From: a virus
Reading direction: 5' to 3' (one strand)
DNA length: 64,000 nucleotides
Virus record (IMG/VR): IMGVR_UViG_3300020438_000021
Location: 1 to 64,000 of that record
This document shows positions 1 through 64,000 of the stretch, in pieces. Each line of letters begins with the position of its first letter. Positions within the stretch are counted from its first letter, which is position 1. The translations under genes and the position numbers were made by a program. The notes under the pieces are model-generated. The model worked only from the letters and a program-made list of their open reading frames with translations. It did no database searches and had not been told where the DNA came from.

Positions 1-1068
1 CAAGTCTTTTCCTTCGTGTTTCATCACATCGAATACATGCGCTCTCAGTTTAGTATCAGGTATCTTCTTCTTGAATATGTGAGTGATTACACTTGCTCTA
101 TGTAGTGCCTCATCTCCTTGAAAGAGAAGAAGTTCCCCATCTAATATGCAATCACCTATTCCCTTCTTTTCCATTTTCTCTACTACTTCAGGACACTTAT
201 CAGTGATGTCCTTCTCATTGTATGAGTATATCTTGATGTTGTCTCCCATCTTGTGAATCTGTATTCTCATTCCGTCATACTTCTCTTGAACGACATACTC
301 ACCGCTCAATCCCTTGATGTCTTTCATATCATCCAGTTCAAATATTCGATACATTGGCTTGTTCGGTGTTATGAAATCAATATCTTCTTTTTCTTCTTCT
401 GACTTTGCGATGTCAACATCTACTAAAGAATCCCACTTTTCCTCTGAGTAACTTTCATCATATACTTTCTCTAGTAATTGTCTTGCCTCTTTGAACTTGC
501 CCTTCACTCTCCTTGAGTCTTTGTCGTCACCATAATGCTCGATTATGTATAGGGGAATGTCCTTATCTTCTAAGTCTAGACCCATGTATCCCTGAGTTAT
601 TTCATCAGCCTTTAGACCGTTCTCTAGCCATGCCTTCTTCGGGATTGGGTTTGAATGGCTTCGCAATGCGTAATGAACGAAGGCTGCAAATGTTGCCTTG
701 TCCTCTAGTAGAACCTCTAGAACCTTGTCTCCTAGTTGTTCCGAGAATGGGTCGGATGCTCCTTTTGACTCGAACCTCATTCTTTTTACGTCTTCATAGA
801 TTCTTCTAGCAAGAAGGCTTTCAGCATCAAATACCTTATCATCGAAGAGTTCCTTCTCTGTGATGTTCTCTTTCAGTTCAGAGGCAAACTCTCCTAGTCC
901 GTCATATTCTTCACGAATAGACTTTACAGTTGACTTCCACTTCTTACCGTAATCCTTCGGGTTCTCCTTAGCAGATAGATATGCATAGCGTACTCTCTCA
1001 AAGAAATCTAAAACTCTTTTTGATAGAGCCTTAGTTTCCTTCTCAAAGGACACGCCTGATGTTGTCAT
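1..1068 (-). CDS. ATP-dependent DNA ligase-like nucleotidyltransferase (second ligase, in the head module); runs off the left window edge
   Basis: Not in the ORF track; translated by hand from ATG at 1068 (MTTSGVSFEKE...). Contains motif I VQEKYDGMRIQIH, motif III ILDGEL and motif IIIa HVFDV, in frame to position 1. Confidence 0.85.
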   Translation of the reverse strand, partial: MTTSGVSFEKETKALSKRVLDFFERVRYAYLSAKENPKDYGKKWKSTVKSIREEYDGLGEFASELKENITEKELFDDKVFDAESLLARRIYEDVKRMRFESKGASDPFSEQLGDKVLEVLLEDKATFAAFVHYALRSHSNPIPKKAWLENGLKADEITQGYMGLDLEDKDIPLYIIEHYGDDKDSRRVKGKFKEARQLLEKVYDESYSEEKWDSLVDVDIAKSEEEKEDIDFITPNKPMYRIFELDDMKDIKGLSGEYVVQEKYDGMRIQIHKMGDNIKIYSYNEKDITDKCPEVVEKMEKKGIGDCILDGELLLFQGDEALHRASVITHIFKKKIPDTKLRAHVFDVMKHEGKDL

Positions 1069-1074
1069 CCACCA

Positions 1075-1572
1075 TCAAAACCTTCGTGCCATTGGTTTCT
1101 TTGCACCATCAAAAGGGTCAACGTCTTTGACTTCTTTCATTTCCCTAATCATTGCTCGCATATCCCCAACTATCTTAGTTCTCTCATCAGGAGGTGCTTG
1201 CCGGAACTTTTGTTGCAGTTCGTCAAGTAAGTCTTCTAACATATTTTTATGCCCTGATAATGCATCAGACTGCCTTTGTTCTACACTTCCTTCAACAAAC
1301 TGCTTTCTCAATTCATCACATAGGGCATCGAACTTTCTCATACTTCCATCATTGACTTTATCCTCTTTGCCCTCAATATTGCTGAAGTCTCCCATCTTAA
1401 CTTCTGATGGGTTCTTCTTTGGTTTCTTGACTTTCATCTCCTCTCCCATGACATCCTCATCAAGTTTCAATCTTCCAAGATGACCTGCATCTTGTAAAAT
1501 CTCTTTGGCTTTCAGTATTGCTAATTCAATTATTTTCTCTTCTTTCGTAACTCTTTCCGGCATGTGATTCAC
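1075..1572 (-). CDS. hypothetical protein, charged/helical (head module)
   Basis: ORF track; co-oriented and overlapping its neighbour. Confidence 0.7.
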   Translation of the reverse strand: MNHMPERVTKEEKIIELAILKAKEILQDAGHLGRLKLDEDVMGEEMKVKKPKKNPSEVKMGDFSNIEGKEDKVNDGSMRKFDALCDELRKQFVEGSVEQRQSDALSGHKNMLEDLLDELQQKFRQAPPDERTKIVGDMRAMIREMKEVKDVDPFDGAKKPMARRF

Positions 1573-1793
1573 CCCATTTTCTCCGTCATCTTGCGAATCT
1601 CATCCCAAGACATTTGACCACCATCAGGTACTTGCGTATTCGCAACTACTGGTGTTGGAGTTTCACGAACAACCAATCCTGACTTCATCAGTATGTTGTC
1701 CTTGTTGTATACGGCTTGCTCCAAGGCGTTAACCTTGTTTACAAGTTCTTTCATTAATAGTAACATTTCATTTTTTTCTTCTTTCTTGCTCAT
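1569..1793 (-). CDS. hypothetical coiled-coil protein
   Basis: ORF track; operon context; C-terminal SWDEIRK. Confidence 0.7.
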   Translation of the reverse strand: MSKKEEKNEMLLLMKELVNKVNALEQAVYNKDNILMKSGLVVRETPTPVVANTQVPDGGQMSWDEIRKMTEKMG

Positions 1794-1795
1794 CT

Positions 1796-2113
1796 TTAAT
1801 ACTTCCTTTCTTCCCCTTCTAGTTTGAAATTTAATTCACCGTCTGAACTAACAAATATTGAGGAGTAGCCTTTGTCTTGATATAGTTCCCTTGCTATTTC
1901 TTTTGCCTTCTTCTCTGTCATTTTCAAGTCAGTGAGTTTGATGCTTGCATACCTTTCTTTCTTTTTACCTGCTTCGCTTATTATTGGGTCTACTTTCTCT
2001 CTAAACAAATCAATATACTCAGGCATTGATAAATCGTCATTACTGTTATCACTGAACTCTGACTCTCTAGGGTTTCTAATTGGTGGTGCTTTTAGTATGT
2101 CATGCCAACTCAT
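1796..2113 (-). CDS. hypothetical protein with N-terminal WxxILK tag (MSWHDILK)
   Basis: ORF track; ATGA overlap with upstream gene. Confidence 0.75.
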   Translation of the reverse strand: MSWHDILKAPPIRNPRESEFSDNSNDDLSMPEYIDLFREKVDPIISEAGKKKERYASIKLTDLKMTEKKAKEIARELYQDKGYSSIFVSSDGELNFKLEGEERKY

Positions 2114-2292
2114 CTGCTTTCCCTCGCTTTTCTGTTTCTCTCTCGTATCATAGCCAGTAGTTCTGATTCTTTATCCTCAGTCCTCTTGGCCGCTTCTTCG
2201 TCTTGTCCGGTGGAGGCCGTTGTTGTAACTCTTGCCATCTCATCTGACTTCTCTGTACCACAACTTCCCTTTAGTGTTTCAAACCAACTCAT
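2110..2292 (-). CDS. small tagged protein (MSWFETLK)
   Basis: ORF track; GGTGA RBS upstream. Confidence 0.7.
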   Translation of the reverse strand: MSWFETLKGSCGTEKSDEMARVTTTASTGQDEEAAKRTEDKESELLAMIRERNRKARESR

Positions 2293-2359
2293 TCTTCATC
2301 ACCTAGCATTGGAAGACTCATACCCTTATGCCACTCTATATCTTCAACGATTCTGAGTT

Positions 2360-2689
2360 TCATTCCTTTTCCTCCTTCTCTCCCTTTGGGTATGCTACGC
2401 TTCTGATTTGGTCATACAGCGTTTGATAGTCTTTGCGAAGTTCAGCAGCACTTGCGAGTATGTCTAGGTTCTTCTCACGAAATGACTTCATCTTCTTGGC
2501 AAGTAGTTTATCGGTCTTAACTAAGTCGAGGTCTTCCATCTCCTTGATGACTTCCTCTAACTTCGTCATCTCCTGTCCCATGTATTCAGTTGGCTGAGTT
2601 GACTGAAGAAGTTTCTTTATCTTCTTCTTCTGCTTAGGCTCTAGTTTCTCTAGAAACTCGGAGGCTTTCAGTATCTCCTGCCATGTCAT
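2360..2689 (-). CDS. tagged helical protein (MTWQEILK)
   Basis: ORF track. Confidence 0.75.
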   Translation of the reverse strand: MTWQEILKASEFLEKLEPKQKKKIKKLLQSTQPTEYMGQEMTKLEEVIKEMEDLDLVKTDKLLAKKMKSFREKNLDILASAAELRKDYQTLYDQIRSVAYPKGEKEEKE

Positions 2690-2710
2690 GTAGTTGCCCC
2701 CTGTGTATGC

Positions 2711-4273
2711 TCAGTTAATCTTAATTGCCCTGAATTTGTCTTTCCCAACGATAAATTCAAAGTTTCCGACTGTTACTTTAACAAGTTGAATCATCTTGTT
2801 TCTAGTATTGTCAAGCACCTTCGCTTTGTCTGAGTCTGTCTCCCTGTTTCTCAAATCCAAAACATATTGCAGCATATCTTCAATCTTATCGATTATTTGA
2901 GAGACAGTCTTTGATACACTTCGGAAGTTATCAAACACTTCAGTTTCTCCTAGATATGAGAACCCTGTTGTAATATCTTCTTCATCGTCTTGAGGATTAT
3001 ATTCCCAAGTAGTATCTTTAGTGTCGATTGTAGTCTCATCTTCTGATTTATCCTCTTTGGGTTTCTTAATTTTATACTTCTGCTCTAAGGTTATCTGTGC
3101 TTCTCTTATCTGTTTTTCAGTTGCTCGTATCTTACTCTTTATCTTAGTTTGCTCATTAGTAGGTGTTTGGCTTAACTTTTGTTGTAGTTCTTCAAGTAAT
3201 GACTCATCTGAATTGATTCTATCCTCCAACTCCTGTATGTTTTTCTCTCTACCTTCTCTAACCTTCTGAGTTGTTCTTTGAGCAGCACTACTTAGATTCT
3301 CAAATATTCTTCTTCTTGCTTCTCTGCTTTCAGGGGTGCTTTCAGGGAACTTGCCATCACGATAGGCTCTGCTTAGTTTCTGACGAACCTTTACTTCTTC
3401 CTTTTCCCTTTCCTCTTTGTCTTTGATATCCTTAGTTTCCTTATCGACTTCTGCTTCGATTTTTCTTTGTATGAAATCAGGGATGGGGCTTTGGCTAGGG
3501 TCTGCTGATTTAGAGAGTGTCTTTTCCTGTTCTTCCTTGAGCCTATCTAGAGTTAGAACGAGTTGTCTGAACTGAGATAATAGTGTGCTAGGGTTTTCTC
3601 CTAGTTCATCTACATCTATGCTTTGAGTATCTCTTAACATCTCTTTTATTTTTCTAAATGCACTGTCTGATACTTTCTTTCCAGTCAACACACTTCTCTT
3701 GATACCAGCAGCGTCCTCAAAGAATGACCTCAGAACCTCAAGAGACTCTCTGCCATTGTATGTCTTCTCTACTTTTGAAAGGTCTATTGCATCTGTATCG
3801 CCTGAGATTTCTATTCCCAAGTCTTTCGCATCATCAAAGAATAACTTGAGTAGTTCAGTGTCTGCTTCTTGGCTGATTATACTCTGATAGAAATTATCTA
3901 TCTTCCTCTTGCTTGTACTTCTAGGAATTAGATATGACTTGCTAAACTCTCTGATAGTTCCTCTCATAGTAGGGTCTGATACATCATTGGTTTTGCTGTA
4001 TTTCTCTAGAATCTCTTTCCACATAGAGATTGTTGTTGCAGATTCTAATTTGCGTTTCTTATCTGTTTCTGCCAGTCCCTCTCCTTCTTTGGCTTCACGC
4101 TCTTTCTTCCTTCTCTTCTCGTCAACCAGTTGTGTTCCAGTTTTGCCTTCTCTTTCTGAAGGGTCTATTCTTCTACCGTCCACCTCTTCGGCTTCTTCTT
4201 CTATGACAATATCATCTTCTTTCTTAATACGCAAGATATCCATGAAATCCTGCGCCAAGATAATCATCCCCAC
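2711..4273 (-). CDS. large K/E-rich coiled-coil protein, possible internal virion protein
   Basis: 520-aa ORF; tag variants DFMDILRIKK and MWKEILEK; start uncertain. Confidence 0.7.
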   Translation of the reverse strand: MGMIILAQDFMDILRIKKEDDIVIEEEAEEVDGRRIDPSEREGKTGTQLVDEKRRKKEREAKEGEGLAETDKKRKLESATTISMWKEILEKYSKTNDVSDPTMRGTIREFSKSYLIPRSTSKRKIDNFYQSIISQEADTELLKLFFDDAKDLGIEISGDTDAIDLSKVEKTYNGRESLEVLRSFFEDAAGIKRSVLTGKKVSDSAFRKIKEMLRDTQSIDVDELGENPSTLLSQFRQLVLTLDRLKEEQEKTLSKSADPSQSPIPDFIQRKIEAEVDKETKDIKDKEEREKEEVKVRQKLSRAYRDGKFPESTPESREARRRIFENLSSAAQRTTQKVREGREKNIQELEDRINSDESLLEELQQKLSQTPTNEQTKIKSKIRATEKQIREAQITLEQKYKIKKPKEDKSEDETTIDTKDTTWEYNPQDDEEDITTGFSYLGETEVFDNFRSVSKTVSQIIDKIEDMLQYVLDLRNRETDSDKAKVLDNTRNKMIQLVKVTVGNFEFIVGKDKFRAIKIN

Positions 4274-4494
4274 GGATTGTTTGGCGTTTTTGCTCTCTTT
4301 TTCTTAGGTAGTAATATTGCATCAGGAACATCTCTTGTGTCGGGAGATTTCTTCTCCACGGTGTTAGGGTCTATGCCACCCACAGAGTAATCTCTGTTCT
4401 TCGTGGCGTTCCTGTTGTGGTGAGCATATTGCTCCGCCCTTGCATTCGCTAGTTCTCTTTCCAATTGTCTTACGCTTTTCTTTTCTTCTGTCAT
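4264..4494 (-). CDS. hypothetical protein
   Basis: ORF track; abuts upstream stop codon. Confidence 0.7.
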   Translation of the reverse strand: MTEEKKSVRQLERELANARAEQYAHHNRNATKNRDYSVGGIDPNTVEKKSPDTRDVPDAILLPKKKRAKTPNNPWG

Positions 4495-4740
4495 TTACTT
4501 TTCCTCCCTTAGTTGTTTGAAGTCTTTACCATCGATGTCTCCATCTCCGTCCTTGTCTAATTTCTTTTGTCCACCATAAAGTGTCTTTTCCATTTCTTCT
4601 GCAACAGCAGGGTCAACAGGGTGTTCTCTTGCCTCATGCATGTCTTTAGCAGGTTTTATTCCACCTTCTTCTGTATCCATTTCCATACCGTCATCGGGCA
4701 TTGGCATGTCAGTTTGTTTAATCACACTCCACCAATTCAT
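4495..4740 (-). CDS. tagged protein (MNWWSVIK) with EF-hand-like DKDGDGDID loop
   Basis: Start reassigned to ATG 4740 behind a GGTGA RBS; DxDxDG calcium-loop motif. Confidence 0.65.
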   Translation of the reverse strand: MNWWSVIKQTDMPMPDDGMEMDTEEGGIKPAKDMHEAREHPVDPAVAEEMEKTLYGGQKKLDKDGDGDIDGKDFKQLREEK

Positions 4741-4745
4741 CTCTC

Positions 4746-5033
4746 TCACCACAGTTTTTTACATGCAAGGCACTTGGGGGTAGTAATTCTACCTTTACAT
4801 TGGTCACAGTTATGCCTTGCTCTGAAATTCTTTCTCCTAGCAGGGTCTTTATGTGTTCCACCGCCACGATTCTTACCCTTTCTTTTGTAATTACCGTAGC
4901 CTTTAGCACCAGCATGAATCTTCTTTCCTTCATGAGTTAGCATCATTATCTTCTTGCCTTCTCTGTCCGAAGGATAGACAGTGCCTACTCGCATGTCTTT
5001 CTTGTCCTTCTTGACAATGGCAAACCAACTCAT
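4746..5033 (-). CDS. tagged basic protein (MSWFAIVK) with H-x-D-x2-RR-x2-FRARH motif typical of small marine-virus proteins
   Basis: ORF track; start reassigned to 5033; motif recalled from viral hypothetical proteins. Confidence 0.7.
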   Translation of the reverse strand: MSWFAIVKKDKKDMRVGTVYPSDREGKKIMMLTHEGKKIHAGAKGYGNYKRKGKNRGGGTHKDPARRKNFRARHNCDQCKGRITTPKCLACKKLW

Positions 5034-5034
5034 C

Positions 5035-5310
5035 TTACTCAATCCTCGTTGTCTCTTTGCTTAGATGGCGAAGCACTTTTTCACTTAATTCATATAGATG
5101 ATACAGTTTCTTACTTTCGCCTTCTACATGTTCCTTTCCTGACATTAAAGTTCCATCAGGGTGTTTGTGAGTTTCACCTGTCCATTGCTCACCATCTTCA
5201 AAGAAGTGTCTCTCTCCCTTTCCCTTCTTTACCATGACTACTTCTCCATACTTCTTGCATGGGTCTTCACCACATCCACAATTTCTCTTAACTATATTTT
5301 CCCATTTCAT
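5035..5310 (-). CDS. tagged protein (MKWENIVK) with CGCGEDPC and THKHPDGTLMSG modules
   Basis: Start reassigned to ATG 5310, overlapping the upstream stop. Confidence 0.7.
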   Translation of the reverse strand: MKWENIVKRNCGCGEDPCKKYGEVVMVKKGKGERHFFEDGEQWTGETHKHPDGTLMSGKEHVEGESKKLYHLYELSEKVLRHLSKETTRIE

Positions 5311-5687
5311 CTTGTTCCTCTCCTTCTCTTGTAGTCCTTGCAAGCAGAACATGTCGGCCTACATCGTTGCTTAGTTCCTTTAGATGCATCCTTTCTTCCA
5401 CAAGGTTTAGTTCCGGGTTCATCGTCTTCACATGACTGGCAGGAAACCCAACCTTTCTGACCATCCCCACCTCTTCTTGAAAACCAACCATGAAGCCCTT
5501 CTTTCTTCTCTCTAGCAAAGTTGTCTCCGCCTTTCTTAACTGAGTTTCCCCAATTCTTAGCACCTACTTTTCTGCACTGCACTAATGCTCCTGAAGCATA
5601 AGCAGAAGGCCACTTCTTGTATCTGCTTCTGACCTTATGGTAGCAAGCATCTTTCTCTTTCTTTAATTCCTCAAACCAAAGAGTCAT
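5307..5687 (-). CDS. tagged Cys-rich basic protein (MTLWFEELK; DACYHKV...WPSAYASGALVxCRK)
   Basis: ORF track; the motif resembles small hypothetical proteins of marine T4-like phages (from recall). Confidence 0.75.
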   Translation of the reverse strand: MTLWFEELKKEKDACYHKVRSRYKKWPSAYASGALVQCRKVGAKNWGNSVKKGGDNFAREKKEGLHGWFSRRGGDGQKGWVSCQSCEDDEPGTKPCGRKDASKGTKQRCRPTCSACKDYKRRRGTR

Positions 5688-5788
5688 GCTTTTCCCTCCA
5701 AATACTTCCTAATTCTTTCATCTGTTTCTGCGTTACGCTTCTCTGTTTCTTCTTTCCACTTCTTAACAATGTCAAGGAGTTCGCTCAA
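5684..5788 (-). CDS. 34-aa micro-ORF MSELLDIVKKWKEE...
   Basis: Translated by hand; TTG start overlaps the portal stop and its stop overlaps the next ATG. Confidence 0.55.
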   Translation of the reverse strand: MSELLDIVKKWKEETEKRNAETDERIRKYLEGKA

Positions 5789-7413
5789 CCTATTCTCCTC
5801 TCTGTTCGTGAATCAACATTTTCATTACCTGCTTCTCTAGGTAATCCGGTGAATCTCTTGTCAGGACCAGTTTCCATAGATGGTTTGTTTCTAGTTTCTC
5901 CTCCACCTTGACCCATGAGTTGTTGCTCTTGCAACTGTCCGAGTTGACTTGCATCGATATCTGTTCCTGCGTATGGGTCAGTTTCTACTTGACCCTCTTC
6001 TCCTTCTTGCGGTGGTGCTTCGGGTTTAGGGTCAGGCTTCTTGAAAGTGAATCTACCTTCATCATCCATATCAACCTCAAAGCCGAGATTCTTGATTGAT
6101 GCTGCCACGTTAACTTCAATCTCTCTCTTTCGTAGTTTGGCAATCTCATCTTCTTCTTCTGAAGGTGGTAGTTTCAACTGCCAGTCCGTGATTCCAAACT
6201 CCTTTGTCATGAATGGGAACACATAGTCATTCCAAATCGTCTGTGCCATCTCGACTGCTCTGTTGGTCACTAGTATCTGCATACCCTCGTTGTTCAATCC
6301 ACCACTAGCAGAGTTGTCTGCCATGAAGATTTTACTAACTCCATAGAAGGCAGCGATTCTATCTCTCAAGTCTTCCTTAACTTGTATGTAGTCCATTTCC
6401 TTTAGGCTGTCCATGAACTTGACCCATTCAACCGCACCTGTTTTCCCTTCACCTTCGATTCCCATAACTGGAATGAAGTGTGGGTCTTGCTCCATCTTCT
6501 CCTTGACACCACGCCAAAATGATTTCATGGATTCCATGTTTCTAGTTTGAACTGCAAGTATTCCTCTTGGCATCCTAGCCTTTGTGTATGAAGAGTTCAC
6601 ATAATTCTCCATAGCAATCAAGGTAGTGATGTGATTCCAAAGAGTCATGATTGGTGATTGCCCATACAATCTCGAAGGAGCATACTTACTGAAATGAAGA
6701 ACCTCACCCTCGATGAAGAACTGTTCCTTTCCATTTGCCCTGTTGACATAATGCACAGGATGCAATTCAGAACCACACATCTCACAGGAGTCTGTCATTG
6801 ACTTGCTGATGAAGTTACGATGATTCAAACAGGTGAATCCCTCATTCCCTCTAGTACCATTCTCATCAGCGTAGATGTGCATACTAACAGGGTCTCCACG
6901 ATAGACTTCCTTGATTCGATGCATACGAATATCCCCGTTTCCATCTACGAAATACTCCTTGACCATTACCATATATGCATCATCCATGATGTTCAGGTCA
7001 TCTTCCATCTCCTTCAGAACATCAACGAACATCTGCTCTCCTTTGTTTACATAACCTTCTAGTAGTTTCTTGATGTATTTCAGTTGGTTTCTATCAGGCT
7101 TTATGAGATTTTGACTAGAACAATCTACACACTCTGTCACTGCTTGTTTGTGTTCTCTCCCACAATCACCGCATCTAGCAGTGAACTTTTCTTCCCAAGT
7201 ATATCCTCTTCTGAATATCTCATTCTTTAACTGAGTAATACAAGTTCTAGCAATCACAGATTGATATGTGACATGATAGATTATTGGGGCTGTTATGAGA
7301 TAGGATGTGTCTTTCTCCTGAATGCCCGGATTGTATATCATTCTGTCTTGCGGCTTCGGTGTTGTCCTGCGTGTTAAACGCTGAAACAAGGTGGGTCTAT
7401 TTTCTTCTACCAT
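5785..7413 (-). CDS. portal protein with Zn-ribbon insertions
   Basis: 542 aa near TerL; PSRLYGQSP and IAAFYGV portal-like segments; CGDC/CVDC and CLNH/CEMC inserts. Confidence 0.8.
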   Translation of the reverse strand: MVEENRPTLFQRLTRRTTPKPQDRMIYNPGIQEKDTSYLITAPIIYHVTYQSVIARTCITQLKNEIFRRGYTWEEKFTARCGDCGREHKQAVTECVDCSSQNLIKPDRNQLKYIKKLLEGYVNKGEQMFVDVLKEMEDDLNIMDDAYMVMVKEYFVDGNGDIRMHRIKEVYRGDPVSMHIYADENGTRGNEGFTCLNHRNFISKSMTDSCEMCGSELHPVHYVNRANGKEQFFIEGEVLHFSKYAPSRLYGQSPIMTLWNHITTLIAMENYVNSSYTKARMPRGILAVQTRNMESMKSFWRGVKEKMEQDPHFIPVMGIEGEGKTGAVEWVKFMDSLKEMDYIQVKEDLRDRIAAFYGVSKIFMADNSASGGLNNEGMQILVTNRAVEMAQTIWNDYVFPFMTKEFGITDWQLKLPPSEEEDEIAKLRKREIEVNVAASIKNLGFEVDMDDEGRFTFKKPDPKPEAPPQEGEEGQVETDPYAGTDIDASQLGQLQEQQLMGQGGGETRNKPSMETGPDKRFTGLPREAGNENVDSRTERRIG

Positions 7414-7414
7414 T

Positions 7415-8752
7415 TTATTCTACCCCGTTTTGTATCGCTGATTCTAACTTATCCATCTCTCTTGTCTTATCATTATCATAATACTTGACAACAGAATCAA
7501 TGTCTATGTTATACTTTGCGAAATCGTAGTTCTTGTCATCTTTATGGTTCTCATACTTCATTAGTTTGAATAGTTCTTCCTTACGAGCATTATACCAACT
7601 AGCCTTCTTATGGCTCTTTTTCATTCGGAGCAGTTCAATCAGTATCTCTGCATTTTTCTTCTTTAGTCTGAAGAACGGCAGACACTTGCTTAGTATTTCG
7701 CCTACATCATTTCTAGAGTAGAAGTTGAGCCTATTGATTGGCTTCGTGTCCTGTGGAGATTTTTGGTCTAAGTGCAATCTGCCACAGCCTAGTGATTTAT
7801 GCATCTCCAACATGAATGCCTTACCTCTGTCTCCGGTTGCCACTAAACCTATTCTTGGATTGTGATTCTTATCCATAGTGATGTATCCATCAGAGTCAAT
7901 GAAAGCAGCAGTGTATGCGTAGATGTCTTTCTTAATCTCGTCACTCATCTTGTATAGTGCGCCATCGACAACAGTTACATTGGCAGAACGTGCCATCTTG
8001 GATATCATAGCAGGAGATGTTTTCTTGAATAGATTATTTGGTAGTCTTTCATGAACTTGTCTTGCTGAGATTCCTTGCTCCTCACTCACTAGCCTTACTA
8101 TGTGTCTCTTGATTATTTCCTTTGGACCGATATTAACTACATATTTCTTGATTTTACTATTGACTGCTCTCTTGTTGCTTGACATCTCTTTGGTCAGTCT
8201 AGCATATTCTTCCCCATATGCCATACCATTTCTGTCTAGTCTTGCTTCCCAATATTTGCAAAGAGTATCTACTATGTCTCTTCGAGTACCTTCATCATGG
8301 ATGAGAGATAGTTTGATTATGTTCTCTTCTGAAAGAGTCAAATCCTTCAATGCAGGTTTGTATTTCTTAATCCAATATATCTTGTTGACATTCTCATCTA
8401 GATGTGAAGAGTAGGCGGTGATTAGATTGTCTATTGATTTTGTAACGGCTATCTTTGGTTCTCCTTTTAGGGTTCTTCGATAGGTTCTCAGTTCCTTTAT
8501 CATATCAGGAATGTCTTTACCTTCTATCTCATATTTCTTCAGATGGGTTCTCATTTCCTTTCTTGCCTTTGAGAGACCAATATTATATTGCTCTGAGAAT
8601 CTCTTGACCACTTCAAAGTGACTTGTCAGTGGTTGCTCATCTAACCATTCGCCTTTGAGTGACTCTGTGAGTTCTTTCTGTCTCTCTTGGAGTTCTTTTT
8701 CTTGGTCAGCGAGTTCTGCTGCTTCCCTGAATTTATCTCCTTTTTCACTCAT
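7415..8752 (-). CDS. helical/wHTH + LAGLIDADG endonuclease-domain protein
   Basis: YTAAFIDSDGYI LAGLIDADG helix; LGCGRL and LPFFRLKKKNAE segments typical of this fold. Confidence 0.75.
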   Translation of the reverse strand: MSEKGDKFREAAELADQEKELQERQKELTESLKGEWLDEQPLTSHFEVVKRFSEQYNIGLSKARKEMRTHLKKYEIEGKDIPDMIKELRTYRRTLKGEPKIAVTKSIDNLITAYSSHLDENVNKIYWIKKYKPALKDLTLSEENIIKLSLIHDEGTRRDIVDTLCKYWEARLDRNGMAYGEEYARLTKEMSSNKRAVNSKIKKYVVNIGPKEIIKRHIVRLVSEEQGISARQVHERLPNNLFKKTSPAMISKMARSANVTVVDGALYKMSDEIKKDIYAYTAAFIDSDGYITMDKNHNPRIGLVATGDRGKAFMLEMHKSLGCGRLHLDQKSPQDTKPINRLNFYSRNDVGEILSKCLPFFRLKKKNAEILIELLRMKKSHKKASWYNARKEELFKLMKYENHKDDKNYDFAKYNIDIDSVVKYYDNDKTREMDKLESAIQNGVE

Positions 8753-8761
8753 ACTTTCACC

Positions 8762-10198
8762 TCAAAAGTTGATACCCATGACACCGGATACACTACGCCG
8801 AGTAGTAGTAGGTTCATCAAAGATGTCCAAGTCATCAAGTAAAACGAACTGCCCTCCTGTTCCTTGTGAAGCAGCATTGGCAAGTGCCAAACTCATAACC
8901 AAATCGTCATGTGCGCCAACGCCCTCGAACTTTCCACTAGCCGTAATTGAGAACATCGAGAGTTCTTCAATCAATGCACCAGTGAGTCTTCTACTTGCAT
9001 TGTCACCATAGGGCATTATTATCTTCTGATTCTCTATGTTCATTTGAAGGTTTAGTATTATCTCTTGCTTCTTCTTTCTAGTTGTATTGAAATCTCTGAC
9101 ATTCAAATCTGTCATGTTCTTCAATTCCTGTGTGAATGCCTTTGCGAATGTGTTGGTCTCAAACAGAATCTCCTCCGGCTCGAACACCTTTCCAATCAGA
9201 CGTATCTTTTGTATGTTCTCTCTAAACTCAATGTTCTTGGCTCTATCAACATGAACGATTGCTTTGTTCTTACTCTCGTCAACCTCTAGAACTGTGATAA
9301 CGTTGTAGTCCCCATCAGTCGAGATAGCAGGGTCAACACCAACATAATACTTGTATCCCTTCTCTTTCCTATTTCCTAATTTCAAAACATATTCCTTATT
9401 CTTACATTTCTCTATGAACTCAGGATTGAACAGAGCAGTTCCGGTAGATATAGGAACACACAAGTATTCTCTAGTAAACTTCAGAGAACCTATCTCTGCC
9501 TTTCTCTGCATAAGAGCATCATACGCCCAACGCTCAGGCCATAATGGTTCGTTCAAAGCATTGAGACATGGGTATTTCGTGACAGTATATGCTTCGTTCT
9601 CTTCCAACTGTGCGAAGATATCTGTATAAGTAAACGGAGTACCAATCATCCTGAGTTTGGAAGTGTGATGCAGAGTTGGAATCATGTCACCGAAGAACCA
9701 GTCAGTGACTCTCTGAATACCAGCGAGGCTAAACTCCTTCAAAGGGTCGTCAATGATAATCTCCTGTGGGTGAAGACCACGAATCTGAGAACCAACGGAA
9801 CGCTCTAGAATCGCATTACCATTGGTTAACTGAATATTCCCAATCGCCCATCCACGACTAGGCTTGAATTGTTTCAATGCTGGCAGGTTGAAGTATCTGT
9901 CAATCTCCCTCATGTGAACTAGAGTCTGTTTTTGGTTAGATGAGATGTAGAGCATTTGATATGGTGGCTCTTGAAAGACGAGATTCCAAACTACCCAACT
10001 GTGCATAAAGACGGATTTACCGTGGTCTCTGCTGCAAATTATAACTGTACGGTCAGTCTTGTCCATAGAGTCTAACCACTCTTTCATGTATTCAGGATAC
10101 ATCATACCGAGAACATTCTGAAAGAAATACGGGAATGAGTTTTTTGATATTTCCATATCCATACTAGATACGAAGTCTAGGTTATCTAGTTCAGTCAC
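8762..10198 (-). CDS. terL: terminase large subunit
   Basis: Walker A SRDHGKS, Walker B IIIDD, IGTP coupling motif, nuclease GVDPA...HDDLVMS; GTG start at 10198 behind GAGGTG. Confidence 0.93.
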   Translation of the reverse strand: MTELDNLDFVSSMDMEISKNSFPYFFQNVLGMMYPEYMKEWLDSMDKTDRTVIICSRDHGKSVFMHSWVVWNLVFQEPPYQMLYISSNQKQTLVHMREIDRYFNLPALKQFKPSRGWAIGNIQLTNGNAILERSVGSQIRGLHPQEIIIDDPLKEFSLAGIQRVTDWFFGDMIPTLHHTSKLRMIGTPFTYTDIFAQLEENEAYTVTKYPCLNALNEPLWPERWAYDALMQRKAEIGSLKFTREYLCVPISTGTALFNPEFIEKCKNKEYVLKLGNRKEKGYKYYVGVDPAISTDGDYNVITVLEVDESKNKAIVHVDRAKNIEFRENIQKIRLIGKVFEPEEILFETNTFAKAFTQELKNMTDLNVRDFNTTRKKKQEIILNLQMNIENQKIIMPYGDNASRRLTGALIEELSMFSITASGKFEGVGAHDDLVMSLALANAASQGTGGQFVLLDDLDIFDEPTTTRRSVSGVMGINF

Positions 10199-10683
10199 TA
10201 GAAAACACCTCTCATTAGGATGAATCTCCAACCTAAGTTCTTCTTGATTCCCCAATCATCACCATACCTCTGTCGAAACTTATCGACTAACTCTTCGGGT
10301 ATTCCCATCGAGTCATCAGTTTGGAATTTCAGATTTCTATGTAAACCGACCCACGTTTGCTGTGGTATTTTCGTAGACCTAAGCCCTAGAATCTTAGGCT
10401 TCCCTGCTAACTTGTCCATTCTGTATTGCAAAAGTGCCTTCCAATTTCCACCGCCTTTTGGTGCATTTCTATCTCTTGCCTTCAAACCGCCTAAGACACC
10501 ATACTCTCCTTTGTCACTATAACCAGCAACACCAACGACTTCACCATCGTTTGTTCTGATAACCCAATTATCCAAGTCATACCAAGAGGGAGCGTTTCTC
10601 ACAAATGGGTCATCAGGGTTATCCCTGTTCCACATGAAGAAGGCATCATCCTTCGACACTTCCTTGATTTGTATGTCTGCCAT
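10198..10683 (-). CDS. GNAT-like acetyltransferase; C-terminal GWRFILMR tag variant
   Basis: Start MADIQ at 10683; DGEVVGVAGY...LGGL...KGGGNWKALL resembles GNAT motif A. Confidence 0.55.
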   Translation of the reverse strand: MADIQIKEVSKDDAFFMWNRDNPDDPFVRNAPSWYDLDNWVIRTNDGEVVGVAGYSDKGEYGVLGGLKARDRNAPKGGGNWKALLQYRMDKLAGKPKILGLRSTKIPQQTWVGLHRNLKFQTDDSMGIPEELVDKFRQRYGDDWGIKKNLGWRFILMRGVF

Positions 10684-10687
10684 TCCC

Positions 10688-13639
10688 TCACCTGAAATTT
10701 GCTTTGAGGAAATAGACCCCCTCTTGTGGGATACCGTACTTTGTGCCAATGCTTTGCATAGAGTCAATCTCCTTCACTACTCTTTCTATTTCCATAGCAG
10801 TCATATCCACTTTGTACTTGTCATTCATAACATCAATCGCCTCTGACACGGCATCGTAGTTGTCTATGTTTGATATGCCGTAATAGACAGGCTTGCCCAT
10901 CATCTTCCTAATTTCATCATGTGCCTTCAGGAGAAGTGACTGTTCAACAGACTTGGTTATCTTCAGGTCTTTCTCTGCCTGTTGTATGTTTCCAATCATT
11001 GGCTCTGACCCTTTCACATTCTCTTTGTATTCGGGCTTGTTGACTATTAGGTGATTGAGTATTGACTCGAATGGATATAGTTTCTGTGATTCATATTCCT
11101 CAGACCACTCATTTGTCATCTTCTTAGTTCCTCCAATTCCAAAGTTCTGTGGCTTCAATTTAGCATCATCGAAAATATTGTGCAGAAAATTACCAAACTC
11201 GATGTTTACCATCTCTGACAATTCACCCTGAAATATGTCATCTACCGTATCAGCCAAGTTTATTGTTACCTTCATTAACTCAGTCTGCTTTGACCCGACA
11301 TTCAACCCAACCAATACTCTTGTGAAATCTCGCATCTCTTCGATTTGTGATAGGCTTAGTCTGAAGTCTGTGCTTTCCATTCTAAGAACATGTATGAATG
11401 GGCTGTCTTCCTTTGTTGTTTCTTGTGCTATATTCTCAATTGGCCGAGTTCCAAGTTTAACAACATAACCTAATTTCTCATCCGAAGGCTTGAACTTGCT
11501 TCTGCTTGGTTCGATGAAGAACTCAACAATACTGTCTATTAGATTCTCAAACTTAGTATGTATGTCGAGTGTTTTCAATTCTCTAAGGTGGGTGTTCCCT
11601 GCCCCTGCTCTAGCAAATGTGACTCTTGGTGAACGTGCTTCTCTGACAGTTTTACCCGCATCATCTTTCCTTTCCCTTTGACCAAGACCTACACTACCGC
11701 CCTTTGAACTCCTCTCGAAATCAGTACCATACTCAATGAACTCATTGACGAGTTTAAGATACTCAGATATCCTCTCATGCACATCGTCATCCTCTCCGCC
11801 CTTTATCTCCTTCATCAATGGAAGGTACAAATTGTCTAGAGAACCGACTTCCATTCTCTCAAGGTCTTTCGTATATCTGTCTAGAGCAGGTATCAAATCG
11901 CTTCTCTCTATTAGAACGAAACCAGTTTTCAACCTTCTCTTAATTTCATTTAGTTGCTTCTTCACAAGTGTTCCGGCACTCAATTCATCTGCCTCTCCTG
12001 TCTTTACAGCATAGGCATAAAGAGGGTCTACCTTAATCTTCATTAGATTGTTGACTTTATCCTTCAACTCATCTTCTTGGTCTTGGGCTTCCAATGATTG
12101 AACTAGTTCACCATATCTACTGACATCATCCTTGTATTCTTCCTCTTGCACGATGAAGTTCTGCTTTGGATATCTATTGATGTCCTTCAAGAAATTCTTG
12201 AATAGCACCACTGATTTGCTTTCTATATTATCGATGTCCTCAATCTCCATCCTATCATACAGGTCAATGTAGTTCAAGTCACTGGTTTTGACAGCCTTGA
12301 ACTCCTTGAAGAGTTTCTCCAACTCGCTTGCATATTCTGTTTCATCATCTAATTTGTCTATTGCATCCTTGAACTCTTTGTGTGATTTTTCAAACTCGCT
12401 AAACTTATCATTGATTGTACCCCAATATTCGTAAATCTCCTTTCTCCTTTTGATATCCTTAGTGTCGATTCTACCTATTATCTCAGAGCCTCTTAGTTCA
12501 GAGATTCGATATTGTCCTTCTCCCCTCTCTTTCTTGTCATCCAACTGCTTCAACATGTTCTTGAACGGAAGCATGATTGGAATCATGTATTCGGGTATCT
12601 CGGTGTCTAGGACTCGTATTGCGGTATCTGTCTTAATTTCAGAATCGAAGCCTAACCTTATGTTCTTCTCAACATAGTTGTTCCAAGCCCTATTCGTTCT
12701 ACCGACTTTTTTCTTTGGTGGGTATCTATCGAAGTAGAACTTGACAATCTTCTCATCGAGTTTCTCCCCTCTCTCTGTGAACATACTTAGTATGCTCAAT
12801 AGTTGTCGGTCTTTCTTCACTTCACTTATTATTTCAGCCCCGCTCAACCTGACTCTATCTGCATCAGTACCTTCTCTTATTATATCGAGACTTCTTGCAA
12901 CTAACTCCTCAAGCATTGGGGTCTTCTTAGTTGCTCTCAACATATCGAAGTTTGGAAACTTCTTCTCTATTTCCTCTTGAACATCTGCTGCTATTACCTG
13001 TGTCTTCTTTCTTTCACCATCTGCATTTAGAGACAACCTGCCTTGCAGGGATTTTCCTCGCATGATGGCTATGTCGCTTGCTTCCCTTGAGTTTGATTTC
13101 TCTTGTAGGAAAACGTAGAGGACATCATCAGGGAACTTCTTCATGTCCCTGAGTTTCAATTTCTCGGTAATCTTCTGCTTCGATGCAGGTCTAGCAGCGT
13201 TATCAGCATCCATGTCCTCTTTGATTTGGCTTACCATTTCCTCGTCTGAGTATTTCTTCGGGACTCTTTGTGTGCTTTCAACTATCTCTGCTAGATAGCC
13301 ATTCTCTGTTTGTTGTGATTTAGGTGTGCCTTTCGGTGCAGGAATAGGCATACCTGCTGCGTTCTTCTTTGGCTGCTTCTCCTTGACTTTCTTATCCTCG
13401 TATTCTTCTAGCCCTCTTGCTTGCATCTCACCGACCAGTTGCTCAGTCGTCATTTTCTCAGGGTCTTTCCTAGTCACGCCTGTCTTCTTCGGAGTGCCGT
13501 CCTCATTGAACGATGCCTTTGGTTTGTCATTAGGCCAAAAGTGTTCGGCGTTCAATCGATTCATGTATGCATCGAGTTCGTCTTCGCCTCCTTCCATCAG
13601 CGAGGCAAAGGCTCGATTGTAGTCTAATGGTGGTTTCAT
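10688..13639 (-). CDS. large hypothetical protein (983 aa), putative virion/internal protein
   Basis: Long ORF in the head module; no recognisable catalytic motif. Confidence 0.75.
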   Translation of the reverse strand: MKPPLDYNRAFASLMEGGEDELDAYMNRLNAEHFWPNDKPKASFNEDGTPKKTGVTRKDPEKMTTEQLVGEMQARGLEEYEDKKVKEKQPKKNAAGMPIPAPKGTPKSQQTENGYLAEIVESTQRVPKKYSDEEMVSQIKEDMDADNAARPASKQKITEKLKLRDMKKFPDDVLYVFLQEKSNSREASDIAIMRGKSLQGRLSLNADGERKKTQVIAADVQEEIEKKFPNFDMLRATKKTPMLEELVARSLDIIREGTDADRVRLSGAEIISEVKKDRQLLSILSMFTERGEKLDEKIVKFYFDRYPPKKKVGRTNRAWNNYVEKNIRLGFDSEIKTDTAIRVLDTEIPEYMIPIMLPFKNMLKQLDDKKERGEGQYRISELRGSEIIGRIDTKDIKRRKEIYEYWGTINDKFSEFEKSHKEFKDAIDKLDDETEYASELEKLFKEFKAVKTSDLNYIDLYDRMEIEDIDNIESKSVVLFKNFLKDINRYPKQNFIVQEEEYKDDVSRYGELVQSLEAQDQEDELKDKVNNLMKIKVDPLYAYAVKTGEADELSAGTLVKKQLNEIKRRLKTGFVLIERSDLIPALDRYTKDLERMEVGSLDNLYLPLMKEIKGGEDDDVHERISEYLKLVNEFIEYGTDFERSSKGGSVGLGQRERKDDAGKTVREARSPRVTFARAGAGNTHLRELKTLDIHTKFENLIDSIVEFFIEPSRSKFKPSDEKLGYVVKLGTRPIENIAQETTKEDSPFIHVLRMESTDFRLSLSQIEEMRDFTRVLVGLNVGSKQTELMKVTINLADTVDDIFQGELSEMVNIEFGNFLHNIFDDAKLKPQNFGIGGTKKMTNEWSEEYESQKLYPFESILNHLIVNKPEYKENVKGSEPMIGNIQQAEKDLKITKSVEQSLLLKAHDEIRKMMGKPVYYGISNIDNYDAVSEAIDVMNDKYKVDMTAMEIERVVKEIDSMQSIGTKYGIPQEGVYFLKANFR

Positions 13640-15492
13640 TCTCTAACCCCCTGTGATATCTGAATCCAAATAGCAGGTTCTACAAACCCGCCTTCGGGAC
13701 TAGGTATCTTGATTCCCATTGCCTTGCCCTCTGCACTTATGTCCTTCATTCTATCCTTCACACCATCGAGGAAAGCCTTCCTTATCTTGGGATAGTGTTC
13801 AATCACCCTTTCCCTGAATTGTTGAGAAGTAATTTTACCCTCTTCCAAATCATACTCGTCTTCCTGTATTTCACCTGCGTTATACAGAACACCTAACTTG
13901 TCTAACGTAGTAACAATGTGCTGAAGTGTCCCGTTGTTTTCATCGGGAGTCATTGAGTTGTCTACTGCTTCCCCACGAATGACATCTTCAAGTGCAGACC
14001 AAGCATCCACCTTCTCACTCTCAAAGTATGTGAGTTTGGCCTTATCTGCTGAGAGTGCTTGCATCGTATTATCCGAACGCCTTACCCTCATGTTCCCAAG
14101 AGCCTCGATAACATCATCAATGTCGCCTATCTCATCTTCAACATCATTGATTGATTTGAACGAGTCATCGATGCCCAGTTTCTTTATCGCTGCCATGAAC
14201 TGTCTTGCAGATTCATCATCTAATGCCTCGACTATCTCATCTCTTATTTCTTCAGTCATGGGATTTCCCTTGTCATCGGACATCGCTTCCTCGAACTCCG
14301 CATTGGCATCTTCATCTGCTCTTATATCTGCGAACATCTGTTTCTTTGCTCTATTACCCTTTCTTGAGATATCCTGCCATTTCTTCGGAGATGTGTCAGA
14401 TGTGACTCTGATTCTTTCTTCTCTCTGTTCAGGGGTTTCGTTCTTCCTACCGAAGAATGCTTCGATGTCTTCTTTGTACTTGTCATAGATTACACTGATA
14501 TTCGGACCAGTTACGATTTCATTGATTATTTTCTTCAGTCCTCTGTCTTCTACGATGTTACGCTTCTTGTAACTCGTTGGGATTGCTGACTGATTCAACG
14601 CCTCATTGTTTAGTATGAACTCCAATGCAGGTGATATAGCCTTAGTTGCAAATATGTATTTTACAAGCCCACTCATGCTAGAGTTGGTAGTGTCATAAAG
14701 AAATGCCAACTTCTTGTTGGAATTAGCGACATTCATTATCTTCTTGATGTAGTCAATAACTATGCTATCACTTATGCTTGTCCTAATCTCCACTTGAGGG
14801 ACTCCACCTATCTTCAGGATTTTCTTTATCTTCGCTATCTCAGGATACTTATCCTCGGAGTCAGATAACAATGCCCTTCTAAGGCTCTTGTTAGCCTGTA
14901 TGAAATTTCTTGCTCTTTGATTTCTAGCATCTTGTTTTCCAGCATACTTATTTTTTCCTCTGCCTTCTAGGACTTCTAGAAGTTCTGCATATTTTTTGTT
15001 CTCTATGAAACTCTTGATGTCCCTGTCTAAGTTTCCTCTCCTGTTAGTTGCACTGGTTTTCTTCGGTGTTATGTTACTCAGTCTTTCGATGATAGCATCA
15101 ACGTTAGGAAAGATATCGGTATCCCTCAACTTGAAGTCTGTTCCTCTAATGTTTACAGTTTCACCTTGGAGGAGTCTTCTTGCTTTCTGAGCGGTTTGAA
15201 CTTGGGCGGAACTCAATCCATCTTTCGTATACTCTTCCCAACTATCTTCTTTCGAGGCTGCTTGCCAAATCTTGAATGTCGGTGTGTTCGGTTTCACTGG
15301 AAAGTCCTTGACTTCCTGCTTTCCAAAATCGAAGAGGTTTGCATCCTTCGTCTTAGCAGATTCTTTCTCCCTGCGAAGTTTCTCATCTCTTTTTCGATGA
15401 AACTTCTTTCTCTCTTCGTTGTAGCCCATAACTTGAGGCTTCACCTTCTTTGGCTCGATTTTTTCTTCCTTAAGAACGTCTTGCCAACTCAT
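13636..15492 (-). CDS. tagged large protein (MSWQDVLK), 618 aa
   Basis: ORF track; ATGA overlaps on both sides. Confidence 0.78.
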   Translation of the reverse strand: MSWQDVLKEEKIEPKKVKPQVMGYNEERKKFHRKRDEKLRREKESAKTKDANLFDFGKQEVKDFPVKPNTPTFKIWQAASKEDSWEEYTKDGLSSAQVQTAQKARRLLQGETVNIRGTDFKLRDTDIFPNVDAIIERLSNITPKKTSATNRRGNLDRDIKSFIENKKYAELLEVLEGRGKNKYAGKQDARNQRARNFIQANKSLRRALLSDSEDKYPEIAKIKKILKIGGVPQVEIRTSISDSIVIDYIKKIMNVANSNKKLAFLYDTTNSSMSGLVKYIFATKAISPALEFILNNEALNQSAIPTSYKKRNIVEDRGLKKIINEIVTGPNISVIYDKYKEDIEAFFGRKNETPEQREERIRVTSDTSPKKWQDISRKGNRAKKQMFADIRADEDANAEFEEAMSDDKGNPMTEEIRDEIVEALDDESARQFMAAIKKLGIDDSFKSINDVEDEIGDIDDVIEALGNMRVRRSDNTMQALSADKAKLTYFESEKVDAWSALEDVIRGEAVDNSMTPDENNGTLQHIVTTLDKLGVLYNAGEIQEDEYDLEEGKITSQQFRERVIEHYPKIRKAFLDGVKDRMKDISAEGKAMGIKIPSPEGGFVEPAIWIQISQGVRE

Positions 15493-15785
15493 GCTGGTTT
15501 CCTCCTTAACATTCTAACGTGAGTCATAGGTGTGACTGGTTCTCTTATTCTATCGAACCTTTGAACATCTTTGCCTCCAAAACCCATTGCACCGATTATA
15601 TCATACGCTATTCGTATGGCATTATCAAAATCATATCCATTCACCATAGCATTGATTAGATATTCTTCATGCTTGCCTGAGTCTTTGTACTTCTTTTGTT
15701 CAGCAAGAAGTGTGTTTCTGTCCATATTTCTAAATGGCTCAAGTTTACTGCGAGGAACTCTTTTTAGAACATCAAACCAACTCAT
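15489..15785 (-). CDS. tagged protein (MSWFDVLK)
   Basis: ORF track; GGTGA RBS. Confidence 0.72.
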   Translation of the reverse strand: MSWFDVLKRVPRSKLEPFRNMDRNTLLAEQKKYKDSGKHEEYLINAMVNGYDFDNAIRIAYDIIGAMGFGGKDVQRFDRIREPVTPMTHVRMLRRKPA

Positions 15786-15792
15786 TGCATCT

Positions 15793-16011
15793 TCACCTCA
15801 ACTTGAATAAATCCATTTCCTTGATTTTTTGTAGAGCCTCTCTAACATCGCTAACATGGTCAGGATTAGTCATGTCCTTTCTCTTTGGTATTTCTTCATG
15901 AGCCATATCTTTCAATGTATCAACAATATCATCAAACTCAAATGCTAAATCTTGCAATTGAAGATGTGTGTCTCTTAGTTGAACACTCTTCACTATATCT
16001 TTCCAACTCAT
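15793..16011 (-). CDS. tagged protein (MSWKDIVK)
   Basis: Start reassigned to ATG 16011, overlapping the upstream stop. Confidence 0.7.
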   Translation of the reverse strand: MSWKDIVKSVQLRDTHLQLQDLAFEFDDIVDTLKDMAHEEIPKRKDMTNPDHVSDVREALQKIKEMDLFKLR

Positions 16012-16664
16012 TGTAACTTCTCCTGCATCTTGTCCCTGACATCCAACCAAACTTCAGGATGGTTCTGTGCTAGAACCTCCTTGATGACTTGCATCTGATG
16101 AACGATGATAGTGTCTTGCCTCTTATGCACCAGTTTGCCCTTGAATTCTAACAAATACTTCAACGATTCACGAACTTCCTTCGCTAATTTAGTCAATGAG
16201 TCGATATATTTCGGGTCTGTTGAGTCTTCAGCAAAAAGTGTATCAATTTTTTGCTCCAATCTCTGAACGTTGACGCTCAAAGTCTCAATTTCGTCAACTT
16301 CCCTCGCAGCAATCATGTTTGCAGCAGATTGTTGGACGATTGGCTGAAGATGTTTCTCCATATGACGCATGACTTGAACATCTGAGCATCCAACCATCTC
16401 TCCAACATCAGAAGGAGTGATATTTCCGGCATGAAGTTGTGATTCTATCTCTGCTCTCATTGGATTAGAGCAAATATTGCAACTTGGATTTGCAGAATCG
16501 ACATATCCGCCCATGTGATTCCTCTGATGCTTCGCTGTTGTGCCGCTTTTCCAGTTCATCTGTTGGTCGAGAGCGTCTGCTGTGTAATTCCATGCTTCTA
16601 AATCAGCCTCAAGTTGAGTTCTATCCTCATGCATACACAAAGGACAACGCTTTCTCGTAATCAT
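16008..16664 (-). CDS. tandem CxxC...HxxxH Zn/HTH protein, terminase small subunit candidate
   Basis: Two repeats (CPLC..HQRNH, CNIC..HMEKH) plus a C-terminal coiled coil; upstream of TerL in the same operon. Confidence 0.55.
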   Translation of the reverse strand: MITRKRCPLCMHEDRTQLEADLEAWNYTADALDQQMNWKSGTTAKHQRNHMGGYVDSANPSCNICSNPMRAEIESQLHAGNITPSDVGEMVGCSDVQVMRHMEKHLQPIVQQSAANMIAAREVDEIETLSVNVQRLEQKIDTLFAEDSTDPKYIDSLTKLAKEVRESLKYLLEFKGKLVHKRQDTIIVHQMQVIKEVLAQNHPEVWLDVRDKMQEKLQ

Positions 16665-16668
16665 TCAC

Positions 16669-16758
16669 TCATCTCTCACAAATTGTAAAGCAGTATGGGC
16701 AACAACTCGATATTGCCATATCATCTTCTTCCACTCTTCCCAATCCTCTACATCTCAT
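16669..16758 (-). CDS. 29-aa Cys-rich micro-ORF (MRCRG...CCPYCFTICER)
   Basis: Translated by hand; fills the gap between adjacent genes. Confidence 0.4.
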   Translation of the reverse strand: MRCRGLGRVEEDDMAISSCCPYCFTICER

Positions 16759-17829
16759 TTACTGCACCATCTTTACTATATGTCTCCAATCGGAAAAATC
16801 CTGCTTTTCTACCTTCTCTTCTGTTTTCTTATTCTTGAAACCAGCGATTTCTGCCATGTTGTTAAGTTGCCTTACTGAAATCTTCAGGTAGACTTCCTCT
16901 AAGTCAACCTTGAAGTCGGTTTGTAGCCACGCCTGTATTTTACTAGACTCATCATCGTTCAACGGGAGTTTAGTATTCAGGATTTCTCGCTGTAATTTCT
17001 TAGCATTGATGTTTCCTGTGCGATAGACGTAGGAAGGATTGTTGATTTTACTATCGAACCAAGTCTTGAAAGTAGGGATGTTCTCATAAACCCACTTTGC
17101 TGCCGCTCCTCGCATCTTAGGATTCTTGATAGTCAAATTGAATGGATTCCTTCTAGTGTTGTATGCCTTCGCCTTTCCACTTTCAAAGGATGATAGAACA
17201 TCATTACAAATCATAAGGAGACTAGGGTGTTTGAAATCTTCTCCCTGCTCTTCTGCGAAAAGTGCTTGCCAAACTGGAACTTCCGCCTTTCCGGGTTCTG
17301 TTGCAATCCAATTGTCAGGTGCTTGCTCATATGTTCTATCCTTGAATTTCTTCTGATAGTTAACGAACTTCCTCGTTCGGTAATCACCATAAACATCCAA
17401 TGGTGCTAGAACCTTGCCCTTTCTATCATAACTAGCAATGCTGTTGTACTTGATATTCTGCGGGTTTAACTTTGAATTTTCATTATTGTTGCTTTCTAGA
17501 TAATCACGCAATGCCTTAACTGCGGTCAATTGCTCAGAAGTATAGGACTCTTGACTTCCAGCATTTGCTGCTTTATCGATATATTCCTGCGCTGGTGCTT
17601 TGACATCTTGAGTCTCACCCTTCGAGTTCTTCCTAGATTTAACTCCCATGTTCTTGACGAACTCCAAGATGGTTTGCGGCATTTTAGGAATGCTCTTGCC
17701 AGCCTCTTTAGTCCAAGATGTTAGTAAGGCAGAGAAATCAGGAACTTCTTCGGGTAATTCTACTTCCAATCCGGGTGCTAGTTCGGCGGTCTGCGTCTTC
17801 TTCTTTACTGGTTTTTTTCCGCTTACCAC
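16759..17829 (-). CDS. hypothetical protein with C-terminal tag (DWRHIVK)
   Basis: 356-aa ORF; GGAGG RBS. Confidence 0.75.
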   Translation of the reverse strand: MVSGKKPVKKKTQTAELAPGLEVELPEEVPDFSALLTSWTKEAGKSIPKMPQTILEFVKNMGVKSRKNSKGETQDVKAPAQEYIDKAANAGSQESYTSEQLTAVKALRDYLESNNNENSKLNPQNIKYNSIASYDRKGKVLAPLDVYGDYRTRKFVNYQKKFKDRTYEQAPDNWIATEPGKAEVPVWQALFAEEQGEDFKHPSLLMICNDVLSSFESGKAKAYNTRRNPFNLTIKNPKMRGAAAKWVYENIPTFKTWFDSKINNPSYVYRTGNINAKKLQREILNTKLPLNDDESSKIQAWLQTDFKVDLEEVYLKISVRQLNNMAEIAGFKNKKTEEKVEKQDFSDWRHIVKMVQ

Positions 17830-17947
17830 GCTTCTTTCCTCCCCCGTAACTTATGTTGAATAATGACTCTGTTCCGCCGGAAGTTGTGGTAACTGCACCA
17901 GCACTTCTTAGGATATTAAACCAAGAAGACTCTGATACTGATGACAC
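17738..17947 (-). CDS. small tagged basic protein (SSWFNILR...AGAVTTTS)
   Basis: GGAGGT RBS; 3' end overlaps the next gene. Confidence 0.55.
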   Translation of the reverse strand: MSSVSESSWFNILRSAGAVTTTSGGTESLFNISYGGGKKRGKRKKTSKEEDADRRTSTRIGSRITRRSS

Positions 17948-18012
17948 AACCTGAACCTCCTGAATATACCGTGGACAATAAACATTGTTCTAAAATCGTT
18001 TGGTTGACGAAT

Positions 18013-18561
18013 TTAGAATTGGCCCTGTACGGCACTCGACTGAGGCTTGTCTTCAATGAATTGTCTTGCTCTGTCATCCTTGAATCTAGTCATTGGATTG
18101 ACTCTCCTTCCACCTCTCCTAAGTCTGTTCATGAAACCGCCTCTTTGTTCCCTTGCTTGGAATTGTCTTGGGTCAGTCATTTTCTTTCCTCCATATGTTG
18201 AAGTCTTAGGAATGCTAACAGTCATATCCTTGCCCATGAAAGAGCCTTTCGCTTTATATCCTGCCTTTTTGAAAACCTGCTGCAACTTTGCCTTGATTCT
18301 ATTTGGGTCTCCTCCTAACCTTCTGATTTGGTCTCGACCAACAACAAACGTGTCTCCTTGAGGGCCACTGTTAGCAGAGTTGTTGTCAACCCTCAACTTG
18401 AACACTGGAAGTTGACCCTGTTTTAGATTACCAACGATATTTTCAACGAATGGGGTTATCTGCTGCTCTTGGAACACTTCAATTTCCTGATTTATCTTCT
18501 GCTCGTTACCCGCTACACCAAACTTAGGAACAATCTTGAGAACCTCTGTCCAATCACTCAT
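18013..18561 (-). CDS. tagged protein (MSDWTEVLK)
   Basis: Start reassigned to ATG 18561. Confidence 0.72.
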   Translation of the reverse strand: MSDWTEVLKIVPKFGVAGNEQKINQEIEVFQEQQITPFVENIVGNLKQGQLPVFKLRVDNNSANSGPQGDTFVVGRDQIRRLGGDPNRIKAKLQQVFKKAGYKAKGSFMGKDMTVSIPKTSTYGGKKMTDPRQFQAREQRGGFMNRLRRGGRRVNPMTRFKDDRARQFIEDKPQSSAVQGQF

Positions 18562-18587
18562 CGTTAATCCCATACCACCCAAGTTAA

Positions 18588-19262
18588 TTATGATGTCGCT
18601 GCTGCATCAGAATAAAATCGCTTTTTGCACAAAGCACAAATCTCCCTTCCTTCAGGGTCTGAATCCCCTCTCATGAAATTAGAAGAACCACACTTGGCAC
18701 ACTCTTCCTTCGCATCTTTGACTTCGGGTTTCTTACTTCCCAATCTGCTCCTCATTCTCATAGCGTGTTCCAAAGGGTCGAGTTTCACAACATCGAACCA
18801 ACTCCCAACTCCCTCTTCAAACGAAGATTTGTTCGTCTGTTGTGCTTTTGCGGTTTGTATTGCTTTATCCAATACGAATTGCATCAAGTCAATTGCTTTG
18901 TCTCTAAGTCCGAATGTCCTAGAAAATCGTTTAGATAGCGGTTTTATTATCTGCGCAGGTATTTGGGCTTCCATATTATAATGTATCAGACCCGGAACTT
19001 GATGAGTTATCTGATTCAGATATTCTTCAACAGGCATTTGTCTCAAAGTCTGTATTTGGTCATTCAAACTAAATCTTCCTTGAGAACTCTTTTCCCATGC
19101 TTCAGCCGCTAGACCACTGCCTTTCAATCCTAGAATAAAATTATACAAGTCTTGAAAGGTTCTTATTGTTCCTATCTGCGTTTGGATTTCGCTAACCTTT
19201 TGTTGTACGGCTTGCGGTGGAAAATATGAATCCTCTTTCTTTAGAGTATCAGACCAACTCAT
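18588..19262 (-). CDS. doubly tagged protein (MSWSDTLK; internal SWFDVVK) with C-terminal Zn ribbon
   Basis: GGAGAGGTG RBS; CAKC...CALC. Confidence 0.75.
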   Translation of the reverse strand: MSWSDTLKKEDSYFPPQAVQQKVSEIQTQIGTIRTFQDLYNFILGLKGSGLAAEAWEKSSQGRFSLNDQIQTLRQMPVEEYLNQITHQVPGLIHYNMEAQIPAQIIKPLSKRFSRTFGLRDKAIDLMQFVLDKAIQTAKAQQTNKSSFEEGVGSWFDVVKLDPLEHAMRMRSRLGSKKPEVKDAKEECAKCGSSNFMRGDSDPEGREICALCKKRFYSDAAATS

Positions 19263-19323
19263 TTCCGATACACCTCTCCTTGATTGTATAGCAACTCGAA
19301 ATCAATACGAGTAGTGTAGTTCA

Positions 19324-19797
19324 TCAGTCGCATCTCCATAGTTCCTCGTCTGAGATTAACTCGAACTCGGACTCTAGCATGACATCCGACACATCGGCAT
19401 ACGATAATACTTCTGAATATCCAAGTGTCTGTATGAACTCTGTGAGCCGGACCAAATTGGTCTCTTCTATCGGTCTTAGTATTGCAATTTTAGGATAGTG
19501 AGCCAACCTGTCGTTCCTACGCTGAACCATTTCCTTCAGAATCCCACTCTTCCTGTGTTTCGGCTTGACGTAGTTGTTGCCTATGAAATACCAAGTTCCC
19601 ATATCAGCAAACGATGTGTGAGCCACTACTTCGTCTTCCACGAACTTCCCAATAACGAATAGTCTCTCACAGACATGCTCAGGATATCCCTTCTCCAAAG
19701 CAGTCAGGAATCCATCTCCCCAACGAGCCTGAATCTCACTCTCCCTCATGAAACCTGAAAACCACTCCCCCTTATCGTTGGCTTTAACAGGTAGCAA
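19324..19797 (-). CDS. GNAT family acetyltransferase
   Basis: NYVKPKHRKSGILKEM motif A and GY motif B; start uncertain. Confidence 0.7.
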   Translation of the reverse strand: MLPVKANDKGEWFSGFMRESEIQARWGDGFLTALEKGYPEHVCERLFVIGKFVEDEVVAHTSFADMGTWYFIGNNYVKPKHRKSGILKEMVQRRNDRLAHYPKIAILRPIEETNLVRLTEFIQTLGYSEVLSYADVSDVMLESEFELISDEELWRCD

Positions 19798-19898
19798 TAT
19801 GTTTATCCCCTTCTTTTTTCAAAAAATGGGCTGGAATTTTTTTGACACTAGCAAAAGTTTTTTCCTCCATTCCTTCCCATTCCCAAGATAAGACTTTA

Positions 19899-20120
19899 TC
19901 ATTCATCAGTTGTGTAGTCAGAAAGCGATGTTTGTCTGTATATCTTATTGTTAATCTCTCTAATTAACTCTGTAACGCCTGATTTTATTAAGTTCATTTT
20001 CTTGTGTAAATCCCTTGGCAGAGTACCTGCATTCTGTATATTGTTTATCTCTTTCACAATCTCTCTTTGTAATTTACCTGCTTTTTCCAGCATTTCCTTT
20101 AGGTGTTCTTCTTTGACCAT
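19899..20120 (-). CDS. small helical protein with C-terminal PIP-box-like QTSLSDY
   Basis: Start reassigned to ATG 20120. Confidence 0.6.
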   Translation of the reverse strand: MVKEEHLKEMLEKAGKLQREIVKEINNIQNAGTLPRDLHKKMNLIKSGVTELIREINNKIYRQTSLSDYTTDE

Positions 20121-20285
20121 GCAATCAATCGCATAACCCCTCAGTAAATGAATCTTAACTTCAGAGATTAAAAAACAACAGGAAAAAAATTTTGGCATAT
20201 GGTTGGATATTATTACTAAGGATGTAGAAATACCAATCCTTGCCAAGTATAAATACCCTCAATTCTAGAATACTTGTAAACTGCT

Positions 20286-20357
20286 ACCATATGGTAACAC
20301 GAACTTTCGTAAAGCGTAGCGGTGTTACCTCATTAACCGAGGAGTCAGGACAGTGAC
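20286..20357 (+). promoter_or_regulatory. structured promoter repeat, copy 1 (rightward)
   Basis: ACCATATGGT + stem GGTAACAC/GTGTTACC around ACTTTCGT + TCATTA. Confidence 0.6.
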
Positions 20358-20544
20358 AGTAGTTGCATGGATAAGGATTCATACCCGGCTCATTGCTTAG
20401 ACTAGTCCGGCTTCATCTAAGTCTAATTGCGCTGCTGCACATATTCGCATGTCGAACTTACTGTTTGTCCATCATCCCCAGTTGTTCCCTTAAGGGGTGG
20501 AGTGTGATTGAGCAGTTTTAATTCCTGCTCAGGAACTGTTATGT

Positions 20545-21282
20545 TCACTCTTCTTCCGAAGAGGCTTTGTCTCTTGCTTCTCTCAGCATCTCAATGACTG
20601 AGGGCTTGCATTCAGATGAGTGCTTTGACACTACATCAAACTTACAAGAGATAATTGGTTCTTCTGTTGGTTTATCGTATATCTCCGAGTAGAAGATGCT
20701 CTCAAAGATTGACTGTATCTTACCCATCATCGGTGTAGGTAAATCAACCAAGTGTTTCTCGATGACATCAGACTTCTGAACTCTGTCAGTAGACCACTCA
20801 GCAGTGAAAGTCAAGGTGCTAGAGTATGAATATGCCTTGAAAGACACATACAGTTTGACAACTGCTTCACCTACTTCGTTTTCTGATACGATATGGAACT
20901 TCTGACTGTAAGAGCCGAAGTGATACGGGACATCCAAGAAAAGAATTGTCTCACCACGCCACTGTGGGTCAACAACCTTAGAAGTGGTCTCCTGTGTGAG
21001 AGTAGGCTCATCGTTTACTTCAAGCCCTTGTGCTATTAGTTGGTTTATGACTGATTGAGCATCGCTTCGATAGTTGAATACTAACTCACCGTTATACATC
21101 ACGACAGTATACTTATCAACAGTGCTTTCAATAGTCTGAGGCTCATAGGATGGTATCTCAGTATCCCACTTATCCACATTGACTATGTTATGACGAGATA
21201 ACTCAAGGTTGAACAACTCCTTCTCACTGCTATCTAGCCCGAAAGGATATGATATCTCTACTGTTCTCTTGTGCAACTGCAT
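20545..21282 (-). CDS. hypothetical protein (accessory region)
   Basis: 245-aa ORF. Confidence 0.7.
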   Translation of the reverse strand: MQLHKRTVEISYPFGLDSSEKELFNLELSRHNIVNVDKWDTEIPSYEPQTIESTVDKYTVVMYNGELVFNYRSDAQSVINQLIAQGLEVNDEPTLTQETTSKVVDPQWRGETILFLDVPYHFGSYSQKFHIVSENEVGEAVVKLYVSFKAYSYSSTLTFTAEWSTDRVQKSDVIEKHLVDLPTPMMGKIQSIFESIFYSEIYDKPTEEPIISCKFDVVSKHSSECKPSVIEMLREARDKASSEEE

Positions 21283-21459
21283 TCAAATCAACTCCTGAAC
21301 ATTAGCAAGTCCTGCTTTGAGTTCTGCTATCGCTAGAGATAGGTCATCACCACGAACCTTGATGCTCTTGATGATGAGAACATGGTCAGAGCCTGATTTG
21401 GCATGACCAAGTTCTATTTCGTATGCTGGCGTTAGTATTGGCAGTTGTTGTGCTTCCAT
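21283..21459 (-). CDS. small hypothetical protein (MEAQQL...), probably leaderless
   Basis: ATG 21459 lies 22 nt after TCATAA. Confidence 0.65.
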   Translation of the reverse strand: MEAQQLPILTPAYEIELGHAKSGSDHVLIIKSIKVRGDDLSLAIAELKAGLANVQELI

Positions 21460-21533
21460 GACCCTACCAATCGTCATCGCCTTATGAGGTAAGGCCGTCT
21501 GCGACTCTACGAAAGTTTACCTTACCATATGGT
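21460..21533 (-). promoter_or_regulatory. structured promoter repeat, copy 2
   Basis: ACCATATGGT, stem GGTAAGG/CCTTACC, ACTTTCGT loop, TCATAAGGCGATG, 22 nt to ATG. Confidence 0.75.
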
Positions 21534-21553
21534 AGTCATACTTTGTCCCTCGG

Positions 21554-21589
21554 ACTACCTCAAAGACCGATAAATCGGTCTAAGGGTAG
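21554..21589 (-). terminator. 3' hairpin after gene 21614..22087
   Basis: AGACCGA-TTTA-TCGGTCT, extended by CTACC/GGTAG. Confidence 0.45.
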
Positions 21590-21613
21590 CGTAGAGGTGC
21601 AAGGACTACCTAA

Positions 21614-22087
21614 TCAGTTGTCCTCCTTGTGAGCAGATACAAACCCGCTCTCAAGTTTGCCCAATACTGTTGCATTGAGCATGTTTTCGTTGTTGCCCCA
21701 TGATGTCATAGGGTTGCCGTCTTCGTCTTTCCTTCCGGCGAAGGTTGTGTGATACTCATAAGCATCTTCCGCCATTGTGATAGTGGTGATGCCATCGTTC
21801 GTTGATACTGATATTAAACCAGCCCAAACTGCTTGCAGTTCTGCGGATAGCCTCTGAACACCCGATGCTCGGCTTCCGCCAGTGCGTCCTCTTAGTGGGC
21901 TGTCGTCAAAATCAGACAGAATATCCTTGATAGTCTTTGAATATCTGACTTGCTCCCTTGGGCTTTCTGTTCCCTTGATGATGAAGTTCTTTGCCATTCC
22001 AGCAGTGAACTCATCCACTTGGGCATTCTCTGAGTCGCAGTATGCGACTACTTTCTCGCTAAATTCATTCCAATTTTCCATTGCCAT
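21614..22087 (-). CDS. hypothetical acidic protein
   Basis: ORF track; GGAG RBS. Confidence 0.7.
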   Translation of the reverse strand: MAMENWNEFSEKVVAYCDSENAQVDEFTAGMAKNFIIKGTESPREQVRYSKTIKDILSDFDDSPLRGRTGGSRASGVQRLSAELQAVWAGLISVSTNDGITTITMAEDAYEYHTTFAGRKDEDGNPMTSWGNNENMLNATVLGKLESGFVSAHKEDN

Positions 22088-22130
22088 ATTTTTTCATCTC
22101 CGTTATAGTGTGTCGCACCTCTACGACTAC

Positions 22131-22193
22131 AACCATACACTAGTTCATCGCCTTATGAGGTAGCCTTTGACGAAAGTTTGACTACCATATGGT
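22131..22193 (-). promoter_or_regulatory. structured promoter repeat, copy 3
   Basis: ACCATATGGT, GGTAG/CTACC stem, ACTTTCGT, TCATAAGGCGATG. Confidence 0.75.
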
Positions 22194-22227
22194 GGGAACT
22201 TTGTGCAAGACACCCCAAGGGTAGAGA

Positions 22228-22249
22228 GGACAGCCCCGAAGGACTGCCC
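22228..22249 (-). terminator. cUUCGg tetraloop hairpin
   Basis: GGGCAGTCC-TTCG-GGGCTGTCC, with G-U pairs on the minus strand. Confidence 0.55.
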
Positions 22250-22339
22250 CCTCATTCAATTGACTCAATAATGAGAGGCTTCTTTCAAATCTGCCGTTCT
22301 TAACCTGCCCATTATACTCAAGAATTGAGCCTGTTGAGT

Positions 22340-22645
22340 TTAAAATTGTTGGAGTATTATTGAGTCTTCGCATTCAATCCAACTCGTATTATAATCTAAC
22401 CATTCTCTAACGTCATCATCAGTTAAGCCCTTAACGTCATATGCTTCTTTAATCTCGTTGAAGTCCTTGTATTCGCTGAAATCGCAACATATAGCGATAA
22501 CATCAAACTCAATTTCTTCACCTATGCCATCCTCTAACTCAATAAGATAATCATAAAGGCATTGAAGGCCGTTCCTGCTGAAGTTGTCGGGTCGTATTTT
22601 CATAAATCCATCAATAAAGTCATATTCGCTTACGTTCTGCTTCAT
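22340..22645 (-). CDS. acidic phage-type hypothetical protein (NFS.NGL..LYDYL...DVIAICCDFSEY)
   Basis: ATG 22 nt after TCATAA; family pattern recalled from marine phages. Confidence 0.75.
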   Translation of the reverse strand: MKQNVSEYDFIDGFMKIRPDNFSRNGLQCLYDYLIELEDGIGEEIEFDVIAICCDFSEYKDFNEIKEAYDVKGLTDDDVREWLDYNTSWIECEDSIILQQF

Positions 22646-22706
22646 GACCTTATGGTTTCACATCACCTTATGAGGTATGCTCACGAAAGTATGCCTACCA
22701 TATGGT
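22646..22706 (-). promoter_or_regulatory. structured promoter repeat, copy 4
   Basis: ACCATATGGT...ACTTTCGT...TCATAAGGTGATG, 22 nt to ATG. Confidence 0.75.
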
Positions 22707-22726
22707 GGGGGACTTTGTAAAGTGAA

Positions 22727-22751
22727 ACGGCACACCCCGAAGGGTGGCGTT
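22727..22751 (-). terminator. cUUCGg tetraloop hairpin directly after a stop codon
   Basis: CACCC-TTCG-GGGTG. Confidence 0.5.
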
Positions 22752-23024
22752 TTAATCTTCTAAGTCCTCGCCTTGACAGTCTAAGTCCTCAATATGCGAG
22801 TCAACGTCAACTGGTATCCATTTACCTGCACTGCATTTATCACAGGCGAAGTAGGCTTCAAACTCGTAGTTATCCACCTCGATGTATTCGCCTTTCATGG
22901 TGTCTTTTGGTATTCTGACTCTGACTCTAACATCCTCGACACTGGTAGATTCGTGTAAACACCCACTGTATCCATCAAGGTAGGCATGGTCAGCAGAAGT
23001 CATTCCATCGGGATAATTACTCAT
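22752..23024 (-). CDS. hypothetical protein (MSNYPDG...) with CxxC
   Basis: Start reassigned to ATG 23024. Confidence 0.65.
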   Translation of the reverse strand: MSNYPDGMTSADHAYLDGYSGCLHESTSVEDVRVRVRIPKDTMKGEYIEVDNYEFEAYFACDKCSAGKWIPVDVDSHIEDLDCQGEDLED

Positions 23025-23065
23025 TGTCCCACAACTCCCAAATGTATTCATCAGTTTCTACTCTC

Positions 23066-23244
23066 ATCTTAAGAATCAAGATTTTCACCTCTGACATCCA
23101 TTAAATACGCATCAGTTTCACATTTTGGGCATCCTTTCCCAAAACCATCTCCATCTTCAAACAACACCAAATCTTCTTCCTCTCCTTTCCACATACACAT
23201 ATTGCATCTGACTGTATCAATCTTAAGAGTCAAGGTTTTCACCT
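23066..23244. repeat. 25-bp direct repeat (23066-23090 and 23220-23244) flanking a Zn-ribbon gene
   Basis: atcttaagaAtcaagAttttcacct versus atcttaagaGtcaagGttttcacct, 23/25 identical. Confidence 0.8.
23069..23233 (-). CDS. small Zn-ribbon protein (CNMC...CPKC)
   Basis: TTG start behind GGTGA. Confidence 0.65.
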   Translation of the reverse strand: MTLKIDTVRCNMCMWKGEEEDLVLFEDGDGFGKGCPKCETDAYLMDVRGENLDS

Positions 23245-23348
23245 TCCCATCCACAGTCTTCACACCATGCACAATCAATAGTACCTAAATAAGCACCCGT
23301 AATTGTTACTACTTCCTCACATCCTTCACATTCCATATCGTATTCCAT
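23223..23348 (-). CDS. 41-aa Zn-ribbon micro-protein (CEGC...CEDC)
   Basis: Translated by hand; ATG abuts the upstream stop; GGAGG RBS. Confidence 0.55.
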   Translation of the reverse strand: MEYDMECEGCEEVVTITGAYLGTIDCAWCEDCGWEGENLDS

Positions 23349-23741
23349 TTATTCTTCCTCCTGTTGCATCGCTCTTTCAAACGCATCGAACTCTAACTGA
23401 TTCAATCTAACTAACCAGTTCTTGTATTCCGTGTTAAACTTCCTCTTGTCGTATGTTGAGACATTGCATGACCAATCGGCATCCTTCAATCTCTGACAGA
23501 ACTCAATAGTCATTATTTCGTAAAAGGCACTCATCTTGTATATCTCGTTAGCGAAGTTGCAGAGTAACATTCTACGTCTGAACTCTTCAGGAGTGATTTT
23601 TGCTCCTCCATATCTAACACTCATACTTCCAACACCTGCATTCTGTGCTAATAGACCGAATCCGAATCCATTAACCAACTGCATCTCACTTTCGCTGAAG
23701 CCTTTCTCTATTCCGTTCACTATTCCTACTATCAGTGGCAT
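23349..23741 (-). CDS. hypothetical protein (MPLIVG...), probably leaderless
   Basis: ATG 23741 lies 22 nt after TCATAA. Confidence 0.7.
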   Translation of the reverse strand: MPLIVGIVNGIEKGFSESEMQLVNGFGFGLLAQNAGVGSMSVRYGGAKITPEEFRRRMLLCNFANEIYKMSAFYEIMTIEFCQRLKDADWSCNVSTYDKRKFNTEYKNWLVRLNQLEFDAFERAMQQEEE

Positions 23742-23803
23742 GACCTTACACAAATCCATCACCTTATGAGGTTAGAGCGAGCAAAGTTGTCTAACCATAT
23801 GGT
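23742..23803 (-). promoter_or_regulatory. structured promoter repeat, copy 5
   Basis: ACCATATGGT, GGTTAGA/TCTAACC stem, TCATAAGGTGATG. Confidence 0.75.
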
Positions 23804-23870
23804 TGCATAATATTCTGAGTTTACGCACAACAGCAGTGCATTTAGGCAGGGTAGTGGGGTGGTGGACACT

Positions 23871-23898
23871 TTATAAGGCGATGAATTGGAATAGGGTT
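23871..23898 (+). promoter_or_regulatory. divergent promoter core TTATAAGGCGATG...GGTT
   Basis: Same core and 22-nt geometry as copies 2-5, but without the hairpin. Confidence 0.55.
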
Positions 23899-24039
23899 GC
23901 TCAGATTCAGTTGTGGGTTTCCATTGGCTGACTCTTATTTGTGCAGTAGTTTCTATAACCGCATTTAGTAGACATTCGCTAGTTGTCTTTATTTATACTT
24001 ACCAAAAACTACTGTTCGGAGAAAGGATGTAAATCACAT

Positions 24040-24400
24040 TCCCTATATGTATATTATATCATATATATCATATGGATATCTAATGACATATTTTCATATT
24101 GCATATCGTAGTGTAATTACAACAATTTCTATTATTCTCATATATTCTCGATATTCTCATTGAGTGAGAAAATTAAAATGTGGCTAAACAGTGTAGAATT
24201 AATGATTATAATTAATATTATCATATTATCATTATTATCATCATCTATACTACTACTACTATGTTACATACTCTACTCTCTCTCTCCTATGGAGAGCGTG
24301 ATAAAATTGATAAAATGATAAAAAGAGCGAAAAACGCAACACTGCTCTAAAGTTGTATTTTATCATCTACTGATAATTTATGATAATAAATGATAAAAGC
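24040..24400. other. candidate replication origin (AT-rich, iteron-like repeats)
   Basis: Non-coding and very AT-rich; TGATAA(A/T)A repeats and inverted TATTCTC/ATTATC repeats; located at the transcription divergence point. Confidence 0.6.
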
Positions 24401-24420
24401 ACAAACAGGTTGGAAATAAC

Positions 24421-24744
24421 ATGACAGAAGAAAAGAACAATTGGGGTGCGAAGACACCAAGCAAAACAGAAGATGCGATGACGGACTCTCAGCGAAAGAT
24501 TGCTGAAGTTTGTGATGAGATGAAGACTATGCTTCTTCAGAAGAACAGGCAGTATGGCGATTCAGTGTTGAATCCTAGTAGGTTCTTTTCTCATGCAGAC
24601 CAAGAAGAACAAATCAAAGTCAGAATCGATGACAAGTTGAACAGGCTTGTTCAAGGTAATGACTCACTAGAATCAGATGACGATATCATAATGGATTTGA
24701 TAGGTTATCTGACTCTACTACTTGTCTCTAGAAGAGATGAGTAA
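24421..24744 (+). CDS. nucleotide-modification-associated (DUF1599/Nmad1-like) all-alpha NTP pyrophosphohydrolase-like protein
   Basis: KNRQYGDS...RIDDKLNRL...DLIGY motif. Confidence 0.75.
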   Translation: MTEEKNNWGAKTPSKTEDAMTDSQRKIAEVCDEMKTMLLQKNRQYGDSVLNPSRFFSHADQEEQIKVRIDDKLNRLVQGNDSLESDDDIIMDLIGYLTLLLVSRRDE

Positions 24745-24747
24745 TCA

Positions 24748-25300
24748 CACTCCACAAACGTTCGTAGAACCAAGAGCATCTTAGCGGTTGCTCGGTGAAC
24801 GTGGAGACTTGGGGGTTTCCAAGTAATAAGAAGGAAAGATGACAGGGTCGTGACAGAAACGAAGAACATGGAGTCTAGCGACAATATCAGTATTCGTGGA
24901 AAACGAGTTCGTTCGATGAGGTTTGGTTAATTCCGAATCGTGGAACAATCGAATGGCTTTGCGCTATAAAAAATAAAGCAGGTTAATTCGGTCACATAAA
25001 TAACATTGGCAATGTGTTCTACCACAATGCAGTTCCCTACCCGTAGGTAATGGCACAGGACAGACTTTCTTCCCCCCTCTCAATTCAAACATCGGTTTAC
25101 TGCGGTAAAAAATGCAAATCAATAGCAGTGATGGAATCATCTCCTCCATGCATTTATCCGATATCACACTCGCAAGAGCAGAGTTTTACTACAAGATAAA
25201 AAAGACAGAAACGTGTATCGAAACACGCTGGAATTGTTCGGTGCTAATATCGCTAGTGGTGTAGGCTGTGGCGGTCTATGTCTTTCTCTGCTATTACATT
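24748..25300 (+). ncRNA. candidate large structured non-coding RNA
   Basis: About 550 nt without a credible ORF; many nested helices plus UNCG and GNRA tetraloops. Confidence 0.45.
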
Positions 25301-25319
25301 CAATTAACAATAGGAGGCA

Positions 25320-25898
25320 ATGAAAATGAATATATTTACTTTAGACGAAAACCCAAGAACAAGTGCAAAGATGATGCTGGACAAGCATGTGGTCAAGATG
25401 CCAACCGAGAGTTTGCAGATGCTATTTACAATAGTTGACCATGTTGGCTTGGAAGCAGGTTGGAAGCCTGTGATGTTGAATCACCCATCTACCATTTGGG
25501 CGAGAGAGTCACAACAGAACTTTCGCTGGTTGCGTGAGCATACCTATGCACTGTGCAGGGAGTATACTCACAGATATAGCAGGATTCACAAGGTCGAGGT
25601 TCTGATGAACAGATATGCAGAACAGATGGATGAGGCAACTTGGCTTCTTCCTGATATTGGGTTGACTCCCTTTGCTATTGCTATTTCTCCTCACATGGAG
25701 TGTAGGAAGGCAGATGACTTTGATGGCATGACAACAATCGAGAAGTATCGTCAATACTATCTTGATGACAAGTGGCGATTCGCTTCTTGGACTAAGAGAG
25801 AAGAACCGGAATGGTGGCCGAAAGACCACTATCTGAAAAAGTCGTTTGACTACAAGCAAGAGGCAAACGCATTACTAATGAGGTTGGGATTGGTATGA
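25320..25898 (+). CDS. pyrimidine-dimer DNA glycosylase (DenV/Pyr_excise-like)
   Basis: MNIF.LD..P...DKHVVKM..E..Q...HPSTIW. Confidence 0.8.
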   Translation: MKMNIFTLDENPRTSAKMMLDKHVVKMPTESLQMLFTIVDHVGLEAGWKPVMLNHPSTIWARESQQNFRWLREHTYALCREYTHRYSRIHKVEVLMNRYAEQMDEATWLLPDIGLTPFAIAISPHMECRKADDFDGMTTIEKYRQYYLDDKWRFASWTKREEPEWWPKDHYLKKSFDYKQEANALLMRLGLV

Positions 25899-26065
25899 GG
25901 ATAATTAAGATAATGAGAGAACAGGATGTTTGCAGTATTTGTGATGGAACTGGAACGGCAGTTTTACAAACCGCAGATGGTGAGAAAGAACCTGTCCCTT
26001 GTCTGTGTCTGTGTGAGCCGACTTACAGTGAGTGGTTGGCATTACACGGAATTGAAGAAGAATGA
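25895..26065 (+). CDS. small Zn-binding protein (CSICDGTG...CLC)
   Basis: Translated by hand; ATGA overlaps on both ends. Confidence 0.55.
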   Translation: MRIIKIMREQDVCSICDGTGTAVLQTADGEKEPVPCLCLCEPTYSEWLALHGIEEE

Positions 26066-26352
26066 AAGGGTATATCCGATTCACAAATGGTATTGTCTCT
26101 GTTGAAGAGATGCAAGCATTCACTTGGAGACCATTGGATGAGGATGACCCATTGATGGACAGATTCAGGAACAGAGAACACGAACACATTGAGAAGTTCT
26201 TCAGCATCCTGATATTCCTTCGTGGTGGTCAGAAGTTCATGACTGCCACAACTAAGAACAACTTGAATGATATGATTAAGAGATTCAAGCACAAGAACAA
26301 AGGTGAACAATATGAATATAATAATGAAGATATGGGGGCGGAAAGCCCTTGA
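26062..26352 (+). CDS. hypothetical protein
   Basis: ORF track. Confidence 0.65.
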   Translation: MKGYIRFTNGIVSVEEMQAFTWRPLDEDDPLMDRFRNREHEHIEKFFSILIFLRGGQKFMTATTKNNLNDMIKRFKHKNKGEQYEYNNEDMGAESP

Positions 26353-26605
26353 AGATGAGTATAACGATTTAACTAACTGTACTCTTGATGCTGCTGTGAT
26401 GTCGTATGGTGAAACATATGAGAGCATAATAGAATTGGCAGGAACGCCAAACATCAATGTCCTTTGGAGAAAGGAACGTGTGTATCTTGAGATACTGAAG
26501 AAGAGGAGAGTAGAGAGAATCTTGATGAAAATCGCCAAGCCAATTGGTGGTTTGTTTCAAGCGTTGATTCCCAAAGACGAATTTAATGGGAGGTATAAGA
26601 AATGA
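26303..26605 (+). CDS. hypothetical protein
   Basis: ORF track; start uncertain. Confidence 0.6.
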   Translation: MNNMNIIMKIWGRKALEDEYNDLTNCTLDAAVMSYGETYESIIELAGTPNINVLWRKERVYLEILKKRRVERILMKIAKPIGGLFQALIPKDEFNGRYKK

Positions 26606-26784
26606 AAGAAGTAATAGAAATAATGAAAATAAAAATGAAAGACATGAAAGACGCATTGTTGTTCGGCAAGAAGCCGGACATCATGAAAGACCCCGCACAC
26701 TGGCGAAGAGTGTTTTGGAGGGCTGGACATGAGAGGTCTCTGCGAATGTTAGAAGAGACTGAAAGGCAAGGATATGAGTGGTGA
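26602..26784 (+). CDS. hypothetical protein
   Basis: ORF track. Confidence 0.55.
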   Translation: MKEVIEIMKIKMKDMKDALLFGKKPDIMKDPAHWRRVFWRAGHERSLRMLEETERQGYEW

Positions 26785-27035
26785 AGAAAATGGACATGGT
26801 AGAATTTAGACTAGTTAATGACCCAACAATGCCACCGATAATAATAACGATGGATGAGAATGACTTCCCGAAAGTTGTGATGAATGCAGAACACAGGGTT
26901 TGGTTATCTCTTCACCGTAAGACAATTGGTGGTAGTGCTGAAGCACTGTTCGGCAAGATAAACGACCTTCTAACTGCTTTCCTAGCAGAACAGAGAAGTT
27001 ATGAAATGATGGATAGAACTGATGAACATGAGTAA
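26778..27035 (+). CDS. hypothetical protein
   Basis: ORF track. Confidence 0.65.
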   Translation: MVKKMDMVEFRLVNDPTMPPIIITMDENDFPKVVMNAEHRVWLSLHRKTIGGSAEALFGKINDLLTAFLAEQRSYEMMDRTDEHE

Positions 27036-27147
27036 AGAGATTGGAAGATGTGCAAAATGCAGGAGGATGGGAGTATTATGGAAGTCCTACACTGGAAGCG
27101 GTGTTTACTGCAAAGCATGTTCCATGAAAGAGTATGTAGGTGAATGA
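27028..27147 (+). CDS. 39-aa Zn-finger micro-protein (CAKC...CKAC)
   Basis: Translated by hand. Confidence 0.5.
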   Translation: MSKEIGRCAKCRRMGVLWKSYTGSGVYCKACSMKEYVGE

Positions 27148-28298
27148 AAATGGAAATACCAAGAGAAGCAATAGAATTAACAATGGAAAGAGAAGATTAC
27201 GTTACAGCAAAGAGAGAACTAGGAAATGGTAGATGGGATAAGAAACTGAGAGAGAACATGACTTCTCTTTCGGTTGCTGACAACTACGATGATGCGAAGC
27301 ATGAGTGGATTGCAACAGGAGAAGTTTGGTGGCAAGGAATCGGAACACCGAGACCCGCATGGGCAGAGAACCATCCGAACAAGTGCCTATGTGAGCATCA
27401 CATTGTATATCATTTCGAGATACATAACACTGAGACTGATGTTAGGGAGTGTGTTGGTTCAGACCACATTAACTCCTACATGATTCTGAGGGCAATTGTA
27501 GAAGAGACAGGTATCAGTGCCGATGCGATTACTGAAGACATGATTCAAGAATGGATTGATGTCAGAGTTGCAGCACTAATCAAGGATGCTTGGTGGAGAC
27601 ACAACGGAGAGGACTTTGAGAGAACGTTCAACGAAATCAAGGAGTTGGATTTGAGAGTCAATGTTCGTAGGTCAGGCAGAAAGGTGTATGACCAGTCTCT
27701 AGGCGTTACAATAGATGAGACTAAGATTCGTAAGAAAGGAAGTGGAAGACCGGGTTCTATGGATTACGAGATGGCCTCTATCGTTTGGCGATGGAATCAT
27801 CCCGATAACCCGAAGGCTCAGATACACACTAGGGGATATCCTAATGATAAACTAATCACTGACTTGGATATCTTTCACATGCTGATTGATAGACACAAGG
27901 CTACGGTAGCAGCAGAGGATGAGGCTATCGAGACTCAGCAATTGAAGAACGAGGAATATCGAAAGCAGATAGCAATCAGGAACAGTGTGCTTCGTGAGAA
28001 GAAAGAGCATGAGTTCCATGATGCATGTGAATATTTTGATATCCCAGTGTTCAACCCTGAGATGGGCATCAATCAATGGGAGAAGAGATTCTTGACAGAC
28101 ATGGAGAGTCGAGTTATCAGACGAAGAGACTTGTCACCGAGGCAAGTTATTAAGTTGAAAGCAATAATCAATCGCTATAATGATAAGCCAACTGAACGTC
28201 AGGTGAATTACCTGCGCTCATTGGGCTACGAAGGTAATACTGAGGATTTAACAAAGGGAGAAGTCTCTAAGTTAATAGATGAATACAAGGAGGAATAA
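27144..28298 (+). CDS. hypothetical Zn-binding / DNA-binding protein
   Basis: CLCEHH...CVGSDH; C-terminal PTERQ..YL..LG...LTKGEVS.LI helical motif. Confidence 0.7.
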   Translation: MKMEIPREAIELTMEREDYVTAKRELGNGRWDKKLRENMTSLSVADNYDDAKHEWIATGEVWWQGIGTPRPAWAENHPNKCLCEHHIVYHFEIHNTETDVRECVGSDHINSYMILRAIVEETGISADAITEDMIQEWIDVRVAALIKDAWWRHNGEDFERTFNEIKELDLRVNVRRSGRKVYDQSLGVTIDETKIRKKGSGRPGSMDYEMASIVWRWNHPDNPKAQIHTRGYPNDKLITDLDIFHMLIDRHKATVAAEDEAIETQQLKNEEYRKQIAIRNSVLREKKEHEFHDACEYFDIPVFNPEMGINQWEKRFLTDMESRVIRRRDLSPRQVIKLKAIINRYNDKPTERQVNYLRSLGYEGNTEDLTKGEVSKLIDEYKEE

Positions 28299-28300
28299 TA

Positions 28301-28504
28301 ATGACAAAGAAAAAAGAAACAAAAGAGAAGAAGACTGAAGAACAGATGCCCGTAGTTGACGAGAAGGATGCAAGAATTGCAGAACTCACCAATCAACTAC
28401 AACAAGTAATGCAAGTGGCGAACAACCACATTGCTCTCTGTAAAGAGTACGAAAAGACAATCGCCATTCTATCAGGTAGAATACGTGTTTTGAATGGTGA
28501 TTAA
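28301..28504 (+). CDS. small coiled-coil protein
   Basis: GGAGG RBS. Confidence 0.65.
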   Translation: MTKKKETKEKKTEEQMPVVDEKDARIAELTNQLQQVMQVANNHIALCKEYEKTIAILSGRIRVLNGD

Positions 28505-28537
28505 ACAAAAGAAGAATGAATAAAAAAAAGGAGGAAA

Positions 28538-28744
28538 ATGAAAATGAAATTGATAATACAAGATGACACAGGACACACGGAAATGGAAGTAAACGTAGCA
28601 GGTCTCATGGAGCAGATAAACGACCACCCTAACCATTGGGTAGTTGTCGATGAGACAGTAATATTCAGCGAGAACATCGCTGATGTTGATTGGGAAACAG
28701 TCAATGAAGTTAAACTGATGGAAGAAGTCGTAGGCGGCTACTGA
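28538..28744 (+). CDS. ubiquitin-like (beta-grasp, ThiS/MoaD/SAMP-like) protein precursor ending VVGG-Y
   Basis: 66-68 aa; predicted beta-beta-alpha-beta-beta pattern; WVVVDE strand; EVKLMEEVVGGY C-terminus; GGAGG RBS. Confidence 0.7.
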   Translation: MKMKLIIQDDTGHTEMEVNVAGLMEQINDHPNHWVVVDETVIFSENIADVDWETVNEVKLMEEVVGGY

Positions 28745-28784
28745 ATCGGTTTTAGATAGTCTTAGCAGTAGTAGTTCGACTGCC

Positions 28785-28810
28785 GGAAGGGTGCAACGCC
28801 CTTCTTTTTT
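28785..28810 (+). terminator. hairpin + T-tract after the Ubl gene
   Basis: GAAGGGT-GCAAC-GCCCTTC-TTTTTT. Confidence 0.55.
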
Positions 28811-28832
28811 AACTCAACAAGGAGATGAATTT

Positions 28833-30722
28833 ATGGAAATACAACAAGAGATACTATCAGATATCACTGTGCATATGAAGTATGCAAAGTGGAAAGAAGC
28901 AGACCAGCGAAAGGAAACTTGGGAAGAGATTTGTCAGAGAAACAGACAGATGCATCTAGACTCTATCAGAAAGAGAGACCTACCCGAAGAAACAAAACAG
29001 ACAATTTACGAGAAGATTCACGACACTTATGATAACTATGTTATCCCAAAGAAGGTACTACCTTCAATGAGGTCGATGCAGTTTGCAGGTAAGCCGATTG
29101 AACTGTCACCAAACAGGGTATACAATTGTGCATACATGCCTATCGACCACTACTTGTCTTTCTCAGAAGCAATGTTTCTATTGCTAGGAGGAACAGGTGT
29201 TGGCTACTCAGTGCAGAGGCATCATGTAGACCAGTTGCCTGAGATTAGGTTGCCCAACCCAAAGAGAACTTACAGACATCTAGTTGCAGACTCCATCGAA
29301 GGATGGGCAGATGCAGTCAAGGTTCTGTTTGAGTCTTACATTGGTAAGAGAGCAACGACAGTTAGATTCGACTATTCAGATGTCAGGCCAAAGGGAAGTC
29401 CACTGAAGACCAGTGGAGGGAAAGCACCCGGCCCACAACCTCTGAAAGAATGTCTAGTGAAGGTCGAAGGTATTCTCGCTAACAAGAACAACGGCGACAA
29501 ACTAACCACATTAGAAGCACACGATATCGTTTGCTATATTGCAGATGCAGTATTGGCAGGTGGTATTCGCAGAGCAGCACTAATCAGTCTGTTCAGTGCA
29601 GATGACGATGATATGATAACATCTAAGTCAGGACACTTTTGGGAGAAGAACCCACAGAGAGCAAGAGCAAACAACTCAGTGGTTCTACTACGACACAGAA
29701 TCAAGAGGGACTTCTTCAACAATCTATGGAAGCGAGTTCAAGATTCAGGTTCAGGTGAACCCGGATTTTATTTCAGCAACGATAAGGATTGGGGAACTAA
29801 CCCTTGCTGTGAAATAGCACTCAGACCGTATCAGTTCTGTAACTTAACAGAAGTGAATGTGTCTGATGTGTCTAGTCAGTCCGACCTTAACAAGAGAGTA
29901 GAACATGCTACGTTCTTAGGAACACTGCAAGCATCCTACACTGACTTCCACTATCTAAGGGAAGTTTGGAAGAAGACATCTGAGAAAGATGCTCTGCTTG
30001 GTGTGTCAATGACTGGGATAGCAAGTGGTAGAGTTCTAGACTTAGATATGGAGTCTGCTGCAAACAAAGCAAGAAGCACGAATGAGTTCTTCGCTAATGC
30101 ATTGGGTATCAATACCGCAGCGAGGATAACTTGTGTCAAACCTGCTGGAACTACCAGTCTAGTTATGGGAACATCATCAGGTATTCACGCTTGGTGGTCT
30201 GAGTATTACATCAGGAGAATTAGGGTGCTAAAGACAGAAGCAATCTACAACTATCTGATAACCAAGTTCCCTGATTTAGTGGAGGATGACTACCACAATC
30301 CGAATCAGGCTATCATCTCCATACCTCAGAAGACTCCCGATGGGACTTCGATAACAAGAGATGAATCAGCATTGGAGATGTTGGAGAGAGTGAAGAAAGT
30401 ATCAGTCGATTGGGTTGTAACAGGACACAATCGAGGTGTCAACACTCACAATGTTTCTGCAACTGTCAACATCCGTGAGGATGAATGGGATGATGTAAGG
30501 AACTGGATGTGGAAGAACAGAGACTTCTACAATGGTCTATCTGTTCTACCGTTCGATGGTGGTGTCTACAAGCAAGCACCTCACGAACCGATAAGCAAGA
30601 AGCAATACGAAACTATGCTCAGACTTCTGACTGAAATCAATTTGACAGAAGTAGTCGAGTTAGAAGACAACACCGACTTGCAAGGAGAACTTGCTTGTGC
30701 AGGTGGAGTCTGTGAAATATGA
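28833..30722 (+). CDS. nrdJ: class II (AdoCbl-dependent) ribonucleotide reductase
   Basis: YNC, GGTGVG, AGGIRRAA, TNPCCEI, VKPAGT and C-terminal CAGGVC; start MEIQQ at 28833. Confidence 0.93.
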   Translation: MEIQQEILSDITVHMKYAKWKEADQRKETWEEICQRNRQMHLDSIRKRDLPEETKQTIYEKIHDTYDNYVIPKKVLPSMRSMQFAGKPIELSPNRVYNCAYMPIDHYLSFSEAMFLLLGGTGVGYSVQRHHVDQLPEIRLPNPKRTYRHLVADSIEGWADAVKVLFESYIGKRATTVRFDYSDVRPKGSPLKTSGGKAPGPQPLKECLVKVEGILANKNNGDKLTTLEAHDIVCYIADAVLAGGIRRAALISLFSADDDDMITSKSGHFWEKNPQRARANNSVVLLRHRIKRDFFNNLWKRVQDSGSGEPGFYFSNDKDWGTNPCCEIALRPYQFCNLTEVNVSDVSSQSDLNKRVEHATFLGTLQASYTDFHYLREVWKKTSEKDALLGVSMTGIASGRVLDLDMESAANKARSTNEFFANALGINTAARITCVKPAGTTSLVMGTSSGIHAWWSEYYIRRIRVLKTEAIYNYLITKFPDLVEDDYHNPNQAIISIPQKTPDGTSITRDESALEMLERVKKVSVDWVVTGHNRGVNTHNVSATVNIREDEWDDVRNWMWKNRDFYNGLSVLPFDGGVYKQAPHEPISKKQYETMLRLLTEINLTEVVELEDNTDLQGELACAGGVCEI

Positions 30723-31018
30723 ATAGGGAACAAGTCCTAGCAATAGAAAGCGATGTCATCGATAGGATGGCTAACGCTGGTGCGAAGGAAAGTCTCTCTA
30801 ACTTATACAAGAGGACTAGGGAAGATGGGAGGAAAACCCCATCTACTCTAGTTCTCAACAGAATCAGATATTATATTCGGTTAGGTTATACCGATTTATC
30901 GACAGAGGAATTAGAGTCTCTGTATAATAAGAAACTATACTATGAAAGAAATGGTGATGATAATGAAAATAAAAATGGAACTACCAAGAATAAGAAGCGA
31001 CAGGGAAAGGACTACTGA
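30719..31018 (+). CDS. hypothetical protein
   Basis: ORF track. Confidence 0.55.
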   Translation: MNREQVLAIESDVIDRMANAGAKESLSNLYKRTREDGRKTPSTLVLNRIRYYIRLGYTDLSTEELESLYNKKLYYERNGDDNENKNGTTKNKKRQGKDY

Positions 31019-32183
31019 AACAAGTTCATTTCTTTGTAAGACCAATAGATACCACAGGCATCTAACTTCAAGGAACGTTAATCGCTATGGTGAAATATAC
31101 ATCAGGATAACTAACAGAGATAGTCTATCAAAGAAGAAGTTTCATGAGAACGCTTATTGGAACACGTTTGCGAAGCATATGTATGATATATTCGTGCAGA
31201 CTAATGAAAACAGTAAGTCCGATGAGAGGACATGGATAACATTCCGATACCCGAATGGTGAGGCTTCAGTCATACTACGAAAGACTGGTAGCACTATCTA
31301 CATGAATGGTGTGAAGAAGAACCAAGTCGATGTGTCTATGGCTCTTGCCAAGATTATTGCCTATGGTTCTATGACTAGATGTGCAGATACGATGGAGTCA
31401 TATATTGACAGGAACGTTACTTACTCTGCGAACATACTGTATGCATTACAGAACAGAACGCCTTATTGGATGTTCTCTGAAGGCACTCAGTATAATGTCA
31501 AGATTAACACTAATCTAATAAGCAGGGAAGAAGTGGCATTTGAGATTTCAAAGAACATTTGGGGTTCGTTGCCTATCGAGGAAGCAAACACATTCATCGA
31601 CTGTTACAGGAACAAAGCACAGAGGTCAAAGAAATGGGCTAACATCAGCCCTTCTAATTTGTGGTTCAATATGTTTGGCTCTCATGCCACTGAGTCAGAA
31701 GAGGCTTTGATGAAAGCGTGGTTGATGCAGAACAGAACTGATTGGATTGTGGAAGAGAGAGCATTCACCTTACTGAAAGGAATGGATAAGAAAGAGCAAT
31801 ATACATTAGTTGACTTAAAAAAGCCACCTTTCTCTAATCTAAGATTAGAAGGCAAATCTAAAAACTATCATTTTGCCATGCATATTAAAGGACAGTTGGG
31901 AGATTGGCTGTGTTATCCTAATAACAACCAATCAGGAACACAAAGATGTAAGTTGGTGTTCCTCACTTCTCTTAATGAGTTTCAAGGTCCATTCTGTGTT
32001 GATGATGTCAATGGAAGAAATGTAATGGGAGACCAAATATCAACGAGGTCAACCCTCGTCTACAATGACACCGTGGCGACTAAGATTGTCAGGACTCTAA
32101 CTGATGTCAAGGCAACTAACTTCAGAGTTCCCGATGCAACGTTAAAGGCTGCTAGATTCACGGAGGACATAACATGGAGATAG
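30942..32183 (+). CDS. hypothetical protein; C-terminal GPFCVD motif, possible divergent E2-like domain
   Basis: 413-aa ORF; the Cys motif resembles E2 GxICLD; function is inference only. Confidence 0.55.
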   Translation: MKEMVMIMKIKMELPRIRSDRERTTETSSFLCKTNRYHRHLTSRNVNRYGEIYIRITNRDSLSKKKFHENAYWNTFAKHMYDIFVQTNENSKSDERTWITFRYPNGEASVILRKTGSTIYMNGVKKNQVDVSMALAKIIAYGSMTRCADTMESYIDRNVTYSANILYALQNRTPYWMFSEGTQYNVKINTNLISREEVAFEISKNIWGSLPIEEANTFIDCYRNKAQRSKKWANISPSNLWFNMFGSHATESEEALMKAWLMQNRTDWIVEERAFTLLKGMDKKEQYTLVDLKKPPFSNLRLEGKSKNYHFAMHIKGQLGDWLCYPNNNQSGTQRCKLVFLTSLNEFQGPFCVDDVNGRNVMGDQISTRSTLVYNDTVATKIVRTLTDVKATNFRVPDATLKAARFTEDITWR

Positions 32184-33076
32184 TCATGGCATGTCCTGAA
32201 TGTGGAGAGCATGATAGTTTCTTTGATGATGTGCTAGGTGAGAATGTATGCAATGGTTGTGGGTTGGTTCAAGTTATCAGGCCGTTTGAGGAAACCACAT
32301 CAATAATAAAGGATGGTAATCAAACACATGAGCCAACGAGAAGGTTAGGTTCTCTAATCATGGAGACAAAATCCAACTATAATCATAATCAGATGGTTAG
32401 AATGAAGAAGCACAACCTGTATGCGGCTGCGTTGTCTGAGGCAGATAACAGGACTATCGTTTTATCTCAGATGATTCTATCTAACTATCAAGTCAGTTCC
32501 TCTATCAAGAAGAAGGTAGAGGAATACCTTCGTTCTCTGAATATTGAGCATGTGTTTAGAGGTGCTTCTGTTGAACACAGAGCAGCATCCTTGACCTTCT
32601 TCATATTGAAGGAAAGCAAAGTGCCTATGAACATAAGAGAGCATAGTAGATACTCGATGGTTGAGAGGAAGTATATCTCACGTTGGGGTAAGAGAGTAGC
32701 AAGGCACTTCAGGAAGTCATATGTATTCACACAAGAGAATGCTATGAGAACGGCATCATCCATCTTAGATAGATTGGATGAGATACCCACAGGATATCGA
32801 ATGGAAGCGATGAGCATGATTCAGTTCTTGGAGACCTTCTACCAAGAGCAGCATTTGAGATTCTCACCGAACAAGGTTGTTGCTGGATTGTGGGTCGCAG
32901 GAAGAATGCAGAGAAAATACAGAGTAACTCAAGAAAGTCTAGTGAAGGCTTCGGGTAACACAACATCAGCAATGGGGTTGAGAGAACAGGTGAGAGAGAT
33001 GCAGAATATGTTCGGTCTATCGAAAGAAGACCTATACAGCCTATCTGTGTCTGATTTTGTATCAGGAGCGTATTAA
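32174..33076 (+). CDS. tfb: viral transcription factor B (TFIIB/TFB) homolog
   Basis: N-terminal CPECG..D...GENVCNGCGLV Zn ribbon; two cyclin-like repeats (RG.S.E..AA; P..V.AG.W; VTQ). Confidence 0.82.
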   Translation: MEIVMACPECGEHDSFFDDVLGENVCNGCGLVQVIRPFEETTSIIKDGNQTHEPTRRLGSLIMETKSNYNHNQMVRMKKHNLYAAALSEADNRTIVLSQMILSNYQVSSSIKKKVEEYLRSLNIEHVFRGASVEHRAASLTFFILKESKVPMNIREHSRYSMVERKYISRWGKRVARHFRKSYVFTQENAMRTASSILDRLDEIPTGYRMEAMSMIQFLETFYQEQHLRFSPNKVVAGLWVAGRMQRKYRVTQESLVKASGNTTSAMGLREQVREMQNMFGLSKEDLYSLSVSDFVSGAY

Positions 33077-33320
33077 GATGGAAGAGTTAATTGAAACACT
33101 AAAGAGAATGCAATACCACTTCAGTAAGTTCATTGAAGAGTATGAGAATCTACCACAGTTGAAGAACGTTGTCAGGAGAACAGTGCTAGAAGACGCAATA
33201 TCTGTTGTCGGAGCGACAATGGATGGAATAACAAATGAGATAGTTGATGCTTGGCATCATTATCAACAACAAATGATAGACAACAATGTAATAGATATAG
33301 GTGATGAAAATGATGAATAG
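33057..33320 (+). CDS. hypothetical protein
   Basis: ORF track; likely start at MEEL (33078). Confidence 0.6.
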   Translation: MYQERIKMEELIETLKRMQYHFSKFIEEYENLPQLKNVVRRTVLEDAISVVGATMDGITNEIVDAWHHYQQQMIDNNVIDIGDENDE

Positions 33321-33903
33321 AAGAATAATGATAATCGGAGCAGGTGGAATTGGTAGTTTCCTAACACAATTCCTTCAGAGACTAGGATATAGAATAACAG
33401 TGTTTGATGATGATGGTGTTGAGAGGAAGAACATCGGATATCAGAACTTCAGTGTTAATGATATAGGAGAGAACAAAGCAAGTATTCTAGCAGACAGAAT
33501 ATGGGACACATCCTTTCGTGGCACAGTCAACGATGAGCCTTTCAAGGTTCTAACAGCAAAGCAGTTACAGGGCTACAACTTGGTTGTGTGTTGTGCAGAT
33601 AATCTTGCTGTAAGGCGTTTATTGTATCAGCAAGGGTTTGGTGCAGATGCCAAGTTGAAGTGGCTAGACCTGCGAGCGCAGGGCAGGAATGGGGTATTGG
33701 TATCCTATCTAGCAGACCCTTCTATGAAGAGACTTGCAGATGGTGCTGATGGTTCATTCTCATGTCAAGCACAGTCTTGGGATGGGACTGCTAAGGATAT
33801 TGATTGCATGAATATCGTAATTGCTGCAACAGCAGCACAATGGATACAGAAGTGGTTCAACGATAACAACGATGTCAAAGACATGATGGTGTTGAACATA
33901 TGA
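33301..33903 (+). CDS. E1-like ThiF/MoeB family adenylyltransferase
   Basis: IIGAGGIGS, FDDDGVERKNIGYQ, KA, VCCADN..R; putative catalytic Cys in SCQ. Confidence 0.9.
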   Translation: MMKMMNRRIMIIGAGGIGSFLTQFLQRLGYRITVFDDDGVERKNIGYQNFSVNDIGENKASILADRIWDTSFRGTVNDEPFKVLTAKQLQGYNLVVCCADNLAVRRLLYQQGFGADAKLKWLDLRAQGRNGVLVSYLADPSMKRLADGADGSFSCQAQSWDGTAKDIDCMNIVIAATAAQWIQKWFNDNNDVKDMMVLNI

Positions 33904-34067
33904 AGAAATGTGACTGTGCAGAATGTCCCTGTCACTATCCGCTTAAGACCTTCTTTGGAGAATCGAGCAGTGCAGGTATGTTTCTGCCACTGAAAGATGC
34001 AACAGTAGTTTGTGGTAGATGTAAGCAGAACCTATCATGCAAGAAATGTAGAGGTGAAGATGAATGA
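33900..34067 (+). CDS. 55-aa Cys-rich Zn-finger protein
   Basis: Translated by hand: CDCAECPCH...CGRC...CKKC; ATGA-coupled to E1. Confidence 0.55.
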   Translation: MKKCDCAECPCHYPLKTFFGESSSAGMFLPLKDATVVCGRCKQNLSCKKCRGEDE

Positions 34068-34128
34068 ATTGTGATAATTGTGGAATGAAAATAAATGAAT
34101 TAAGAATAAAGACAGATGAATGTTGTAG

Positions 34129-34374
34129 ATGGGTGGTGATGAAATGAGAGCGAGTTCAAAGATACATGTTGAGTATGAAGTCCTGAAGTATATTATGGAC
34201 AGGATAGACTTAACAGAGTTAGAAGAGAGGATGTGTCCTTCGGGAGACAAAGTAGCAGAGAAGAGATTCAAGGATGGTGCTGACACAGTATCTAACTTGG
34301 TTAATAATCTGATAGTCAGGAGACTACACAGGTTGCCTAACACACATCCTGCCTACAAGGAGAAGGCAGAATGA
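34129..34374 (+). CDS. hypothetical protein
   Basis: ORF track. Confidence 0.65.
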   Translation: MGGDEMRASSKIHVEYEVLKYIMDRIDLTELEERMCPSGDKVAEKRFKDGADTVSNLVNNLIVRRLHRLPNTHPAYKEKAE

Positions 34375-34670
34375 TTCACTTCCGAATCTTAGACAAAACT
34401 CTCTGTGGTGCTGACTACAAAGAGCCTAGTGAGAAAGCAGCGAAAGATGGTAGGATTTGTGATGACTGCATCCAAGTGATGTGGAAGGAACAATACAGAA
34501 GAAACGTTCTCAGAGTAAAGCAGCCTACACAACAAAAGGTCAGTTTAACCGAGAAATGGGAAAAGGCTTGGGAAGAAACTAACAAGGAAGAGGTTGTAGT
34601 CGAAGAACCTCGATTGTCTCCACCTAGAGCAATCAAATCGCTTCGACATTATATGAAGGTGAAAGCATGA
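34371..34670 (+). CDS. Zn-binding hypothetical protein (H...LCG...CDDC)
   Basis: ORF track. Confidence 0.6.
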   Translation: MIHFRILDKTLCGADYKEPSEKAAKDGRICDDCIQVMWKEQYRRNVLRVKQPTQQKVSLTEKWEKAWEETNKEEVVVEEPRLSPPRAIKSLRHYMKVKA

Positions 34671-34909
34671 CAAAGGAAGATGCAAATATAGATGACATAA
34701 GCGAAGAAGACATAGGCCGGATGTTGACCATTATATCAACAGATGGATACTACAAACAGGCGATGATTGTAAAGGTCGTTTGCCCTGTTTGTGGCGAAGA
34801 GTTCTTGGGAACTAAGAGACATGCTGGTGGATTCATAGCAGGACACAGAGCATATCATGAGTTTGAGAACGAGCAGGATATGAGAGTAAACCAAATGGGA
34901 GGAATATAA
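34667..34909 (+). CDS. C2H2-type Zn-finger protein (CPVC...HRAYH)
   Basis: Motif; directly upstream of JAB. Confidence 0.65.
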   Translation: MTKEDANIDDISEEDIGRMLTIISTDGYYKQAMIVKVVCPVCGEEFLGTKRHAGGFIAGHRAYHEFENEQDMRVNQMGGI

Positions 34910-34911
34910 TA

Positions 34912-35463
34912 ATGAAAACAAATGAAACAGAATATGAAAATGGAATAATAGAAGGATTGGAAGTAAAGGATGAGAATTGGAAGGAGGATATTAGAACTGT
35001 ATTTAACAATATAGAGTTCAACTATCCTTTCCCTGACCCACAGACAGAGGCATTCTACACAGTGATATGGAACAAGTCTCTTGAGGCGTTTGATTCGCCA
35101 AGAGAAGTACAGGTAATCGTAGATGCGAAAGACGACTTGTATATGAGTGTAGGAACTTTCGGATTTGTGAGTTTCAAGAATCAAGGTGAACAACTAGATG
35201 GAATGAAAACCCCCTTGAAATGTTGGATACACACACATCCATTCGGTCAGGCTTTCTTCAGTGGAACTGATTGGAAAACAATCAAGTCATGGAGAGGTAT
35301 GATGGAAAGTGCAACAGTTCTTGGAGATAACCAGTTCATTGCATATGACCCAAAGACCGAGATAGCGAAGAAAGTTCACTATGGTATTTACAGACAAGAG
35401 CCTGTTGAGAAGCCTGAGTGGGTAAAGGCAGCAGAAGATGTATTGGATGGTGAAGAGGAATGA
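34912..35463 (+). CDS. JAB/MPN+ (JAMM) metalloprotease
   Basis: E (REVQV)...WIHTHPFGQAFFSGTD matches E-xn-HxH-x7-S-x2-D. Confidence 0.88.
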   Translation: MKTNETEYENGIIEGLEVKDENWKEDIRTVFNNIEFNYPFPDPQTEAFYTVIWNKSLEAFDSPREVQVIVDAKDDLYMSVGTFGFVSFKNQGEQLDGMKTPLKCWIHTHPFGQAFFSGTDWKTIKSWRGMMESATVLGDNQFIAYDPKTEIAKKVHYGIYRQEPVEKPEWVKAAEDVLDGEEE

Positions 35464-35654
35464 GTAAGAAGTTCTACACGATAGCGTTGCAGTATGATAT
35501 TAGTGGAGACCCATGTGACCCACCACATCATATTGAAGATAGGATGGTTATGCTCATGCAACTAATGCATGAGAGAGGATTCGGTATGGATGTATCCTAC
35601 GGATATGCTGACAAGAAGATAATGAGAACAATTGAGGAAGGTGCTAAGGAATGA
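35460..35654 (+). CDS. hypothetical protein
   Basis: ORF track. Confidence 0.55.
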   Translation: MSKKFYTIALQYDISGDPCDPPHHIEDRMVMLMQLMHERGFGMDVSYGYADKKIMRTIEEGAKE

Positions 35655-35989
35655 ATACTTATTGTGGAATAGCAGATGCTCATGGATTAGAGTCTTTCAT
35701 GGAATGTGAAGGGATAGGTTCTGCTCCTATGACTCTGACAATGAGGGCAAGTCTGAACAGGCAGAGACATGCTTTGGTGTATTGGGTTGAACTACCTGAT
35801 GACAAAGCAGAGCAGATGCATGAGGCAATCAGGCAAGCACAAGCAGATGGAGATTGGCATGAGCCTCTTCTTCTACTAAAGAATCCTGACTTCACGGAGA
35901 CAGTATCCTTTGAGGATTCAATGAAGGGTAGTTGGGATATGATACCCAATGACAAGTTAGACCCATATTGGGGAAGTGATGATGAATGA
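35651..35989 (+). CDS. hypothetical protein (GIADAHGLESF...RA..NRQRHA)
   Basis: ORF track. Confidence 0.7.
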   Translation: MNTYCGIADAHGLESFMECEGIGSAPMTLTMRASLNRQRHALVYWVELPDDKAEQMHEAIRQAQADGDWHEPLLLLKNPDFTETVSFEDSMKGSWDMIPNDKLDPYWGSDDE

Positions 35990-36744
35990 AGTATTGGGCA
36001 TTTGAAATGAAGACAGGTGATGACAAACTCATCAACTGTAATGAGATTGAGAGGGTGTTCCTACTTGGTAAACATCAGGAGTATGATGTGATGTCAGGAA
36101 TTGGTGTAGATGTTATCTATGATAATGTTCAGTTACTAAAGACTGAAATTGTATCAACAGTAAATCCAAAGGAGAACAAGAATTTCAAATCGAATCGAAA
36201 GAAGAAGGACAGTAAGATACCTGTTAGGCATGAGATACGAGCAGGTGGTAAGACGGAGATTGTTCATATCCCTGTCTCTGCTGAACAACGCTTTCAGAAT
36301 AAGAAGGTGAGGGAGTCGGTAGAAGGAACAATAGTGAAGATATTGTCAGATGGTATTAACACAGATTTCTTTGTCAAGAGACATGTAGACGGCTCGCTCT
36401 ATCTTCTACAAGAGGAGAATACCCACCATGAGTATTGGGGTAAGTGGAAGATTCAACCTAACGAATGGGTTCTTTGGAGTGATAACTATGTCAAGAAAGG
36501 AAAGAAGGGTACACCACATGAACATCATCGTTCAGCGTGTTGCTATGCTCCTAACAGAAGGAGACTTGCCAACAAGCCATTTTGTCTAGATTGCGCTGGT
36601 GACACAAAGGTGCAAAGAACAAACAGGAGAATAAACAACGGTGGTCCTGAAAGTAACTTGATTTTTACGAAAGATGGAGAACTAACAACAGCATGGACTC
36701 AACAGAGTCTAGACAGATTAAGACAACAGGAGGATAACGAATGA
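35986..36744 (+). CDS. hypothetical protein with Zn motif
   Basis: ORF track. Confidence 0.65.
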   Translation: MKYWAFEMKTGDDKLINCNEIERVFLLGKHQEYDVMSGIGVDVIYDNVQLLKTEIVSTVNPKENKNFKSNRKKKDSKIPVRHEIRAGGKTEIVHIPVSAEQRFQNKKVRESVEGTIVKILSDGINTDFFVKRHVDGSLYLLQEENTHHEYWGKWKIQPNEWVLWSDNYVKKGKKGTPHEHHRSACCYAPNRRRLANKPFCLDCAGDTKVQRTNRRINNGGPESNLIFTKDGELTTAWTQQSLDRLRQQEDNE

Positions 36745-36971
36745 AAGATAAATATTACAAATTGACGACAGAATCAGGAATGACGACATTGAACATGGCA
36801 GATGTATCAGCATACTCTGTGATAGAAACACCACAGGGAATGTTGAAGAAATCCGTTTACGATGTTGAGATACACTTGAAGAGTGGTACTATCTTTACTA
36901 CTATAATGACAGAAGCAGAGATGATAGTTTGGGAGGATGTATACTTCCCTAAGTCGGTGGTGAACGAATGA
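36741..36971 (+). CDS. hypothetical protein
   Basis: ORF track. Confidence 0.65.
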   Translation: MKDKYYKLTTESGMTTLNMADVSAYSVIETPQGMLKKSVYDVEIHLKSGTIFTTIMTEAEMIVWEDVYFPKSVVNE

Positions 36972-37099
36972 AGAACGGAAGATACGCAAGACATGAAGCA
37001 GCAGTGGAAAGAAAACTTGATGAGATTAAACTACTGTTGGAATTACAGACCAAGTTACTAACAGGCTTGGCATTCACAGAAATGATGGAGGAAGAATAA
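36968..37099 (+). CDS. 43-aa helical micro-protein
   Basis: Translated by hand; coupled overlaps. Confidence 0.5.
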   Translation: MKNGRYARHEAAVERKLDEIKLLLELQTKLLTGLAFTEMMEEE

Positions 37100-37212
37100 T
37101 GAGAGTGAGAATGACTATGGAAAACAGCAGACAGACAACACTAGAGGAATTTGGTTTTACATTTGGAGAGAGACAGACGACTCTAGAAGAGTTCGGTTTC
37201 GTCTTTCAATAG
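37099..37212 (+). CDS. 37-aa micro-protein made of two tandem PIP-box-like motifs (RQTTLEEFGF x2)
   Basis: Translated by hand; GGAGG RBS; TAATG coupling. Confidence 0.65.
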   Translation: MRVRMTMENSRQTTLEEFGFTFGERQTTLEEFGFVFQ

Positions 37213-37252
37213 GATGTAGCAACATATTTATCCTTCCTGTACTTGCGAGAAG

Positions 37253-37735
37253 ATGATTGTGATGACGAACAGCATTAACAAACTATTGACGCTTATGATA
37301 GTAGGTGTATTCCTAGCAGGATGCACAGAAGCATTACCTGACCCACCTGAAGAGGAGTTTGAGGGTCAGATAAATGACAGTGATTGGACTGTATTGGCTG
37401 GCGAGTTTACGCTTGTGATGAATAACAGCAGCAATGAGTCTCTTATTCATGCCCCTACTATTTGGTTAGACACAAACACAACATACGGAGCAATAGAACT
37501 TCAGTCATTTACATACAATATAACGCATCTGTCCTTTGAAGTAATCAACAATTCAGTTATCTTCAGCAATTACAGTTGGGTAGACATGCAAGGCTACTTG
37601 ATTCAAGGAGGCATGTATTGGTCAAGTGGTTTTGCTCCTGAGTTCGGAAACGCAACCCTGCACTTTGCAGCCTTCCCATTCGATGTTACAGTTGAGTATG
37701 AACTGGTATACAGAGTATGGGATGGCAGACAATGA
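37253..37735 (+). CDS. predicted lipoprotein / surface protein
   Basis: Hydrophobic signal + FLAGC lipobox; several N-x-S/T sequons. Confidence 0.7.
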   Translation: MIVMTNSINKLLTLMIVGVFLAGCTEALPDPPEEEFEGQINDSDWTVLAGEFTLVMNNSSNESLIHAPTIWLDTNTTYGAIELQSFTYNITHLSFEVINNSVIFSNYSWVDMQGYLIQGGMYWSSGFAPEFGNATLHFAAFPFDVTVEYELVYRVWDGRQ

Positions 37736-38130
37736 AGAAAGCAGTAACTGTACGCTTTCCTGCTCCGCTACCTGCGGAGATAGAGTGTCCTATTTGTTTA
37801 GGAAACAAGTGTGTAGTCTGTGAAATGTCAGGTAAGATAAAGGTCACAGTTGATGCTAAAGTACCTATTCAAAGACATCTGATTGTACAGTATATTGCTG
37901 AACACATGGATGAGGTTGCTAATGAACTATCACAGAAGTTTGGTCTTATACCTGATATAGAGACTGAGGATATGTTTGAGGTTGAAGGTAGAACATATGA
38001 ACTAGTAAAGATAAGTAGTCTTGGTGGTGTTGTATGGGTAGCACACAGAATAGATGCACAGGAATCTCCACGATACTTTAAGTCGTGGAAAAACTTACAG
38101 CAGTTTAAGGGTGGTTGGCTTGAAGGATGA
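37732..38130 (+). CDS. DnaJ-type Zn-finger protein
   Basis: CPICLGNKCVVCEMSG. Confidence 0.6.
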   Translation: MKKAVTVRFPAPLPAEIECPICLGNKCVVCEMSGKIKVTVDAKVPIQRHLIVQYIAEHMDEVANELSQKFGLIPDIETEDMFEVEGRTYELVKISSLGGVVWVAHRIDAQESPRYFKSWKNLQQFKGGWLEG

Positions 38131-38356
38131 AAAAATAATGGTAAGAATACCAAGAAACGGAAATGAAGAACTAACAGTAAGAACAGGTAACTATTGGAAT
38201 GTTGACATAGTTGACATTCGTTGGTATGCTAACGGAACACCAACAAAGAAAGGCGTTAGAATGAATATGAAAGAAATGAAAGATGTCGCTAAGGCATTGA
38301 ATAAGATAATTGAGAGGAATAAAAATGACAATGATACGATTCAGCAGGATGTGTGA
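38120..38356 (+). CDS. PC4-like ssDNA-binding / coactivator protein
   Basis: VDIRWY...PTKKGVRM. Confidence 0.75.
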   Translation: MKDEKIMVRIPRNGNEELTVRTGNYWNVDIVDIRWYANGTPTKKGVRMNMKEMKDVAKALNKIIERNKNDNDTIQQDV

Positions 38357-39857
38357 AGCACTAGAAGACAGAACACCATCAGAAAAAAGACATATGATAT
38401 GTGCGACTCTACCTCATTTCAAGGATAAGAAGTCAGCAATCAAGATTCTATCGATAGATTATGAGAAGAATAACATCGGTGAGAAGAAGGCCATAAAATG
38501 GCTTGCTAATATGTTCGATGTCTTTGAGGATGAGATTCAGGATTCAGTATACACTTGGATGGACTTAGGAGAAGGAATGAAGGAGTTCGTAAGTCAAAAC
38601 AGACCTGACTCCACTTTCACCCTAGCAGAGATATTGAGACTGTTGGAATTGAACTGCTCTTCACTAAGCAAGGATGGTAACTATTCATTGATACGAGAAG
38701 CAATATCACAGATGTCTGCTTTAGAGATGAAGTGGTTTATTCGCTACTGGTTGAGAACACCTAGAAACGGAGTCAACAAAAGCACAGTGGAGAAAGCAAT
38801 GGGAGACTACTATCAGTGTGATATGAAGAAGTATACGATAAGTCATTCACTGACCAGTCTTGTAGACTATCTAGAGAATGACCTAGAACCACCTGAACTG
38901 GTGCATGGTAACTTCGTCAAACCGATGCTTGCCAAGAAATACTTGGGTAAACTACCTGAGAGTTTCATAATGGATGTGAAGTACGATGGTAATCGCTATC
39001 AGATACATGGAAAGGATGATGATGTTATCATCTTCAACCGTAAGGGTAAGATTGTAACAGAGCAATATGCAGATATCGTAGCGATAGTGAATGAGTGGGA
39101 AGCAAATGACTTCATCTTGGATACTGAGATTTATCCAATAACAAGAGATGGTAGTCCTGCTCCTCATCAGGCTCTTGCAACAAGAGTGCATTCAAAGGAC
39201 AAGCAACAGGCCATATCACAATGTCCTGTGAAGTTGGTTGTATTCGACTGCCTGTTGTATCAAGGTCAGTCTATTCTAAATGATACATATGGCGATAGGC
39301 TAGAGTATCTAGAAACCATTGTTCCAACGGAGTTCGTGACTCAGACATTTAGACATGGTAACGTGGATGCTGCGTATAATGTGGCAATCAATGGTGGCTT
39401 TGAAGGTGTGATGATAAAGGACTTGAATGCTTCTTATCAGTCAAAGAGAACTGTCTCGCTCTTGAAGTATAAGCCACCAAGAGTAGAACTGGATGTTGTC
39501 ATAACATCAGGAGAATACGGCAAAGGAAAGAGGGCAGGTGTGATAGGCACATACGGAGTTAGCGTTAAAGATGGCTCGGATTATGTGAACATCGGTAAGA
39601 TTGGTAGTGGTATATCAGAGGAAGAGATGTATTCACTAGATACTCAATTGAAGCGAATAGTTGATAGTTTCAGTGGTGGAACATATTACTTCTTACCTAG
39701 AATAGTCCTTGAGGTTACTTGTGATTTAATCAGTCAGAATCAGGATGGCACTTATGGTATGAGGTTTCCAAGAATACTAAGAATAAGAGATGACAAGTAT
39801 CCTAGTGATTGCAATACTATCGAGGATGTAGTAGAACAGTGTAGCAACATATATTGA
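38325..39857 (+). CDS. lig: ATP-dependent DNA ligase
   Basis: PMLA, KYDGNR, LDTE, FDCL, EGVMIK, KYKP, RFPR; N-terminal DNA-binding domain. Confidence 0.93.
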   Translation: MTMIRFSRMCEALEDRTPSEKRHMICATLPHFKDKKSAIKILSIDYEKNNIGEKKAIKWLANMFDVFEDEIQDSVYTWMDLGEGMKEFVSQNRPDSTFTLAEILRLLELNCSSLSKDGNYSLIREAISQMSALEMKWFIRYWLRTPRNGVNKSTVEKAMGDYYQCDMKKYTISHSLTSLVDYLENDLEPPELVHGNFVKPMLAKKYLGKLPESFIMDVKYDGNRYQIHGKDDDVIIFNRKGKIVTEQYADIVAIVNEWEANDFILDTEIYPITRDGSPAPHQALATRVHSKDKQQAISQCPVKLVVFDCLLYQGQSILNDTYGDRLEYLETIVPTEFVTQTFRHGNVDAAYNVAINGGFEGVMIKDLNASYQSKRTVSLLKYKPPRVELDVVITSGEYGKGKRAGVIGTYGVSVKDGSDYVNIGKIGSGISEEEMYSLDTQLKRIVDSFSGGTYYFLPRIVLEVTCDLISQNQDGTYGMRFPRILRIRDDKYPSDCNTIEDVVEQCSNIY

Positions 39858-39878
39858 CTCTAACTACATCGGAGTATC

Positions 39879-40274
39879 ATGTATGGTAAGGATGTATTGA
39901 ATGGTATCCTTATTTCTATTGGTAATCCTGAAGTTAACATTGTCAACAGTAACAAGTCAAAACTAGGTTATCGTGTCAGACTCAGAGTTTGCATACGAGG
40001 TAAAGACACATTCCTTTGGGGTATCAACCGTTCACTACTGCAACATGAAATCGAGTCTAATTACAAAGACAAGGAACATAGTGGAAGACCCAAACCAATA
40101 CTGGTAATCAGTGGTTTGGATAATCTAACTAGGCTAGTGGATATGATGGACAGCAAACTAATCGCTAACAGTGATTGGGATACGTTCATTGCTTCACTTA
40201 GAATGATAAAGGAAAAAGAGCATCTGAAAGCCGAAGGACTTGAGAAGATACTCAAGATGAAGGGGCTTGTCTGA
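39879..40274 (+). CDS. degenerate single-domain LAGLIDADG protein, probably nuclease-inactive
   Basis: LNGILISIG...GYRVRL...EHLKAEGLEKILKMK. Confidence 0.65.
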   Translation: MYGKDVLNGILISIGNPEVNIVNSNKSKLGYRVRLRVCIRGKDTFLWGINRSLLQHEIESNYKDKEHSGRPKPILVISGLDNLTRLVDMMDSKLIANSDWDTFIASLRMIKEKEHLKAEGLEKILKMKGLV

Positions 40275-40585
40275 TGCTATGTCCTAGATGTAATCTAAGA
40301 GAAACAGAGGTATCTCTCTGTTCTGTTTGTATGTTGAAAATACAGATGAGAAAACCTGAACATACAACAGATGATGAAATTGTAAACCACCATGTCATGC
40401 AACGAATAAAGGAAGGTTGCAGGGAATGTGGTAGTCACTCCTTTGCTTATGAGGCAGGAGTGAAAGAAGAGAACGGACTAAAGTGGTATGTCATTTTAGT
40501 TTCGTGTGGGGCGTGTAACAAAGCCTATGAAGAAATAATGGAAGTGAGGGTAGATGAGCCTATTGAATATGCAGAATCAGAATAG
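40274..40585 (+). CDS. double Zn-finger protein
   Basis: Four CxxC pairs. Confidence 0.65.
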   Translation: MLCPRCNLRETEVSLCSVCMLKIQMRKPEHTTDDEIVNHHVMQRIKEGCRECGSHSFAYEAGVKEENGLKWYVILVSCGACNKAYEEIMEVRVDEPIEYAESE

Positions 40586-41405
40586 AACAATAATAATAGT
40601 CGGCAAAGATGGAACAGATAAATTGGAAAAGGCAATGAAACTTGTATCTGAAGAACCAATTGTAATGTATGCCAATGAGTTTGATATCGAAGACAATTAC
40701 AGTATACCTGCTGATGTGGGAATCATTATCAGAGAATGTAATTACAAACCTAATGTCGAGTTAATCAGAAGAACCATTCTAGAATACAGAGGTCAAGTGG
40801 TTCTCACATCAATCAATCAGAAAGATGTGCCAAAGAAACTGTTTAACCTATGCAAGTTGAGGCGTGGCAAGAAACTTGATGTTGATATTATCAAGGAGTT
40901 AGCACCACGCTCTGATGACCCTCATAACTATGATACTGATATCTTCTCCTTGGTTGGGGACTATCTGAGAAACCCTGATAGGGATTTGATAATGCAGAGT
41001 CTTAAGATTAGCAAACCAGCAGACATTCAGTTTGTCTCTTGGTTAGCACCGAACATCCATCCTAACAAGTTGATGTTCGTTGATGCGAAGGTGAAGAGAA
41101 GGTGGAGTTCAGACTACTTCTACGAAATGCTCGCTTATTCCCATGACGGGAGAATGCAAAGGAAGATGACTCCACCACAAAGAAAGGCATATTCTACAAT
41201 ACCGAAAATTTTGAGGAAGTTAAAAATGCGACATTCTGATGTTTATCTTTTCAAGGACTTAATGAAAAACCCTGATTTTAGAGAACATTGTAGAAAGACA
41301 CTCTCATCCTCCGAAACTAGAACGTTAGGACTAGGTGAGAAAAAGAGAAGAACAAAAACAACACCAGTCACACCAACTGTCGGATTATCGAGGTGGTTAA
41401 ACTGA
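40554..41405 (+). CDS. replication factor C large-subunit-like protein (degenerate AAA+)
   Basis: IIIVGKDGTDK degenerate P-loop; adjacent to RFC-S; PIP-like C-terminus VGLSRWL. Confidence 0.6.
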   Translation: MSLLNMQNQNRTIIIVGKDGTDKLEKAMKLVSEEPIVMYANEFDIEDNYSIPADVGIIIRECNYKPNVELIRRTILEYRGQVVLTSINQKDVPKKLFNLCKLRRGKKLDVDIIKELAPRSDDPHNYDTDIFSLVGDYLRNPDRDLIMQSLKISKPADIQFVSWLAPNIHPNKLMFVDAKVKRRWSSDYFYEMLAYSHDGRMQRKMTPPQRKAYSTIPKILRKLKMRHSDVYLFKDLMKNPDFREHCRKTLSSSETRTLGLGEKKRRTKTTPVTPTVGLSRWLN

Positions 41406-41525
41406 GCGACTATCATTGCAAGTGTGATAAGAGCAGGTGGAGTATTCACGCCTTCCACTATGGGAGGTGTATAACTTGCAACAATTGGATATCGGTGAAT
41501 GATATCTTAGATATATGGAATAAAA

Positions 41526-42452
41526 ATGGAGAAGATGAAAATGTTATGGACAGAGAAATACAGACCAAAGAGAATTGCTGATGTAGTAGGACAGTATAAC
41601 TTTACGATAGATGCAGAGAGTTGGGTAGAGCAGAACAATATGCCCAATGTTCTATTGTACGGTGTAGCAGGGGTCGGAAAAACGGCTGCTGGTATTGCCC
41701 TCGCTAATGATATGTTGAAGGAAGATAAGGACAATAACTTCTTTGAAATAAATGCATCAGATGACAGGAGACTAGAGACAGTCAGAAATCAAATCAAGGA
41801 GATTGCTTCAACGAAGAAGATTGGCAATGTCCCATTCAAGATTATACTTCTTGATGAGATGGATGGTATGACTAAGGATGCTCAGAATGCATTGAAGAGA
41901 ATCATGGAGAGATATGCTGAGAATGTCAGATTCATTATTACATGTAATGAGAGACACAGGATAATTCATCCGTTGCAGTCTAGGTGTGCTAACTATGCAT
42001 TCCATAGACTGAAGCCACAGTCAATGCATATTCTTCTAACTAGGATATTAGATAGTGAGCAGATTACACATGTAACAAGTGATGAGTTAGAAACTTTCAT
42101 AGACTCCTTACATGGAGACATGAGAAGAGGGCTTACTGAACTTCAGGCTGCTATCTACGGTAAGTCCTCACTGTTGAATCAAATTGACAAGAACTTAGAA
42201 CCATATACCGAAATAATGCAAATGATTGATGATAATAAGTATGAAAATAGTTTAGGTAAGGTGCATGAGTTGTTGTATAATTCGGTGGATATGAAGACAG
42301 TGTGCATTAATTTGCATGATGTTATCATTAAAACGGATATGCAATCCGCCAAGAAGTTCAAAATGCTTAGGGTTATCGGAGAGGCTGAGTGGCGGAGTAG
42401 TAGTATGACCCCTAAACTACTAGCGTCTTGGATGATAGGTCAGTTGATGTGA
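41526..42452 (+). CDS. rfcS: replication factor C small subunit
   Basis: WTEKYRP, GVAGVGKT, EINASD, LLDEMD, SRC. Confidence 0.93.
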   Translation: MEKMKMLWTEKYRPKRIADVVGQYNFTIDAESWVEQNNMPNVLLYGVAGVGKTAAGIALANDMLKEDKDNNFFEINASDDRRLETVRNQIKEIASTKKIGNVPFKIILLDEMDGMTKDAQNALKRIMERYAENVRFIITCNERHRIIHPLQSRCANYAFHRLKPQSMHILLTRILDSEQITHVTSDELETFIDSLHGDMRRGLTELQAAIYGKSSLLNQIDKNLEPYTEIMQMIDDNKYENSLGKVHELLYNSVDMKTVCINLHDVIIKTDMQSAKKFKMLRVIGEAEWRSSSMTPKLLASWMIGQLM

Positions 42453-42543
42453 TGGCAGAAATAATATTGGGGATACTGATATTGAGGCAGTTTTTGAAAT
42501 GGCTAGATTCCCCAAAAAGGAGATTTTAAAATGAGGTATAAAT

Positions 42544-42798
42544 ATGAAAATGGATTTGAACAAAGACGGCGTAGTGGATATTGAAGATATCAAACATCTA
42601 CTACTTCGGTATGAGATAATAGCGTTAGGCGGTGCATTGCTGATTGTACTGCCTATATTAAACACGCTAGGTTACATCAGCGTAGATTCCAATTTCTTTT
42701 GGATATTGTGTGGCGTAGTCATGCTGACAGAAGGATTAGTGGAAATAAAACACGAAAGAAAGAGAATAAAAACAAAGGAGGAAAATGAAAATGAATGA
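42544..42798 (+). CDS. two-TM membrane protein with DLNKDGVVD EF-hand-like N-terminus
   Basis: Hydrophobicity pattern; DxNxDG motif. Confidence 0.65.
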   Translation: MKMDLNKDGVVDIEDIKHLLLRYEIIALGGALLIVLPILNTLGYISVDSNFFWILCGVVMLTEGLVEIKHERKRIKTKEENENE

Positions 42799-44020
42799 TG
42801 AAATAATGAATGAAATTGAGAAAGCAGCAGAACTGCTAGGGATGTCCCTAGACGATGCGAAAGCGAGGTTCGAGGAGATATGCTCCAAGAACAACGTTGA
42901 CGCAGATAAAGAGCCTTTACTGGCTCGAAGTCTTTGGAGACAGTTCTTTAGTAATTCTCGTAATGTAATAAAGAGACAACAGACGCAACCAACAGGACAA
43001 GATAGTAACAGCCTATACAAGAAAGCCTTCGGCTTTTTCGTAGCACTGAACGATGCTATTGACATGTCAGCACGAAGTCGTGAGAGACTAACTAACGAGT
43101 ATATGCGTGACAGTGATATGACTTACTCTCTAGGAAGAGTCGCTATCTTCACTGAAGACGGTGATGGGTATGAAGCAAGAATGATGCGTGACGGTGAAGA
43201 GATTGTCAAGCACATGAAGAAGTTGCCTGAGAACAATGTAGAAGTTGACAGTGGTAGATTCATTGTCCCACTTGACACACGACAAGGTGACTGGAACAAG
43301 AACTATGGTAAGCCACAACCTGCATCTGAGTATCAGAGAAAGGGAGTATTCGTTGGTGAGATAGATGGCAAAATGGGTAAGTATTTCTTCTCCTACAAGA
43401 AGGAACACAGTGTCAACTTCCAACCTAATACCTTTGAGTTTGTTCACTTCGATGTGATACCAAACTCTAACAGGGAAGACCTGATTCATGGTGGAGCAAA
43501 CCAAACTGTTGAGTCGTTGGTATACAATGCTGACTTAGCAGATGGCTCTGAGATGAAGAGGGATGTATCTCAGATAGTTATGTCTGATGCTATGATGGAA
43601 TACTGTGGTGGTAATTACAGTCCATTGATTGCTTTAGACAAGTATCATCAGACTGCTAATAACAAGGCTAATTGGGATGACAGGTTCGTGTTTACCGATG
43701 GCACAGTTAACAGCATCAATGTAACACCCACAGCAAACGGTAACAGGATATTGAATCTTGATGACCTGAACACCGACTTTGACTTTGACAACGATGGTTG
43801 GAGCGGCACTACTTGCTGGATTCCTGAGAACATACCGATTGACTTTGGGATAGGTTCACAGGTTCTAGTCGTTGGTCGAACATCTCAGGGTGTTGACCAA
43901 GAAGGTAACATCCGACCTGTTAGCATCAATGTTGCTGGTCTTCATGTGATTAGCAGCAGAGGCGGAAGTGCTGAAGAAGTAGAATTTATCGATGAGTCTG
44001 AAGACTGGTTCTTCGAGTAG
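42785..44020 (+). CDS. RPA/SSB-like OB-fold protein
   Basis: C-terminal OB-like strands (GTV...VLVVGRT); acidic-aromatic tail SEDWFFE; replisome context. Confidence 0.65.
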   Translation: MKMNDEIMNEIEKAAELLGMSLDDAKARFEEICSKNNVDADKEPLLARSLWRQFFSNSRNVIKRQQTQPTGQDSNSLYKKAFGFFVALNDAIDMSARSRERLTNEYMRDSDMTYSLGRVAIFTEDGDGYEARMMRDGEEIVKHMKKLPENNVEVDSGRFIVPLDTRQGDWNKNYGKPQPASEYQRKGVFVGEIDGKMGKYFFSYKKEHSVNFQPNTFEFVHFDVIPNSNREDLIHGGANQTVESLVYNADLADGSEMKRDVSQIVMSDAMMEYCGGNYSPLIALDKYHQTANNKANWDDRFVFTDGTVNSINVTPTANGNRILNLDDLNTDFDFDNDGWSGTTCWIPENIPIDFGIGSQVLVVGRTSQGVDQEGNIRPVSINVAGLHVISSRGGSAEEVEFIDESEDWFFE

Positions 44021-44033
44021 GCAGGTGACGTAA

Positions 44034-44306
44034 ATGGAATGCAGTATGAGTGCTGATTCCAATGGAGGTCTCGTCATTCATGGGAGAAGTTTCGCCTTCC
44101 TCATGGATGATGTAGACTTCCTAACTTGGAAGTACAATCCCGATACAGGAGACTATTGGACTAAGTTCCACTTTGTCTCTAAGGACGTAAGAGTGAAACT
44201 ATCTCTTACGGAACTTAACGAACTATTAGAACAATGGAAGGGTATTACATTTGACCCTAATGAATATAAAAATGGTGATAGATATGAGTTGGACAACAAC
44301 AGATAA
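44034..44306 (+). CDS. hypothetical protein
   Basis: ORF track. Confidence 0.6.
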   Translation: MECSMSADSNGGLVIHGRSFAFLMDDVDFLTWKYNPDTGDYWTKFHFVSKDVRVKLSLTELNELLEQWKGITFDPNEYKNGDRYELDNNR

Positions 44307-45147
44307 AACAAAGGCAATAACAACGAACGAGTCTGCAAAGGGGCAGTATGCTCTCCGAAAGGAGGCAATGCTTCAGCAGATTAAGGAATCACAGGAGAAT
44401 AACAAGTCTTACCTGTGTCTTGGTATTTGGGGAGAACCTAAATCCGCTAAGTCAGCAACGGCAATGGACCTACTGACTGATGAAGACATAAAGAACGGAC
44501 TACATGTTCTAGTGTTTGATTTCGACAACAGAGCAATAGATGTGAAGCGTAATCATTACGATAACAACGAGAACCTGATTGTCTACAATCCAATCGTAAG
44601 AAAGGATGGCAGTCTAGTGGACTTCGATGAAACGATGAACAACGCAAGAGCGTTCTATGAAATGGCAAAAGAGTATCTTGCAGAAGGTAAACTGAAGGCA
44701 GTCATCGTAGATGGAGCAGATAAACTCCTAACAGATGTCTGTGAAACTAAGATGCGTGAGAAGCATGGTATGGATGCTGATACAGTTATCAAGCAACCGC
44801 CTTATGTTTGGGGAGATAGAAACACTCCTTACAAGAACTTCTTGCATAAGCAGATATTAGAGATGCCTTGTCACCGAATAGTGATTGCTCACTCTAAAGA
44901 CAAGTATGCGGGTAATCCAAATCCCGTTGGTGTGGAGGCCAACTGGCATTCTACAACAGAAGATATCTTCACTGCAACAGTAAAGATGTCAAGAGACATC
45001 AGGAAGAATGGTGCTACCTTTACCGCTATGGTTGAGGCAAGTGCTAGGAAGCCTGAGATGATTGGAAAGAGATTGAGAGTCTTGACTATCGAAGATGGAA
45101 AGATAGATTGGACAGGATTCCCTGAAATCAAAGCAGGAGAACTTTGA
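44284..45147 (+). CDS. AAA_24/RecA-like ATPase (Sak4-like annealing protein)
   Basis: GEPKSAKS Walker A, FDFD, VIVDG Walker B, IAH. Confidence 0.7.
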   Translation: MSWTTTDKTKAITTNESAKGQYALRKEAMLQQIKESQENNKSYLCLGIWGEPKSAKSATAMDLLTDEDIKNGLHVLVFDFDNRAIDVKRNHYDNNENLIVYNPIVRKDGSLVDFDETMNNARAFYEMAKEYLAEGKLKAVIVDGADKLLTDVCETKMREKHGMDADTVIKQPPYVWGDRNTPYKNFLHKQILEMPCHRIVIAHSKDKYAGNPNPVGVEANWHSTTEDIFTATVKMSRDIRKNGATFTAMVEASARKPEMIGKRLRVLTIEDGKIDWTGFPEIKAGEL

Positions 45148-45162
45148 ACGTAATGTAGATGT

Positions 45163-45190
45163 GGGTAGGGGGGAAACCCCCTATCCCTTC
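45163..45190 (+). terminator. GC-rich GNRA hairpin between the ATPase and PCNA genes
   Basis: GGGTAGGGG-GGAAA-CCCCTATCC. Confidence 0.5.
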
Positions 45191-45211
45191 TGCTATTTAG
45201 GAGGAATGAAA

Positions 45212-45979
45212 ATGAGAATAGAAATAAACAATAAAACACTAACAAACGCAATAGAAGATGTATGGATGAAAGGAAAGTATCACAATGGCGATTCAGCAAA
45301 GAACGGTCAATTAACCGATTATGCAATGCTTGAACTCGTTGAAGGTAATATACTGAATCTATACAATGCTGACAATCAAACCATCTGTCGAGTGTCTGTA
45401 CCTATAATTAGTCAGACAAACGAAGACAGCAATAATATGGTTGTAGTAGAGATAGACAAGATACTCAAGTATCTTAAGACATTCACAGGAGACAGGGTTC
45501 AGTTAGTTGCTGAAGACTTTATCCTATTACAAGACGAAGGCGGAGGAAAGAGGGCAAGTTTACCACTAGTTGTTAATCATCCTAATGCAGCGATGATTGC
45601 TAGGATTCAAGGCTACACTATTACTCCTGAGAATCCTGTCTTTAGTAGTGTGGTCTTTGAGTCTATCATTACCACAGGCTCTAAGATACTAACAGATGCA
45701 ATCAAGACTTGTGATGTTATCAACAACGCAAAGTATCTGTTAGATACAGACAATCAACACTTCACCATTTCAAGCAGGAAGTCTGACATTGACAAGGTAG
45801 ATGTCATAGTTTCTACGCTATCTATGAATGGTGAATCAGCAACGGTAGAAGTAACTGGTCAGTTCCACAAGTTCTTTCGTGGTTCTGTTCCTGTGACTAT
45901 CTACTTGAAAGACGAGTCTCCTGTTATATGGGCAGGAGAGGATAGAATACTAATCAAAGCCCCATACATTACAAGGTGA
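45212..45979 (+). CDS. pcn: PCNA-like sliding clamp
   Basis: About 255 aa with clamp-like pattern (AD...CRV.VP; EIDKILKYLK; IYLKDESPV; IKAP); directly upstream of PolB. Confidence 0.75.
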   Translation: MRIEINNKTLTNAIEDVWMKGKYHNGDSAKNGQLTDYAMLELVEGNILNLYNADNQTICRVSVPIISQTNEDSNNMVVVEIDKILKYLKTFTGDRVQLVAEDFILLQDEGGGKRASLPLVVNHPNAAMIARIQGYTITPENPVFSSVVFESIITTGSKILTDAIKTCDVINNAKYLLDTDNQHFTISSRKSDIDKVDVIVSTLSMNGESATVEVTGQFHKFFRGSVPVTIYLKDESPVIWAGEDRILIKAPYITR

Positions 45980-47664
45980 TTACAATGATAATAGCAAACA
46001 CGAAAGAAGGTATCTTCCTGAGATGGAGAGATGCAGAGAAGAAGGTTGTAGAGGAAGAGATTCCCTATGCCGACTTCTCTCCATATTTCTTTGTGGAGGC
46101 TTCTAATATCGTTAATGTTGACGCTGAATCTAAGGTTTTCTTGAAAGAGGGATACCAACAGAAGGATAAGTTTCCTGCAACTCTAACTTATGAGAGCGGT
46201 GATTGGGTAAACCTTCAAGGTGATTCACTTGTGAAAGTGACATGGACACCACATAAAACTATGAAATCCGATGCTAGGAATGTAACGAGTAAAGTTAGAG
46301 CATACTATCATGATAGAGACATACCAACGTATGAAGCAGATGTTCAACACCATTATCGATATGCTGTCGATAGATTGGATAAACTGAACGATTACAATCT
46401 AAGGAAATGGTATTGGGATATGGAATGGATGCAAGGTGGAGAGCATGATGGTGCGATTACTGCTATCGTTGTCTACGATAACTATGATGATGAGTATTAC
46501 ACATTGACATGGCTTCCTGATTCAAGTGAGACTGAGAGAACAGTGCTTGAGAGATTCATGTTGATGCTAACTGAGAAAGACCCTGACATGCTTATCTCAT
46601 GGTTCGGTTGGAAGTTCGATGTACCTAAGTTAATCGAGAGGCTACACACAAATGGAATCGACCCAAGACTACTATCTCCTGTTCACGAAGTAACAGGTGT
46701 TGAATGGAATATCAAGGAGAGAAAGAGAATACTGAAGACTAAGCAGATAGAGAACTACTCTCCGATTGCTCAACCAATCAAAGGTAGAATATGCGTACCT
46801 CTAGACTTGGCCTTTGAGAGACAATGGAATGATGCACAAAGAGGAACTTTACCTTCACTGTCACTAGACTATGTTTCAGAGTATGTCTTAGGTGAGAAGA
46901 AACTAGTGAGCGAGAAGTTTCCCGATAAGAATGAGTTCTTCAGGAGAGGCTGGCAAGAAGACAATGAGACATATCTAGAGTATGCCTTGAAAGACGTTGA
47001 ACTAATCAAGAGGATAGACGATGAGAACTTCACAACTGAAGCAATACTCTCGTTACAACGTTTACTGATTGCACCGTTCGATGCTTGCTTCTACGCTAGT
47101 AACATGGGTGGAATATACTTCATGAGAAATGCCTCATGGAAAGCACCTACGGGCAGGAAAGGAGACAGGGTAGAGTATGATGGTGCGATGGTCTATGACC
47201 CGCTTAGTGAAGGCACAAATGGTCTTCATTTGGGTGTTGCAGCATTTGACTTCGCTGGTCTGTATCCAAGCATGATGATTGCAAGAAATATCTCTTGGGA
47301 GACTAAGTCTCAGACACCTACACAATTTGGTGTAAATCTTAGAACACCAAAAGACTTCTCTAAGGTAGAAGACTATGACATGAGATACTACAATAGTAAT
47401 GAACTAGGGTTATTGCCAAAAGCAGTTCTAGAGTTGAAAGAACTGAGAAACGAATACAAAATGAAAATGAAAGAAAGTGAAAGTAAAAGTGAATATGTGA
47501 AATGGAACAACAACCAACTTGCAGTCAAGAGATTGATGGCATCCTTCTATGGTATCATTGCGTATCAGGGATTCGGTTGGGCTGATGTTGATTTAGCGGC
47601 AAGCATCACTGCTAGTGCTAGAGAAGCCATTCGCATTGCAGCATTCAAAGTGAGGGAACTATAA
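45976..47664 (+). CDS. polB: family B DNA polymerase, N-terminal part (3'-5' exonuclease + motifs A, B)
   Basis: WDME, FDVP, YALKD exonuclease motifs; FDFAGLYPS; KRLMASFYG. Confidence 0.92.
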   Translation: MITMIIANTKEGIFLRWRDAEKKVVEEEIPYADFSPYFFVEASNIVNVDAESKVFLKEGYQQKDKFPATLTYESGDWVNLQGDSLVKVTWTPHKTMKSDARNVTSKVRAYYHDRDIPTYEADVQHHYRYAVDRLDKLNDYNLRKWYWDMEWMQGGEHDGAITAIVVYDNYDDEYYTLTWLPDSSETERTVLERFMLMLTEKDPDMLISWFGWKFDVPKLIERLHTNGIDPRLLSPVHEVTGVEWNIKERKRILKTKQIENYSPIAQPIKGRICVPLDLAFERQWNDAQRGTLPSLSLDYVSEYVLGEKKLVSEKFPDKNEFFRRGWQEDNETYLEYALKDVELIKRIDDENFTTEAILSLQRLLIAPFDACFYASNMGGIYFMRNASWKAPTGRKGDRVEYDGAMVYDPLSEGTNGLHLGVAAFDFAGLYPSMMIARNISWETKSQTPTQFGVNLRTPKDFSKVEDYDMRYYNSNELGLLPKAVLELKELRNEYKMKMKESESKSEYVKWNNNQLAVKRLMASFYGIIAYQGFGWADVDLAASITASAREAIRIAAFKVREL

Positions 47665-47861
47665 TGCCAATAAAGAGTGCAAGCATTGACTTCTCAAAGG
47701 TCAAGGAAGAGAAATTGTCTGAGTCGGAGTTAAGAAAGCAAGCAATTCGTCAGTTAATGAAGGACAGCAGGGCAATAGCAAGGACAACTAGCAAGATTGT
47801 CGCTGGTTTTGTCTTCTTGTATGGTTTGGTTTCACTTTTACAGGATGTGAATGTAATATGA
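47664..47861 (+). CDS. small membrane protein inside the split polB
   Basis: C-terminal TM segment. Confidence 0.6.
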   Translation: MPIKSASIDFSKVKEEKLSESELRKQAIRQLMKDSRAIARTTSKIVAGFVFLYGLVSLLQDVNVI

Positions 47862-47974
47862 ATATAGAAAAGTGGTCACAAGACAGATTTGCAACACTAG
47901 CATTGGCTAGAACAGTATTTGGCTTTCTAAAAGTCATAATTGCAGTAATTGTAGCAGTGGAGTTGGTATTATGA
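47858..47974 (+). CDS. 38-aa membrane micro-protein inside the split polB
   Basis: Translated by hand: MNIEKWSQDRF...IIAVIVAVELVL; ATGA overlaps on both ends. Confidence 0.55.
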   Translation: MNIEKWSQDRFATLALARTVFGFLKVIIAVIVAVELVL

Positions 47975-48906
47975 AGGTAGTTTATGGACATACGGACTCG
48001 ATTTACGTTGATATTGAAGACAACAGCATTGAAACTGCTGAAAAGGCGTTGAAAATACTGAATGAACATGTTAGAGAGGCATTTCCTAATGTAATGGGCT
48101 TGAAGGAACATCCTGTAACACTAGAGTTTGAGAAATACTTCAGAACTTTAGGTGTTGGAGCAACAAAAAATAGAAATGCAGGTCTAATTACTTGGAAAGA
48201 TGGTAACTTCCTTGATGAAGAAGAGTTTGTGATGACAGGATTCACTGCAAAGAGGGTTTCTCTGACTAAACTAGCCAAAGATGTTCAATTGTCAGTGCTT
48301 AACATGTGGGTTGAGGGTAAATCGGAGCAAGAAATAGTCTCTTATCTGAATGATAAGTACAATTCTGTCATGCAAGGTAAGATTCCACTATCAGATGTTC
48401 TACAAAGAAGTAGATTCCGTGAAGAAAGGTTCAGATTAGTATGCAAGGTATGCAATCCAAAGGCTAGATTCGACAAAGGATGGAGTAACAAGTCAGTTAG
48501 TGTGTTTGACTTGATGCAACATGGTGGATGTATAGATGACATGGGTAGAGTAATGGAGCATTCTAACTTCGTTACTGTTGGAGGCAAGCGACCAACATTT
48601 GGTTCGGGAGTTGAGGGAGTGCTGTTTAGCCATTCACAGGGATATGAAAAGATAGAGGATACCTATCTTTATCTTAGAATCAAGAATTGCAGGGAGCATT
48701 ACATGCATCCTGTAACTAGGGAGTTCACAACTCCCAATTATGTATCTAGATTAACTGCCGATGAGTTTGATGACTTTGACCCTGATTGGTCACATTATGC
48801 AGAATCGGTAGTTAAGAAAGCAGAACCTATCTTCAGAGCAATGGGATGGAACACAATGCAGATAAAAAGAGACACACAGCAATCCTCTTTGGAGGAGTGG
48901 TTTTGA
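47971..48906 (+). CDS. polB: family B DNA polymerase, C-terminal part (motif C, thumb, PIP box)
   Basis: VVYGHTDS, LEFEK, KNRNAG; C-terminal QSSLEEWF. Confidence 0.9.
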   Translation: MKVVYGHTDSIYVDIEDNSIETAEKALKILNEHVREAFPNVMGLKEHPVTLEFEKYFRTLGVGATKNRNAGLITWKDGNFLDEEEFVMTGFTAKRVSLTKLAKDVQLSVLNMWVEGKSEQEIVSYLNDKYNSVMQGKIPLSDVLQRSRFREERFRLVCKVCNPKARFDKGWSNKSVSVFDLMQHGGCIDDMGRVMEHSNFVTVGGKRPTFGSGVEGVLFSHSQGYEKIEDTYLYLRIKNCREHYMHPVTREFTTPNYVSRLTADEFDDFDPDWSHYAESVVKKAEPIFRAMGWNTMQIKRDTQQSSLEEWF

Positions 48907-48927
48907 GAATAAAAGGAGTGAGAATAA

Positions 48928-49809
48928 ATGAGACAAAGTAATACAAATGAATACACATACCAATGGAAGCCTGAGAATTACGGACAAGAAGGAGAACCAA
49001 TTTTGAAGATATCGAAGTCTTCTTTGGGTTCTTATCAATGGTGTCCTAAGAGATACGAGTTTCAATATGTTGAAAGAAGACCAATAGAAACAACAGAAGT
49101 GATGATTAAAGGAAGCATAATACACAATGCTAGAGAAGCATTCTTCAATTCCTTTGACATAAAGAAGGCTGAGAATCTCTCGCATGAAGAACTTGTCAAC
49201 TACTGTATGAGTCTCCATCCAATAGATGATTATACTGAGATGTATGAAGCAATGTCTATCTTTGAAGCAAACAGGTTTATGGAATCGAGTGCAGAAGGCA
49301 CAACCCATGATTTCGTTCCTGTTGTCAATGAGGTAATGTTAGATGCTAAGATTGAGATAGGTAGGAATGAGAATCCAAAGTACGAACTTTCTCAGAACTA
49401 CACTGTTCACTTACAGGGAATCATTGACAGGATGTTCAAGGAAGGTGACAGATACATCCCTATGGAATTGAAGACTGGTGGTTGGAAAGACTGGAAGAAG
49501 ACTATGATGCGTAAAGAGATGGCATTCTACAAAATACTGTTTGAGAATACTCCTAATAATGAGTTAGAGGAAATGGGTATTGACCCTAACTTACCCATCT
49601 CTCATTGGGGTTGGTACTATCCTGCTGCCAATTACATCTATGTTGAAGATGCCAAGAAGAGTAGTATGACTGCTGTTAAGAAAGGGATAGCAGAAATGAT
49701 ACATTCCTATGAAACTGGGATATTCCCAACGAAGTATTTTGCAAAGACTTGTTCTAATTGTAGTTTCTTCGGCATTTGCGATGCCGCTAACACAGAGAGT
49801 TGGTTCTAA
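48928..49809 (+). CDS. Cas4/AddB-like PD-(D/E)XK exonuclease with 4Fe-4S cysteines
   Basis: CPKRY, G...H, GIIDR, ELKTG, CSNCSFFGIC. Confidence 0.85.
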   Translation: MRQSNTNEYTYQWKPENYGQEGEPILKISKSSLGSYQWCPKRYEFQYVERRPIETTEVMIKGSIIHNAREAFFNSFDIKKAENLSHEELVNYCMSLHPIDDYTEMYEAMSIFEANRFMESSAEGTTHDFVPVVNEVMLDAKIEIGRNENPKYELSQNYTVHLQGIIDRMFKEGDRYIPMELKTGGWKDWKKTMMRKEMAFYKILFENTPNNELEEMGIDPNLPISHWGWYYPAANYIYVEDAKKSSMTAVKKGIAEMIHSYETGIFPTKYFAKTCSNCSFFGICDAANTESWF

Positions 49810-49908
49810 TGAAACTACTAAGTAGACTATGGGCTTTCTTATCAGAAGGCAACGGAATGACTTGGGAGCAGTATCGTGAAAACAAGAGGAAAGTAAGGAG
49901 GAATAAAA

Positions 49909-50283
49909 ATGATAGATAGAATGGTAAGAGAAGAATTGAATCAAAAGGTATGGTCTTTCTCAGAGATAGCAAATGTTTCTGAGACTGTTGATAATATAGC
50001 ACAGTCATTATATGATAAGATGCCAACAACAGACAAACTGAAAATGATTTGGGAAACAGATGTATTTGCTGAAGATAGAACACCCTTTGGTCAGATATAT
50101 ATGAATACAGTAATGACAGAATTAAGAATAAAAATAGCAGAAGTCGTTAGAGTAGAATTACTTGAAGCGAAGGTCTCGTTTAAGGAGGTTAATAAAAATG
50201 AAAATGCCAAGAGAAGTGTGGGCGGGAAGTCATCTAAGAAACGCACCACAAATGAAAAGAAGAGTAGTGAAGACGAAGAGTGA
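49909..50283 (+). CDS. hypothetical protein
   Basis: GGAGG RBS. Confidence 0.6.
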   Translation: MIDRMVREELNQKVWSFSEIANVSETVDNIAQSLYDKMPTTDKLKMIWETDVFAEDRTPFGQIYMNTVMTELRIKIAEVVRVELLEAKVSFKEVNKNENAKRSVGGKSSKKRTTNEKKSSEDEE

Positions 50284-51208
50284 GTTTGTTAACTGGTTCA
50301 ATTCCTTTAATGGGAAGATGAACTGCTATACGACAGTCTATGACTTTGAACACTTCAAGAACGAGGTGAAGATGGAAAACTCTGTTGTATTAGATAGAGC
50401 GTTTCTAGATTTCGATGCCCATGATGAACCACTAGAGAATGCTTATGAAGACTTGAAGAATGTGATATCTAAATTAACGTTAGAGGACATTATATTCAAA
50501 ATGTATTTTAGTGGAAAAGGCTTCCATGTCTTTGTCTATGGAGAACCAGTAGATGATATCAGAAGCATTCAGCAGTATTATTCCGAAATCAGTGATGGTA
50601 TTGATACGCTTGATAGAACGGGTATCCAAACTAATAGACTAAGAAGACTACCAAACTCAATGAATCTAAGTAGTTCTGATGAGAATGGTAATCCCTACTT
50701 CTGTATACCTCTTCTAATTGAAGACTTTGAAGGTAATCTAGATGATATATTGGGAATGGCTAAGAGACCTAGAAAGGTAGTATCGAGTAATGGGACTAAA
50801 CTAGCAGTGTTCCCTGAGATGAAACCAATCGAAATGAGCGACATTGAAGTAGAGATTCCTACTCCTGTCGGTAAGATTCCAATCCTTCCATGTCTACACA
50901 ATGCTATCATGGTTGAGAATCCTAGTCACTATGCTAGAGTATACCTCGTTCAGTGGTATCGTGACCTACTAAGTATGGGTAACAGGAATCCTACTCCTGA
51001 GCAGAACAAACAAATCACAACTACCATAATGAGTGAACTTGACACAATAGCATCAAAAACCGACATATGGCTTGATTGGAATGCGCCTACTACTGAGAGG
51101 TATGTTAGGGGAATCGTTGACAAAGGCTACAATGCTCCAAGTTGTGGCAATGTTCTGATTCCTCAAGGCTACTGCGTAGGAAAGTGTTGGAGGTATCATG
51201 ATGGATAA
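50198..51208 (+). CDS. archaeo-eukaryotic primase (PriS with fused PriL-like C-terminal Fe-S domain)
   Basis: FLDFD, SGKGFH, RLRRLPNS; PC...YNAPSC...CVGKC. Confidence 0.85.
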   Translation: MKMPREVWAGSHLRNAPQMKRRVVKTKSEFVNWFNSFNGKMNCYTTVYDFEHFKNEVKMENSVVLDRAFLDFDAHDEPLENAYEDLKNVISKLTLEDIIFKMYFSGKGFHVFVYGEPVDDIRSIQQYYSEISDGIDTLDRTGIQTNRLRRLPNSMNLSSSDENGNPYFCIPLLIEDFEGNLDDILGMAKRPRKVVSSNGTKLAVFPEMKPIEMSDIEVEIPTPVGKIPILPCLHNAIMVENPSHYARVYLVQWYRDLLSMGNRNPTPEQNKQITTTIMSELDTIASKTDIWLDWNAPTTERYVRGIVDKGYNAPSCGNVLIPQGYCVGKCWRYHDG

Positions 51209-51890
51209 ACTAAAGATTGACAGCAGAGAAGACTCAGAACTCTCTGAATTAGTGGAGACTTACTGTAACGAGTTGACCATACCATACGAGAAAGAATGGT
51301 TGGATATTGGGGACTACACCTTTGCTGATGTTTGTTTTGAAGCGAAGTCCACGTTTGATTTCCTCTCATCTGTGATTAACAAAAGACTTTGGAATCAGTT
51401 GGATAACATGGATGCCAAGTTCGTCAACAATGTTGTTATTGTATACGGTAGTTTCAACGATGCTTTAGAAAACCACTTGCATTATGTCAACAACAAAGCA
51501 GGACAAGCAAGAATGCTAAGAAACAAGTTTGATGGCGCATTCGGTAAGATAATACTAGACACTGATGCAAACATAATTTGGGTTTCATCTGCTAGGCAAG
51601 CAGCGAGATTGATTGCTGTTGTTTGCAAGATGCACCCAATAGATAGGGAGATTCACACGCCTTCTATAATTAGAAAGCGTATAGCAACTACCGATTTGAG
51701 AATAGATGTGCTATGCACAGTAAAGGGCATAAGCCCTAAGAAAGCAAAACTCCTGATGGAAAAGTTCGGCTCTATCATGGAGATAGGAGAAGCATCCATA
51801 GAAGAAATATGTGAACTGGATGGTTTCGGTAAAGTGTTGGCTAAGAGGCTAATAGATGTGCTGAACAAAGAAGATAAAATGGTGATATAA
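51198..51890 (+). CDS. ERCC4/XPF-family nuclease with HhH2
   Basis: IDSRE, GDY, EAKS; VKGIS/LDGFG HhH. Confidence 0.85.
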   Translation: MMDKLKIDSREDSELSELVETYCNELTIPYEKEWLDIGDYTFADVCFEAKSTFDFLSSVINKRLWNQLDNMDAKFVNNVVIVYGSFNDALENHLHYVNNKAGQARMLRNKFDGAFGKIILDTDANIIWVSSARQAARLIAVVCKMHPIDREIHTPSIIRKRIATTDLRIDVLCTVKGISPKKAKLLMEKFGSIMEIGEASIEEICELDGFGKVLAKRLIDVLNKEDKMVI

Positions 51891-53360
51891 ATGAATAATG
51901 ATAATGATGAATATAATGAAGACCGACTATACTATGAAGGATTGAGCGAAGATGCAATCGTTCCAATAGAGAAGAAAAACAGTCTACCGAAGGTAGTAGA
52001 ACAATATGTGAAAGATGCGGCAGACATGTCCAAGTATAATGAGATACCAGCAGCGATTGGTTTCTTTGTTATCTTAGGTCAGTTATCGAAGGATATGATT
52101 TCCATACCAAGCGGAACAAGAAGAGATGACACAAGGATACATTTCCTGTGGATGCAGACTTCGGGAACTGGTAAGACTGAGATGTATAACTTCTTTGGAC
52201 CAATTGCAAAGGAAGCCATGCGTTTGATTAATGCTAAACATCGAACTAACTTTGATGTGTTTTCTGTGGACGATGCCACCGATGCTGCACTGATTGGTTC
52301 TAATGAAAAGGAAAGAGTAGAGGTAGAAGACGAAAATGGAAATACGTCTTGGGAAGAACAACTAGTTCAGATAGATGGTGGTTTAGAAGGTAGTGGATTG
52401 ATTGCTTATGATGAGTTTGAATACTCAGGAGTCTTCAAGGCTTCTCAACATAAAGAGAATGTAATCATGTATTTAAACAAACTAATGAACACTCTGTATG
52501 GTGAGAACTGGATTATACAGAAGAAACTGCGTCAAGGTGATATGATTGAATGCAGAAGTCAAAGAAGTCTCTATGCAACTACATACATCCCAAAGACCCT
52601 AACTAGCATTATAGCAGAGAAGGGAGTAATTCAAAGAACTCTAATTTACATCAGAGAAGTTCCACAGGAAATACAGGATGAATTGAGAGAAATGATTCTA
52701 GATGAGATAGGAACAATCAAACCAAGGAATGCTCCTATTCAGAAACAGGCTAACAACTTCGCTTTGATTTATGATGCTCTGAAAGAAAGATACGAAGATG
52801 CTGGTAATGACCCCTTACACACAATGAGATTTGGTAGGGGATTCAATGACGCATTGAAGAATGAATCTAACAAAATGAGAAACTATGTATCAAGCAGTAG
52901 ACCTGAAGTGTTCGAGATTGCTGGTAACTTTATCACAAGGTTAAATCAAACCATGACTAGGCTCGCAGTTCTATGTTGTGTGGCCGAAGCACCCAATATC
53001 AAGGACAAAGAAAAGAGGTTCATTGTGACCGAAAGGCATGTGCGTCAAGCCTCTTCGGTTATTCGACAATGCTATAAATCGCTGGTAACGTGGCTTGATG
53101 TAGCCTTGAAGGTGAAGGCAACTGCTTTACATGAGAAAGTTAATGTTAATGCGTTTAAGATGGCGTATAATAAGTTGCTAAGAGAAGATGATGATGGTTG
53201 GGTGAATAAAGCACTATTGTTAGAAAAAGTAAGGAAAGATACTAAGAAAGGACAAGCAACCATATACAGACAGTTTAAGGAGATTTCAGATATGTTCGAT
53301 AACAAGAAAATCGGCATACGAGCATATGTGAGAATGAAAAATAAGGAGGAAAAAGAATGA
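51891..53360 (+). CDS. MCM-like AAA+ replicative helicase
   Basis: SGTGKT, AALIG, YDEFE, IQR; C-terminal wHTH-like region. Confidence 0.7.
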   Translation: MNNDNDEYNEDRLYYEGLSEDAIVPIEKKNSLPKVVEQYVKDAADMSKYNEIPAAIGFFVILGQLSKDMISIPSGTRRDDTRIHFLWMQTSGTGKTEMYNFFGPIAKEAMRLINAKHRTNFDVFSVDDATDAALIGSNEKERVEVEDENGNTSWEEQLVQIDGGLEGSGLIAYDEFEYSGVFKASQHKENVIMYLNKLMNTLYGENWIIQKKLRQGDMIECRSQRSLYATTYIPKTLTSIIAEKGVIQRTLIYIREVPQEIQDELREMILDEIGTIKPRNAPIQKQANNFALIYDALKERYEDAGNDPLHTMRFGRGFNDALKNESNKMRNYVSSSRPEVFEIAGNFITRLNQTMTRLAVLCCVAEAPNIKDKEKRFIVTERHVRQASSVIRQCYKSLVTWLDVALKVKATALHEKVNVNAFKMAYNKLLREDDDGWVNKALLLEKVRKDTKKGQATIYRQFKEISDMFDNKKIGIRAYVRMKNKEEKE

Positions 53361-53608
53361 CAAAAAAAGATACATACGAACATCAATTCTTGGTGTTTAA
53401 CGTAAGTGATGGCCCAAAAACGATAAATGAGTCCCTGAACACATATGGGAACGATGGATGGTATCTATCAACGATGATAACAGTCGGTGGTGGAGAACAT
53501 CTAGTAGCATGGATGGTTAAACCAAACCTAATCCAAGCACCAAACCCAAAAGAGGCTCAGGCTAAGAAGATAGCAGGACTATGGACAGGGGAAAGTGGTG
53601 ACGAGTGA
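53357..53608 (+). CDS. DUF4177-like protein
   Basis: YE...LNTYGNDGWYL. Confidence 0.6.
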   Translation: MTKKDTYEHQFLVFNVSDGPKTINESLNTYGNDGWYLSTMITVGGGEHLVAWMVKPNLIQAPNPKEAQAKKIAGLWTGESGDE

Positions 53609-54198
53609 ACGTCTTAGCCCTTGATATTGAAACTAAAAACTACTCTCATGAAATTGGGGGTTGGGGTAATACTCACATGTTTCAAGTATCTACTGTATGC
53701 ACATGGGATGGAAGCACTGGAACAGTGTATATCGATGAACCGATATCATCCATACGCAAATCAAACGTAGTAGTCAAACCATTATCAGAACTAAAGTTTG
53801 ACTTGGATACACATCGACAGAACGATGGTGTCTTGTTAGGACACAATATTGTTTCTTTCGATTTGGCTGTGTTGAAAAATGCAATGGATATTTATTGCAT
53901 TAAGGAATACCTAGATAAGAAAGCATACATCGATACCAGTAGAATACTGAATAAGGGATATGGCGAGAGATTCAGTCTTTCCAATCTTGTTCATCACACA
54001 TTAGGTGCTGAGAAGTTAATGGAAAGTGCTGATGCTCCCCTAGTTTGGAAAGCAGGTAGATACACTGAAGTAGCAGATTACTGTCTCAAGGATTGTGAAT
54101 TGGTCTATGACCTATGGGTATACGGCAAAGAAAACAACATAGTCAAAGGGTTTTCCATAGAAGAAGAAAAAGCAAAAGAATTGGAGGTGGAGTGGTAG
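53605..54198 (+). CDS. DEDD 3'-5' exonuclease (RNase_H_2/YprB-like)
   Basis: LDIET, GHNIVSFD, YCLKD. Confidence 0.85.
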   Translation: MNVLALDIETKNYSHEIGGWGNTHMFQVSTVCTWDGSTGTVYIDEPISSIRKSNVVVKPLSELKFDLDTHRQNDGVLLGHNIVSFDLAVLKNAMDIYCIKEYLDKKAYIDTSRILNKGYGERFSLSNLVHHTLGAEKLMESADAPLVWKAGRYTEVADYCLKDCELVYDLWVYGKENNIVKGFSIEEEKAKELEVEW

Positions 54199-54357
54199 AT
54201 GAGTCCGTGGGAATGGTTCGGATGGATTGTGTTCGTCATCATAATTTCTCTTTTATTCTTCGCTGCGTTTGGTAACAGTAAATACACTGAATCCACCATC
54301 GAAGAGTATATGGAGAACTTGATTGAAGACGAGCGTGTTCGCAGTGGCCCTCGTTAA
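54199..54357 (+). CDS. 52-aa single-TM protein
   Basis: Translated by hand; GGTGG RBS. Confidence 0.55.
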   Translation: MSPWEWFGWIVFVIIISLLFFAAFGNSKYTESTIEEYMENLIEDERVRSGPR

Positions 54358-54481
54358 AACTTGCTTTCAGTGTTCTAGGGAAACTATTCCTAGAAGAATA
54401 GAAGGCAAGGTAGTTGGCTCTTCTGAGACTTTGCACATATGGCAGTGCAGAGAATGTAAAGCGTTGTGGTCTAGTAATTAA
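54344..54481 (+). CDS. 45-aa Zn-ribbon protein (CFQC...WQCRECKALW)
   Basis: Translated by hand. Confidence 0.5.
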   Translation: MALVKTCFQCSRETIPRRIEGKVVGSSETLHIWQCRECKALWSSN

Positions 54482-54499
54482 TTTTACTAGGCCACCTCG

Positions 54500-54530
54500 C
54501 CTTTTTTTTGGTTTTTTTTGGGTAATTTTC
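54500..54530 (+). terminator. T-tract terminator at the end of the replication operon
   Basis: T8-GG-T8 after the last coupled gene. Confidence 0.55.
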
Positions 54531-54953
54531 AAGCCAACAGCAGCGCACTTAAAGTCGCAATTTATTTTTACCTCCTAGTGCAGAAAGTAAACTATATGCT
54601 TCTAGTAGATGACCGTTTAATAAATGAAATAGTGAATGCCCCAATAGAAATCAATCTAATGCCAATATCATTGGCTCTATTGTTTCTCACTGTTGGCTGT
54701 GGATTAGCCTATCTAAAATGGGGTGTGAAACATGAGTAAAACAAACAGTGTAATGTTTCTAAAATGCTTAGATGAGATGTTCAAAGAGTGGGATGAAACT
54801 GAATGATTATATGGGAACTGTGTTACGGTCTTTGGTGTTGGGGTAGATTCAAACCATGAAACCATTCATCGGAGTATGCATAACCTGTGAGTGGTTTAGA
54901 CCAATAGAATATTCTAGGTTCGGTTGTTTCTGCTCTTATTGTGGTGCGTATGT

Positions 54954-55235
54954 ATGAAACAGTGGCTAATTAGAAAATTGATTTCCTTCATGGGTCATAC
55001 CTATGTTTGGTTGGATAAAAAACTAGACCATCCTGAAGGACCAGTTCTAGGTTTGAAGATTGATGATGACTTTGCTGCAATGAGTAGATATGAATTGTGC
55101 TGCCATATAGAAGATAAGTTTGGATTAGACAGAGACTCCTTTTGGAAGTTAGAGTCAACACAGAAAATTCGCTACTGCTGTCAAACCGCTAGAAACATAC
55201 TGACTCCTAAAAAGGGAAGAAGAAAGAAGGCTTAG
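54954..55235 (+). CDS. hypothetical protein
   Basis: ORF track; start MKQW. Confidence 0.55.
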   Translation: MKQWLIRKLISFMGHTYVWLDKKLDHPEGPVLGLKIDDDFAAMSRYELCCHIEDKFGLDRDSFWKLESTQKIRYCCQTARNILTPKKGRRKKA

Positions 55236-55576
55236 TTTCCATTCAGTGTTCTACCCAAAGGTGATTGTGGGTCTATGAACATTATACCTCTTGGGTGATT
55301 CTGAAAGAAATCAGGCTGATATGGTTGATGTTGAGCATATGAGTTAGGCGGAGTATTACCGTATAGTTGTGCAAGGTTATCAGGCCAATCAAGCAATGCT
55401 TGTCTGTAATCAGTTAACTGCTGCTTCTCTTCATCTGTCAAGGAATTCCAAAGCATAGGTTTTGATTGGTAGTAATCTACATATGTCACCAGCATAAAGT
55501 CCCTAGATGCTCTAACCTTAGCCATAGCCTCTTCCATACTAATCGTTATCTCTTCTCCATGTTCTCCCATTGCCAC
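55232..55576 (-). CDS. tail fibre assembly chaperone-like protein
   Basis: R..RD.ML...D..Q...YRQALLDWP, downstream of a fibre gene. Confidence 0.7.
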   Translation of the reverse strand: MAMGEHGEEITISMEEAMAKVRASRDFMLVTYVDYYQSKPMLWNSLTDEEKQQLTDYRQALLDWPDNLAQLYGNTPPNSYAQHQPYQPDFFQNHPRGIMFIDPQSPLGRTLNGN

Positions 55577-55585
55577 CTAATCACC

Positions 55586-58500
55586 TCATGTCTCCCTGAA
55601 TGTTATTGCAGCCCTAACAGGACCAACCTGCGTATCAGTGTATCCTGACAATCCGGTTGCTCTCAAGTTGAATGTATCACCTGCTGAGTATGTAGTCCCG
55701 TTCCCACTGAAGGATGTAAATTCCTTTGAGAACTGATTACCACCACTTCCACTTGCATTGTATGTGAATGTGGTAGTTGATGCAGACCTGTTTTTGAATA
55801 CTGTAATCGTCTGATTGGAGGAGTTCGTTTCACTTCCGTTATTCCCAAAGGACAGATGTATGCTGACTAACTCACAATCTTTTGGTATAGGGAAACCAAT
55901 ATCAGAGCCTGAAGAACTCCGAGTTGTGTTTTGTTCTGCGTCACCATAGCCCAAGAAGAATCCATTTGCATTTCCTGCTCCTGCCGTTGATGTAACGTAA
56001 AAGTCTCCTTCGGCAGCATTTATGACAAACTCCCTATCAGCAGGAGTAGATAACTTCCTGATGCTGATTTGCGATTGGTTAACCTCAGTTGAGATGTTTG
56101 TATTCTGCTGTGCATCTATTCTTATCCTGATGTAATCGTTAGCAGTATGCTGATAGATGAAAGAGGCAGAAAGACCTGAACCACCGGAAGCCTCTCTTGT
56201 GTAGACCTGTGACCTTGACTGTGTGATAGTTGTGAGGTTAGAAGAAAAGGAATCGTTGCTCGCAGTCTGAGCGAAGGCGAATATCCTTGTTCTGTCAGCC
56301 CCAGTGCTACCATCATCATTAATGGGAAGGCTGTAAGAAACCTCATAGTATCCAGCATCAACGATTCTGATATGTCCATCAGCACCTTTCGATGCGTTGC
56401 CTGAAGGGTCTAATACCTCAGTATCGAATGGTATGGTTCGCTCTGTTAGGTCTACATCGGTGTTTCCACTGTCCATATACACAACAGGCTTCGACCCGTC
56501 ACTCTCTGCACTACTTCCTCCACCTGCGTTTGCATCTACATACGCCTTGACAGATTGTTGTGTCGGTACTCTTGAAGCGGAGTTTGAAGCCATGTTGTCT
56601 TCGTCAATTGCTGCAAGGACTGAGTTACCTGCTACTAGCAAATCGTTGAAGTGTCCTTCTGACCATCGCTTTCCATCTTGTCCAAGTGCAACAACTCCAT
56701 TACCACCCGGTCTGATTATAGTATCTTGAATTATGAACTGAACAGTATTGTCTATCGCAAAAGACATGTTATTATCAGTTGCAAAATCAATGTAGGCATC
56801 GGATGCTCCATAACCTACTTTCAACGAGGAGTTCAGAATAGAAGTAATGCCTGTTTGTGCTGCCGTTACTGCCATATCATTTGCATTAGCGGTTATACCA
56901 GTTCCACCAATTACATTGAGTGTAGCAGAACCACTTGATGCTCCACCAGTTAAACCAGTACCTGCTACAACTGCGGTAATATCACCACTACCACCTGCAC
57001 TAGCAACAAGGTCAATTGTACCATCAGCATCCTGATACGTTGCAGTAATGTTAGTCTCAGTGTTACTAGAGAACATCGCACCTACGATATCTTGCACTTG
57101 TTCAGTAGTAAGATTAGTATTTGTATCAGTAGTATAGCCATAAGCCTCAATCTTCTCCTTGATTGCTTGAGAAGTCATTAGGGAAGTGTCATTATCGGAG
57201 AAAGAAGTGTTGATTGTAGTGACTCTAGCACCAGTTCCAACCTGCAAACCTGAATCGCTTATGTTCATCCTAGCAGTTGAACCAGTGTTGAAGGACTGAG
57301 TATCTGTACCAAATGTGATAGTGTTATTCGTATCTCCGGTGTGGACAATACCAGTTGAAGTTGAAATGAATCCATTTACATCTAGTGGGAAAGCAGGACT
57401 CGTAGTGCCTATTCCGATATTACCACCATCAGTTAATATTGACAGACGTGCTATCGAATTATCTGTATAATCTTCTGCGGCATTGTAACTGGACATGGGG
57501 CTGCTTGTTCCTGCGGATAATTCTAACCTGCCTCTTCCATACGCATCAGTAGCGACAAACCTAACGCCAGCACCTATCCTACTACCTGTCTGTCCCGATG
57601 AGTCCTCGTTATTGTAGAACAACAGAGAGCCTATCTTGTCATCAGCAGCATAATCAGAATCTCTAGCATTGAGTAAGATAGTGGGGTTATTGGTAGCAGT
57701 GACATCAAGTAACGCTCTAGGAGTAGTAGTACCTATTCCGAGCCTACCCACATTTGTTAGTCTCATTTTTTCTGTTGCGGCTTCTGATGTTGCCGTCTTG
57801 AAAACTAAAGCCGCAGTGTTAGCAGTATCGGTAAAGTTTGCTTCTGCAACCGCAGAAACGGAAGCGGCTACTAATCTCGCATCTCCATCTGTGCCGTCCC
57901 CTTCACTACCTGCTGCCCACTCTATAACACCCAAATCATCTGTATCGCTTACTGTGGTGTCACCCGTAGACAATCTGATTATCGGGTCTGCTGACGCACT
58001 TCCATAGAACGTAGTTCTCATTGAGCCATCGAATTGCATTCTATCTGAGTTTGCTGATACGATGAAGAAGTCGTCACTGCTTGTTGTTCCTATCTTTCCG
58101 CCCCAAGTTTCTGCCCACATCTTTACAGTAGCATTACTTGAGCCATTGGTATTGTAAACTTGAACAAAGGTAGGGGCTAATGTTGCCAAATCTGTTGAAT
58201 CATTAATAAATAGTGAACCACTAAGTTGTATGTCACCTGCTACATCTAATTCTTTAGCAGGAGTTGAAGTTCCTATTCCGAGTTTACCATCATTGAGGAG
58301 ATACATTTTCGTTGTACCTCCTGCTTGGAAGAAGATATCATCATCAGCATGTAGAGTCAAGTCATCACTTGCAGCCAATGTGACATCAGTTCCAGTCGAG
58401 TTCCAACCCAAGAAGGATGTTGCATCATCTACACTCAGGTATACTTTACCTGCTGTGCCAGTGACTCCTACTTCTAAGTCGCTTCCTACTATGACCTTGT

Positions 58501-61500
58501 TATTGACAGCATCCAAGTCAAGCATCTTGACATGAGCAGAACCACTGTGGGCATACAACTCCAAGTTGTCAGAACCGTTGTATGTCTTGATGTATCCCGG
58601 TCCTGAGCCATAGCCGAGGAATAGACCATTCATGGTGGCAAAGCCATCAGCAGTAAGTAATGCTGAACCTGCTTGGTTAACATTTCCAACGCTTATCGAA
58701 CCAGTGTATTTCACGTTGTCATCGGTCTGTGTTCCGAATACTATGTCTCCACCTAAGTCTGAGTTAAGTGCAGCGACAACCTCTGCATCACTCAGTTGTG
58801 TATTTGTGTTAGTTATCGCTCCTGTTGCTGCACCAAGGTATCCCCATTGTGCTGCTGATATCGTTGTAGAACCTATGTTCTCTAACTGCGCTCCCTCTGC
58901 TGCTGTTAAGTTGGATATCTCAGTGACCTTGCTTGCTGTTATAGTAGGAATGTTAGATGCTGACAAACCACCATCGAGTATGTTTATCTCAGCAAGTGAG
59001 GCAGTTATTCCTAGATTCGTTAATGCATTACCTTGTTGAGTTGAAGTTAATCCTTGATTGCTGACATCTACTCTCAATCTGTTTCCTAGAGAAGTTGCAG
59101 TTGTGGTTGAGAATGATGCATCATCTCCTAACGCTGCTGCAAGTTCATTTAGAGTGTTAAGTGCTGAAGGTGCTGAAGCAACGATTCCTGCTACCTCTGC
59201 ATCAACGTATGCCTTGATAGATTGCTGGCTCGCTGCGGCTGTTGCACTATTGGAACTCATGTTGTCTTGGTCAAGAAGAGTCAATTGTGTATTTGCTGTC
59301 ATATCGTCTACAACAAAATTGATTCTACCGTTAGTATCATCATAGGAGACTCCTATTCTTGTTTCTGTTCCAACAAGCATACCACCTACAATGTCTTGAA
59401 CCTGCTCAGTAGAGAGTTGTGTGTTAGTATTCGCCGTCATATCATCTACGACTAAATCGATAGTCCCGTCACCATCTTGATATGTGGCTGATACTCTCGT
59501 TTCGGTATTGCTACTAAACATAGCACCAACTATATCTTGTACCTGTTCTGTGCTTAATTGAGTATCTGTGTTAGTAATTGCTCCCGATGCCGCACCTAAG
59601 TAGCCCCATTGTGCTGCGGAGATTGTTGTTGAGCCTATATTTTCTAATTGCGCCCCTTCATCTGCTGTTAAGTTACTTAATTCAGTTACTTGTGATATAG
59701 CAATTGTTTTGTTGCTTAAGGTCTGAGAACCCGATAGTGTAGCAACTGTATTATCAATAGCAACTGTTACTGTATCTGTATTACCAACTACTGTATCTAT
59801 TCCTGTTCCACCCGCAATATCTAATGTATTACCATGTGCGATAGTTTGGTTAGTACCGGAATCTCCTGTTAAGGTAAAAGTAGTTAATTGATTTGTATTA
59901 GTATTAGCAGTCATATCATCCACTACCAAATCGATAGTGCCATCTCCGTCTTGGTAGGTAGCACTTATCCTAGTCTCAGTATTTGAACCGAACATCGCTC
60001 CTACAATGTCCTGCACCTGTTCTGTTGAGAGTTGAGTATTGTCATTAGCAGTCATATCGTCTACTACCAAATCAATTGTTCCGTCACCATCCTGATACGT
60101 TGCACTTATTCTTGTCTCGGTGTTTGAACCGAACATTCCTCCGACTATATCTTGAACCTGTTCTGTGGTAAGTTGAGTGTTAGTGTTGGCAGAATTAAGA
60201 GTTATCGAATCCCCGCTTGTAGTAATTGTCATCCCACCAGCCGCCACCAGCGTTAGAGTATCAGTTGTTGAGTCAGCCGCAGCAGTCGTTTGCCCACTTA
60301 CTGCCACATTGCTGAAGGCATTCTGATTGTTCTCTCCACCTGCACCTGCTGCTACAAGAGTGAAGCCTCCACTTGTATCATCATAACTTAGTAAATAATT
60401 ATCAGTAGAAGAGTTTGCAGTATTTGTTGTACTTATTTTGGCTGCTGTGATAGCGTCATCAGCAATTCTTGCAGTTGCGAAAGTTCCCGAAGTTATTTTG
60501 CTTGCAGCAAGACTTGGTATTCTAGCAGTTCCTAGTGTTCCACTTGTTATTTTGGAAGACGCTAAGTTTGGTATATCACTTGCTGCAAGCCCATCGTCTA
60601 GTATGTTTATTTCTGCTAAGGAAGCGGTAATACCTAGATTTGTTAGGGCATTTCCTTGTTGGGTTGAAGTAAGTCCTTGATTACTAACGTCAACTCTTAA
60701 TCTGTTTCCTAACGATGTAGCGGTTGTTGTGGAGAAAGAAGCATCGTCACCAAGAGCAGCAGCGAGTTCGTTCAAGGTATTGAGAGCAGATGGTGATGAG
60801 TCTACTAGTCCTGCAACTTCGCTATCGACATATGCCTTTATTGACTGTTGACTAGCAGCAGCAGTTGCACTATTAGTTGCAAAATTATCTTCGTCAAGTA
60901 ATGTCAATTGAGTGTTTGCTGTCATGTCATCTACTACGAAATTAATCCTACCATTTGTATCATCATAAGTAACGCCGATTCTTGTTTCAGTACCTACTAA
61001 CATTGCACCTACAATATCTTGAACTTGTTCTGTGGATAATTGTGTATTCGTATCAGCAGTCATGTCGTCAACGACTAAATCTATTGTTCCATCTCCATCT
61101 TCGTATGTTGCAGATACCCTAGTCTCCGTGTTGCTTGTGAACATAGCACCGACAATATCCTGAACTTCTTCAGTTGTTAGTTGGGTATTGGTATCTGTGG
61201 CAGCAAGTGTTAGTGTTCCCGCCGCATCATCATACGTTTTGGTTATGTTAGAACCTGCTACGATTACACCTGCTACAAAGTCCTCGACTTGCTCTTGGGT
61301 TAGTTGGGTATTCGTATCTGTTGATACGAAGTTTAACTTACCACCTGTATCATCATAAGTCACTGCAATATTGGTTTCTGTTCCTCCATCTACCATTGCC
61401 CCAATTATGTCTTGAACGTTTTCAGTAGTGAGAATAGTATCAGTGGTGAATGTGAGATTGCTCTGCATGTATGATTGCAGTACACTGACATCCATTCTCT

Positions 61501-61843
61501 TCAATGTACCAGCATCACTGAGAACCAATTCATCAGTAGAATCAAGCCCACTAGTCAATGCTGTTTGTCCTGTAATATCCCCTATCACGAAGTTGGATGC
61601 TCCTGAAGAAGCAAAGTTCTGTGCTGCTATGTAGTCGAAAACTGCATCACCAGTGACTAGGTTAGCATTACCATCAGCAACTGAGCCAGTTGTTGCGGCT
61701 ATCGTGGAATCAAATGACAAAGTTCCATCGTCATTGATTGTGATTGTCTTCGTAGCGTTATCAGCACCAGTTACCTCTATCTTTGGGTTTGCACTCTGTC
61801 CGGTGTTTGGCGTAATTAGAATGTCCTTATCTGAGTTAGCCAT
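55586..61843 (-). CDS. long tail fibre / adhesin (2085 aa)
   Basis: Repeats QLxTEQVQDIVGAM...TY.D.DG.IDLV, LNTLNELAAALGDD and GIGTTTP; C1q/TNF-like C-terminal region. Confidence 0.85.
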   Translation of the reverse strand: MANSDKDILITPNTGQSANPKIEVTGADNATKTITINDDGTLSFDSTIAATTGSVADGNANLVTGDAVFDYIAAQNFASSGASNFVIGDITGQTALTSGLDSTDELVLSDAGTLKRMDVSVLQSYMQSNLTFTTDTILTTENVQDIIGAMVDGGTETNIAVTYDDTGGKLNFVSTDTNTQLTQEQVEDFVAGVIVAGSNITKTYDDAAGTLTLAATDTNTQLTTEEVQDIVGAMFTSNTETRVSATYEDGDGTIDLVVDDMTADTNTQLSTEQVQDIVGAMLVGTETRIGVTYDDTNGRINFVVDDMTANTQLTLLDEDNFATNSATAAASQQSIKAYVDSEVAGLVDSSPSALNTLNELAAALGDDASFSTTTATSLGNRLRVDVSNQGLTSTQQGNALTNLGITASLAEINILDDGLAASDIPNLASSKITSGTLGTARIPSLAASKITSGTFATARIADDAITAAKISTTNTANSSTDNYLLSYDDTSGGFTLVAAGAGGENNQNAFSNVAVSGQTTAAADSTTDTLTLVAAGGMTITTSGDSITLNSANTNTQLTTEQVQDIVGGMFGSNTETRISATYQDGDGTIDLVVDDMTANDNTQLSTEQVQDIVGAMFGSNTETRISATYQDGDGTIDLVVDDMTANTNTNQLTTFTLTGDSGTNQTIAHGNTLDIAGGTGIDTVVGNTDTVTVAIDNTVATLSGSQTLSNKTIAISQVTELSNLTADEGAQLENIGSTTISAAQWGYLGAASGAITNTDTQLSTEQVQDIVGAMFSSNTETRVSATYQDGDGTIDLVVDDMTANTNTQLSTEQVQDIVGGMLVGTETRIGVSYDDTNGRINFVVDDMTANTQLTLLDQDNMSSNSATAAASQQSIKAYVDAEVAGIVASAPSALNTLNELAAALGDDASFSTTTATSLGNRLRVDVSNQGLTSTQQGNALTNLGITASLAEINILDGGLSASNIPTITASKVTEISNLTAAEGAQLENIGSTTISAAQWGYLGAATGAITNTNTQLSDAEVVAALNSDLGGDIVFGTQTDDNVKYTGSISVGNVNQAGSALLTADGFATMNGLFLGYGSGPGYIKTYNGSDNLELYAHSGSAHVKMLDLDAVNNKVIVGSDLEVGVTGTAGKVYLSVDDATSFLGWNSTGTDVTLAASDDLTLHADDDIFFQAGGTTKMYLLNDGKLGIGTSTPAKELDVAGDIQLSGSLFINDSTDLATLAPTFVQVYNTNGSSNATVKMWAETWGGKIGTTSSDDFFIVSANSDRMQFDGSMRTTFYGSASADPIIRLSTGDTTVSDTDDLGVIEWAAGSEGDGTDGDARLVAASVSAVAEANFTDTANTAALVFKTATSEAATEKMRLTNVGRLGIGTTTPRALLDVTATNNPTILLNARDSDYAADDKIGSLLFYNNEDSSGQTGSRIGAGVRFVATDAYGRGRLELSAGTSSPMSSYNAAEDYTDNSIARLSILTDGGNIGIGTTSPAFPLDVNGFISTSTGIVHTGDTNNTITFGTDTQSFNTGSTARMNISDSGLQVGTGARVTTINTSFSDNDTSLMTSQAIKEKIEAYGYTTDTNTNLTTEQVQDIVGAMFSSNTETNITATYQDADGTIDLVASAGGSGDITAVVAGTGLTGGASSGSATLNVIGGTGITANANDMAVTAAQTGITSILNSSLKVGYGASDAYIDFATDNNMSFAIDNTVQFIIQDTIIRPGGNGVVALGQDGKRWSEGHFNDLLVAGNSVLAAIDEDNMASNSASRVPTQQSVKAYVDANAGGGSSAESDGSKPVVYMDSGNTDVDLTERTIPFDTEVLDPSGNASKGADGHIRIVDAGYYEVSYSLPINDDGSTGADRTRIFAFAQTASNDSFSSNLTTITQSRSQVYTREASGGSGLSASFIYQHTANDYIRIRIDAQQNTNISTEVNQSQISIRKLSTPADREFVINAAEGDFYVTSTAGAGNANGFFLGYGDAEQNTTRSSSGSDIGFPIPKDCELVSIHLSFGNNGSETNSSNQTITVFKNRSASTTTFTYNASGSGGNQFSKEFTSFSGNGTTYSAGDTFNLRATGLSGYTDTQVGPVRAAITFRET

Positions 61844-63999
61844 TAGTATTCAACCTCCATCTTTCCAACATCCTTTCTCTCACCATGTATTATGTAGAAG
61901 CAGTCAACACCCTCGTCTGCGGCATTACCTACGAACACACGATTGTCTTCTATCTTTTCTACATATAACATTTGGAACTCACCATTTGCAGTTAATTGTA
62001 CTGTGATTGTATCTTCATCAACTAGTTCCTTCCAATACTCAGGAAGTTCGATTGATACACCCATATTGTCACTACCTGTTATTCTACCTCTATGATATAC
62101 ACCATGTTCCGGTCCTTCAAGAGAACCGTGTTGTAGTGTCTTACCTTCTTGTGTTGGGTGTGGAATAACGAAAGACTTGGTTTGTGCAGCGAATGAGCCT
62201 TCTACTTGTAGTTTGTATCCGGGGGTTGCTGTACCAATACCAACACGATTGTTGGTCGTATCTATCTTAAATGTGGTAGTGTCTACTACTACATCTCCTG
62301 ATACAGTTAGAGCAGATAATGTTCCAACACTTGTTATTCCTGACTGTGCTGCGTCAACATTCAATGTATCTCCACTTAGAGTTATTCCTGTTCCAGCAGT
62401 TAGGTTAGTATCATCTGAGATATCTATTGGGTCTACTGTAATTGTCTGACCACTGATACTTAGGTAGTTTCCACTACCTGTGAGTGTGACGTTTGTTGAG
62501 TTATCAGTTCCAGCAGCATCGACTCCTAATGCACTTCTAGCCGCAGATGCAGAAGTTGCTCCTGTTCCCCCTAGTGTAAGAGGCACAGTTCCGGCAGTTA
62601 TTGCCTGACCTGATAGACTGAGATAGTTGTTTGATACAGTTGCAAGAGTCACATTTGTTGAGTTATCAGTCCCTGCGACATCTACATTCAAATTTGTTCT
62701 TGCATTGGATTGCTGTGTTCCACTAAGTCCTTGAGAAGCGGTGTCTACTCTCAGTCTGTTACCTAGTGCGGTTGTAATAGTGTTTGAGAAGTTAGCATCA
62801 TCGTTGATTGAGGCTGCTAGTTCGTTCAGTGTATTCAACGCAGCAGGAGCAGAATCTACTAGACTTGCTACCTCAGTGTCAACATAAGCCTTGATTGATT
62901 GTTGAGTAGCAAGATGTGTTGCTGAGTTAGAAGCCATATTGTCTTCGTCTTTCACTGGAACTACGAAGTCAAGCGTTCCATCTCCATCTTCATATGTGAC
63001 ACTAATGAATGTCTCAGTGTTACCTGTAACCATTCCACCAACGAAATCCTCTACATTTTCTTGAGACAATTGAGTATTGGTGTTAGTAGAACTGAAATTC
63101 AACTTACCGTTTGTGTCATCATAAGTTACAGTCATGTTGGTCTCAGTATTACTGCTTACCATAGCACCTACGATATCTTCTACCTGTTCTGTTGTCAACT
63201 GAGTATTAGTGTCAGTGGATGCTATTGTTAGTGTGCCGCTTGCGTCATCATAAGTCTTAGATACATTGCTTCCTGCTACTACTAAGTTAGCAACAATATC
63301 TTCAATTTCCTCTTGTGTTTTTCCAGTGGAAGCGATGGTTAGAGTACCTGCTGAATCATCATATGTTTTGGTTATGTTAGTTCCAGCAACAATTACCCCG
63401 TTCACGAAGTCTTCTACTTGCTCTTGAGTTAGTTGAGTGTTAGTGTTAGTATCAGTAGATGCGATAGTAACTGCTCCATTACTTTCAGTAATAGTTACAT
63501 TAGAACCAGCAGTAAATGCTAGTGTCTCACTACTTGCTAAGGTGTTACCACCTGCTGTAACTGTTCTCACCGCAGTAATGTATGAATCTAAATCACTTAT
63601 TTGTGATTCAGTAATTGACAATGCTGCTTGGTGTTGTGTTACGCTTCCCGCAGATATTCTTGCATTAGCAAATGTTCCTGAAGTAACCTTACTAGTGGCA
63701 AGACTCGGTATCCTTGCAGTACCTAAAGTACCGCTTGTTATCTTAGAAGCAGCAAGACTTGGTATGTCGCTTGCAGATAATCCGCCATCTAGTATGTTTA
63801 TCTCTGCTAGACTTGCTGTTATTCCTAAGTTTGTTATTGCGTTACCTTGTTGTGTTGCCGATAGTCCCTGACTGTTGGTATCTACTCTAAGTCTATTACC
63901 TAATGAAGTAGAAGTGGTAGTTGCAAAGTTAGCGTCATCTCCTAGAGCAGCCGCTAGTTCATTTAATGTGTCTAAAGCAGCAGGAGCGGAAGAAATTAC
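61843..63999 (-). CDS. tail fibre protein; 5' end lies beyond the right window edge
   Basis: Frame stays open past 63621 to the edge (SSAPAALDTLNELAAALGDD...); same repeats; C-terminal KSFVIPHP...LEGPE..VYHRG...LPEYW domain. Confidence 0.85.
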   Translation of the reverse strand, partial: VISSAPAALDTLNELAAALGDDANFATTTSTSLGNRLRVDTNSQGLSATQQGNAITNLGITASLAEINILDGGLSASDIPSLAASKITSGTLGTARIPSLATSKVTSGTFANARISAGSVTQHQAALSITESQISDLDSYITAVRTVTAGGNTLASSETLAFTAGSNVTITESNGAVTIASTDTNTNTQLTQEQVEDFVNGVIVAGTNITKTYDDSAGTLTIASTGKTQEEIEDIVANLVVAGSNVSKTYDDASGTLTIASTDTNTQLTTEQVEDIVGAMVSSNTETNMTVTYDDTNGKLNFSSTNTNTQLSQENVEDFVGGMVTGNTETFISVTYEDGDGTLDFVVPVKDEDNMASNSATHLATQQSIKAYVDTEVASLVDSAPAALNTLNELAASINDDANFSNTITTALGNRLRVDTASQGLSGTQQSNARTNLNVDVAGTDNSTNVTLATVSNNYLSLSGQAITAGTVPLTLGGTGATSASAARSALGVDAAGTDNSTNVTLTGSGNYLSISGQTITVDPIDISDDTNLTAGTGITLSGDTLNVDAAQSGITSVGTLSALTVSGDVVVDTTTFKIDTTNNRVGIGTATPGYKLQVEGSFAAQTKSFVIPHPTQEGKTLQHGSLEGPEHGVYHRGRITGSDNMGVSIELPEYWKELVDEDTITVQLTANGEFQMLYVEKIEDNRVFVGNAADEGVDCFYIIHGERKDVGKMEVEY

Positions 64000-64000
64000 T

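Follow-up and report, generated by a model that had tools for sequence, protein, structure and literature searches.

The cargo-loading peptides of encapsulins are short terminal sequences, placed at either end of unrelated cargo proteins, that dock inside an HK97-fold shell. In HK97 itself, the C-terminal stretch of the maturation protease is said, after work by Duda, Oh and Hendrix in 2013, to bring the protease and the proteins fused to it into the procapsid. The internal proteins of T4 (IPI-III and Alt) are diverse and have as their only common feature an N-terminal targeting sequence (CTS), which sends them to the core of the prohead and which the prohead protease, gp21, cuts off (PMC3012670, PMC7411985). 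For DarB of P1, an anti-restriction protein delivered with the DNA, the first 30 residues suffice for packaging, and this N-terminal segment alone sends a reporter into the capsid (PMC9024508). In the P22 scaffold, the coat-binding domain is C-terminal (PMC3185693).

In the window (i.e., the whole stretch of 64,000 nucleotides that was analysed), 13 minus-strand ORFs lying between 1.8 and 19.3 kb have the N-terminus M-[STNK]-W-x-x-[ILVT]-[ILV]-K, and a Shine-Dalgarno-like site is found upstream of 12 of these 13 starts. All the N-terminal copies proposed in the original prediction exist, with the reservation that the one at 17947 belongs to a GTG start, has the tag at residues 8-14 and carries Arg for Lys; the tag is real, but the "about 15" tagged proteins announced there come down, as far as N-terminal copies in the window are concerned, to 13. 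The internal copy and the two C-terminal copies that it had listed are present as well, a third C-terminal one having been overlooked. The tagged ORFs, together with the two untagged packaging genes around which they lie, are the following:

1569..1793, minus strand: 74-aa conserved protein, C-terminal MSWDEIRK followed by six residues (the overlooked copy)
1796..2113, minus strand: 105-aa ORF, tag MSWHDILK; Shine-Dalgarno site, ATGA start overlapping the stop codon of the ORF before it; cluster 2, a conserved family
2110..2292, minus strand: 60-aa ORF, tag MSWFETLK and then a G-S-C-G-T-E motif; cluster 0
2360..2689, minus strand: 109-aa helical protein, tag MTWQEILK
4495..4740, minus strand: 81-aa ORF, tag MNWWSVIK; C-terminus weakly EF-hand-like
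4746..5033, minus strand: 95-aa ORF, tag MSWFAIVK on a DUF5754 body; relative G028 has the same body with another N-terminus that lacks the tag
5035..5310, minus strand: 91-aa ORF, tag MKWENIVK
5307..5687, minus strand: 126-aa ORF, degenerate tag MTLWFEELK (W-F-E-E-L-K); DUF5872-like, phrog_727
5785..7413, minus strand: portal protein, untagged, anchor of the tagged block (PF04860; phrog_18178, 1e-66)
8762..10255, minus strand: large terminase subunit, untagged (phrog_38, 2e-52)
10198..10683, minus strand: 161-aa protein, decayed C-terminal copy GWRFILMR
13636..15492, minus strand: 618-aa conserved protein, tag MSWQDVLK, the largest tagged protein of the window; tagged homologues in relatives, no family match and no structure match
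15489..15785, minus strand: 98-aa ORF, tag MSWFDVLK
15793..16011, minus strand: 72-aa ORF, tag MSWKDIVK
16759..17682, minus strand: 307-aa protein, C-terminus D-W-R-H-I-V-K-M-V-Q
17738..17947, minus strand: 69-aa ORF, GTG start with AGGAGG 8 nt upstream, displaced tag SWFNILR; homologues in relatives have the tag directly at the start
18013..18561, minus strand: 182-aa ORF, tag MSDWTEVLK; cluster 12
18588..19262, minus strand: 224-aa ORF, tag MSWSDTLK and internal SWFDVVK (residues 154-160) where two genes are fused; in L001, the closest relative, two tagged ORFs stand separately in its place

None of the plus-strand replication genes or the tail genes of the window carries the tag, which upholds the earlier remark that the replication arm has no N-terminal copy; under a conservative gene call the tag is found in 9 of 31 versus 0 of 48 genes (Fisher p = 1e-4). 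The assignment of these genes to a "head module", in turn, was loosely worded: they flank the terminase and portal genes and not the capsid gene, which, like that of the protease, is located outside the window's 79-kb contig. In an unbiased sample of loci, retrieved solely by way of their capsid gene, 69 of 250 ORFs upstream of that gene are tagged, versus none of 282 downstream (p = 7e-26). Because of this clustering around terminase and portal, and not beside the capsid gene, a portal- or packaging-centred role is conceivable, in which the peptide would dock not inside the capsid but to some other partner, such as the portal, the terminase or an assembly factory of the virus, with the tagged proteins standing at the packaging vertex or the assembly site, not enclosed in the head. 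We regard this as unlikely, given that, of all carriers, only the prohead protease/scaffold, which acts inside the procapsid, has a recognised function, and that the motif is on no tail or terminase protein. Shared by the starts of 13 otherwise unrelated genes beside the DNA-packaging genes and by the end of the head protease/scaffold protein of this virus family, the eight-residue peptide is most likely, judging from sequence, a label that loads fast-changing soluble proteins into the capsid.

The starts are real, with a Shine-Dalgarno site at -12 to -8 in 404 tags, and the conservation lies at the level of the peptide, since the hydrophobic residues and the Lys (positions 6-8) are encoded by varying synonymous codons. 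A signal in the mRNA, or for translation initiation, had nonetheless to be weighed, because the Ser that precedes the Trp is encoded by AGT at 51 of 53 starts, compared with an AGT share of 28% among the Ser codons of gene bodies, and because many of the starts are ATGA overlaps. Besides the synonymous variation at positions 6-8, the same peptide recurs at internal fusion joints and at C-termini, where the corresponding Ser is specified by ordinary TCN codons in 33 of 36 copies. This difference between starts and C-termini implies that the peptide is selected in both places and that the codon bias is a start-context effect only, so that a DNA or RNA motif was rejected as largely refuted, the chance of it being minimal. 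The last position is Lys in 397 tags and Arg in 9. Within the family of the 109-aa protein (2360..2689), M1, W3 and K8 are invariant in 16 homologues and indels occur directly after the tag, and in the AF2 model the tag forms a short helix, at residues 3-9, that stands apart from the body.

Beyond the window, 450 tagged ORFs in 121 IMG/VR loci form 242 unrelated sequence clusters, 185 of them singletons, and nothing past the Lys (beyond residue 8) is conserved among them, in agreement with the earlier statement that the tagged bodies are unrelated. There are 9 to 23 tagged genes per genome, and their content turns over even between genomes whose portals are 95% identical; paralogues are known both with and without the tag. 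At the position of the 161-aa gene (10198..10683), an additional gene of 100 aa that bears the tag is present in G001, and a fusion that carries it internally in G004. The tag is specific to one abundant magrovirus-like lineage: the portal is 57-95% identical to that of the window in 40 of 44 tag-rich contigs. A capsid-gene search for a distant clade, aimed at co-variation of tag and scaffold tail, returned relatives that all have at least 68% identity. Halovirus HVTV-1, which has the nearest portal among GenBank phages (28% identity), lacks the tag, and cellular genomes gave single matches only, none having two or more tags, as chance predicts. In the literature, the search returned no magrovirus paper that mentions the motif and no paper combining "capsid targeting" and "archaeal virus"; the sole match to the literal strings, the frog dermaseptins (N-terminus ALWKDILK), was set aside as a coincidental amphipathic helix. 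Unlike the magrovirus tag, the signal of P1 DarB requires more than 9 residues, though no more than 30, and is not a motif common to many proteins (PMC9024508).

When a scoring matrix built from the N-terminal tags was scanned over 131,288 other positions, it recovered the fusion joints, where the internal copies are located, and then the C-termini of three kinds of proteins, with 9 of 18 matches at most 10 residues from the C-terminal end, versus 4.7% of all positions. The first is the S78 protease/scaffold (Pfam Peptidase_S78, PF04586, 3.9e-11), in which a stretch of about 230 residues comes after the S78 domain and ends in M-[DS]-W-x-[DE]-I-H-[KN] in 21 of 21 aligned sequences, with W402 invariant. 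The second is a family of 74-81 aa, to which the 74-aa protein of the window (1569..1793) belongs, that has C-terminal M-D-W-x-D-I-H-K in G002, G004, G028 and eight further loci, and the third a family of 302-386 aa, represented in the window by the 307-aa protein, all homologues of which end in D-W-R-x-I-[IVM]-K plus two or three residues. These are the conserved carriers within the portal-to-capsid block, and the presence of the motif at the C-terminus of the protease/scaffold and of the two other families is new here. It strengthens the earlier idea of an address label that brings variable proteins to the prohead in analogy with the T4 CTS, given that the motif ends the S78 protease/scaffold and two conserved proteins and occurs at either terminus in more than 240 families.

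A scaffold role for the C-terminal half of the protease is suggested by its position, by a helical hairpin in a low-confidence AF2 model (pLDDT 46, too poor to place the I-L-K sites) and by analogy. As in HK97, the S78 prohead protease has a conserved C-terminal extension outside the catalytic domain; in HK97, however, the signal belongs to the protease alone, whereas here the peptide is on hundreds of proteins, mostly at the N-terminus, and the capsid protein has no long delta domain to which it could bind. As in encapsulins, N- and C-terminal copies are both found and the capsid protein matches SU10_MCP, an HK97-fold shell protein, but encapsulins are compartments of cells and have no portal, DNA or protease, while portal, terminase, protease and tail genes are present here; the peptide consensus is also unrelated, and each encapsulin operon has few cargo types. 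Since the Leu of the tags is replaced by His in the scaffold copy, tag and scaffold tail may bind differently. When the capsid protein was co-folded with the first 40 residues of a tagged protein, the run, made without controls, scored 0.00, which speaks neither for nor against binding.

Could the motif be nothing other than a site of the S78 maturation protease (a hydrophobic residue, Leu and Lys, cut after the Lys), with no role as an address? The protease has an invariant F-x-I-L-K before its S78 domain and F-D-I-L-K at the junction of the S78 and helical domains, the capsid protein (441-456 aa) has an invariant N-x-L-L-K near its N-terminus, ending a conserved stretch of about 30 residues, and the strong preference of the tags for Lys over Arg would fit as well. 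This is nevertheless quite improbable as the whole explanation: cutting would be pointless at the C-terminal copies, which are only 1-8 residues from the end, the Trp is invariant though five residues away from the cut, and a substrate of a protease that works within the prohead must enter the prohead in the first place.

As judged from their sequences, the tagged proteins are almost always soluble, with a transmembrane-like segment in 6 of 432. Most of their bodies show no recognisable function, which counts against the favoured reading. Comparison with Pfam, PHROGs, NCBIfam, PDB profiles and the ESM Atlas gave almost no matches, these being limited to DUF5754, a DUF5872-like region, a GNAT, a PAP2 and a weak SAM-lyase-like one. 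Basic charge does not clearly set them apart as cargo (median pI of 6.2 versus 5.9, p = 0.08), and the up to 23 tagged proteins of G001, which add up to about 5,000 residues, make a large cargo list for a capsid of roughly 95 kb, which counts against a cargo role. A further possibility is that the strictly conserved Lys would be the acceptor of the ubiquitin-like system of the virus (Ubl, E1-like and JAMM genes, 28.5-35.5 kb), or that the tag would be a degradation signal timing the removal of its bearers; Ubl-like and E1-like gene calls with matching N-terminal sequences are indeed found in G001, G002 and G004. It is very unlikely, considering that no acceptor-type consensus follows the Lys, that the motif also ends the protease/scaffold and that translation of the tagged genes is coupled to that of late packaging genes.

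The explanation that we favour, with somewhat better than even confidence, is that a peptide copied from the tail of the scaffold serves for docking at the protein terminus, brings a variable cargo into the prohead and is probably cut after its Lys. M-S-W-x-[DE]-I-[LH]-K would be a short terminal docking helix of this lineage of archaeal tailed viruses, whose conserved carrier would be the C-terminal tail of the prohead protease/scaffold, a protein that must enter the procapsid. On many unrelated, soluble late proteins, a set that changes quickly, the same peptide (N-terminal in most cases, C-terminal more rarely) would serve as the same address and lead to their co-assembly into the prohead, and part of this cargo would probably be delivered to the host with the DNA. 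Clipping of the N-terminal tags after the Lys by the S78 protease is probable because I-L-K and L-L-K are invariant at the domain boundaries of the protease and near the N-terminus of the capsid protein. The sequences show the motif, its positions and distribution, the selection on the peptide and its identity with the scaffold tail; from these we infer that the tagged proteins bind inside the procapsid, are packaged and cleaved, and are delivered.

By analogy, the tag probably works like the T4 CTS without being homologous to it. In both, a short N-terminal peptide is the sole common part of diverse, fast-evolving proteins, one that has an aromatic residue close to its beginning and two hydrophobic residues ahead of a charged one at its end, and the genes are late genes in the head-assembly or packaging part of the genome. 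The two have, however, no sequence similarity (the tag ends in I-L-K, with Lys, and the CTS in I-A-E, with Glu), the protease here is of the HK97 type and not T4 gp21, and homology to T4 components was not found. Moreover, the magrovirus tag is also found at C-termini, matches the scaffold tail and is used on a far larger scale, in viruses of an archaeal host, and targeting and cleavage, which are known for T4, are putative here. A broader proposal, standing at somewhat less than even chances, is a general cargo code in which a W-x-x-I-L-K helix at either end would load proteins into an HK97-fold capsid by mimicry of the scaffold tail, providing a swappable injected arsenal for host takeover or counter-defence that would comprise hundreds of families and up to a fifth of the genes.

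Magroviruses infect Poseidoniales, which are among the most abundant archaea of the surface ocean, and their late genes are nearly all of unknown function. Were the general cargo code true, it would be the first known case of such capsid targeting among archaeal viruses, and an eight-residue tag usable at either end would be a practical tool for loading foreign proteins into capsids. Cargo loading by a short peptide would then have evolved independently in archaeal HK97-type viruses, by copying the scaffold's own tail. For dozens of dark-matter genes per genome, and for hundreds of families, the finding, if true, would place their products inside the virion and suggest as their likely role that they are delivered with the DNA.

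All the copies of the peptide motif listed in the original prediction were recovered by a six-frame search of the window for W-x-x-[ILVT]-[ILV]-[KR], on the minus strand only and between 0.9 and 19.5 kb. Its N-terminal form (the tag), M-[STNK]-W-x-x-[ILVT]-[ILV]-K, marks 13 ORFs, 12 of which show M-x-W or M-x-x-W directly at the start. A Shine-Dalgarno-like site precedes 12 of the 13 starts, and the codons of both hydrophobic positions and of the Lys vary freely between copies. The replication arm was likewise confirmed to lack the N-terminal tag (0 plus-strand genes tagged, 24-54 kb), and at 55-79 kb of the 79-kb contig the giant tail-like genes are all untagged. With a conservative gene call, tagged genes are 9 of 31, against 0 of 48 in the replication and tail-like genes (p = 1e-4).

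Features of the window
1569-1793, conserved 74-81-aa protein in the portal-protease interval, ending in MSWDEIRK plus six residues
5785-7413, portal, inside the tagged block
8762-10255, large terminase, inside the tagged block
16759-17682, 307-aa member of a 302-386-aa family with a D-W-R-x-I-[IVM]-K ending
17738-17947, minus strand, tagged ORF with a displaced tag at residues 8-14 and a GTG start behind an AGGAGG site

Four very large ORFs (2085, 2119, 2303 and 868 aa; contig G000, 55586-78101, minus strand, partly outside the window), presumably tail or fibre proteins, begin with M-A-[NT]-S, M-T-S or M-V-Y, all without the tag. In the replication arm (25320-51208, plus strand), many genes have M-K-M starts (ATGAAAATG), whose second Met may be the true start, and many end in Glu or Asp-Glu; these acidic termini seem to be a side effect of GAGGA ribosome sites and ATGA start/stop overlaps combined.

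Prohead protease and capsid genes are absent from the window's 79-kb contig. In G028, the closest complete relative (portal identity 95%), both come after a ligase-like gene, which the left end of the window cuts. It is therefore the terminase and the portal that the tagged genes flank; no tags were found from the capsid gene through the tail genes. The cut gene encodes an ATP-dependent ligase/nucleotidyltransferase domain (PF01068, 5e-18; 1-1068, minus strand; G028 counterpart L290-294 58453-61017), matched at 8e-29 in a protein of the relative G001. Its carrier is, in all relatives, a 788-1026-aa protein immediately upstream of the prohead protease, and a separate 510-aa ORF (38325-39857) lies in the window's replication arm. 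The terminase-portal interval holds a 445-aa gene (7415-8752, minus strand) with an HNH-endonuclease-like C-terminus (phrog_5046, 4e-7); in halovirus HVTV-1, free-standing HNH genes occupy the same two positions.

Searched for with a degenerate DNA pattern, the tag turns up in more than 119 stretches of IMG/VR. Among the matches listed, 450 ORFs in 121 loci and the window are tagged at their start, with the consensus M-S-W-[EKQF]-D-I-L-K, no conservation past the Lys, a median length of 107 aa and a purine-rich Shine-Dalgarno signal at -12 to -8; with the tag trimmed off, BLAST sorts them into 242 clusters, of which 185 are singletons. Among these same matches, 40 of 44 tag-rich contigs, including all those at least 90% complete, encode a portal with 57-95% identity to that of the window. 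The same pattern gave, in 596 Gb of cellular genomes, isolated single matches in unrelated taxa (110 of 120 off any ORF start) and no instance of two or more tags together. The tag is absent from HVTV-1, whose portal is the nearest in GenBank phages, and no mention of it was found in the literature searched.

To avoid ascertainment bias, loci were fetched via the capsid protein alone, a relative of which is encoded by at least 579 IMG/VR contigs, which marks the lineage as very common in marine metagenomes. In the 19 such loci with full flanks, tagged ORFs number 69 of 250 within 10 kb upstream of the capsid gene and 0 of 282 within 10 kb downstream (p = 7e-26). Complete genomes hold 10 to 23 tagged genes each, grouped in a single block, and the count varies at 95% portal identity (13 in the incomplete window contig, 10 in G028).

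Where the second codon encodes Ser, it is AGT in 96 of 109 cases on which the search pattern had no influence and in 51 of 53 from the unbiased capsid-fetched sample; in gene bodies, AGT accounts for just 28% of Ser codons. This bias is what the tag as an mRNA signal would have in its favour; it is assigned here to the start context, because many start codons overlap the preceding stop as ATGA. The Ser preceding the Trp is TCN in C-terminal copies (33 of 36) and AGT in 12 of 20 internal joints; therefore, the peptide is selected in all positions, and an mRNA signal is scarcely credible. In the family of the 109-aa protein (2360-2689; 16 members), M1, W3 and K8 are invariant and indels follow immediately after the tag, whose residues 3-9 are modelled by AF2 (pLDDT 76) as a helix apart from the helical body. 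A transmembrane-like segment was found in 6 of 432 tagged proteins among the matches listed, mostly chance matches outside the lineage. Paralogues with and without the tag coexist, for example in the relative G004, where one member of an N-Q-I-S-S-T-K-G family is untagged. G001 has a comparable family of seven or eight tandem tagged paralogues (L126-L130 83832-89600 and 5-679; one of 806 aa) with a common N-I-Q-I-S-S-Q-R-T continuation.

The prohead protease (Peptidase_S78, 3.9e-11) has a C-terminal half of about 230 residues and ends, in 21 of 21 aligned sequences, with [AE]-M-[DS]-W-[SGN]-[DE]-I-H-[KN]-[ML]-[VA] plus 3-5 residues, the Trp being invariant. At the sequence level, this ending is the tag, Met included, with His replacing Leu. 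The 74-81-aa protein shares this ending, the 302-386-aa family has its D-W-R-x-I-[IVM]-K form, and several further families close with S-W-x-x-I-L-K and 1-3 more residues. When a scoring matrix derived from N-terminal tags was applied to 131,288 positions outside the N-termini in five genomes, three mis-called starts ranked first, then four internal copies, then these C-terminal endings; 9 of 18 matches at 5 bits or more fall within 10 residues of the C-terminal end (4.7% of background positions), the 9 including non-independent orthologues from about four families. The internal copies mark fusion joints. ORF 18588-19262, with its second copy, is represented in locus L001 by two separate tagged ORFs, and a 279-aa protein of G004 combines the window's 161-aa protein (10198-10683), which has a decayed tag copy at its end, with an extra tagged 100-aa gene of G001. 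At 17682-17947 (minus strand), a 69-aa tagged ORF and the 307-aa protein match a single 431-aa ORF in locus L067, and separate ORFs in the other relatives; an A/G-rich run lies at the junction, and a frameshift, split gene or assembly error may therefore explain the difference.

In all proteases, F-x-I-L-K is invariant six residues ahead of the S78 domain, behind a variable leader, as is F-D-I-L-K at the domain end, before a variable linker; every capsid protein carries N-x-L-[LIM]-K around residues 25-32, separating a conserved N-terminal stretch from a variable Gly-rich linker. Taken with the Lys of the tag, which is nearly absolute (397 Lys versus 9 Arg among the matches listed), these I-L-K and L-L-K sites fit, as a pattern only, a protease cutting after hydrophobic-Leu-Lys. 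The same pattern bears on the tag as a pure cleavage site, which we hold to be quite improbable. Even less probable is that it serves as acceptor or degron for the virus's ubiquitin-like system. The window encodes a ubiquitin-like and a short E1-like protein of about 190 aa (28538-28744 and 33304-33903, plus strand), and ORFs with matching N-terminal sequences occur in three complete relatives (G001, G002 and G004), so that the system looks like a stable trait of the tag-using lineage.

The prohead protease/scaffold is the sole carrier with a recognisable job, one that would need its incorporation into the procapsid. In HK97, as Duda and colleagues reportedly described in 2013, the part outside the catalytic domain brings the protease into the procapsid. 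The coat-binding domain of the P22 scaffold is a C-terminal helix-loop-helix (PMC3185693), and a low-confidence model of the protease/scaffold has a helical hairpin at 302-383 (pLDDT 65-84) and, separately, a terminal helix that spans the motif. Since a scaffold must enter the procapsid, and given the HK97 and P22 parallels, we take the tag to be, most probably, copied from a docking tail of the scaffold, which would lend other proteins the same address; the putative receptor may lie in the capsid interior, in the scaffold core or at the portal. A rival reading, in which the docking partner is something other than the capsid interior, seems unlikely. For the docking-tail reading, the first 30 residues of P1 DarB, sufficient for packaging (PMC9024508), are background, and the large tagged bodies with family matches would suit as candidate delivered enzymes, although too few for an argument.

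Large tagged proteins of relatives
L096:7066-8679, GNAT acetyltransferase (8e-5)
L096:9369-10379, PAP2 phosphatase (1e-14)
L052:20-1396, SAM-lyase-like, weak match (6e-4)

The capsid targeting sequence of T4, to which the tag had been likened, is a functional precedent for an address and would work similarly, but the tag system is not homologous to it: its protease belongs to the S78 type, its tag has Lys as the last residue, and the sequences show no similarity. What it has in common with HK97 is the protease family and an address placed at the C-terminus; encapsulins, too, use either terminus. From all three, the tag system differs in scale and in that the putative cargo tags are visibly linked to the scaffold tail.

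Follow-up and report, generated by a model that had tools for sequence, protein, structure and literature searches.

Candidate terminator-operator-promoter cassettes with a conserved palindrome and covarying hairpin arms in a viral accessory gene block

Results

A block of small genes carries five copies of a virus-specific palindrome

The window analysed here is a stretch of 64,000 nt of a viral genome (IMG/VR record IMGVR_UViG_3300020438_000021). Five exact copies of the palindrome ACCATATGGT lie between positions 20286 and 23803, in the layout that the initial annotation had described. Copies 2-5 belong to cassettes of a leftward block of small genes, and copy 1 closes the block in inverted orientation (Table 1). 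To the right of cassette 5 a promoter core without a hairpin points away from it and faces a 520-bp AT-rich stretch free of ORFs (23900-24420).

The whole record of 79,174 bp holds no further copy of ACCATATGGT and none of the reversed pattern, which served as control. In related records the palindrome occurs 3-13 times per record and is clustered in 36 of 36, again with zero hits for the reversed control; in about 40 related marine viral contigs it always lies in a single cluster of 3-5 kb per record. When 185,579 species genomes were searched for the 10-mer, it was not found except in four unrelated bacterial terminators. The palindrome system is virus-specific with one locus per genome, and the palindrome-hairpin design is common to dozens of related uncultured viruses.

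Table 1. Features of the palindrome locus and the viral TFB gene (positions in the window)
Feature	Position	Strand	Details
Copy 1, inverted closing copy	20286..20335	.	palindrome 20286-20295; hairpin GGTAACAC..GTGTTACC 20293-20329
Structured non-coding region adjoining copy 1	20339..20503	.	conserved; long closing helix, four covarying pairs
Cassette-borne genes	20545..23741	-	products 130, 157, 58-64, 245 aa
Cassette-borne CxxC proteins	within 20545..23741	-	41, 69, 99 aa; acidic ENLDS/EDLED tails
Cassette-borne acidic protein	within 20545..23741	-	101 aa; phrog_9974
Cassette 2	21457..21581	-	palindrome 21524-21533; hairpin GGTAAGG..CCTTACC 21488-21526; TCATAA 21482-21487; ATG at 21459; terminator-like hairpin AGACCGA..TCGGTCT 21564-21581
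Cassette 2 mirror-image hairpin	21531-21559	-	GGTAGTC..GACTACC
Cassette 3	22127..22253	-	palindrome 22184-22193; hairpin GGTAG..CTACC 22159-22186; TCATAA 22153-22158; RNA 5' end proxy 22127; Shine-Dalgarno-led ATG 22087; upstream hairpin GGTG..CACC 22191-22214; terminator-like hairpin ~22226-22253
Cassette 4	22643..22749	-	palindrome 22697-22706; hairpin GGTAGGC..GCATACC (one G.A) 22674-22699; TCATAA 22668-22673; ATG at 22645; weak upstream hairpin GGTG..CACC; terminator-like hairpin, TTCG loop, ~22728-22749
Cassette 5, first of the leftward block	23739..23803	-	palindrome 23794-23803; hairpin GGTTAGA..TCTAACC 23770-23796; TCATAA 23764-23769; GGTGATG; ATG at 23741
Hairpin-less promoter core TTTATAAGGCGATG	23870..23883	+	points right, away from cassette 5
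TFB/TFIIB homolog, virus-encoded	32174..33076	+	candidate factor for the motif only

The hairpin arms pair in cis and covary

Every copy has an inverted repeat of the form GGT plus a variable arm, followed by the complementary arm plus ACC, around a loop with ACTTT(C)G. Copies 1-4 match the loop motif ACTTTCGT exactly, and copy 5 reads ACTTTGCT. The stem of copy 3 extends to GGTAGTC/GGCTACC with one T.G, and that of copy 4 had been missing from the initial list of stems. In copies 2-4 the AAAGT upstream of the palindrome is present; in a correction to the initial reading as an alternative structure, it forms the loop motif of another hairpin, which mirrors the first on the opposite side of the palindrome. 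Hairpins are near-equal on both sides of the palindrome (86 on the promoter side vs 81 on the other).

The cassette pattern exceeds chance, the joint chance probability being about 1e-10 for the five window stems alone. Uninterrupted Watson-Crick stems of 5 bp or more were found in 50% of 284 instances vs 11.6% in an arm-swap control. In a cis/trans test on 75 unique arm pairs from relatives, for which the anchors were picked blind to the arms, pairing was 0.77/0.60/0.61/0.47 in cis vs 0.44/0.26/0.29/0.22 in trans, and it fell to about 0.2 when the partner was slid by one base. The mean pairing run was 2.01 vs 0.63 ± 0.09 in shuffled pairs, and none of 500 shuffles reached it. At each arm position AT, TA, GC and CG pairs are all present, and orthologous copies with conserved loops carry arms that differ yet are complementary (AAGG/CCTT vs AGTG/CACT). 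The covariation claimed for the arms is borne out by these comparisons, and stem complementarity in further homologs, which had been set beforehand as a test, holds in many of them. The asymmetry between G.T and A.C, a possible discriminator of RNA and DNA, is accounted for by base composition.

The stems have a median length of 5 bp with GGT/ACC counted, and about 22% of the promoter-side copies have the 3-bp base alone. Folding energies of the single strand are ordinary (z-scores -0.6 to -1.2). The hairpin length, and with it the distance from palindrome to TATA-like hexamer, is 17-40 nt without helical phasing, and the DNA in between is self-complementary in most copies. Promoter and palindromic operator could be real while the complementary arms serve no separate function and owe their pairing to quasi-palindrome template switching in replication or to remnants of inverted-repeat unit ends. 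Such an origin agrees with the short stems, about a quarter of which are poor, with the ordinary energies, and with arms of close relatives that differ at several positions together while their loops are the same, which fits templated conversion. However, the register of the inverted repeat is constant and overlaps the GGT of the palindrome, in anchored cassettes its ACC end adjoins the hexamer, and it recurs on either side of the palindrome in contigs that share just 20-30% identity in their TFB proteins. As a neutral process leaves the recurrent origin at the same place unexplained, we regard this origin as unlikely.

Gene replacements between relatives stop at cassettes

Positions 22749-23756 of the window are replaced in two relatives (G002 and G007), where homology returns exactly at the GATG of cassette 5, and in a third (G003) the gene 23349-23741 is replaced starting from its ATG. 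An identical cassette 5 stands before different genes in relatives. The suggestion of a mobile cassette like the promoter-early stem-loops (PeSLs) of T4-type phages fits these replacements.

Site-specific recombination might even be the main function, with the palindrome (symmetric central TA) and the twin hairpins as a folded-DNA site of the attC or shufflon type, where whole units are excised, inserted and flipped and the promoter merely travels along. A perfect palindrome core would permit inversion and deletion, the hairpins resemble attC in keeping their structure while the sequence varies, each genome has one cluster, a related contig (L042) has an extra unit exactly at the copy-1 palindrome, copy 1 itself is inverted, and the end hairpins of some units match (scores of 10 and 12 for window units). 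However, neither the record nor five 100%-complete relatives contain a tyrosine or serine recombinase, several breakpoints lie at the promoter core, start codon or terminator and not at the palindrome, as expected from homologous exchange, and the similarity of unit ends is weak overall (12% of units vs 6% of random pairs). The tight coupling of hexamer and start codon described below shows a role in transcription regardless. Recombination as the main function is improbable. Integron attC sites also join cassette arrays by a conserved fold of variable sequence. Unlike them, the present system has no integrase, its cassettes bring their own promoters, its elements lack R/L boxes and extrahelical bases, and its breakpoints extend beyond the site.

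Start codons and RNA ends follow a TATA-like hexamer

In copies 2-5 the exact motif TCATAAGGYGATG adjoins the hairpin, and in 86 cassettes the hexamer after the stem has the consensus Y-Y-A-T-A-A. The 22-nt gap from TCATAA to ATG noted in three copies was confirmed for copies 2, 4 and 5. In an unbiased set of 70 cassettes, the first ATG that begins an ORF of 40 codons or more peaks at 21-22 nt past the hexamer (16/70), and in 12 more it is the in-frame ATG of GATG at offset 4. The latter shares its frame with the ATG 22 nt past the hexamer in window copies 2 and 5. The hexamer acts like an archaeal TATA box; against this reading, the BRE position is taken by the variable arm, with only ACC conserved there.

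In three metatranscriptome studies the RNA contigs extend over the genes and leave the cassettes without coverage. At cassette 3, contigs of depth 25-50 end at 22127, 22118 and 22108, and the first of these ends, at depth ~50, is the 26th nt past TCATAA. One contig joins 21925, an extra G and 22127, which fits template switching of reverse transcriptase at an RNA 5' end. At cassette 2, positions 21448-21585 are free of RNA contigs although the upstream gene reaches depth 26-50, and around cassette 4 contigs span 22293-22613 and not the cassette. In two relatives (L016 and L015) manA-like RNAs start at the 24th nt past the CTATAT of the cassette. RNA depth of neighbouring genes differs about ten-fold. 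Ends of Logan contigs serve here as proxies for 5' ends and do not distinguish primary from processed ones; these proxies lie 23-26 nt past the hexamer, in agreement with the spacing of about 22 nt that had been set as a test. Start codons and RNA-end proxies both track the hexamer and support the claim of repeated promoter cassettes.

Because the RNA contigs skip the palindrome and the hairpins, the hairpin most likely works at the level of DNA. If it acted as RNA instead, namely as 5' leader, processing site or terminator in longer transcripts with mRNA ends made by cleavage, this would account for base-pair covariation, which is typical for RNA, for cassettes between co-oriented genes, for the Shine-Dalgarno-like GGTGAT past the hexamer and for the one T.G wobble intermediate in window copy 3. 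However, the element is missing from the RNA contigs next to a gene at depth 25-50, it is symmetric with the same hairpins on the non-promoter side, and its hexamer-to-start geometry equals the archaeal TATA-to-start spacing. With a gap of 16 nt from GGTGAT to ATG, unfit for a ribosome-binding site, and wobble not in excess over base composition, an RNA element is very unlikely. That the palindromes are replication-origin iterons or a packaging signal unrelated to transcription, as one cluster per genome beside the AT-rich region might suggest, is hardly credible, since whole genes separate the copies, which form no array, each copy comes with a hexamer and, at a fixed distance, either a start codon or the start of an RNA, and copy number tracks unit number.

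The virus encodes a predicted TFB. Its family profile matches human TFIIB (E 1e-22) and P. woesei TFBc (E 4e-19), which marks it as a genuine homolog by sequence, and it is present in all complete relatives. No link between it and the motif was seen, and an operator for this TFB or for LAGLIDADG proteins, as first suggested, is a speculative role.

Discussion

We propose, with a probability of roughly 0.6, that the five elements are autonomous terminator-operator-promoter cassettes of a magrovirus-type archaeal tailed virus, which serve an accessory, probably early, gene block. Each junction of small genes would begin with a hairpin that terminates transcription of the upstream gene, followed by a symmetric control element [GGT-x-CAAAGT-x'-ACC] ATAT [GGT-y-ACTTTG-y'-ACC], in which a short inverted repeat able to form a hairpin stands on each side of the invariant ACCATATGGT, and then by an archaeal TATA-like hexamer YYATAA (here TCATAA) directly abutting the second hairpin. 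Host RNA polymerase would start 23-26 nt past the hexamer, as the contig ends support, and would produce mostly leaderless mRNAs, here also one led by a Shine-Dalgarno sequence, and small non-coding RNAs in relatives. The palindrome and the CTTTG motifs form a putative site for a virus-specific regulator that times expression of this one block. Its genes are probably early or anti-host, where early timing is suggested by gene type and analogy. By analogy to PeSLs, the conserved junctions may double as recombination joints for gene exchange among relatives.

The hairpins would act as DNA and not as RNA. Because the spacing of 17-40 bp is unphased but most copies are self-complementary across it, the folded form, with the palindrome brought directly beside the TATA box, could be the functional one; we hold this as a tentative reading, at less than even odds. 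Extrusion of 5-8 bp arms with loops of 8-25 nt from duplex DNA is costly in energy without a helper protein.

The design of archaeal-type promoter, invariant palindrome and covarying hairpin was not found in the literature searched. Closest are three known kinds, the T4 PeSLs, a motif of HGTV-1 and regulatory sequences of early archaeal-virus genes. PeSLs are, like the elements here, small composite terminator/promoter cassettes (PMC2839356, PMC4122927). Both stand before small variable ORFs of a hyperplastic block, and in both insertions, deletions and replacements among close relatives end inside the cassettes. However, PeSLs are bacterial sigma-70 early promoters whose stem-loop is the terminator and conserved in sequence (PMC2839356, PMC4122927), whereas the present promoter is archaeal and the terminators are separate hairpins. 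The additional hairpins here lie to either side of a palindrome that does not vary; their arms differ in sequence but remain complementary, and they adjoin the TATA box.

The haloarchaeal tailed virus HGTV-1 is cited in PMC3950731 for a conserved motif before ORFs (Sencilo et al. 2013). It likewise has a block of small individually promoted genes, and its motif, as read in KC292026, combines a TATA-like box with an inverted repeat and an ATG ~23 nt past the TATA box, which fits leaderless mRNAs. Unlike here, the repeat (CTCCTCG TGGCA CGAGGAG) is conserved in sequence and does not covary, a canonical BRE/TATA (CGAAAG-CTTAATAC) follows it after ~45 nt, and both ACCATATGGT and the twin-hairpin symmetry are absent.

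In the early and anti-defence genes of archaeal viruses (PMC11065993), small single genes of unknown function are also clustered, each with a conserved virus-specific sequence around the promoter core, and some of these sequences carry inverted repeats near the BRE that were proposed as repressor sites. That study differs in covering Sulfolobales viruses and thermophile metagenome contigs, in relying on strong canonical BRE/TATA boxes and in reporting no covarying hairpins.

A cruciform or N4-type mechanism, as first suggested, is hypothetical for these elements. In N4 promoters a hairpin with a stem of 5-7 bp and a loop of 3 nt lies close to the start site. In coliphage N4, likewise, a DNA hairpin contributes to a viral promoter through its structure as well as its sequence, and a single-subunit virion polymerase recognises it (PMC4496689). 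In the present cassettes, in contrast, the hairpin is upstream of the TATA box with a long loop of 8-25 nt, and a search for a virion RNA polymerase found none.

Copy 1 is a doubtful promoter of the plus strand. Its TCATTA (20330-20335) is not conserved in orthologs. In the ortholog of two related contigs (L008 and L018) AGTAT/ATACT replaces AACAC/GTGTT and the loop is conserved. On the minus strand TTTATA lies nearby at 20255-20250, and the copy 1 hairpin probably stands on the upstream side of a palindrome that serves that strand. The adjoining structured non-coding region is covered by RNA contigs at 20348-20520 and 20418-20557.

The cassettes in the virus and its relatives

Pattern searches of the complete record (79,174 bp) found the exact 10-base palindrome in five copies, all within 20286-23803, and the reversed pattern not at all. 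The five cassettes of the initial annotation, each running from palindrome through hairpin to a TATA-like hexamer, were recovered with their parts at the places given. The stem of copy 4, which had been left unlisted, is GGTAGGC/GCATACC with one G.A mismatch. An ATG had been reported 22 nt after TCATAA in three copies, and these are copies 2, 4 and 5. In copy 3 the ATG at 22087 is preceded by a leader of ~40 nt that contains a GGAGATGA ribosome-binding site. In copies 2-4 terminator-like hairpins with T-runs are located upstream of the palindrome.

Two exact-pattern scans of IMG/VR yielded ~40 marine viral contigs with the same layout. In all 36 of the 36 records that were searched whole the 10-mer is present 3-13 times, always in one cluster of 3-5 kb, and the reversed control gave 0 everywhere; two more distant relatives carry 16-17 copies of the 8-mer core CCATATGG. 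In 185,579 species genomes the long dyad was not found, besides four unrelated bacterial terminator palindromes. As the long dyad is missing from cellular genomes, the signal is viral, with no host-genome motif at that stringency. The coordinates of the features are collected in the table.

Table. Features in the window and in two related contigs (L015 and L016)
Feature	Contig	Position	Strand	Remarks
Conserved structured non-coding region, ~165 nt	window	20339-20503		between gene 20545-21282 and copy 1
Small proteins with CxxC pairs and acidic ENLDS/EDLED C-terminal tail	window	22752-23348		41, 69 and 99 aa; adjacent
Promoter core TTTATAAGGCGATG without hairpin, facing right	window	23870-24420 region		next to 520-bp AT-rich ORF-free stretch
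TFB/TFIIB homolog	window	32174-33076		300 aa; zinc ribbon and both cyclin repeats
Family B DNA polymerase, two ORFs	window	45976-47664 and 47971-48906		~300 nt apart
Cas4-like PD-(D/E)XK nuclease	window	48928-49809		
XPF/ERCC4-HhH nuclease	window	51198-51890		
manA-like RNA (RF01745)	L016	2118-2354	+	48.6 bits, E 5e-10; gathering score 55.2
manA-like RNA (RF01745)	L015	3707-3941	-	46.5 bits, E 2e-9; gathering score 55.2

The cassettes as promoters of archaeal type

The consensus of the six bases that follow the stem is YYATAA. In 70 cassettes, which were chosen blind to the downstream sequence, the first ATG that starts an ORF of 40 codons or more is located 21-22 nt after the hexamer in 16 cases, the signature of leaderless archaeal mRNAs. 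In 12 more the first such ATG is that of GATG ATG at offset 4; in copies 2 and 5 of the window the offset-4 ATG shares its reading frame with the ATG located 22 nt after the hexamer.

RNA contigs from three studies cover the cassette genes and omit the cassettes, where missing cover is stated only if the flanking genes are well covered and contigs as such cannot prove absence. The gene for a 157-aa protein is covered at an RNA depth of 25-50 from 21586-21589 up to 22108, 22118 or 22127, the last being the 26th nt after the TCATAA of copy 3, which ends at 22153. In a cyclic contig of ~50-fold depth (RNA runs X18 and X19) 21925 is joined via an additional G to 22127, a junction that fits template switching of reverse transcriptase at the 5' end of the RNA of this gene. 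In the distantly related, magrovirus-like contigs L016 and L015, the first hairpin of a manA-like RNA begins at the 24th nt after the CTATAT of a cassette. To our knowledge, the manA RNAs described so far come from marine bacteria and their phages, and none from an archaeal virus.

An archaeal TATA box is AT-rich and centred ~26-27 nt upstream of the transcription start. Judged by these transcript-start proxies (YYATAA, ORF starts and RNA ends), the cassettes have the TATA-to-start distance of an archaeal core promoter. The proxies agree with each other and with this spacing; a bacterial -10 box does not fit them, and the geometry is archaeal rather than that of -10/-35 elements. That the cassettes are promoters is well supported, and the proxies place the start 23-26 nt after the hexamer; both the repeated promoters and the archaeal spacing downstream of TCATAA proposed initially stand. 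A purine-rich BRE is not seen: its position is taken by the variable 3' hairpin arm, of which only (W)ACC is conserved, and such a BRE may not be what the host uses. A scan for sigma-70 promoters and intrinsic terminators was discarded, as bacterial models said nothing useful about an archaeal system.

Copy 1 is the exception. It had been read as a + strand cassette with the box TCATTA, and this reading probably does not hold, as orthologs have TCAATA or TCATCA at this place and the related contig L034 has no box at all. Also as a + strand promoter of a non-coding RNA copy 1 was rejected, given the unconserved box and the structured region, whose helix starts only ~5 nt after it. On the - strand the palindrome is followed after ~30 nt by TTTATA (20255-20250). 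A better reading takes copy 1 as the hairpin on the upstream side of a palindrome that closes a block transcribed leftward. The structured region itself is closed by a long helix, and a comparison of seven relatives, some of them with a 60-nt insertion, shows compensatory changes at four pairs. It is covered by marine RNA contigs, one of which begins at 20348, and has no match in Rfam.

In L015 (2140-4660) and L016 (1540-4240), as well as in G032 (86-91 kb), a further relative, 13-17 palindromes follow each other at distances of 100-150 nt in ORF-free DNA. At their ends, the units have small hairpins that carry a conserved (C)ACTAAGCGTG motif and are followed by T-runs. These units look like very short transcription units arranged in arrays, possibly small RNA genes.

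Covariation of the hairpin arms

Among the 284 unique oriented instances with CTTT[GC] near the palindrome, 50% form contiguous Watson-Crick stems of at least 5 bp, versus 11.6% in the arm-swap control. An unbiased set, anchored only on the palindrome and on ACC plus hexamer with the arms unseen, gave 75 unique arm pairs. Here, pairing in cis at the variable positions 1-4 was 0.77, 0.60, 0.61 and 0.47, compared to 0.44, 0.26, 0.29 and 0.22 with shuffled partners and ~0.2-0.3 when the partner was slid by one base. The mean contiguous run was 2.01 in cis and 0.63 +/- 0.09 with shuffled partners, and none of 500 shuffles reached 2.01. All four Watson-Crick pair types are present at each variable position. 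Single orthologs illustrate this: with a conserved loop, copy 1 has the arms AACAC/GTGTT and its counterpart in contig L008 AGTAT/ATACT, and AAGG/CCTT of copy 2 is AGG/CCT or AGTG/CACT in relatives. The covariation of the arms is real, and the observation that the stems differ between copies yet stay complementary extends to the homologs.

Stems are short: the median is 5 bp with GGT/ACC counted in, and about a fifth of the promoter-side copies consist of the 3-bp base only. Single-strand folding energies of the cassettes are ordinary. G.T mismatches outnumber A.C mismatches by 37 to 7, a ratio predicted by base composition, so this asymmetry does not separate an RNA from a DNA structure. An extended pairing of ACCATAT with ATAAGGT was rejected, as it is confined to close relatives and the GGT after the hexamer is not conserved in distant ones.

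Hairpins with a CTTTG loop are about equally frequent on both sides of the palindrome (86 on the promoter side, 81 on the other). Copy 2 reads GGTAGTC..CAAAGT..GACTACC ATAT GGTAAGG..ACTTTCG..CCTTACC, and beyond its upstream arm come a degenerate box, TCAAAG, and the upstream gene's terminator. In relatives some palindromes serve divergent promoters on both sides. The hairpin thus belongs to the palindrome and not to the TATA box. The AAAGT...ACTTT dyad noted earlier around the palindrome is present; rather than an alternative structure it represents two loop motifs, one from each of a pair of mirror-image hairpins. Stem and loop are not the same in both hairpins of a palindrome; conservation concerns the local self-complementarity instead of a single long palindrome.

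Possible roles of the hairpin

The omission of the element from the RNA contigs argues against an RNA structure, and most likely the hairpin acts as DNA. It is unusual to find base-pair covariation in a DNA segment located ahead of the transcription start and left out of the RNA, and this points to a role of DNA secondary structure, or to a structure-guided process of mutation or recombination, in an archaeal system. Hairpin length ranges over 17-40 nt without a 10-bp periodicity, so in linear DNA the distance and the rotational phase between palindrome and TATA box vary, whereas both are always adjacent if the hairpin is folded. A folded palindrome-hairpin would bring a factor bound to the palindrome next to the TATA box. 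The hairpin may serve such a fold, may be a recombination site, or may be a self-maintaining quasi-palindrome without a function of its own. That the twin hairpins and the palindrome form a structured-DNA signal, either a folded or cruciform promoter-operator read by a viral factor such as TFB or a folded recombination site for an unknown type of recombinase, is a tentative reading to which we give a chance of roughly one in four. If true, it would be the first DNA secondary structure required as a cis-element in archaeal transcription or cassette exchange.

As to the factor, the TFB family profile, built from 17 members, matches human TFIIB (E 1e-22) and Pyrococcus TFBc (E 4e-19), with the zinc ribbon and both cyclin repeats included in the match, which by sequence identifies the viral ORF as a true TFB/TFIIB homolog. 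All 10 motif-bearing relatives of 90% completeness or more encode a TFB, with 20-96% identity. It is only a candidate for binding the palindrome-hairpin motif.

A hairpin promoter of the N4 type is a short hairpin with a 3-nt loop near the start site, used by a virion single-subunit RNA polymerase. In contrast, the hairpins described here are located at least 29 nt upstream of the start, their loops mostly measure 8-25 nt, and no such polymerase was detected in Pfam scans of ~35 of the 44 ORFs of 150 aa or longer, the 2085-aa one among them; the cassettes are not of this type.

Gene exchange at the cassettes

In comparison with the relatives G002 and G007, other sequence takes the place of 22749-23756, and homology sets in again precisely at the GATG of cassette 5. 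Compared to G003 a 130-aa gene is replaced from ATG to stop codon, and L042 contains an extra unit at the copy-1 palindrome. Four genomes share an identical cassette 5, with a different gene after it in each.

The suggestion of a mobile cassette similar to PeSL elements is borne out insofar as gene replacements between relatives end at cassettes. As in PeSLs, composite terminators and promoters are placed between the small ORFs of a variable block, and the indels and replacements have their breakpoints in the cassettes (22748, 23757, 23739-23741 and the copy-1 palindrome). A sigma-70 early promoter as in PeSLs is not present, the geometry being archaeal. The cassettes work like PeSLs without belonging to that family, and they account for the exchange of accessory genes among magroviruses. 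Homologous exchange within the conserved junctions is the simplest reading of these comparisons, as it is for PeSLs.

An array of the attC or shufflon type comes with a cognate recombinase; neither tyrosine nor serine recombinases (PF00589, PF00239) were found in the record or in five 100%-complete relatives, with working positive controls. In the window units 20286-21524 and 21524-22184 the end hairpins resemble each other inverted, with GGTAGTCA.ACTTT at both ends of one unit and homologous loops in the other. A reading of the units as transposon-like elements with terminal inverted repeats was nevertheless dismissed, as the signal is weak overall: the two ends are alike in 12% of 174 units in relatives versus 6% of random pairs.

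The proteins encoded by the cassette genes are small and have no family match. Those of 41, 69 and 99 aa look, by sequence, like paralogous zinc-binding mini-proteins of one cassette unit, and a further one of 101 aa is very acidic. Among the other viral genes inspected, most are preceded directly by GGAGG-type ribosome-binding sequences and seem to be organised in operons. In Sulfolobales viruses, early and anti-defence genes are small ORFs with single promoters that share a virus-specific regulatory sequence (PMC11065993). The cassette block likewise has one virus-specific sequence around the promoters of clustered small genes and by analogy probably comprises accessory genes of early or anti-host function. 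Among tailed archaeal viruses, the motif of HGTV-1 comes closest of the cases described (PMC3950731). In KC292026 this motif reads as a sequence-conserved inverted repeat upstream of a canonical BRE/TATA, with the ATG ~23 nt after the TATA box.

The virus and its likely host

Besides portal and terminase, the record encodes within the window (its bases 1-64000) a ribonucleotide reductase, a three-domain ATP-dependent DNA ligase, an RFC-like clamp loader and a family B DNA polymerase, whose C-terminal part is an ORF separate from the N-terminal part. The nearest cultured relatives of the polymerase are those of haloarchaeal tailed viruses with ~25% identity. The sequence is present in marine viromes and marine metatranscriptomes. 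No tRNAs were found in the window, and Rfam gave no match in the window at the gathering threshold and none at E up to 5 in 19800-25400. Group B magroviruses have a split polymerase and an archaeal replisome set and were assigned to Marine Group II archaea (PMC5434244). With a tailed-virus head module, the archaeal replisome and the split polymerase, the record matches this group; Marine Group II / Poseidoniales archaea as hosts are a match by analogy, taken over from the group B description.

The XPF/ERCC4-HhH and the Cas4-like enzyme are structure-specific nucleases, for which branched or folded DNA is a possible substrate.

In the surface ocean, magroviruses rank among the archaeal viruses of highest abundance; the host has not been cultured. 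The papers searched contain nothing on a magrovirus promoter or on the control of magrovirus transcription; the words promoter, palindrom and TFB do not occur in the magrovirus papers checked, and the motif itself is found in no paper except as a primer. The arrangement of palindrome, hairpin, YYATAA and a start 23-26 nt later provides a promoter model that can be scanned for, marks the accessory block in related contigs and predicts small RNA genes.

Finally, no RNA contigs were found that cover the hairpin-less promoter core and its surroundings. The AT-rich stretch next to this core is full of ATATCATAT-type repeats, and the layout recalls the origins of T4 and T7, in which a promoter is combined with an unwinding element.

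Follow-up and report, generated by a model that had tools for sequence, protein, structure and literature searches.

A Conserved Micro-protein Family in Magroviruses and Related Viruses Carries PIP-Like Motifs and Is Predicted to Bind a Sliding Clamp

A micro-ORF in the replication module of a marine virus (magrovirus) of Poseidoniales archaea encodes a member of a conserved family of PIP-like peptides, a family that we did not find in the literature searched. The product is most likely a stand-alone, intrinsically disordered peptide that is predicted to bind a sliding clamp, and we lean toward the view that it acts as a competitive blocker of the PIP pocket of host PCNA. The analysis covers a window of 64,000 nt, positions 1 to 64,000 of the record IMGVR_UViG_3300020438_000021, which is a 79-kb virus contig recorded as 82% complete.

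The micro-ORF comprises 37 codons and a stop, and its product reads MRVRMTMENS-RQTTLEEFGF-TFGE-RQTTLEEFGF-VFQ. A sequence-only reading of this DNA had claimed an ORF that encodes two tandem copies of one motif, and we found exactly the peptide that it quoted. The features of the locus are as follows.

36968-37099, + strand: upstream 43-aa ORF, translationally coupled to the micro-ORF, with conserved synteny
37087-37091, + strand: GGAGG, Shine-Dalgarno-like, with 7 nt between it and the ATG of the micro-ORF
37099-37212, + strand: micro-ORF, with a 10-residue leader, unit 1, a 4-residue linker (TFGE), unit 2, and a 3-residue tail
37129-37158, + strand: motif copy 1, RQTTLEEFGF, residues 11-20, the copy that docks in the PCNA pocket in the co-fold
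37171-37200, + strand: motif copy 2, RQTTLEEFGF, residues 25-34, placed 14 residues after copy 1 and 3 from the C terminus
37253-37735, + strand: downstream 160-aa ORF with a signal peptide and a lipobox-like VFLAGC, the usual right-hand neighbor of the micro-ORF

The micro-ORF is almost certainly a real gene. The ORFs that precede it (35986-36744, 36741-36971, and 36968-37099) overlap by 1-4 nt, and the A of its ATG is also the last letter of the TAA that ends the upstream ORF (TAATG); from these chained overlaps and the TAATG junction, we conclude that the micro-ORF is the last member of a translationally coupled chain. A repeat finder reported the two motif copies as a direct repeat (37129-37157 and 37171-37199; 29-nt copies, 83% identity, 42-nt period). 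The two 30-nt units that encode RQTTLEEFGF differ at six positions, and all six differences are at third-codon positions and synonymous. Only 20 of the 90 possible single changes in such a unit (22%) are synonymous, which gives a probability of ~1.2e-4 for six out of six. In addition, we counted 28 distinct DNA contexts for the exact decapeptide RQTTLEEFGF, which between them use every one of the four Thr and four Gly codons as well as four Leu codons; selection therefore acts on the peptide rather than on the DNA. The sequence-only reading had argued for protein-level selection from the codon differences between the two copies, and the synonymous pattern and the 28 contexts bear this out.

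These results also bear on the possibility that the ORF is a chance open frame over a noncoding DNA repeat. The ORF is very short, and in four metatranscriptomes the only RNA contigs over 35600-38400 were at 37332-37487 and 37865-38394, with none on the micro-ORF; the lack of an RNA contig could be taken to favor a chance frame, but these data are uninformative on expression either way. Against a chance frame stand the purely synonymous substitutions, the encoding of one peptide in 28 DNA contexts, the coupled start with its Shine-Dalgarno-like element, and the existence of 33 family clusters (see below). We consider a chance frame extremely improbable, and regard it as effectively refuted by the profile search together with the synonymous pattern.

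Two further observations concern the neighborhood of the micro-ORF. Five successive ORFs (112, 252, 76, 43, and 37 aa) span 35651-37212 on the + strand with overlaps of 1-4 nt and ATGA or TAATG junctions, and the four of them that were scanned (all but the 112-aa ORF) had no Pfam match. An 11-nt inverted repeat (37089-37099, AGGAAGAATAA, and 37228-37238, TTATCCTTCCT; 91% complementary) flanks the micro-ORF, and it may be due to chance.

The motif is conserved well beyond this virus. We scanned IMG/VR with the back-translated nonapeptide QTTLEEFGF and found 38 loci, compared with an expectation of <1 (our own estimate from the degeneracy of the pattern); at every one of the 38, the motif lies within a short ORF. 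A family profile made from an alignment of 27 micro-proteins (A3) was searched against 1.84 billion representative proteins at E ≤ 1e-3. It matched 33 proteins, all of which are 28-136 aa long and none of which is the tail of a large enzyme. The sequence-only reading had depended on the ORF being conserved, and the IMG/VR loci and library proteins together show conservation beyond chance. Searches with the micro-protein against Pfam, PHROGs, and PDB sequences returned nothing, the sole PDB profile match being a 7-residue coincidence, and the ESM Atlas contained no usable look-alike (scores of at most 0.78).

The genomic setting is conserved as well. The block has the order orf76-orf43-micro-orf160-orf137-PC4-like, and of 24 related IMG/VR loci that were collected via the 160-aa gene, 18 have a motif-bearing micro-ORF immediately before that gene on its upstream side. 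Three contigs that lack a micro-ORF at the usual place carry one elsewhere on the same contig (L001, L013, and L025 versus L053-L055). This arrangement raises the possibility that the peptide is unrelated to clamps, and that it serves as a cis-acting leader or arrest peptide for the lipoprotein-like gene or as a ligand of another protein that recognizes QTTLEEFGF. The usual distance of 40-110 nt between the micro-ORF and the 160-aa gene would suit a leader, as would the library protein P0061 (99 aa), in which two PIP-like motifs are fused in frame to the signal peptide and lipobox (LLAGC) of the usual downstream gene; the fusion could be real, or it could be a frameshifted assembly or a gene-call artifact. 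The dominance of FGF over FF in the motif points the same way. However, a leader does not account for the contigs in which the micro-ORF is placed elsewhere, and a function unrelated to clamps is at odds with the textbook PIP boxes in relatives, the match between the motif and host PIP tails, and a co-fold with host PCNA that passes with clean controls (see below). We therefore consider a function unrelated to clamps improbable.

The columns of A3 that are invariant are the R, Q, T, L, E, and G of R-Q-T-[TK]-L-x-E-[FYW]-G-[FLM], which is usually followed by x-F-[EQND]-stop. Within this pattern, the family takes several forms. Single-motif forms are 19-23 aa long and consist, for example, of the leader MRVTLTLENS and then the motif; two-motif forms are 28-37 aa long, with TFGE, VLGT, EGFGS, and other linkers; and longer forms have acidic tails ending in ...EEE. 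The window protein corresponds to a single-motif form like that of L026 plus a second unit, and at the C terminus it shares 18 identical residues with the leaderless two-motif form in L002. Among the IMG/VR loci there is also an 81-85-aa form with a CxxC element, whose second motif is a textbook PIP box, QTKLTDFY. Canonical variants occur among the library proteins too (QTTLDEFF and QTKLEEFI in P0075; QTTLEEFL-stop in P0081, which also has QTTLHEFM), and P0059 and P0066 carry W-G-[LM] versions of the motif. The 81-85-aa form, exemplified by L006:6474-6716(-) and also found in L007-L009, L028, L035, and L037, has CCxCG near its N terminus, then RQTTLEEFGF, and then QTKLTDFY. The viruses that encode it have an unsplit 771-aa PolB with a C terminus (…KGYW) that is not a PIP box.

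The PIP-box consensus is Qxxhxxaa (PMC6204406). The Q at position 1 is present in both copies (Q12 and Q26), as is the aliphatic residue (L, I, or M) at position 4 (L15 and L29), and both columns are invariant in the 27 sequences of A3. The two aromatic residues at positions 7 and 8 are not both present in the window protein, which reads F-G-F at positions 7-9; most relatives likewise have G at position 8, and some (P0075, P0081, and the 81-aa forms) have F, Y, L, or I there. The motif has the terminal, disordered placement of a PIP box, the last copy ending 3 residues before the stop in the window protein and in most relatives.

For comparison with the host, we read the C termini of FEN1 and RNase HII in 12-13 Poseidoniales genomes, which were reached via a MAG contig match. 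FEN1 ends in GQTSLFSF, GQTSLFDF, GQTSLLEF, or GQSTLLDF, and RNase HII ends in QSSLDDW, QSTLEDW, QRSLDDFMRE, or similar sequences. Judged by these tails, the PIP box of the host lineage is Q-x-[ST]-L-x-[DE]-[FW], with one aromatic residue and often with the carboxy terminus right after it, a pattern that QTTLEEF fits exactly. Because the host PIP box has a single aromatic residue, G at position 8 should be tolerated, as a residue without a side chain is compatible with such a motif. The earlier identification of QxxLxxF as the archaeal PIP motif stands with regard to positions 1, 4, and 7, the host tails, and the canonical relatives; at position 8 of the full consensus, G takes the place of the aromatic residue. 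Overall, it is likely that the micro-protein is a clamp-binding PIP peptide.

The motif does not appear to have been copied from a core small protein of the host. We searched 401 Poseidoniales genomes with the pattern Q-T-x-x-[DE]-[EQ]-F-G-F, in which position 4 was left almost free, and rejected this origin because only four of the genomes contained a match. Two of the four matches are the same site, a 52-codon stop-to-stop frame that lies antisense inside a 392-codon open frame, and one lies inside a 346-codon ORF beside ORFs with membrane-protein features. The remaining match, L065:96-290(+) on contig G001:C194, is a 65-69-aa ORF that starts with MSNRSEQEQVQET and then has the exact motif, RQTTLEEFGFEF. 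This contig of a Poseidoniales MAG is 2.2 kb long with a GC content of 0.59, and the ORF adjoins a large secreted-protein gene; the ORF could be a host gene, part of an integrated element, or the product of a misbinned contig. Recurrent weak matches in host proteins of ~355 aa were to unrelated membrane proteins and were set aside.

The micro-ORF lies among replication genes. The + strand from ~27 to 54 kb encodes RNR, a TFB-like protein, ThiF, a JAB-like protein, a weak PC4-like match, an ATP-dependent DNA ligase, an RFC small-subunit homolog, a split PolB, a PD-(D/E)XK nuclease, and an ERCC4 nuclease. The genes that concern us here are as follows.

41526-42452, + strand: RFC small-subunit-like clamp loader, with AAA, DNA_pol3_delta2, and Rep_fac_C matches
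45206-45979, + strand: divergent sliding clamp of 257 aa, assigned by predicted fold, with no Pfam match
45976-47664, + strand: N-terminal fragment of the split PolB
47971-48906, + strand: C-terminal fragment of PolB, ending in the canonical PIP box QSSLEEWF (48880-48903)

The replication module of magroviruses (Magrovirales/Aoguangviridae-like) contains PolB, a clamp, RFC, an ATP-dependent ligase, and TFB and lies opposite the structural module, and its PCNA gene sits between RFC-S and PolB-NTD (PMC10768690). The window contains this magrovirus module, as the ligase, RFC, split PolB, TFB-like protein, RNR, ThiF, JAB, and clamp fold were all found. In the same strand block, upstream of the micro-ORF, the ThiF/E1-like gene (33301-33903(+), E = 1.5e-18) and the JAB-like gene (34912-35463(+), E = 0.003, which is under the Pfam cutoff) form a pair that is consistent with a ubiquitin-like system.

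The ORF upstream of PolB-NTD, at the place of the clamp, had no match in searches of Pfam, PHROGs, and PDB sequences. Its true start is at ~45206, and we modeled its product with AlphaFold2 from a 21-sequence alignment (pLDDT 75). All of the top Foldseek matches of the model were archaeal PCNAs and bacterial beta clamps (E~5e-9, probability 1.00); the TM-scores were low (~0.35), a consequence of the poor orientation of the two modeled domains. From these matches, we conclude that the virus has its own, very divergent clamp. This agrees with the earlier claim that the virus uses a clamp of its own, as do the RFC homolog and a PolB with a PIP tail. Relatives of the clamp span 22-94% identity and share few invariant residues (G23, K24, N54, L90, H125, C169, G209, P239, and P253), and the family has a conserved C-terminal ...KAPY strand. 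The earlier report that the viral PolB ends in QSSLEEWF was correct: 47971-48906 ends in ...QQSSLEEWF*. Apart from the micro-ORF, this is the only credible gene in the window with a terminal PIP-like motif, and the same tail is present in a 102-kb relative.

Following a proposal of the sequence-only reading, we co-folded the micro-protein (with alignment A3) and a Poseidoniaceae PCNA (L097, identified as PCNA by Pfam and source names; 52-row alignment A6). The ipSAE was 0.81, 0.75, and 0.76 in three runs (median 0.76), and the best control reached 0.03, which gave the verdict "supports binding." The ipSAE mark was passed by 58 of 80 solved complexes and by 2 of 110 mismatched pairs, counts that hold only roughly here because our own alignments were used. 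The runs agreed in at least 94% of contacts, and the partner pLDDT was at least 65.

The predicted interface on PCNA comprises residues 39, 42-46, 117-122, 124, 149-150, 165, 192, 194, 219-220, 237, and 239-244. They map to a strand of the N domain, the interdomain connector loop (IDCL), the pocket, and the ...FLAPRVE tail at the C terminus, and jointly make up the classical PIP site. The peptide makes contact through residues 4-7 and 9-23, which include motif 1 and the FTF strand; L15, F18, and F20 touch pocket residues, and F20 contacts the same PCNA residues as L15 (39, 46, and 237). Of the 27 contact residues, 18 are at least 90% conserved across 52 Poseidoniales PCNAs, compared with 83 of 246 positions overall (hypergeometric P = 2e-4). 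Structures of PIP-PCNA complexes have been solved in large number, and the pass may therefore reflect likeness to, or memory of, the motif class; two such complexes, 1RXM and 1ISQ, were among the Foldseek matches of the viral clamp model. The co-fold thus suggests that the peptide is PIP-like for Poseidoniaceae PCNA and is not proof of binding.

According to the reading that we favor, the peptide would be produced early in infection from the replication-module operon. Each 13-14-residue unit (R-Q-T-T-L-E-E-F-G-F-x-F) would act as a PIP box followed by a short alternating-hydrophobic strand, and Q12, L15, and F18/F20 would insert into the hydrophobic pocket under the IDCL of host Poseidoniales PCNA. 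There, the peptide would compete with the PIP tails of host FEN1, RNase HII, polymerase, and other proteins, and host replication and repair would be shut down while viral replication went on with the virus's divergent clamp, RFC, and PolB. In this scheme, we infer that the peptide actually binds, that it inhibits, and that the viral clamp is spared. The noncanonical G at position 8 of the window motif counts against this reading. The 19-23-aa relatives consist of a short leader and the motif only, so that occupancy of the site is the only function for which they leave room, and this makes the adaptor role that the sequence-only reading had offered as an alternative unlikely for them. A virus that replicates with a clamp, loader, and polymerase of its own can also tolerate a block of the host's.

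The target of the peptide might instead be the virus's own divergent clamp, in which case it would regulate the viral replisome by displacing PolB, recycling clamps, or timing the transition between replication and packaging, comparable to T4, in which proteins have a clamp-binding motif in common. The micro-protein motif is similar to the viral PolB tail QSSLEEWF in that both contain S/T-S/T-L-E-E-aromatic, and given this shared motif and the KAPY strand of the viral clamp, the peptide could bind the viral clamp equally well. Moreover, the micro-ORF always lies within the replication module, and every examined record of >40 kb that carries a micro-protein has either a match to the clamp profile or RFC. 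On the other hand, the motif is closer to the single-aromatic PIP box of the host than to the WF type of the viral PolB tail, and it is letter-identical in viruses whose clamps share only 39% (G403) and 28% (G408) identity with that of the window, whereas the host pocket is nearly invariant. Self-inhibition would also bring no obvious benefit. On balance, we think it rather unlikely that the viral clamp is the target, and we continue to prefer host PCNA.

We found no virus among the examined records that carries a micro-protein and clearly lacks a clamp of its own. One candidate was G402 (118 kb, CheckV 100%), in which the micro-ORF is present and nothing matches the clamp profile or PF00705. 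We dropped the argument from a clamp-less virus, as this genome encodes RFC and, where synteny would place the clamp, has a 251-aa ORF. The ORF (L135:8382-9137(-)) lies between a 320-aa ORF and PolB; it has no detectable similarity to the magrovirus clamp profile or to Pfam PCNA, hhalign yielding only a 34-residue match, and it may be an even more divergent clamp. The 31-kb contig of L037, from which the library protein P0044 was suspected to derive, also had no clamp match, and the suspected link was abandoned.

The host-PCNA reading leaves the role of the second motif to be considered. Relatives carry one or two motifs, and in the tandem forms the Q-to-Q spacing is 13-16 residues and recurs in many clusters, which suggests a structural constraint. 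Neighboring pockets on one PCNA ring are roughly 40-50 Å apart by our own geometry estimate, too far for the ~5 residues between the end of unit 1 and the Q of unit 2, so that no two pockets of one ring can be filled. The tandem motifs would more probably increase occupancy, either because the peptide rebinds or because it links subunits that belong to different rings or clamps. Alternatively, the two-motif forms might be bivalent bridges that link host PCNA to the viral clamp, or two rings to each other, and so recruit or sequester clamps that the host has loaded. Recurrence of the two-motif forms with constrained spacing would fit a bridge, as would the divergence of the first copy (QTKLSEF) from the second (QTTLEEF) in several lineages. 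The one-subunit co-fold fits it too, as motif 1 alone was among the confident contacts and motif 2 was left available. However, many relatives consist of a single motif and nothing else, and bridging therefore cannot be the core function of the family; as a purpose of the two-motif forms, we judge it unlikely.

The motif has close counterparts in known clamp ligands. The PIP peptide of p21(CIP1/WAF1), a protein of 164 aa, is RQTSMTDFY, which is nearly the same as the RQTTLEEFG-F of the micro-protein, and the predicted interface of the micro-protein has the same elements as that of p21 (pocket, IDCL, and C-terminal tail). p21 is a CDK inhibitor with basic flanks, whereas the flanks are acidic or neutral in the 37-aa micro-protein, which has two tandem motifs with G at position 8 and lacks the N-terminal cyclin/CDK-inhibitor domain of the CIP/KIP proteins, having no Pfam match. 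The likeness is one of motif convergence and not of homology. The C-terminal peptide of p21, which has a PIP motif, binds at the PIP site and is inhibitory to other partners (PMC6204406). Among the natural PIP ligands measured in PMC6881253, that of p21 is the tightest, and its basic flanks drive its affinity.

The Thermococcales inhibitor of PCNA (TIP) of T. kodakarensis is a small archaeal protein with a noncanonical PIP box that inhibits PCNA (PMC6204406, citing Li 2014 and Altieri 2016). As described there, TIP has an amphipathic helix after its PIP box, which sets the micro-protein apart, since it has no such helix and only 3-4 residues after each motif; with 3 residues after the last motif, ring-breaking in the manner described for TIP is not expected of it. 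The family therefore belongs neither to TIP nor to CIP/KIP and falls among PIP ligands and clamp blockers. Like the micro-protein, Poseidoniales FEN1, RNase HII, and the viral PolB have Q-[TS]-[ST]-L-x-[DE]-[FW] at or near a C terminus. In those proteins, the tail tethers an enzyme to the clamp, whereas the micro-protein carries no enzyme and can thus only occupy the clamp site. Staphylococcus phages encode polypeptides that bind the beta clamp of the bacterium and bring its replication to a halt. They embody the same concept, in that a small viral protein competes with replicase subunits for the peptide-binding pocket of the clamp, but the clamp family (DnaN), the motif, and the hosts, which are bacteria, differ, and no sequence relation is expected.

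In full-text searches on PCNA or PIP boxes of magroviruses and Poseidoniales viruses and on PCNA inhibitors encoded by archaeal viruses, we found no description of such micro-proteins, and a 2025 survey of Poseidoniales viruses mentions neither PCNA nor PIP. We tentatively propose, as a possibility for magroviruses and related Poseidoniales viruses in general, that a dedicated family of anti-PCNA micro-proteins, which are bare PIP peptides with one or two binding motifs, selectively saturates or cross-links the invariant host pocket while the divergent viral clamp escapes. If so, the family would represent a naturally evolved, virus-encoded minimal ligand of the PCNA pocket, the archaeal-virus counterpart of p21, TIP, and the phage anti-beta-clamp peptides. 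It would also provide a rationale for magrovirus clamps that are too divergent for Pfam, and clamp divergence and a PIP decoy would make up a two-part strategy of host takeover in viruses that rank among the most abundant archaeal viruses in the ocean. Synthetic peptides of 14-37 residues would offer a testable handle on the replication biology of the uncultured Marine Group II archaea, and the natural variants would be of use in studies of how clamp occupancy is tuned by PIP flanks and by the tandem arrangement. More generally, ORFs that fall under annotation cutoffs can hold strongly selected viral effectors.

A micro-ORF of the magrovirus type, MRVTLTLENSRQTTLEEFGFVFE, is also present on a 24-kb contig (L067) in a MAG assigned to the alphaproteobacterium Maricaulis sp.; this is probably a misbinned magrovirus contig.
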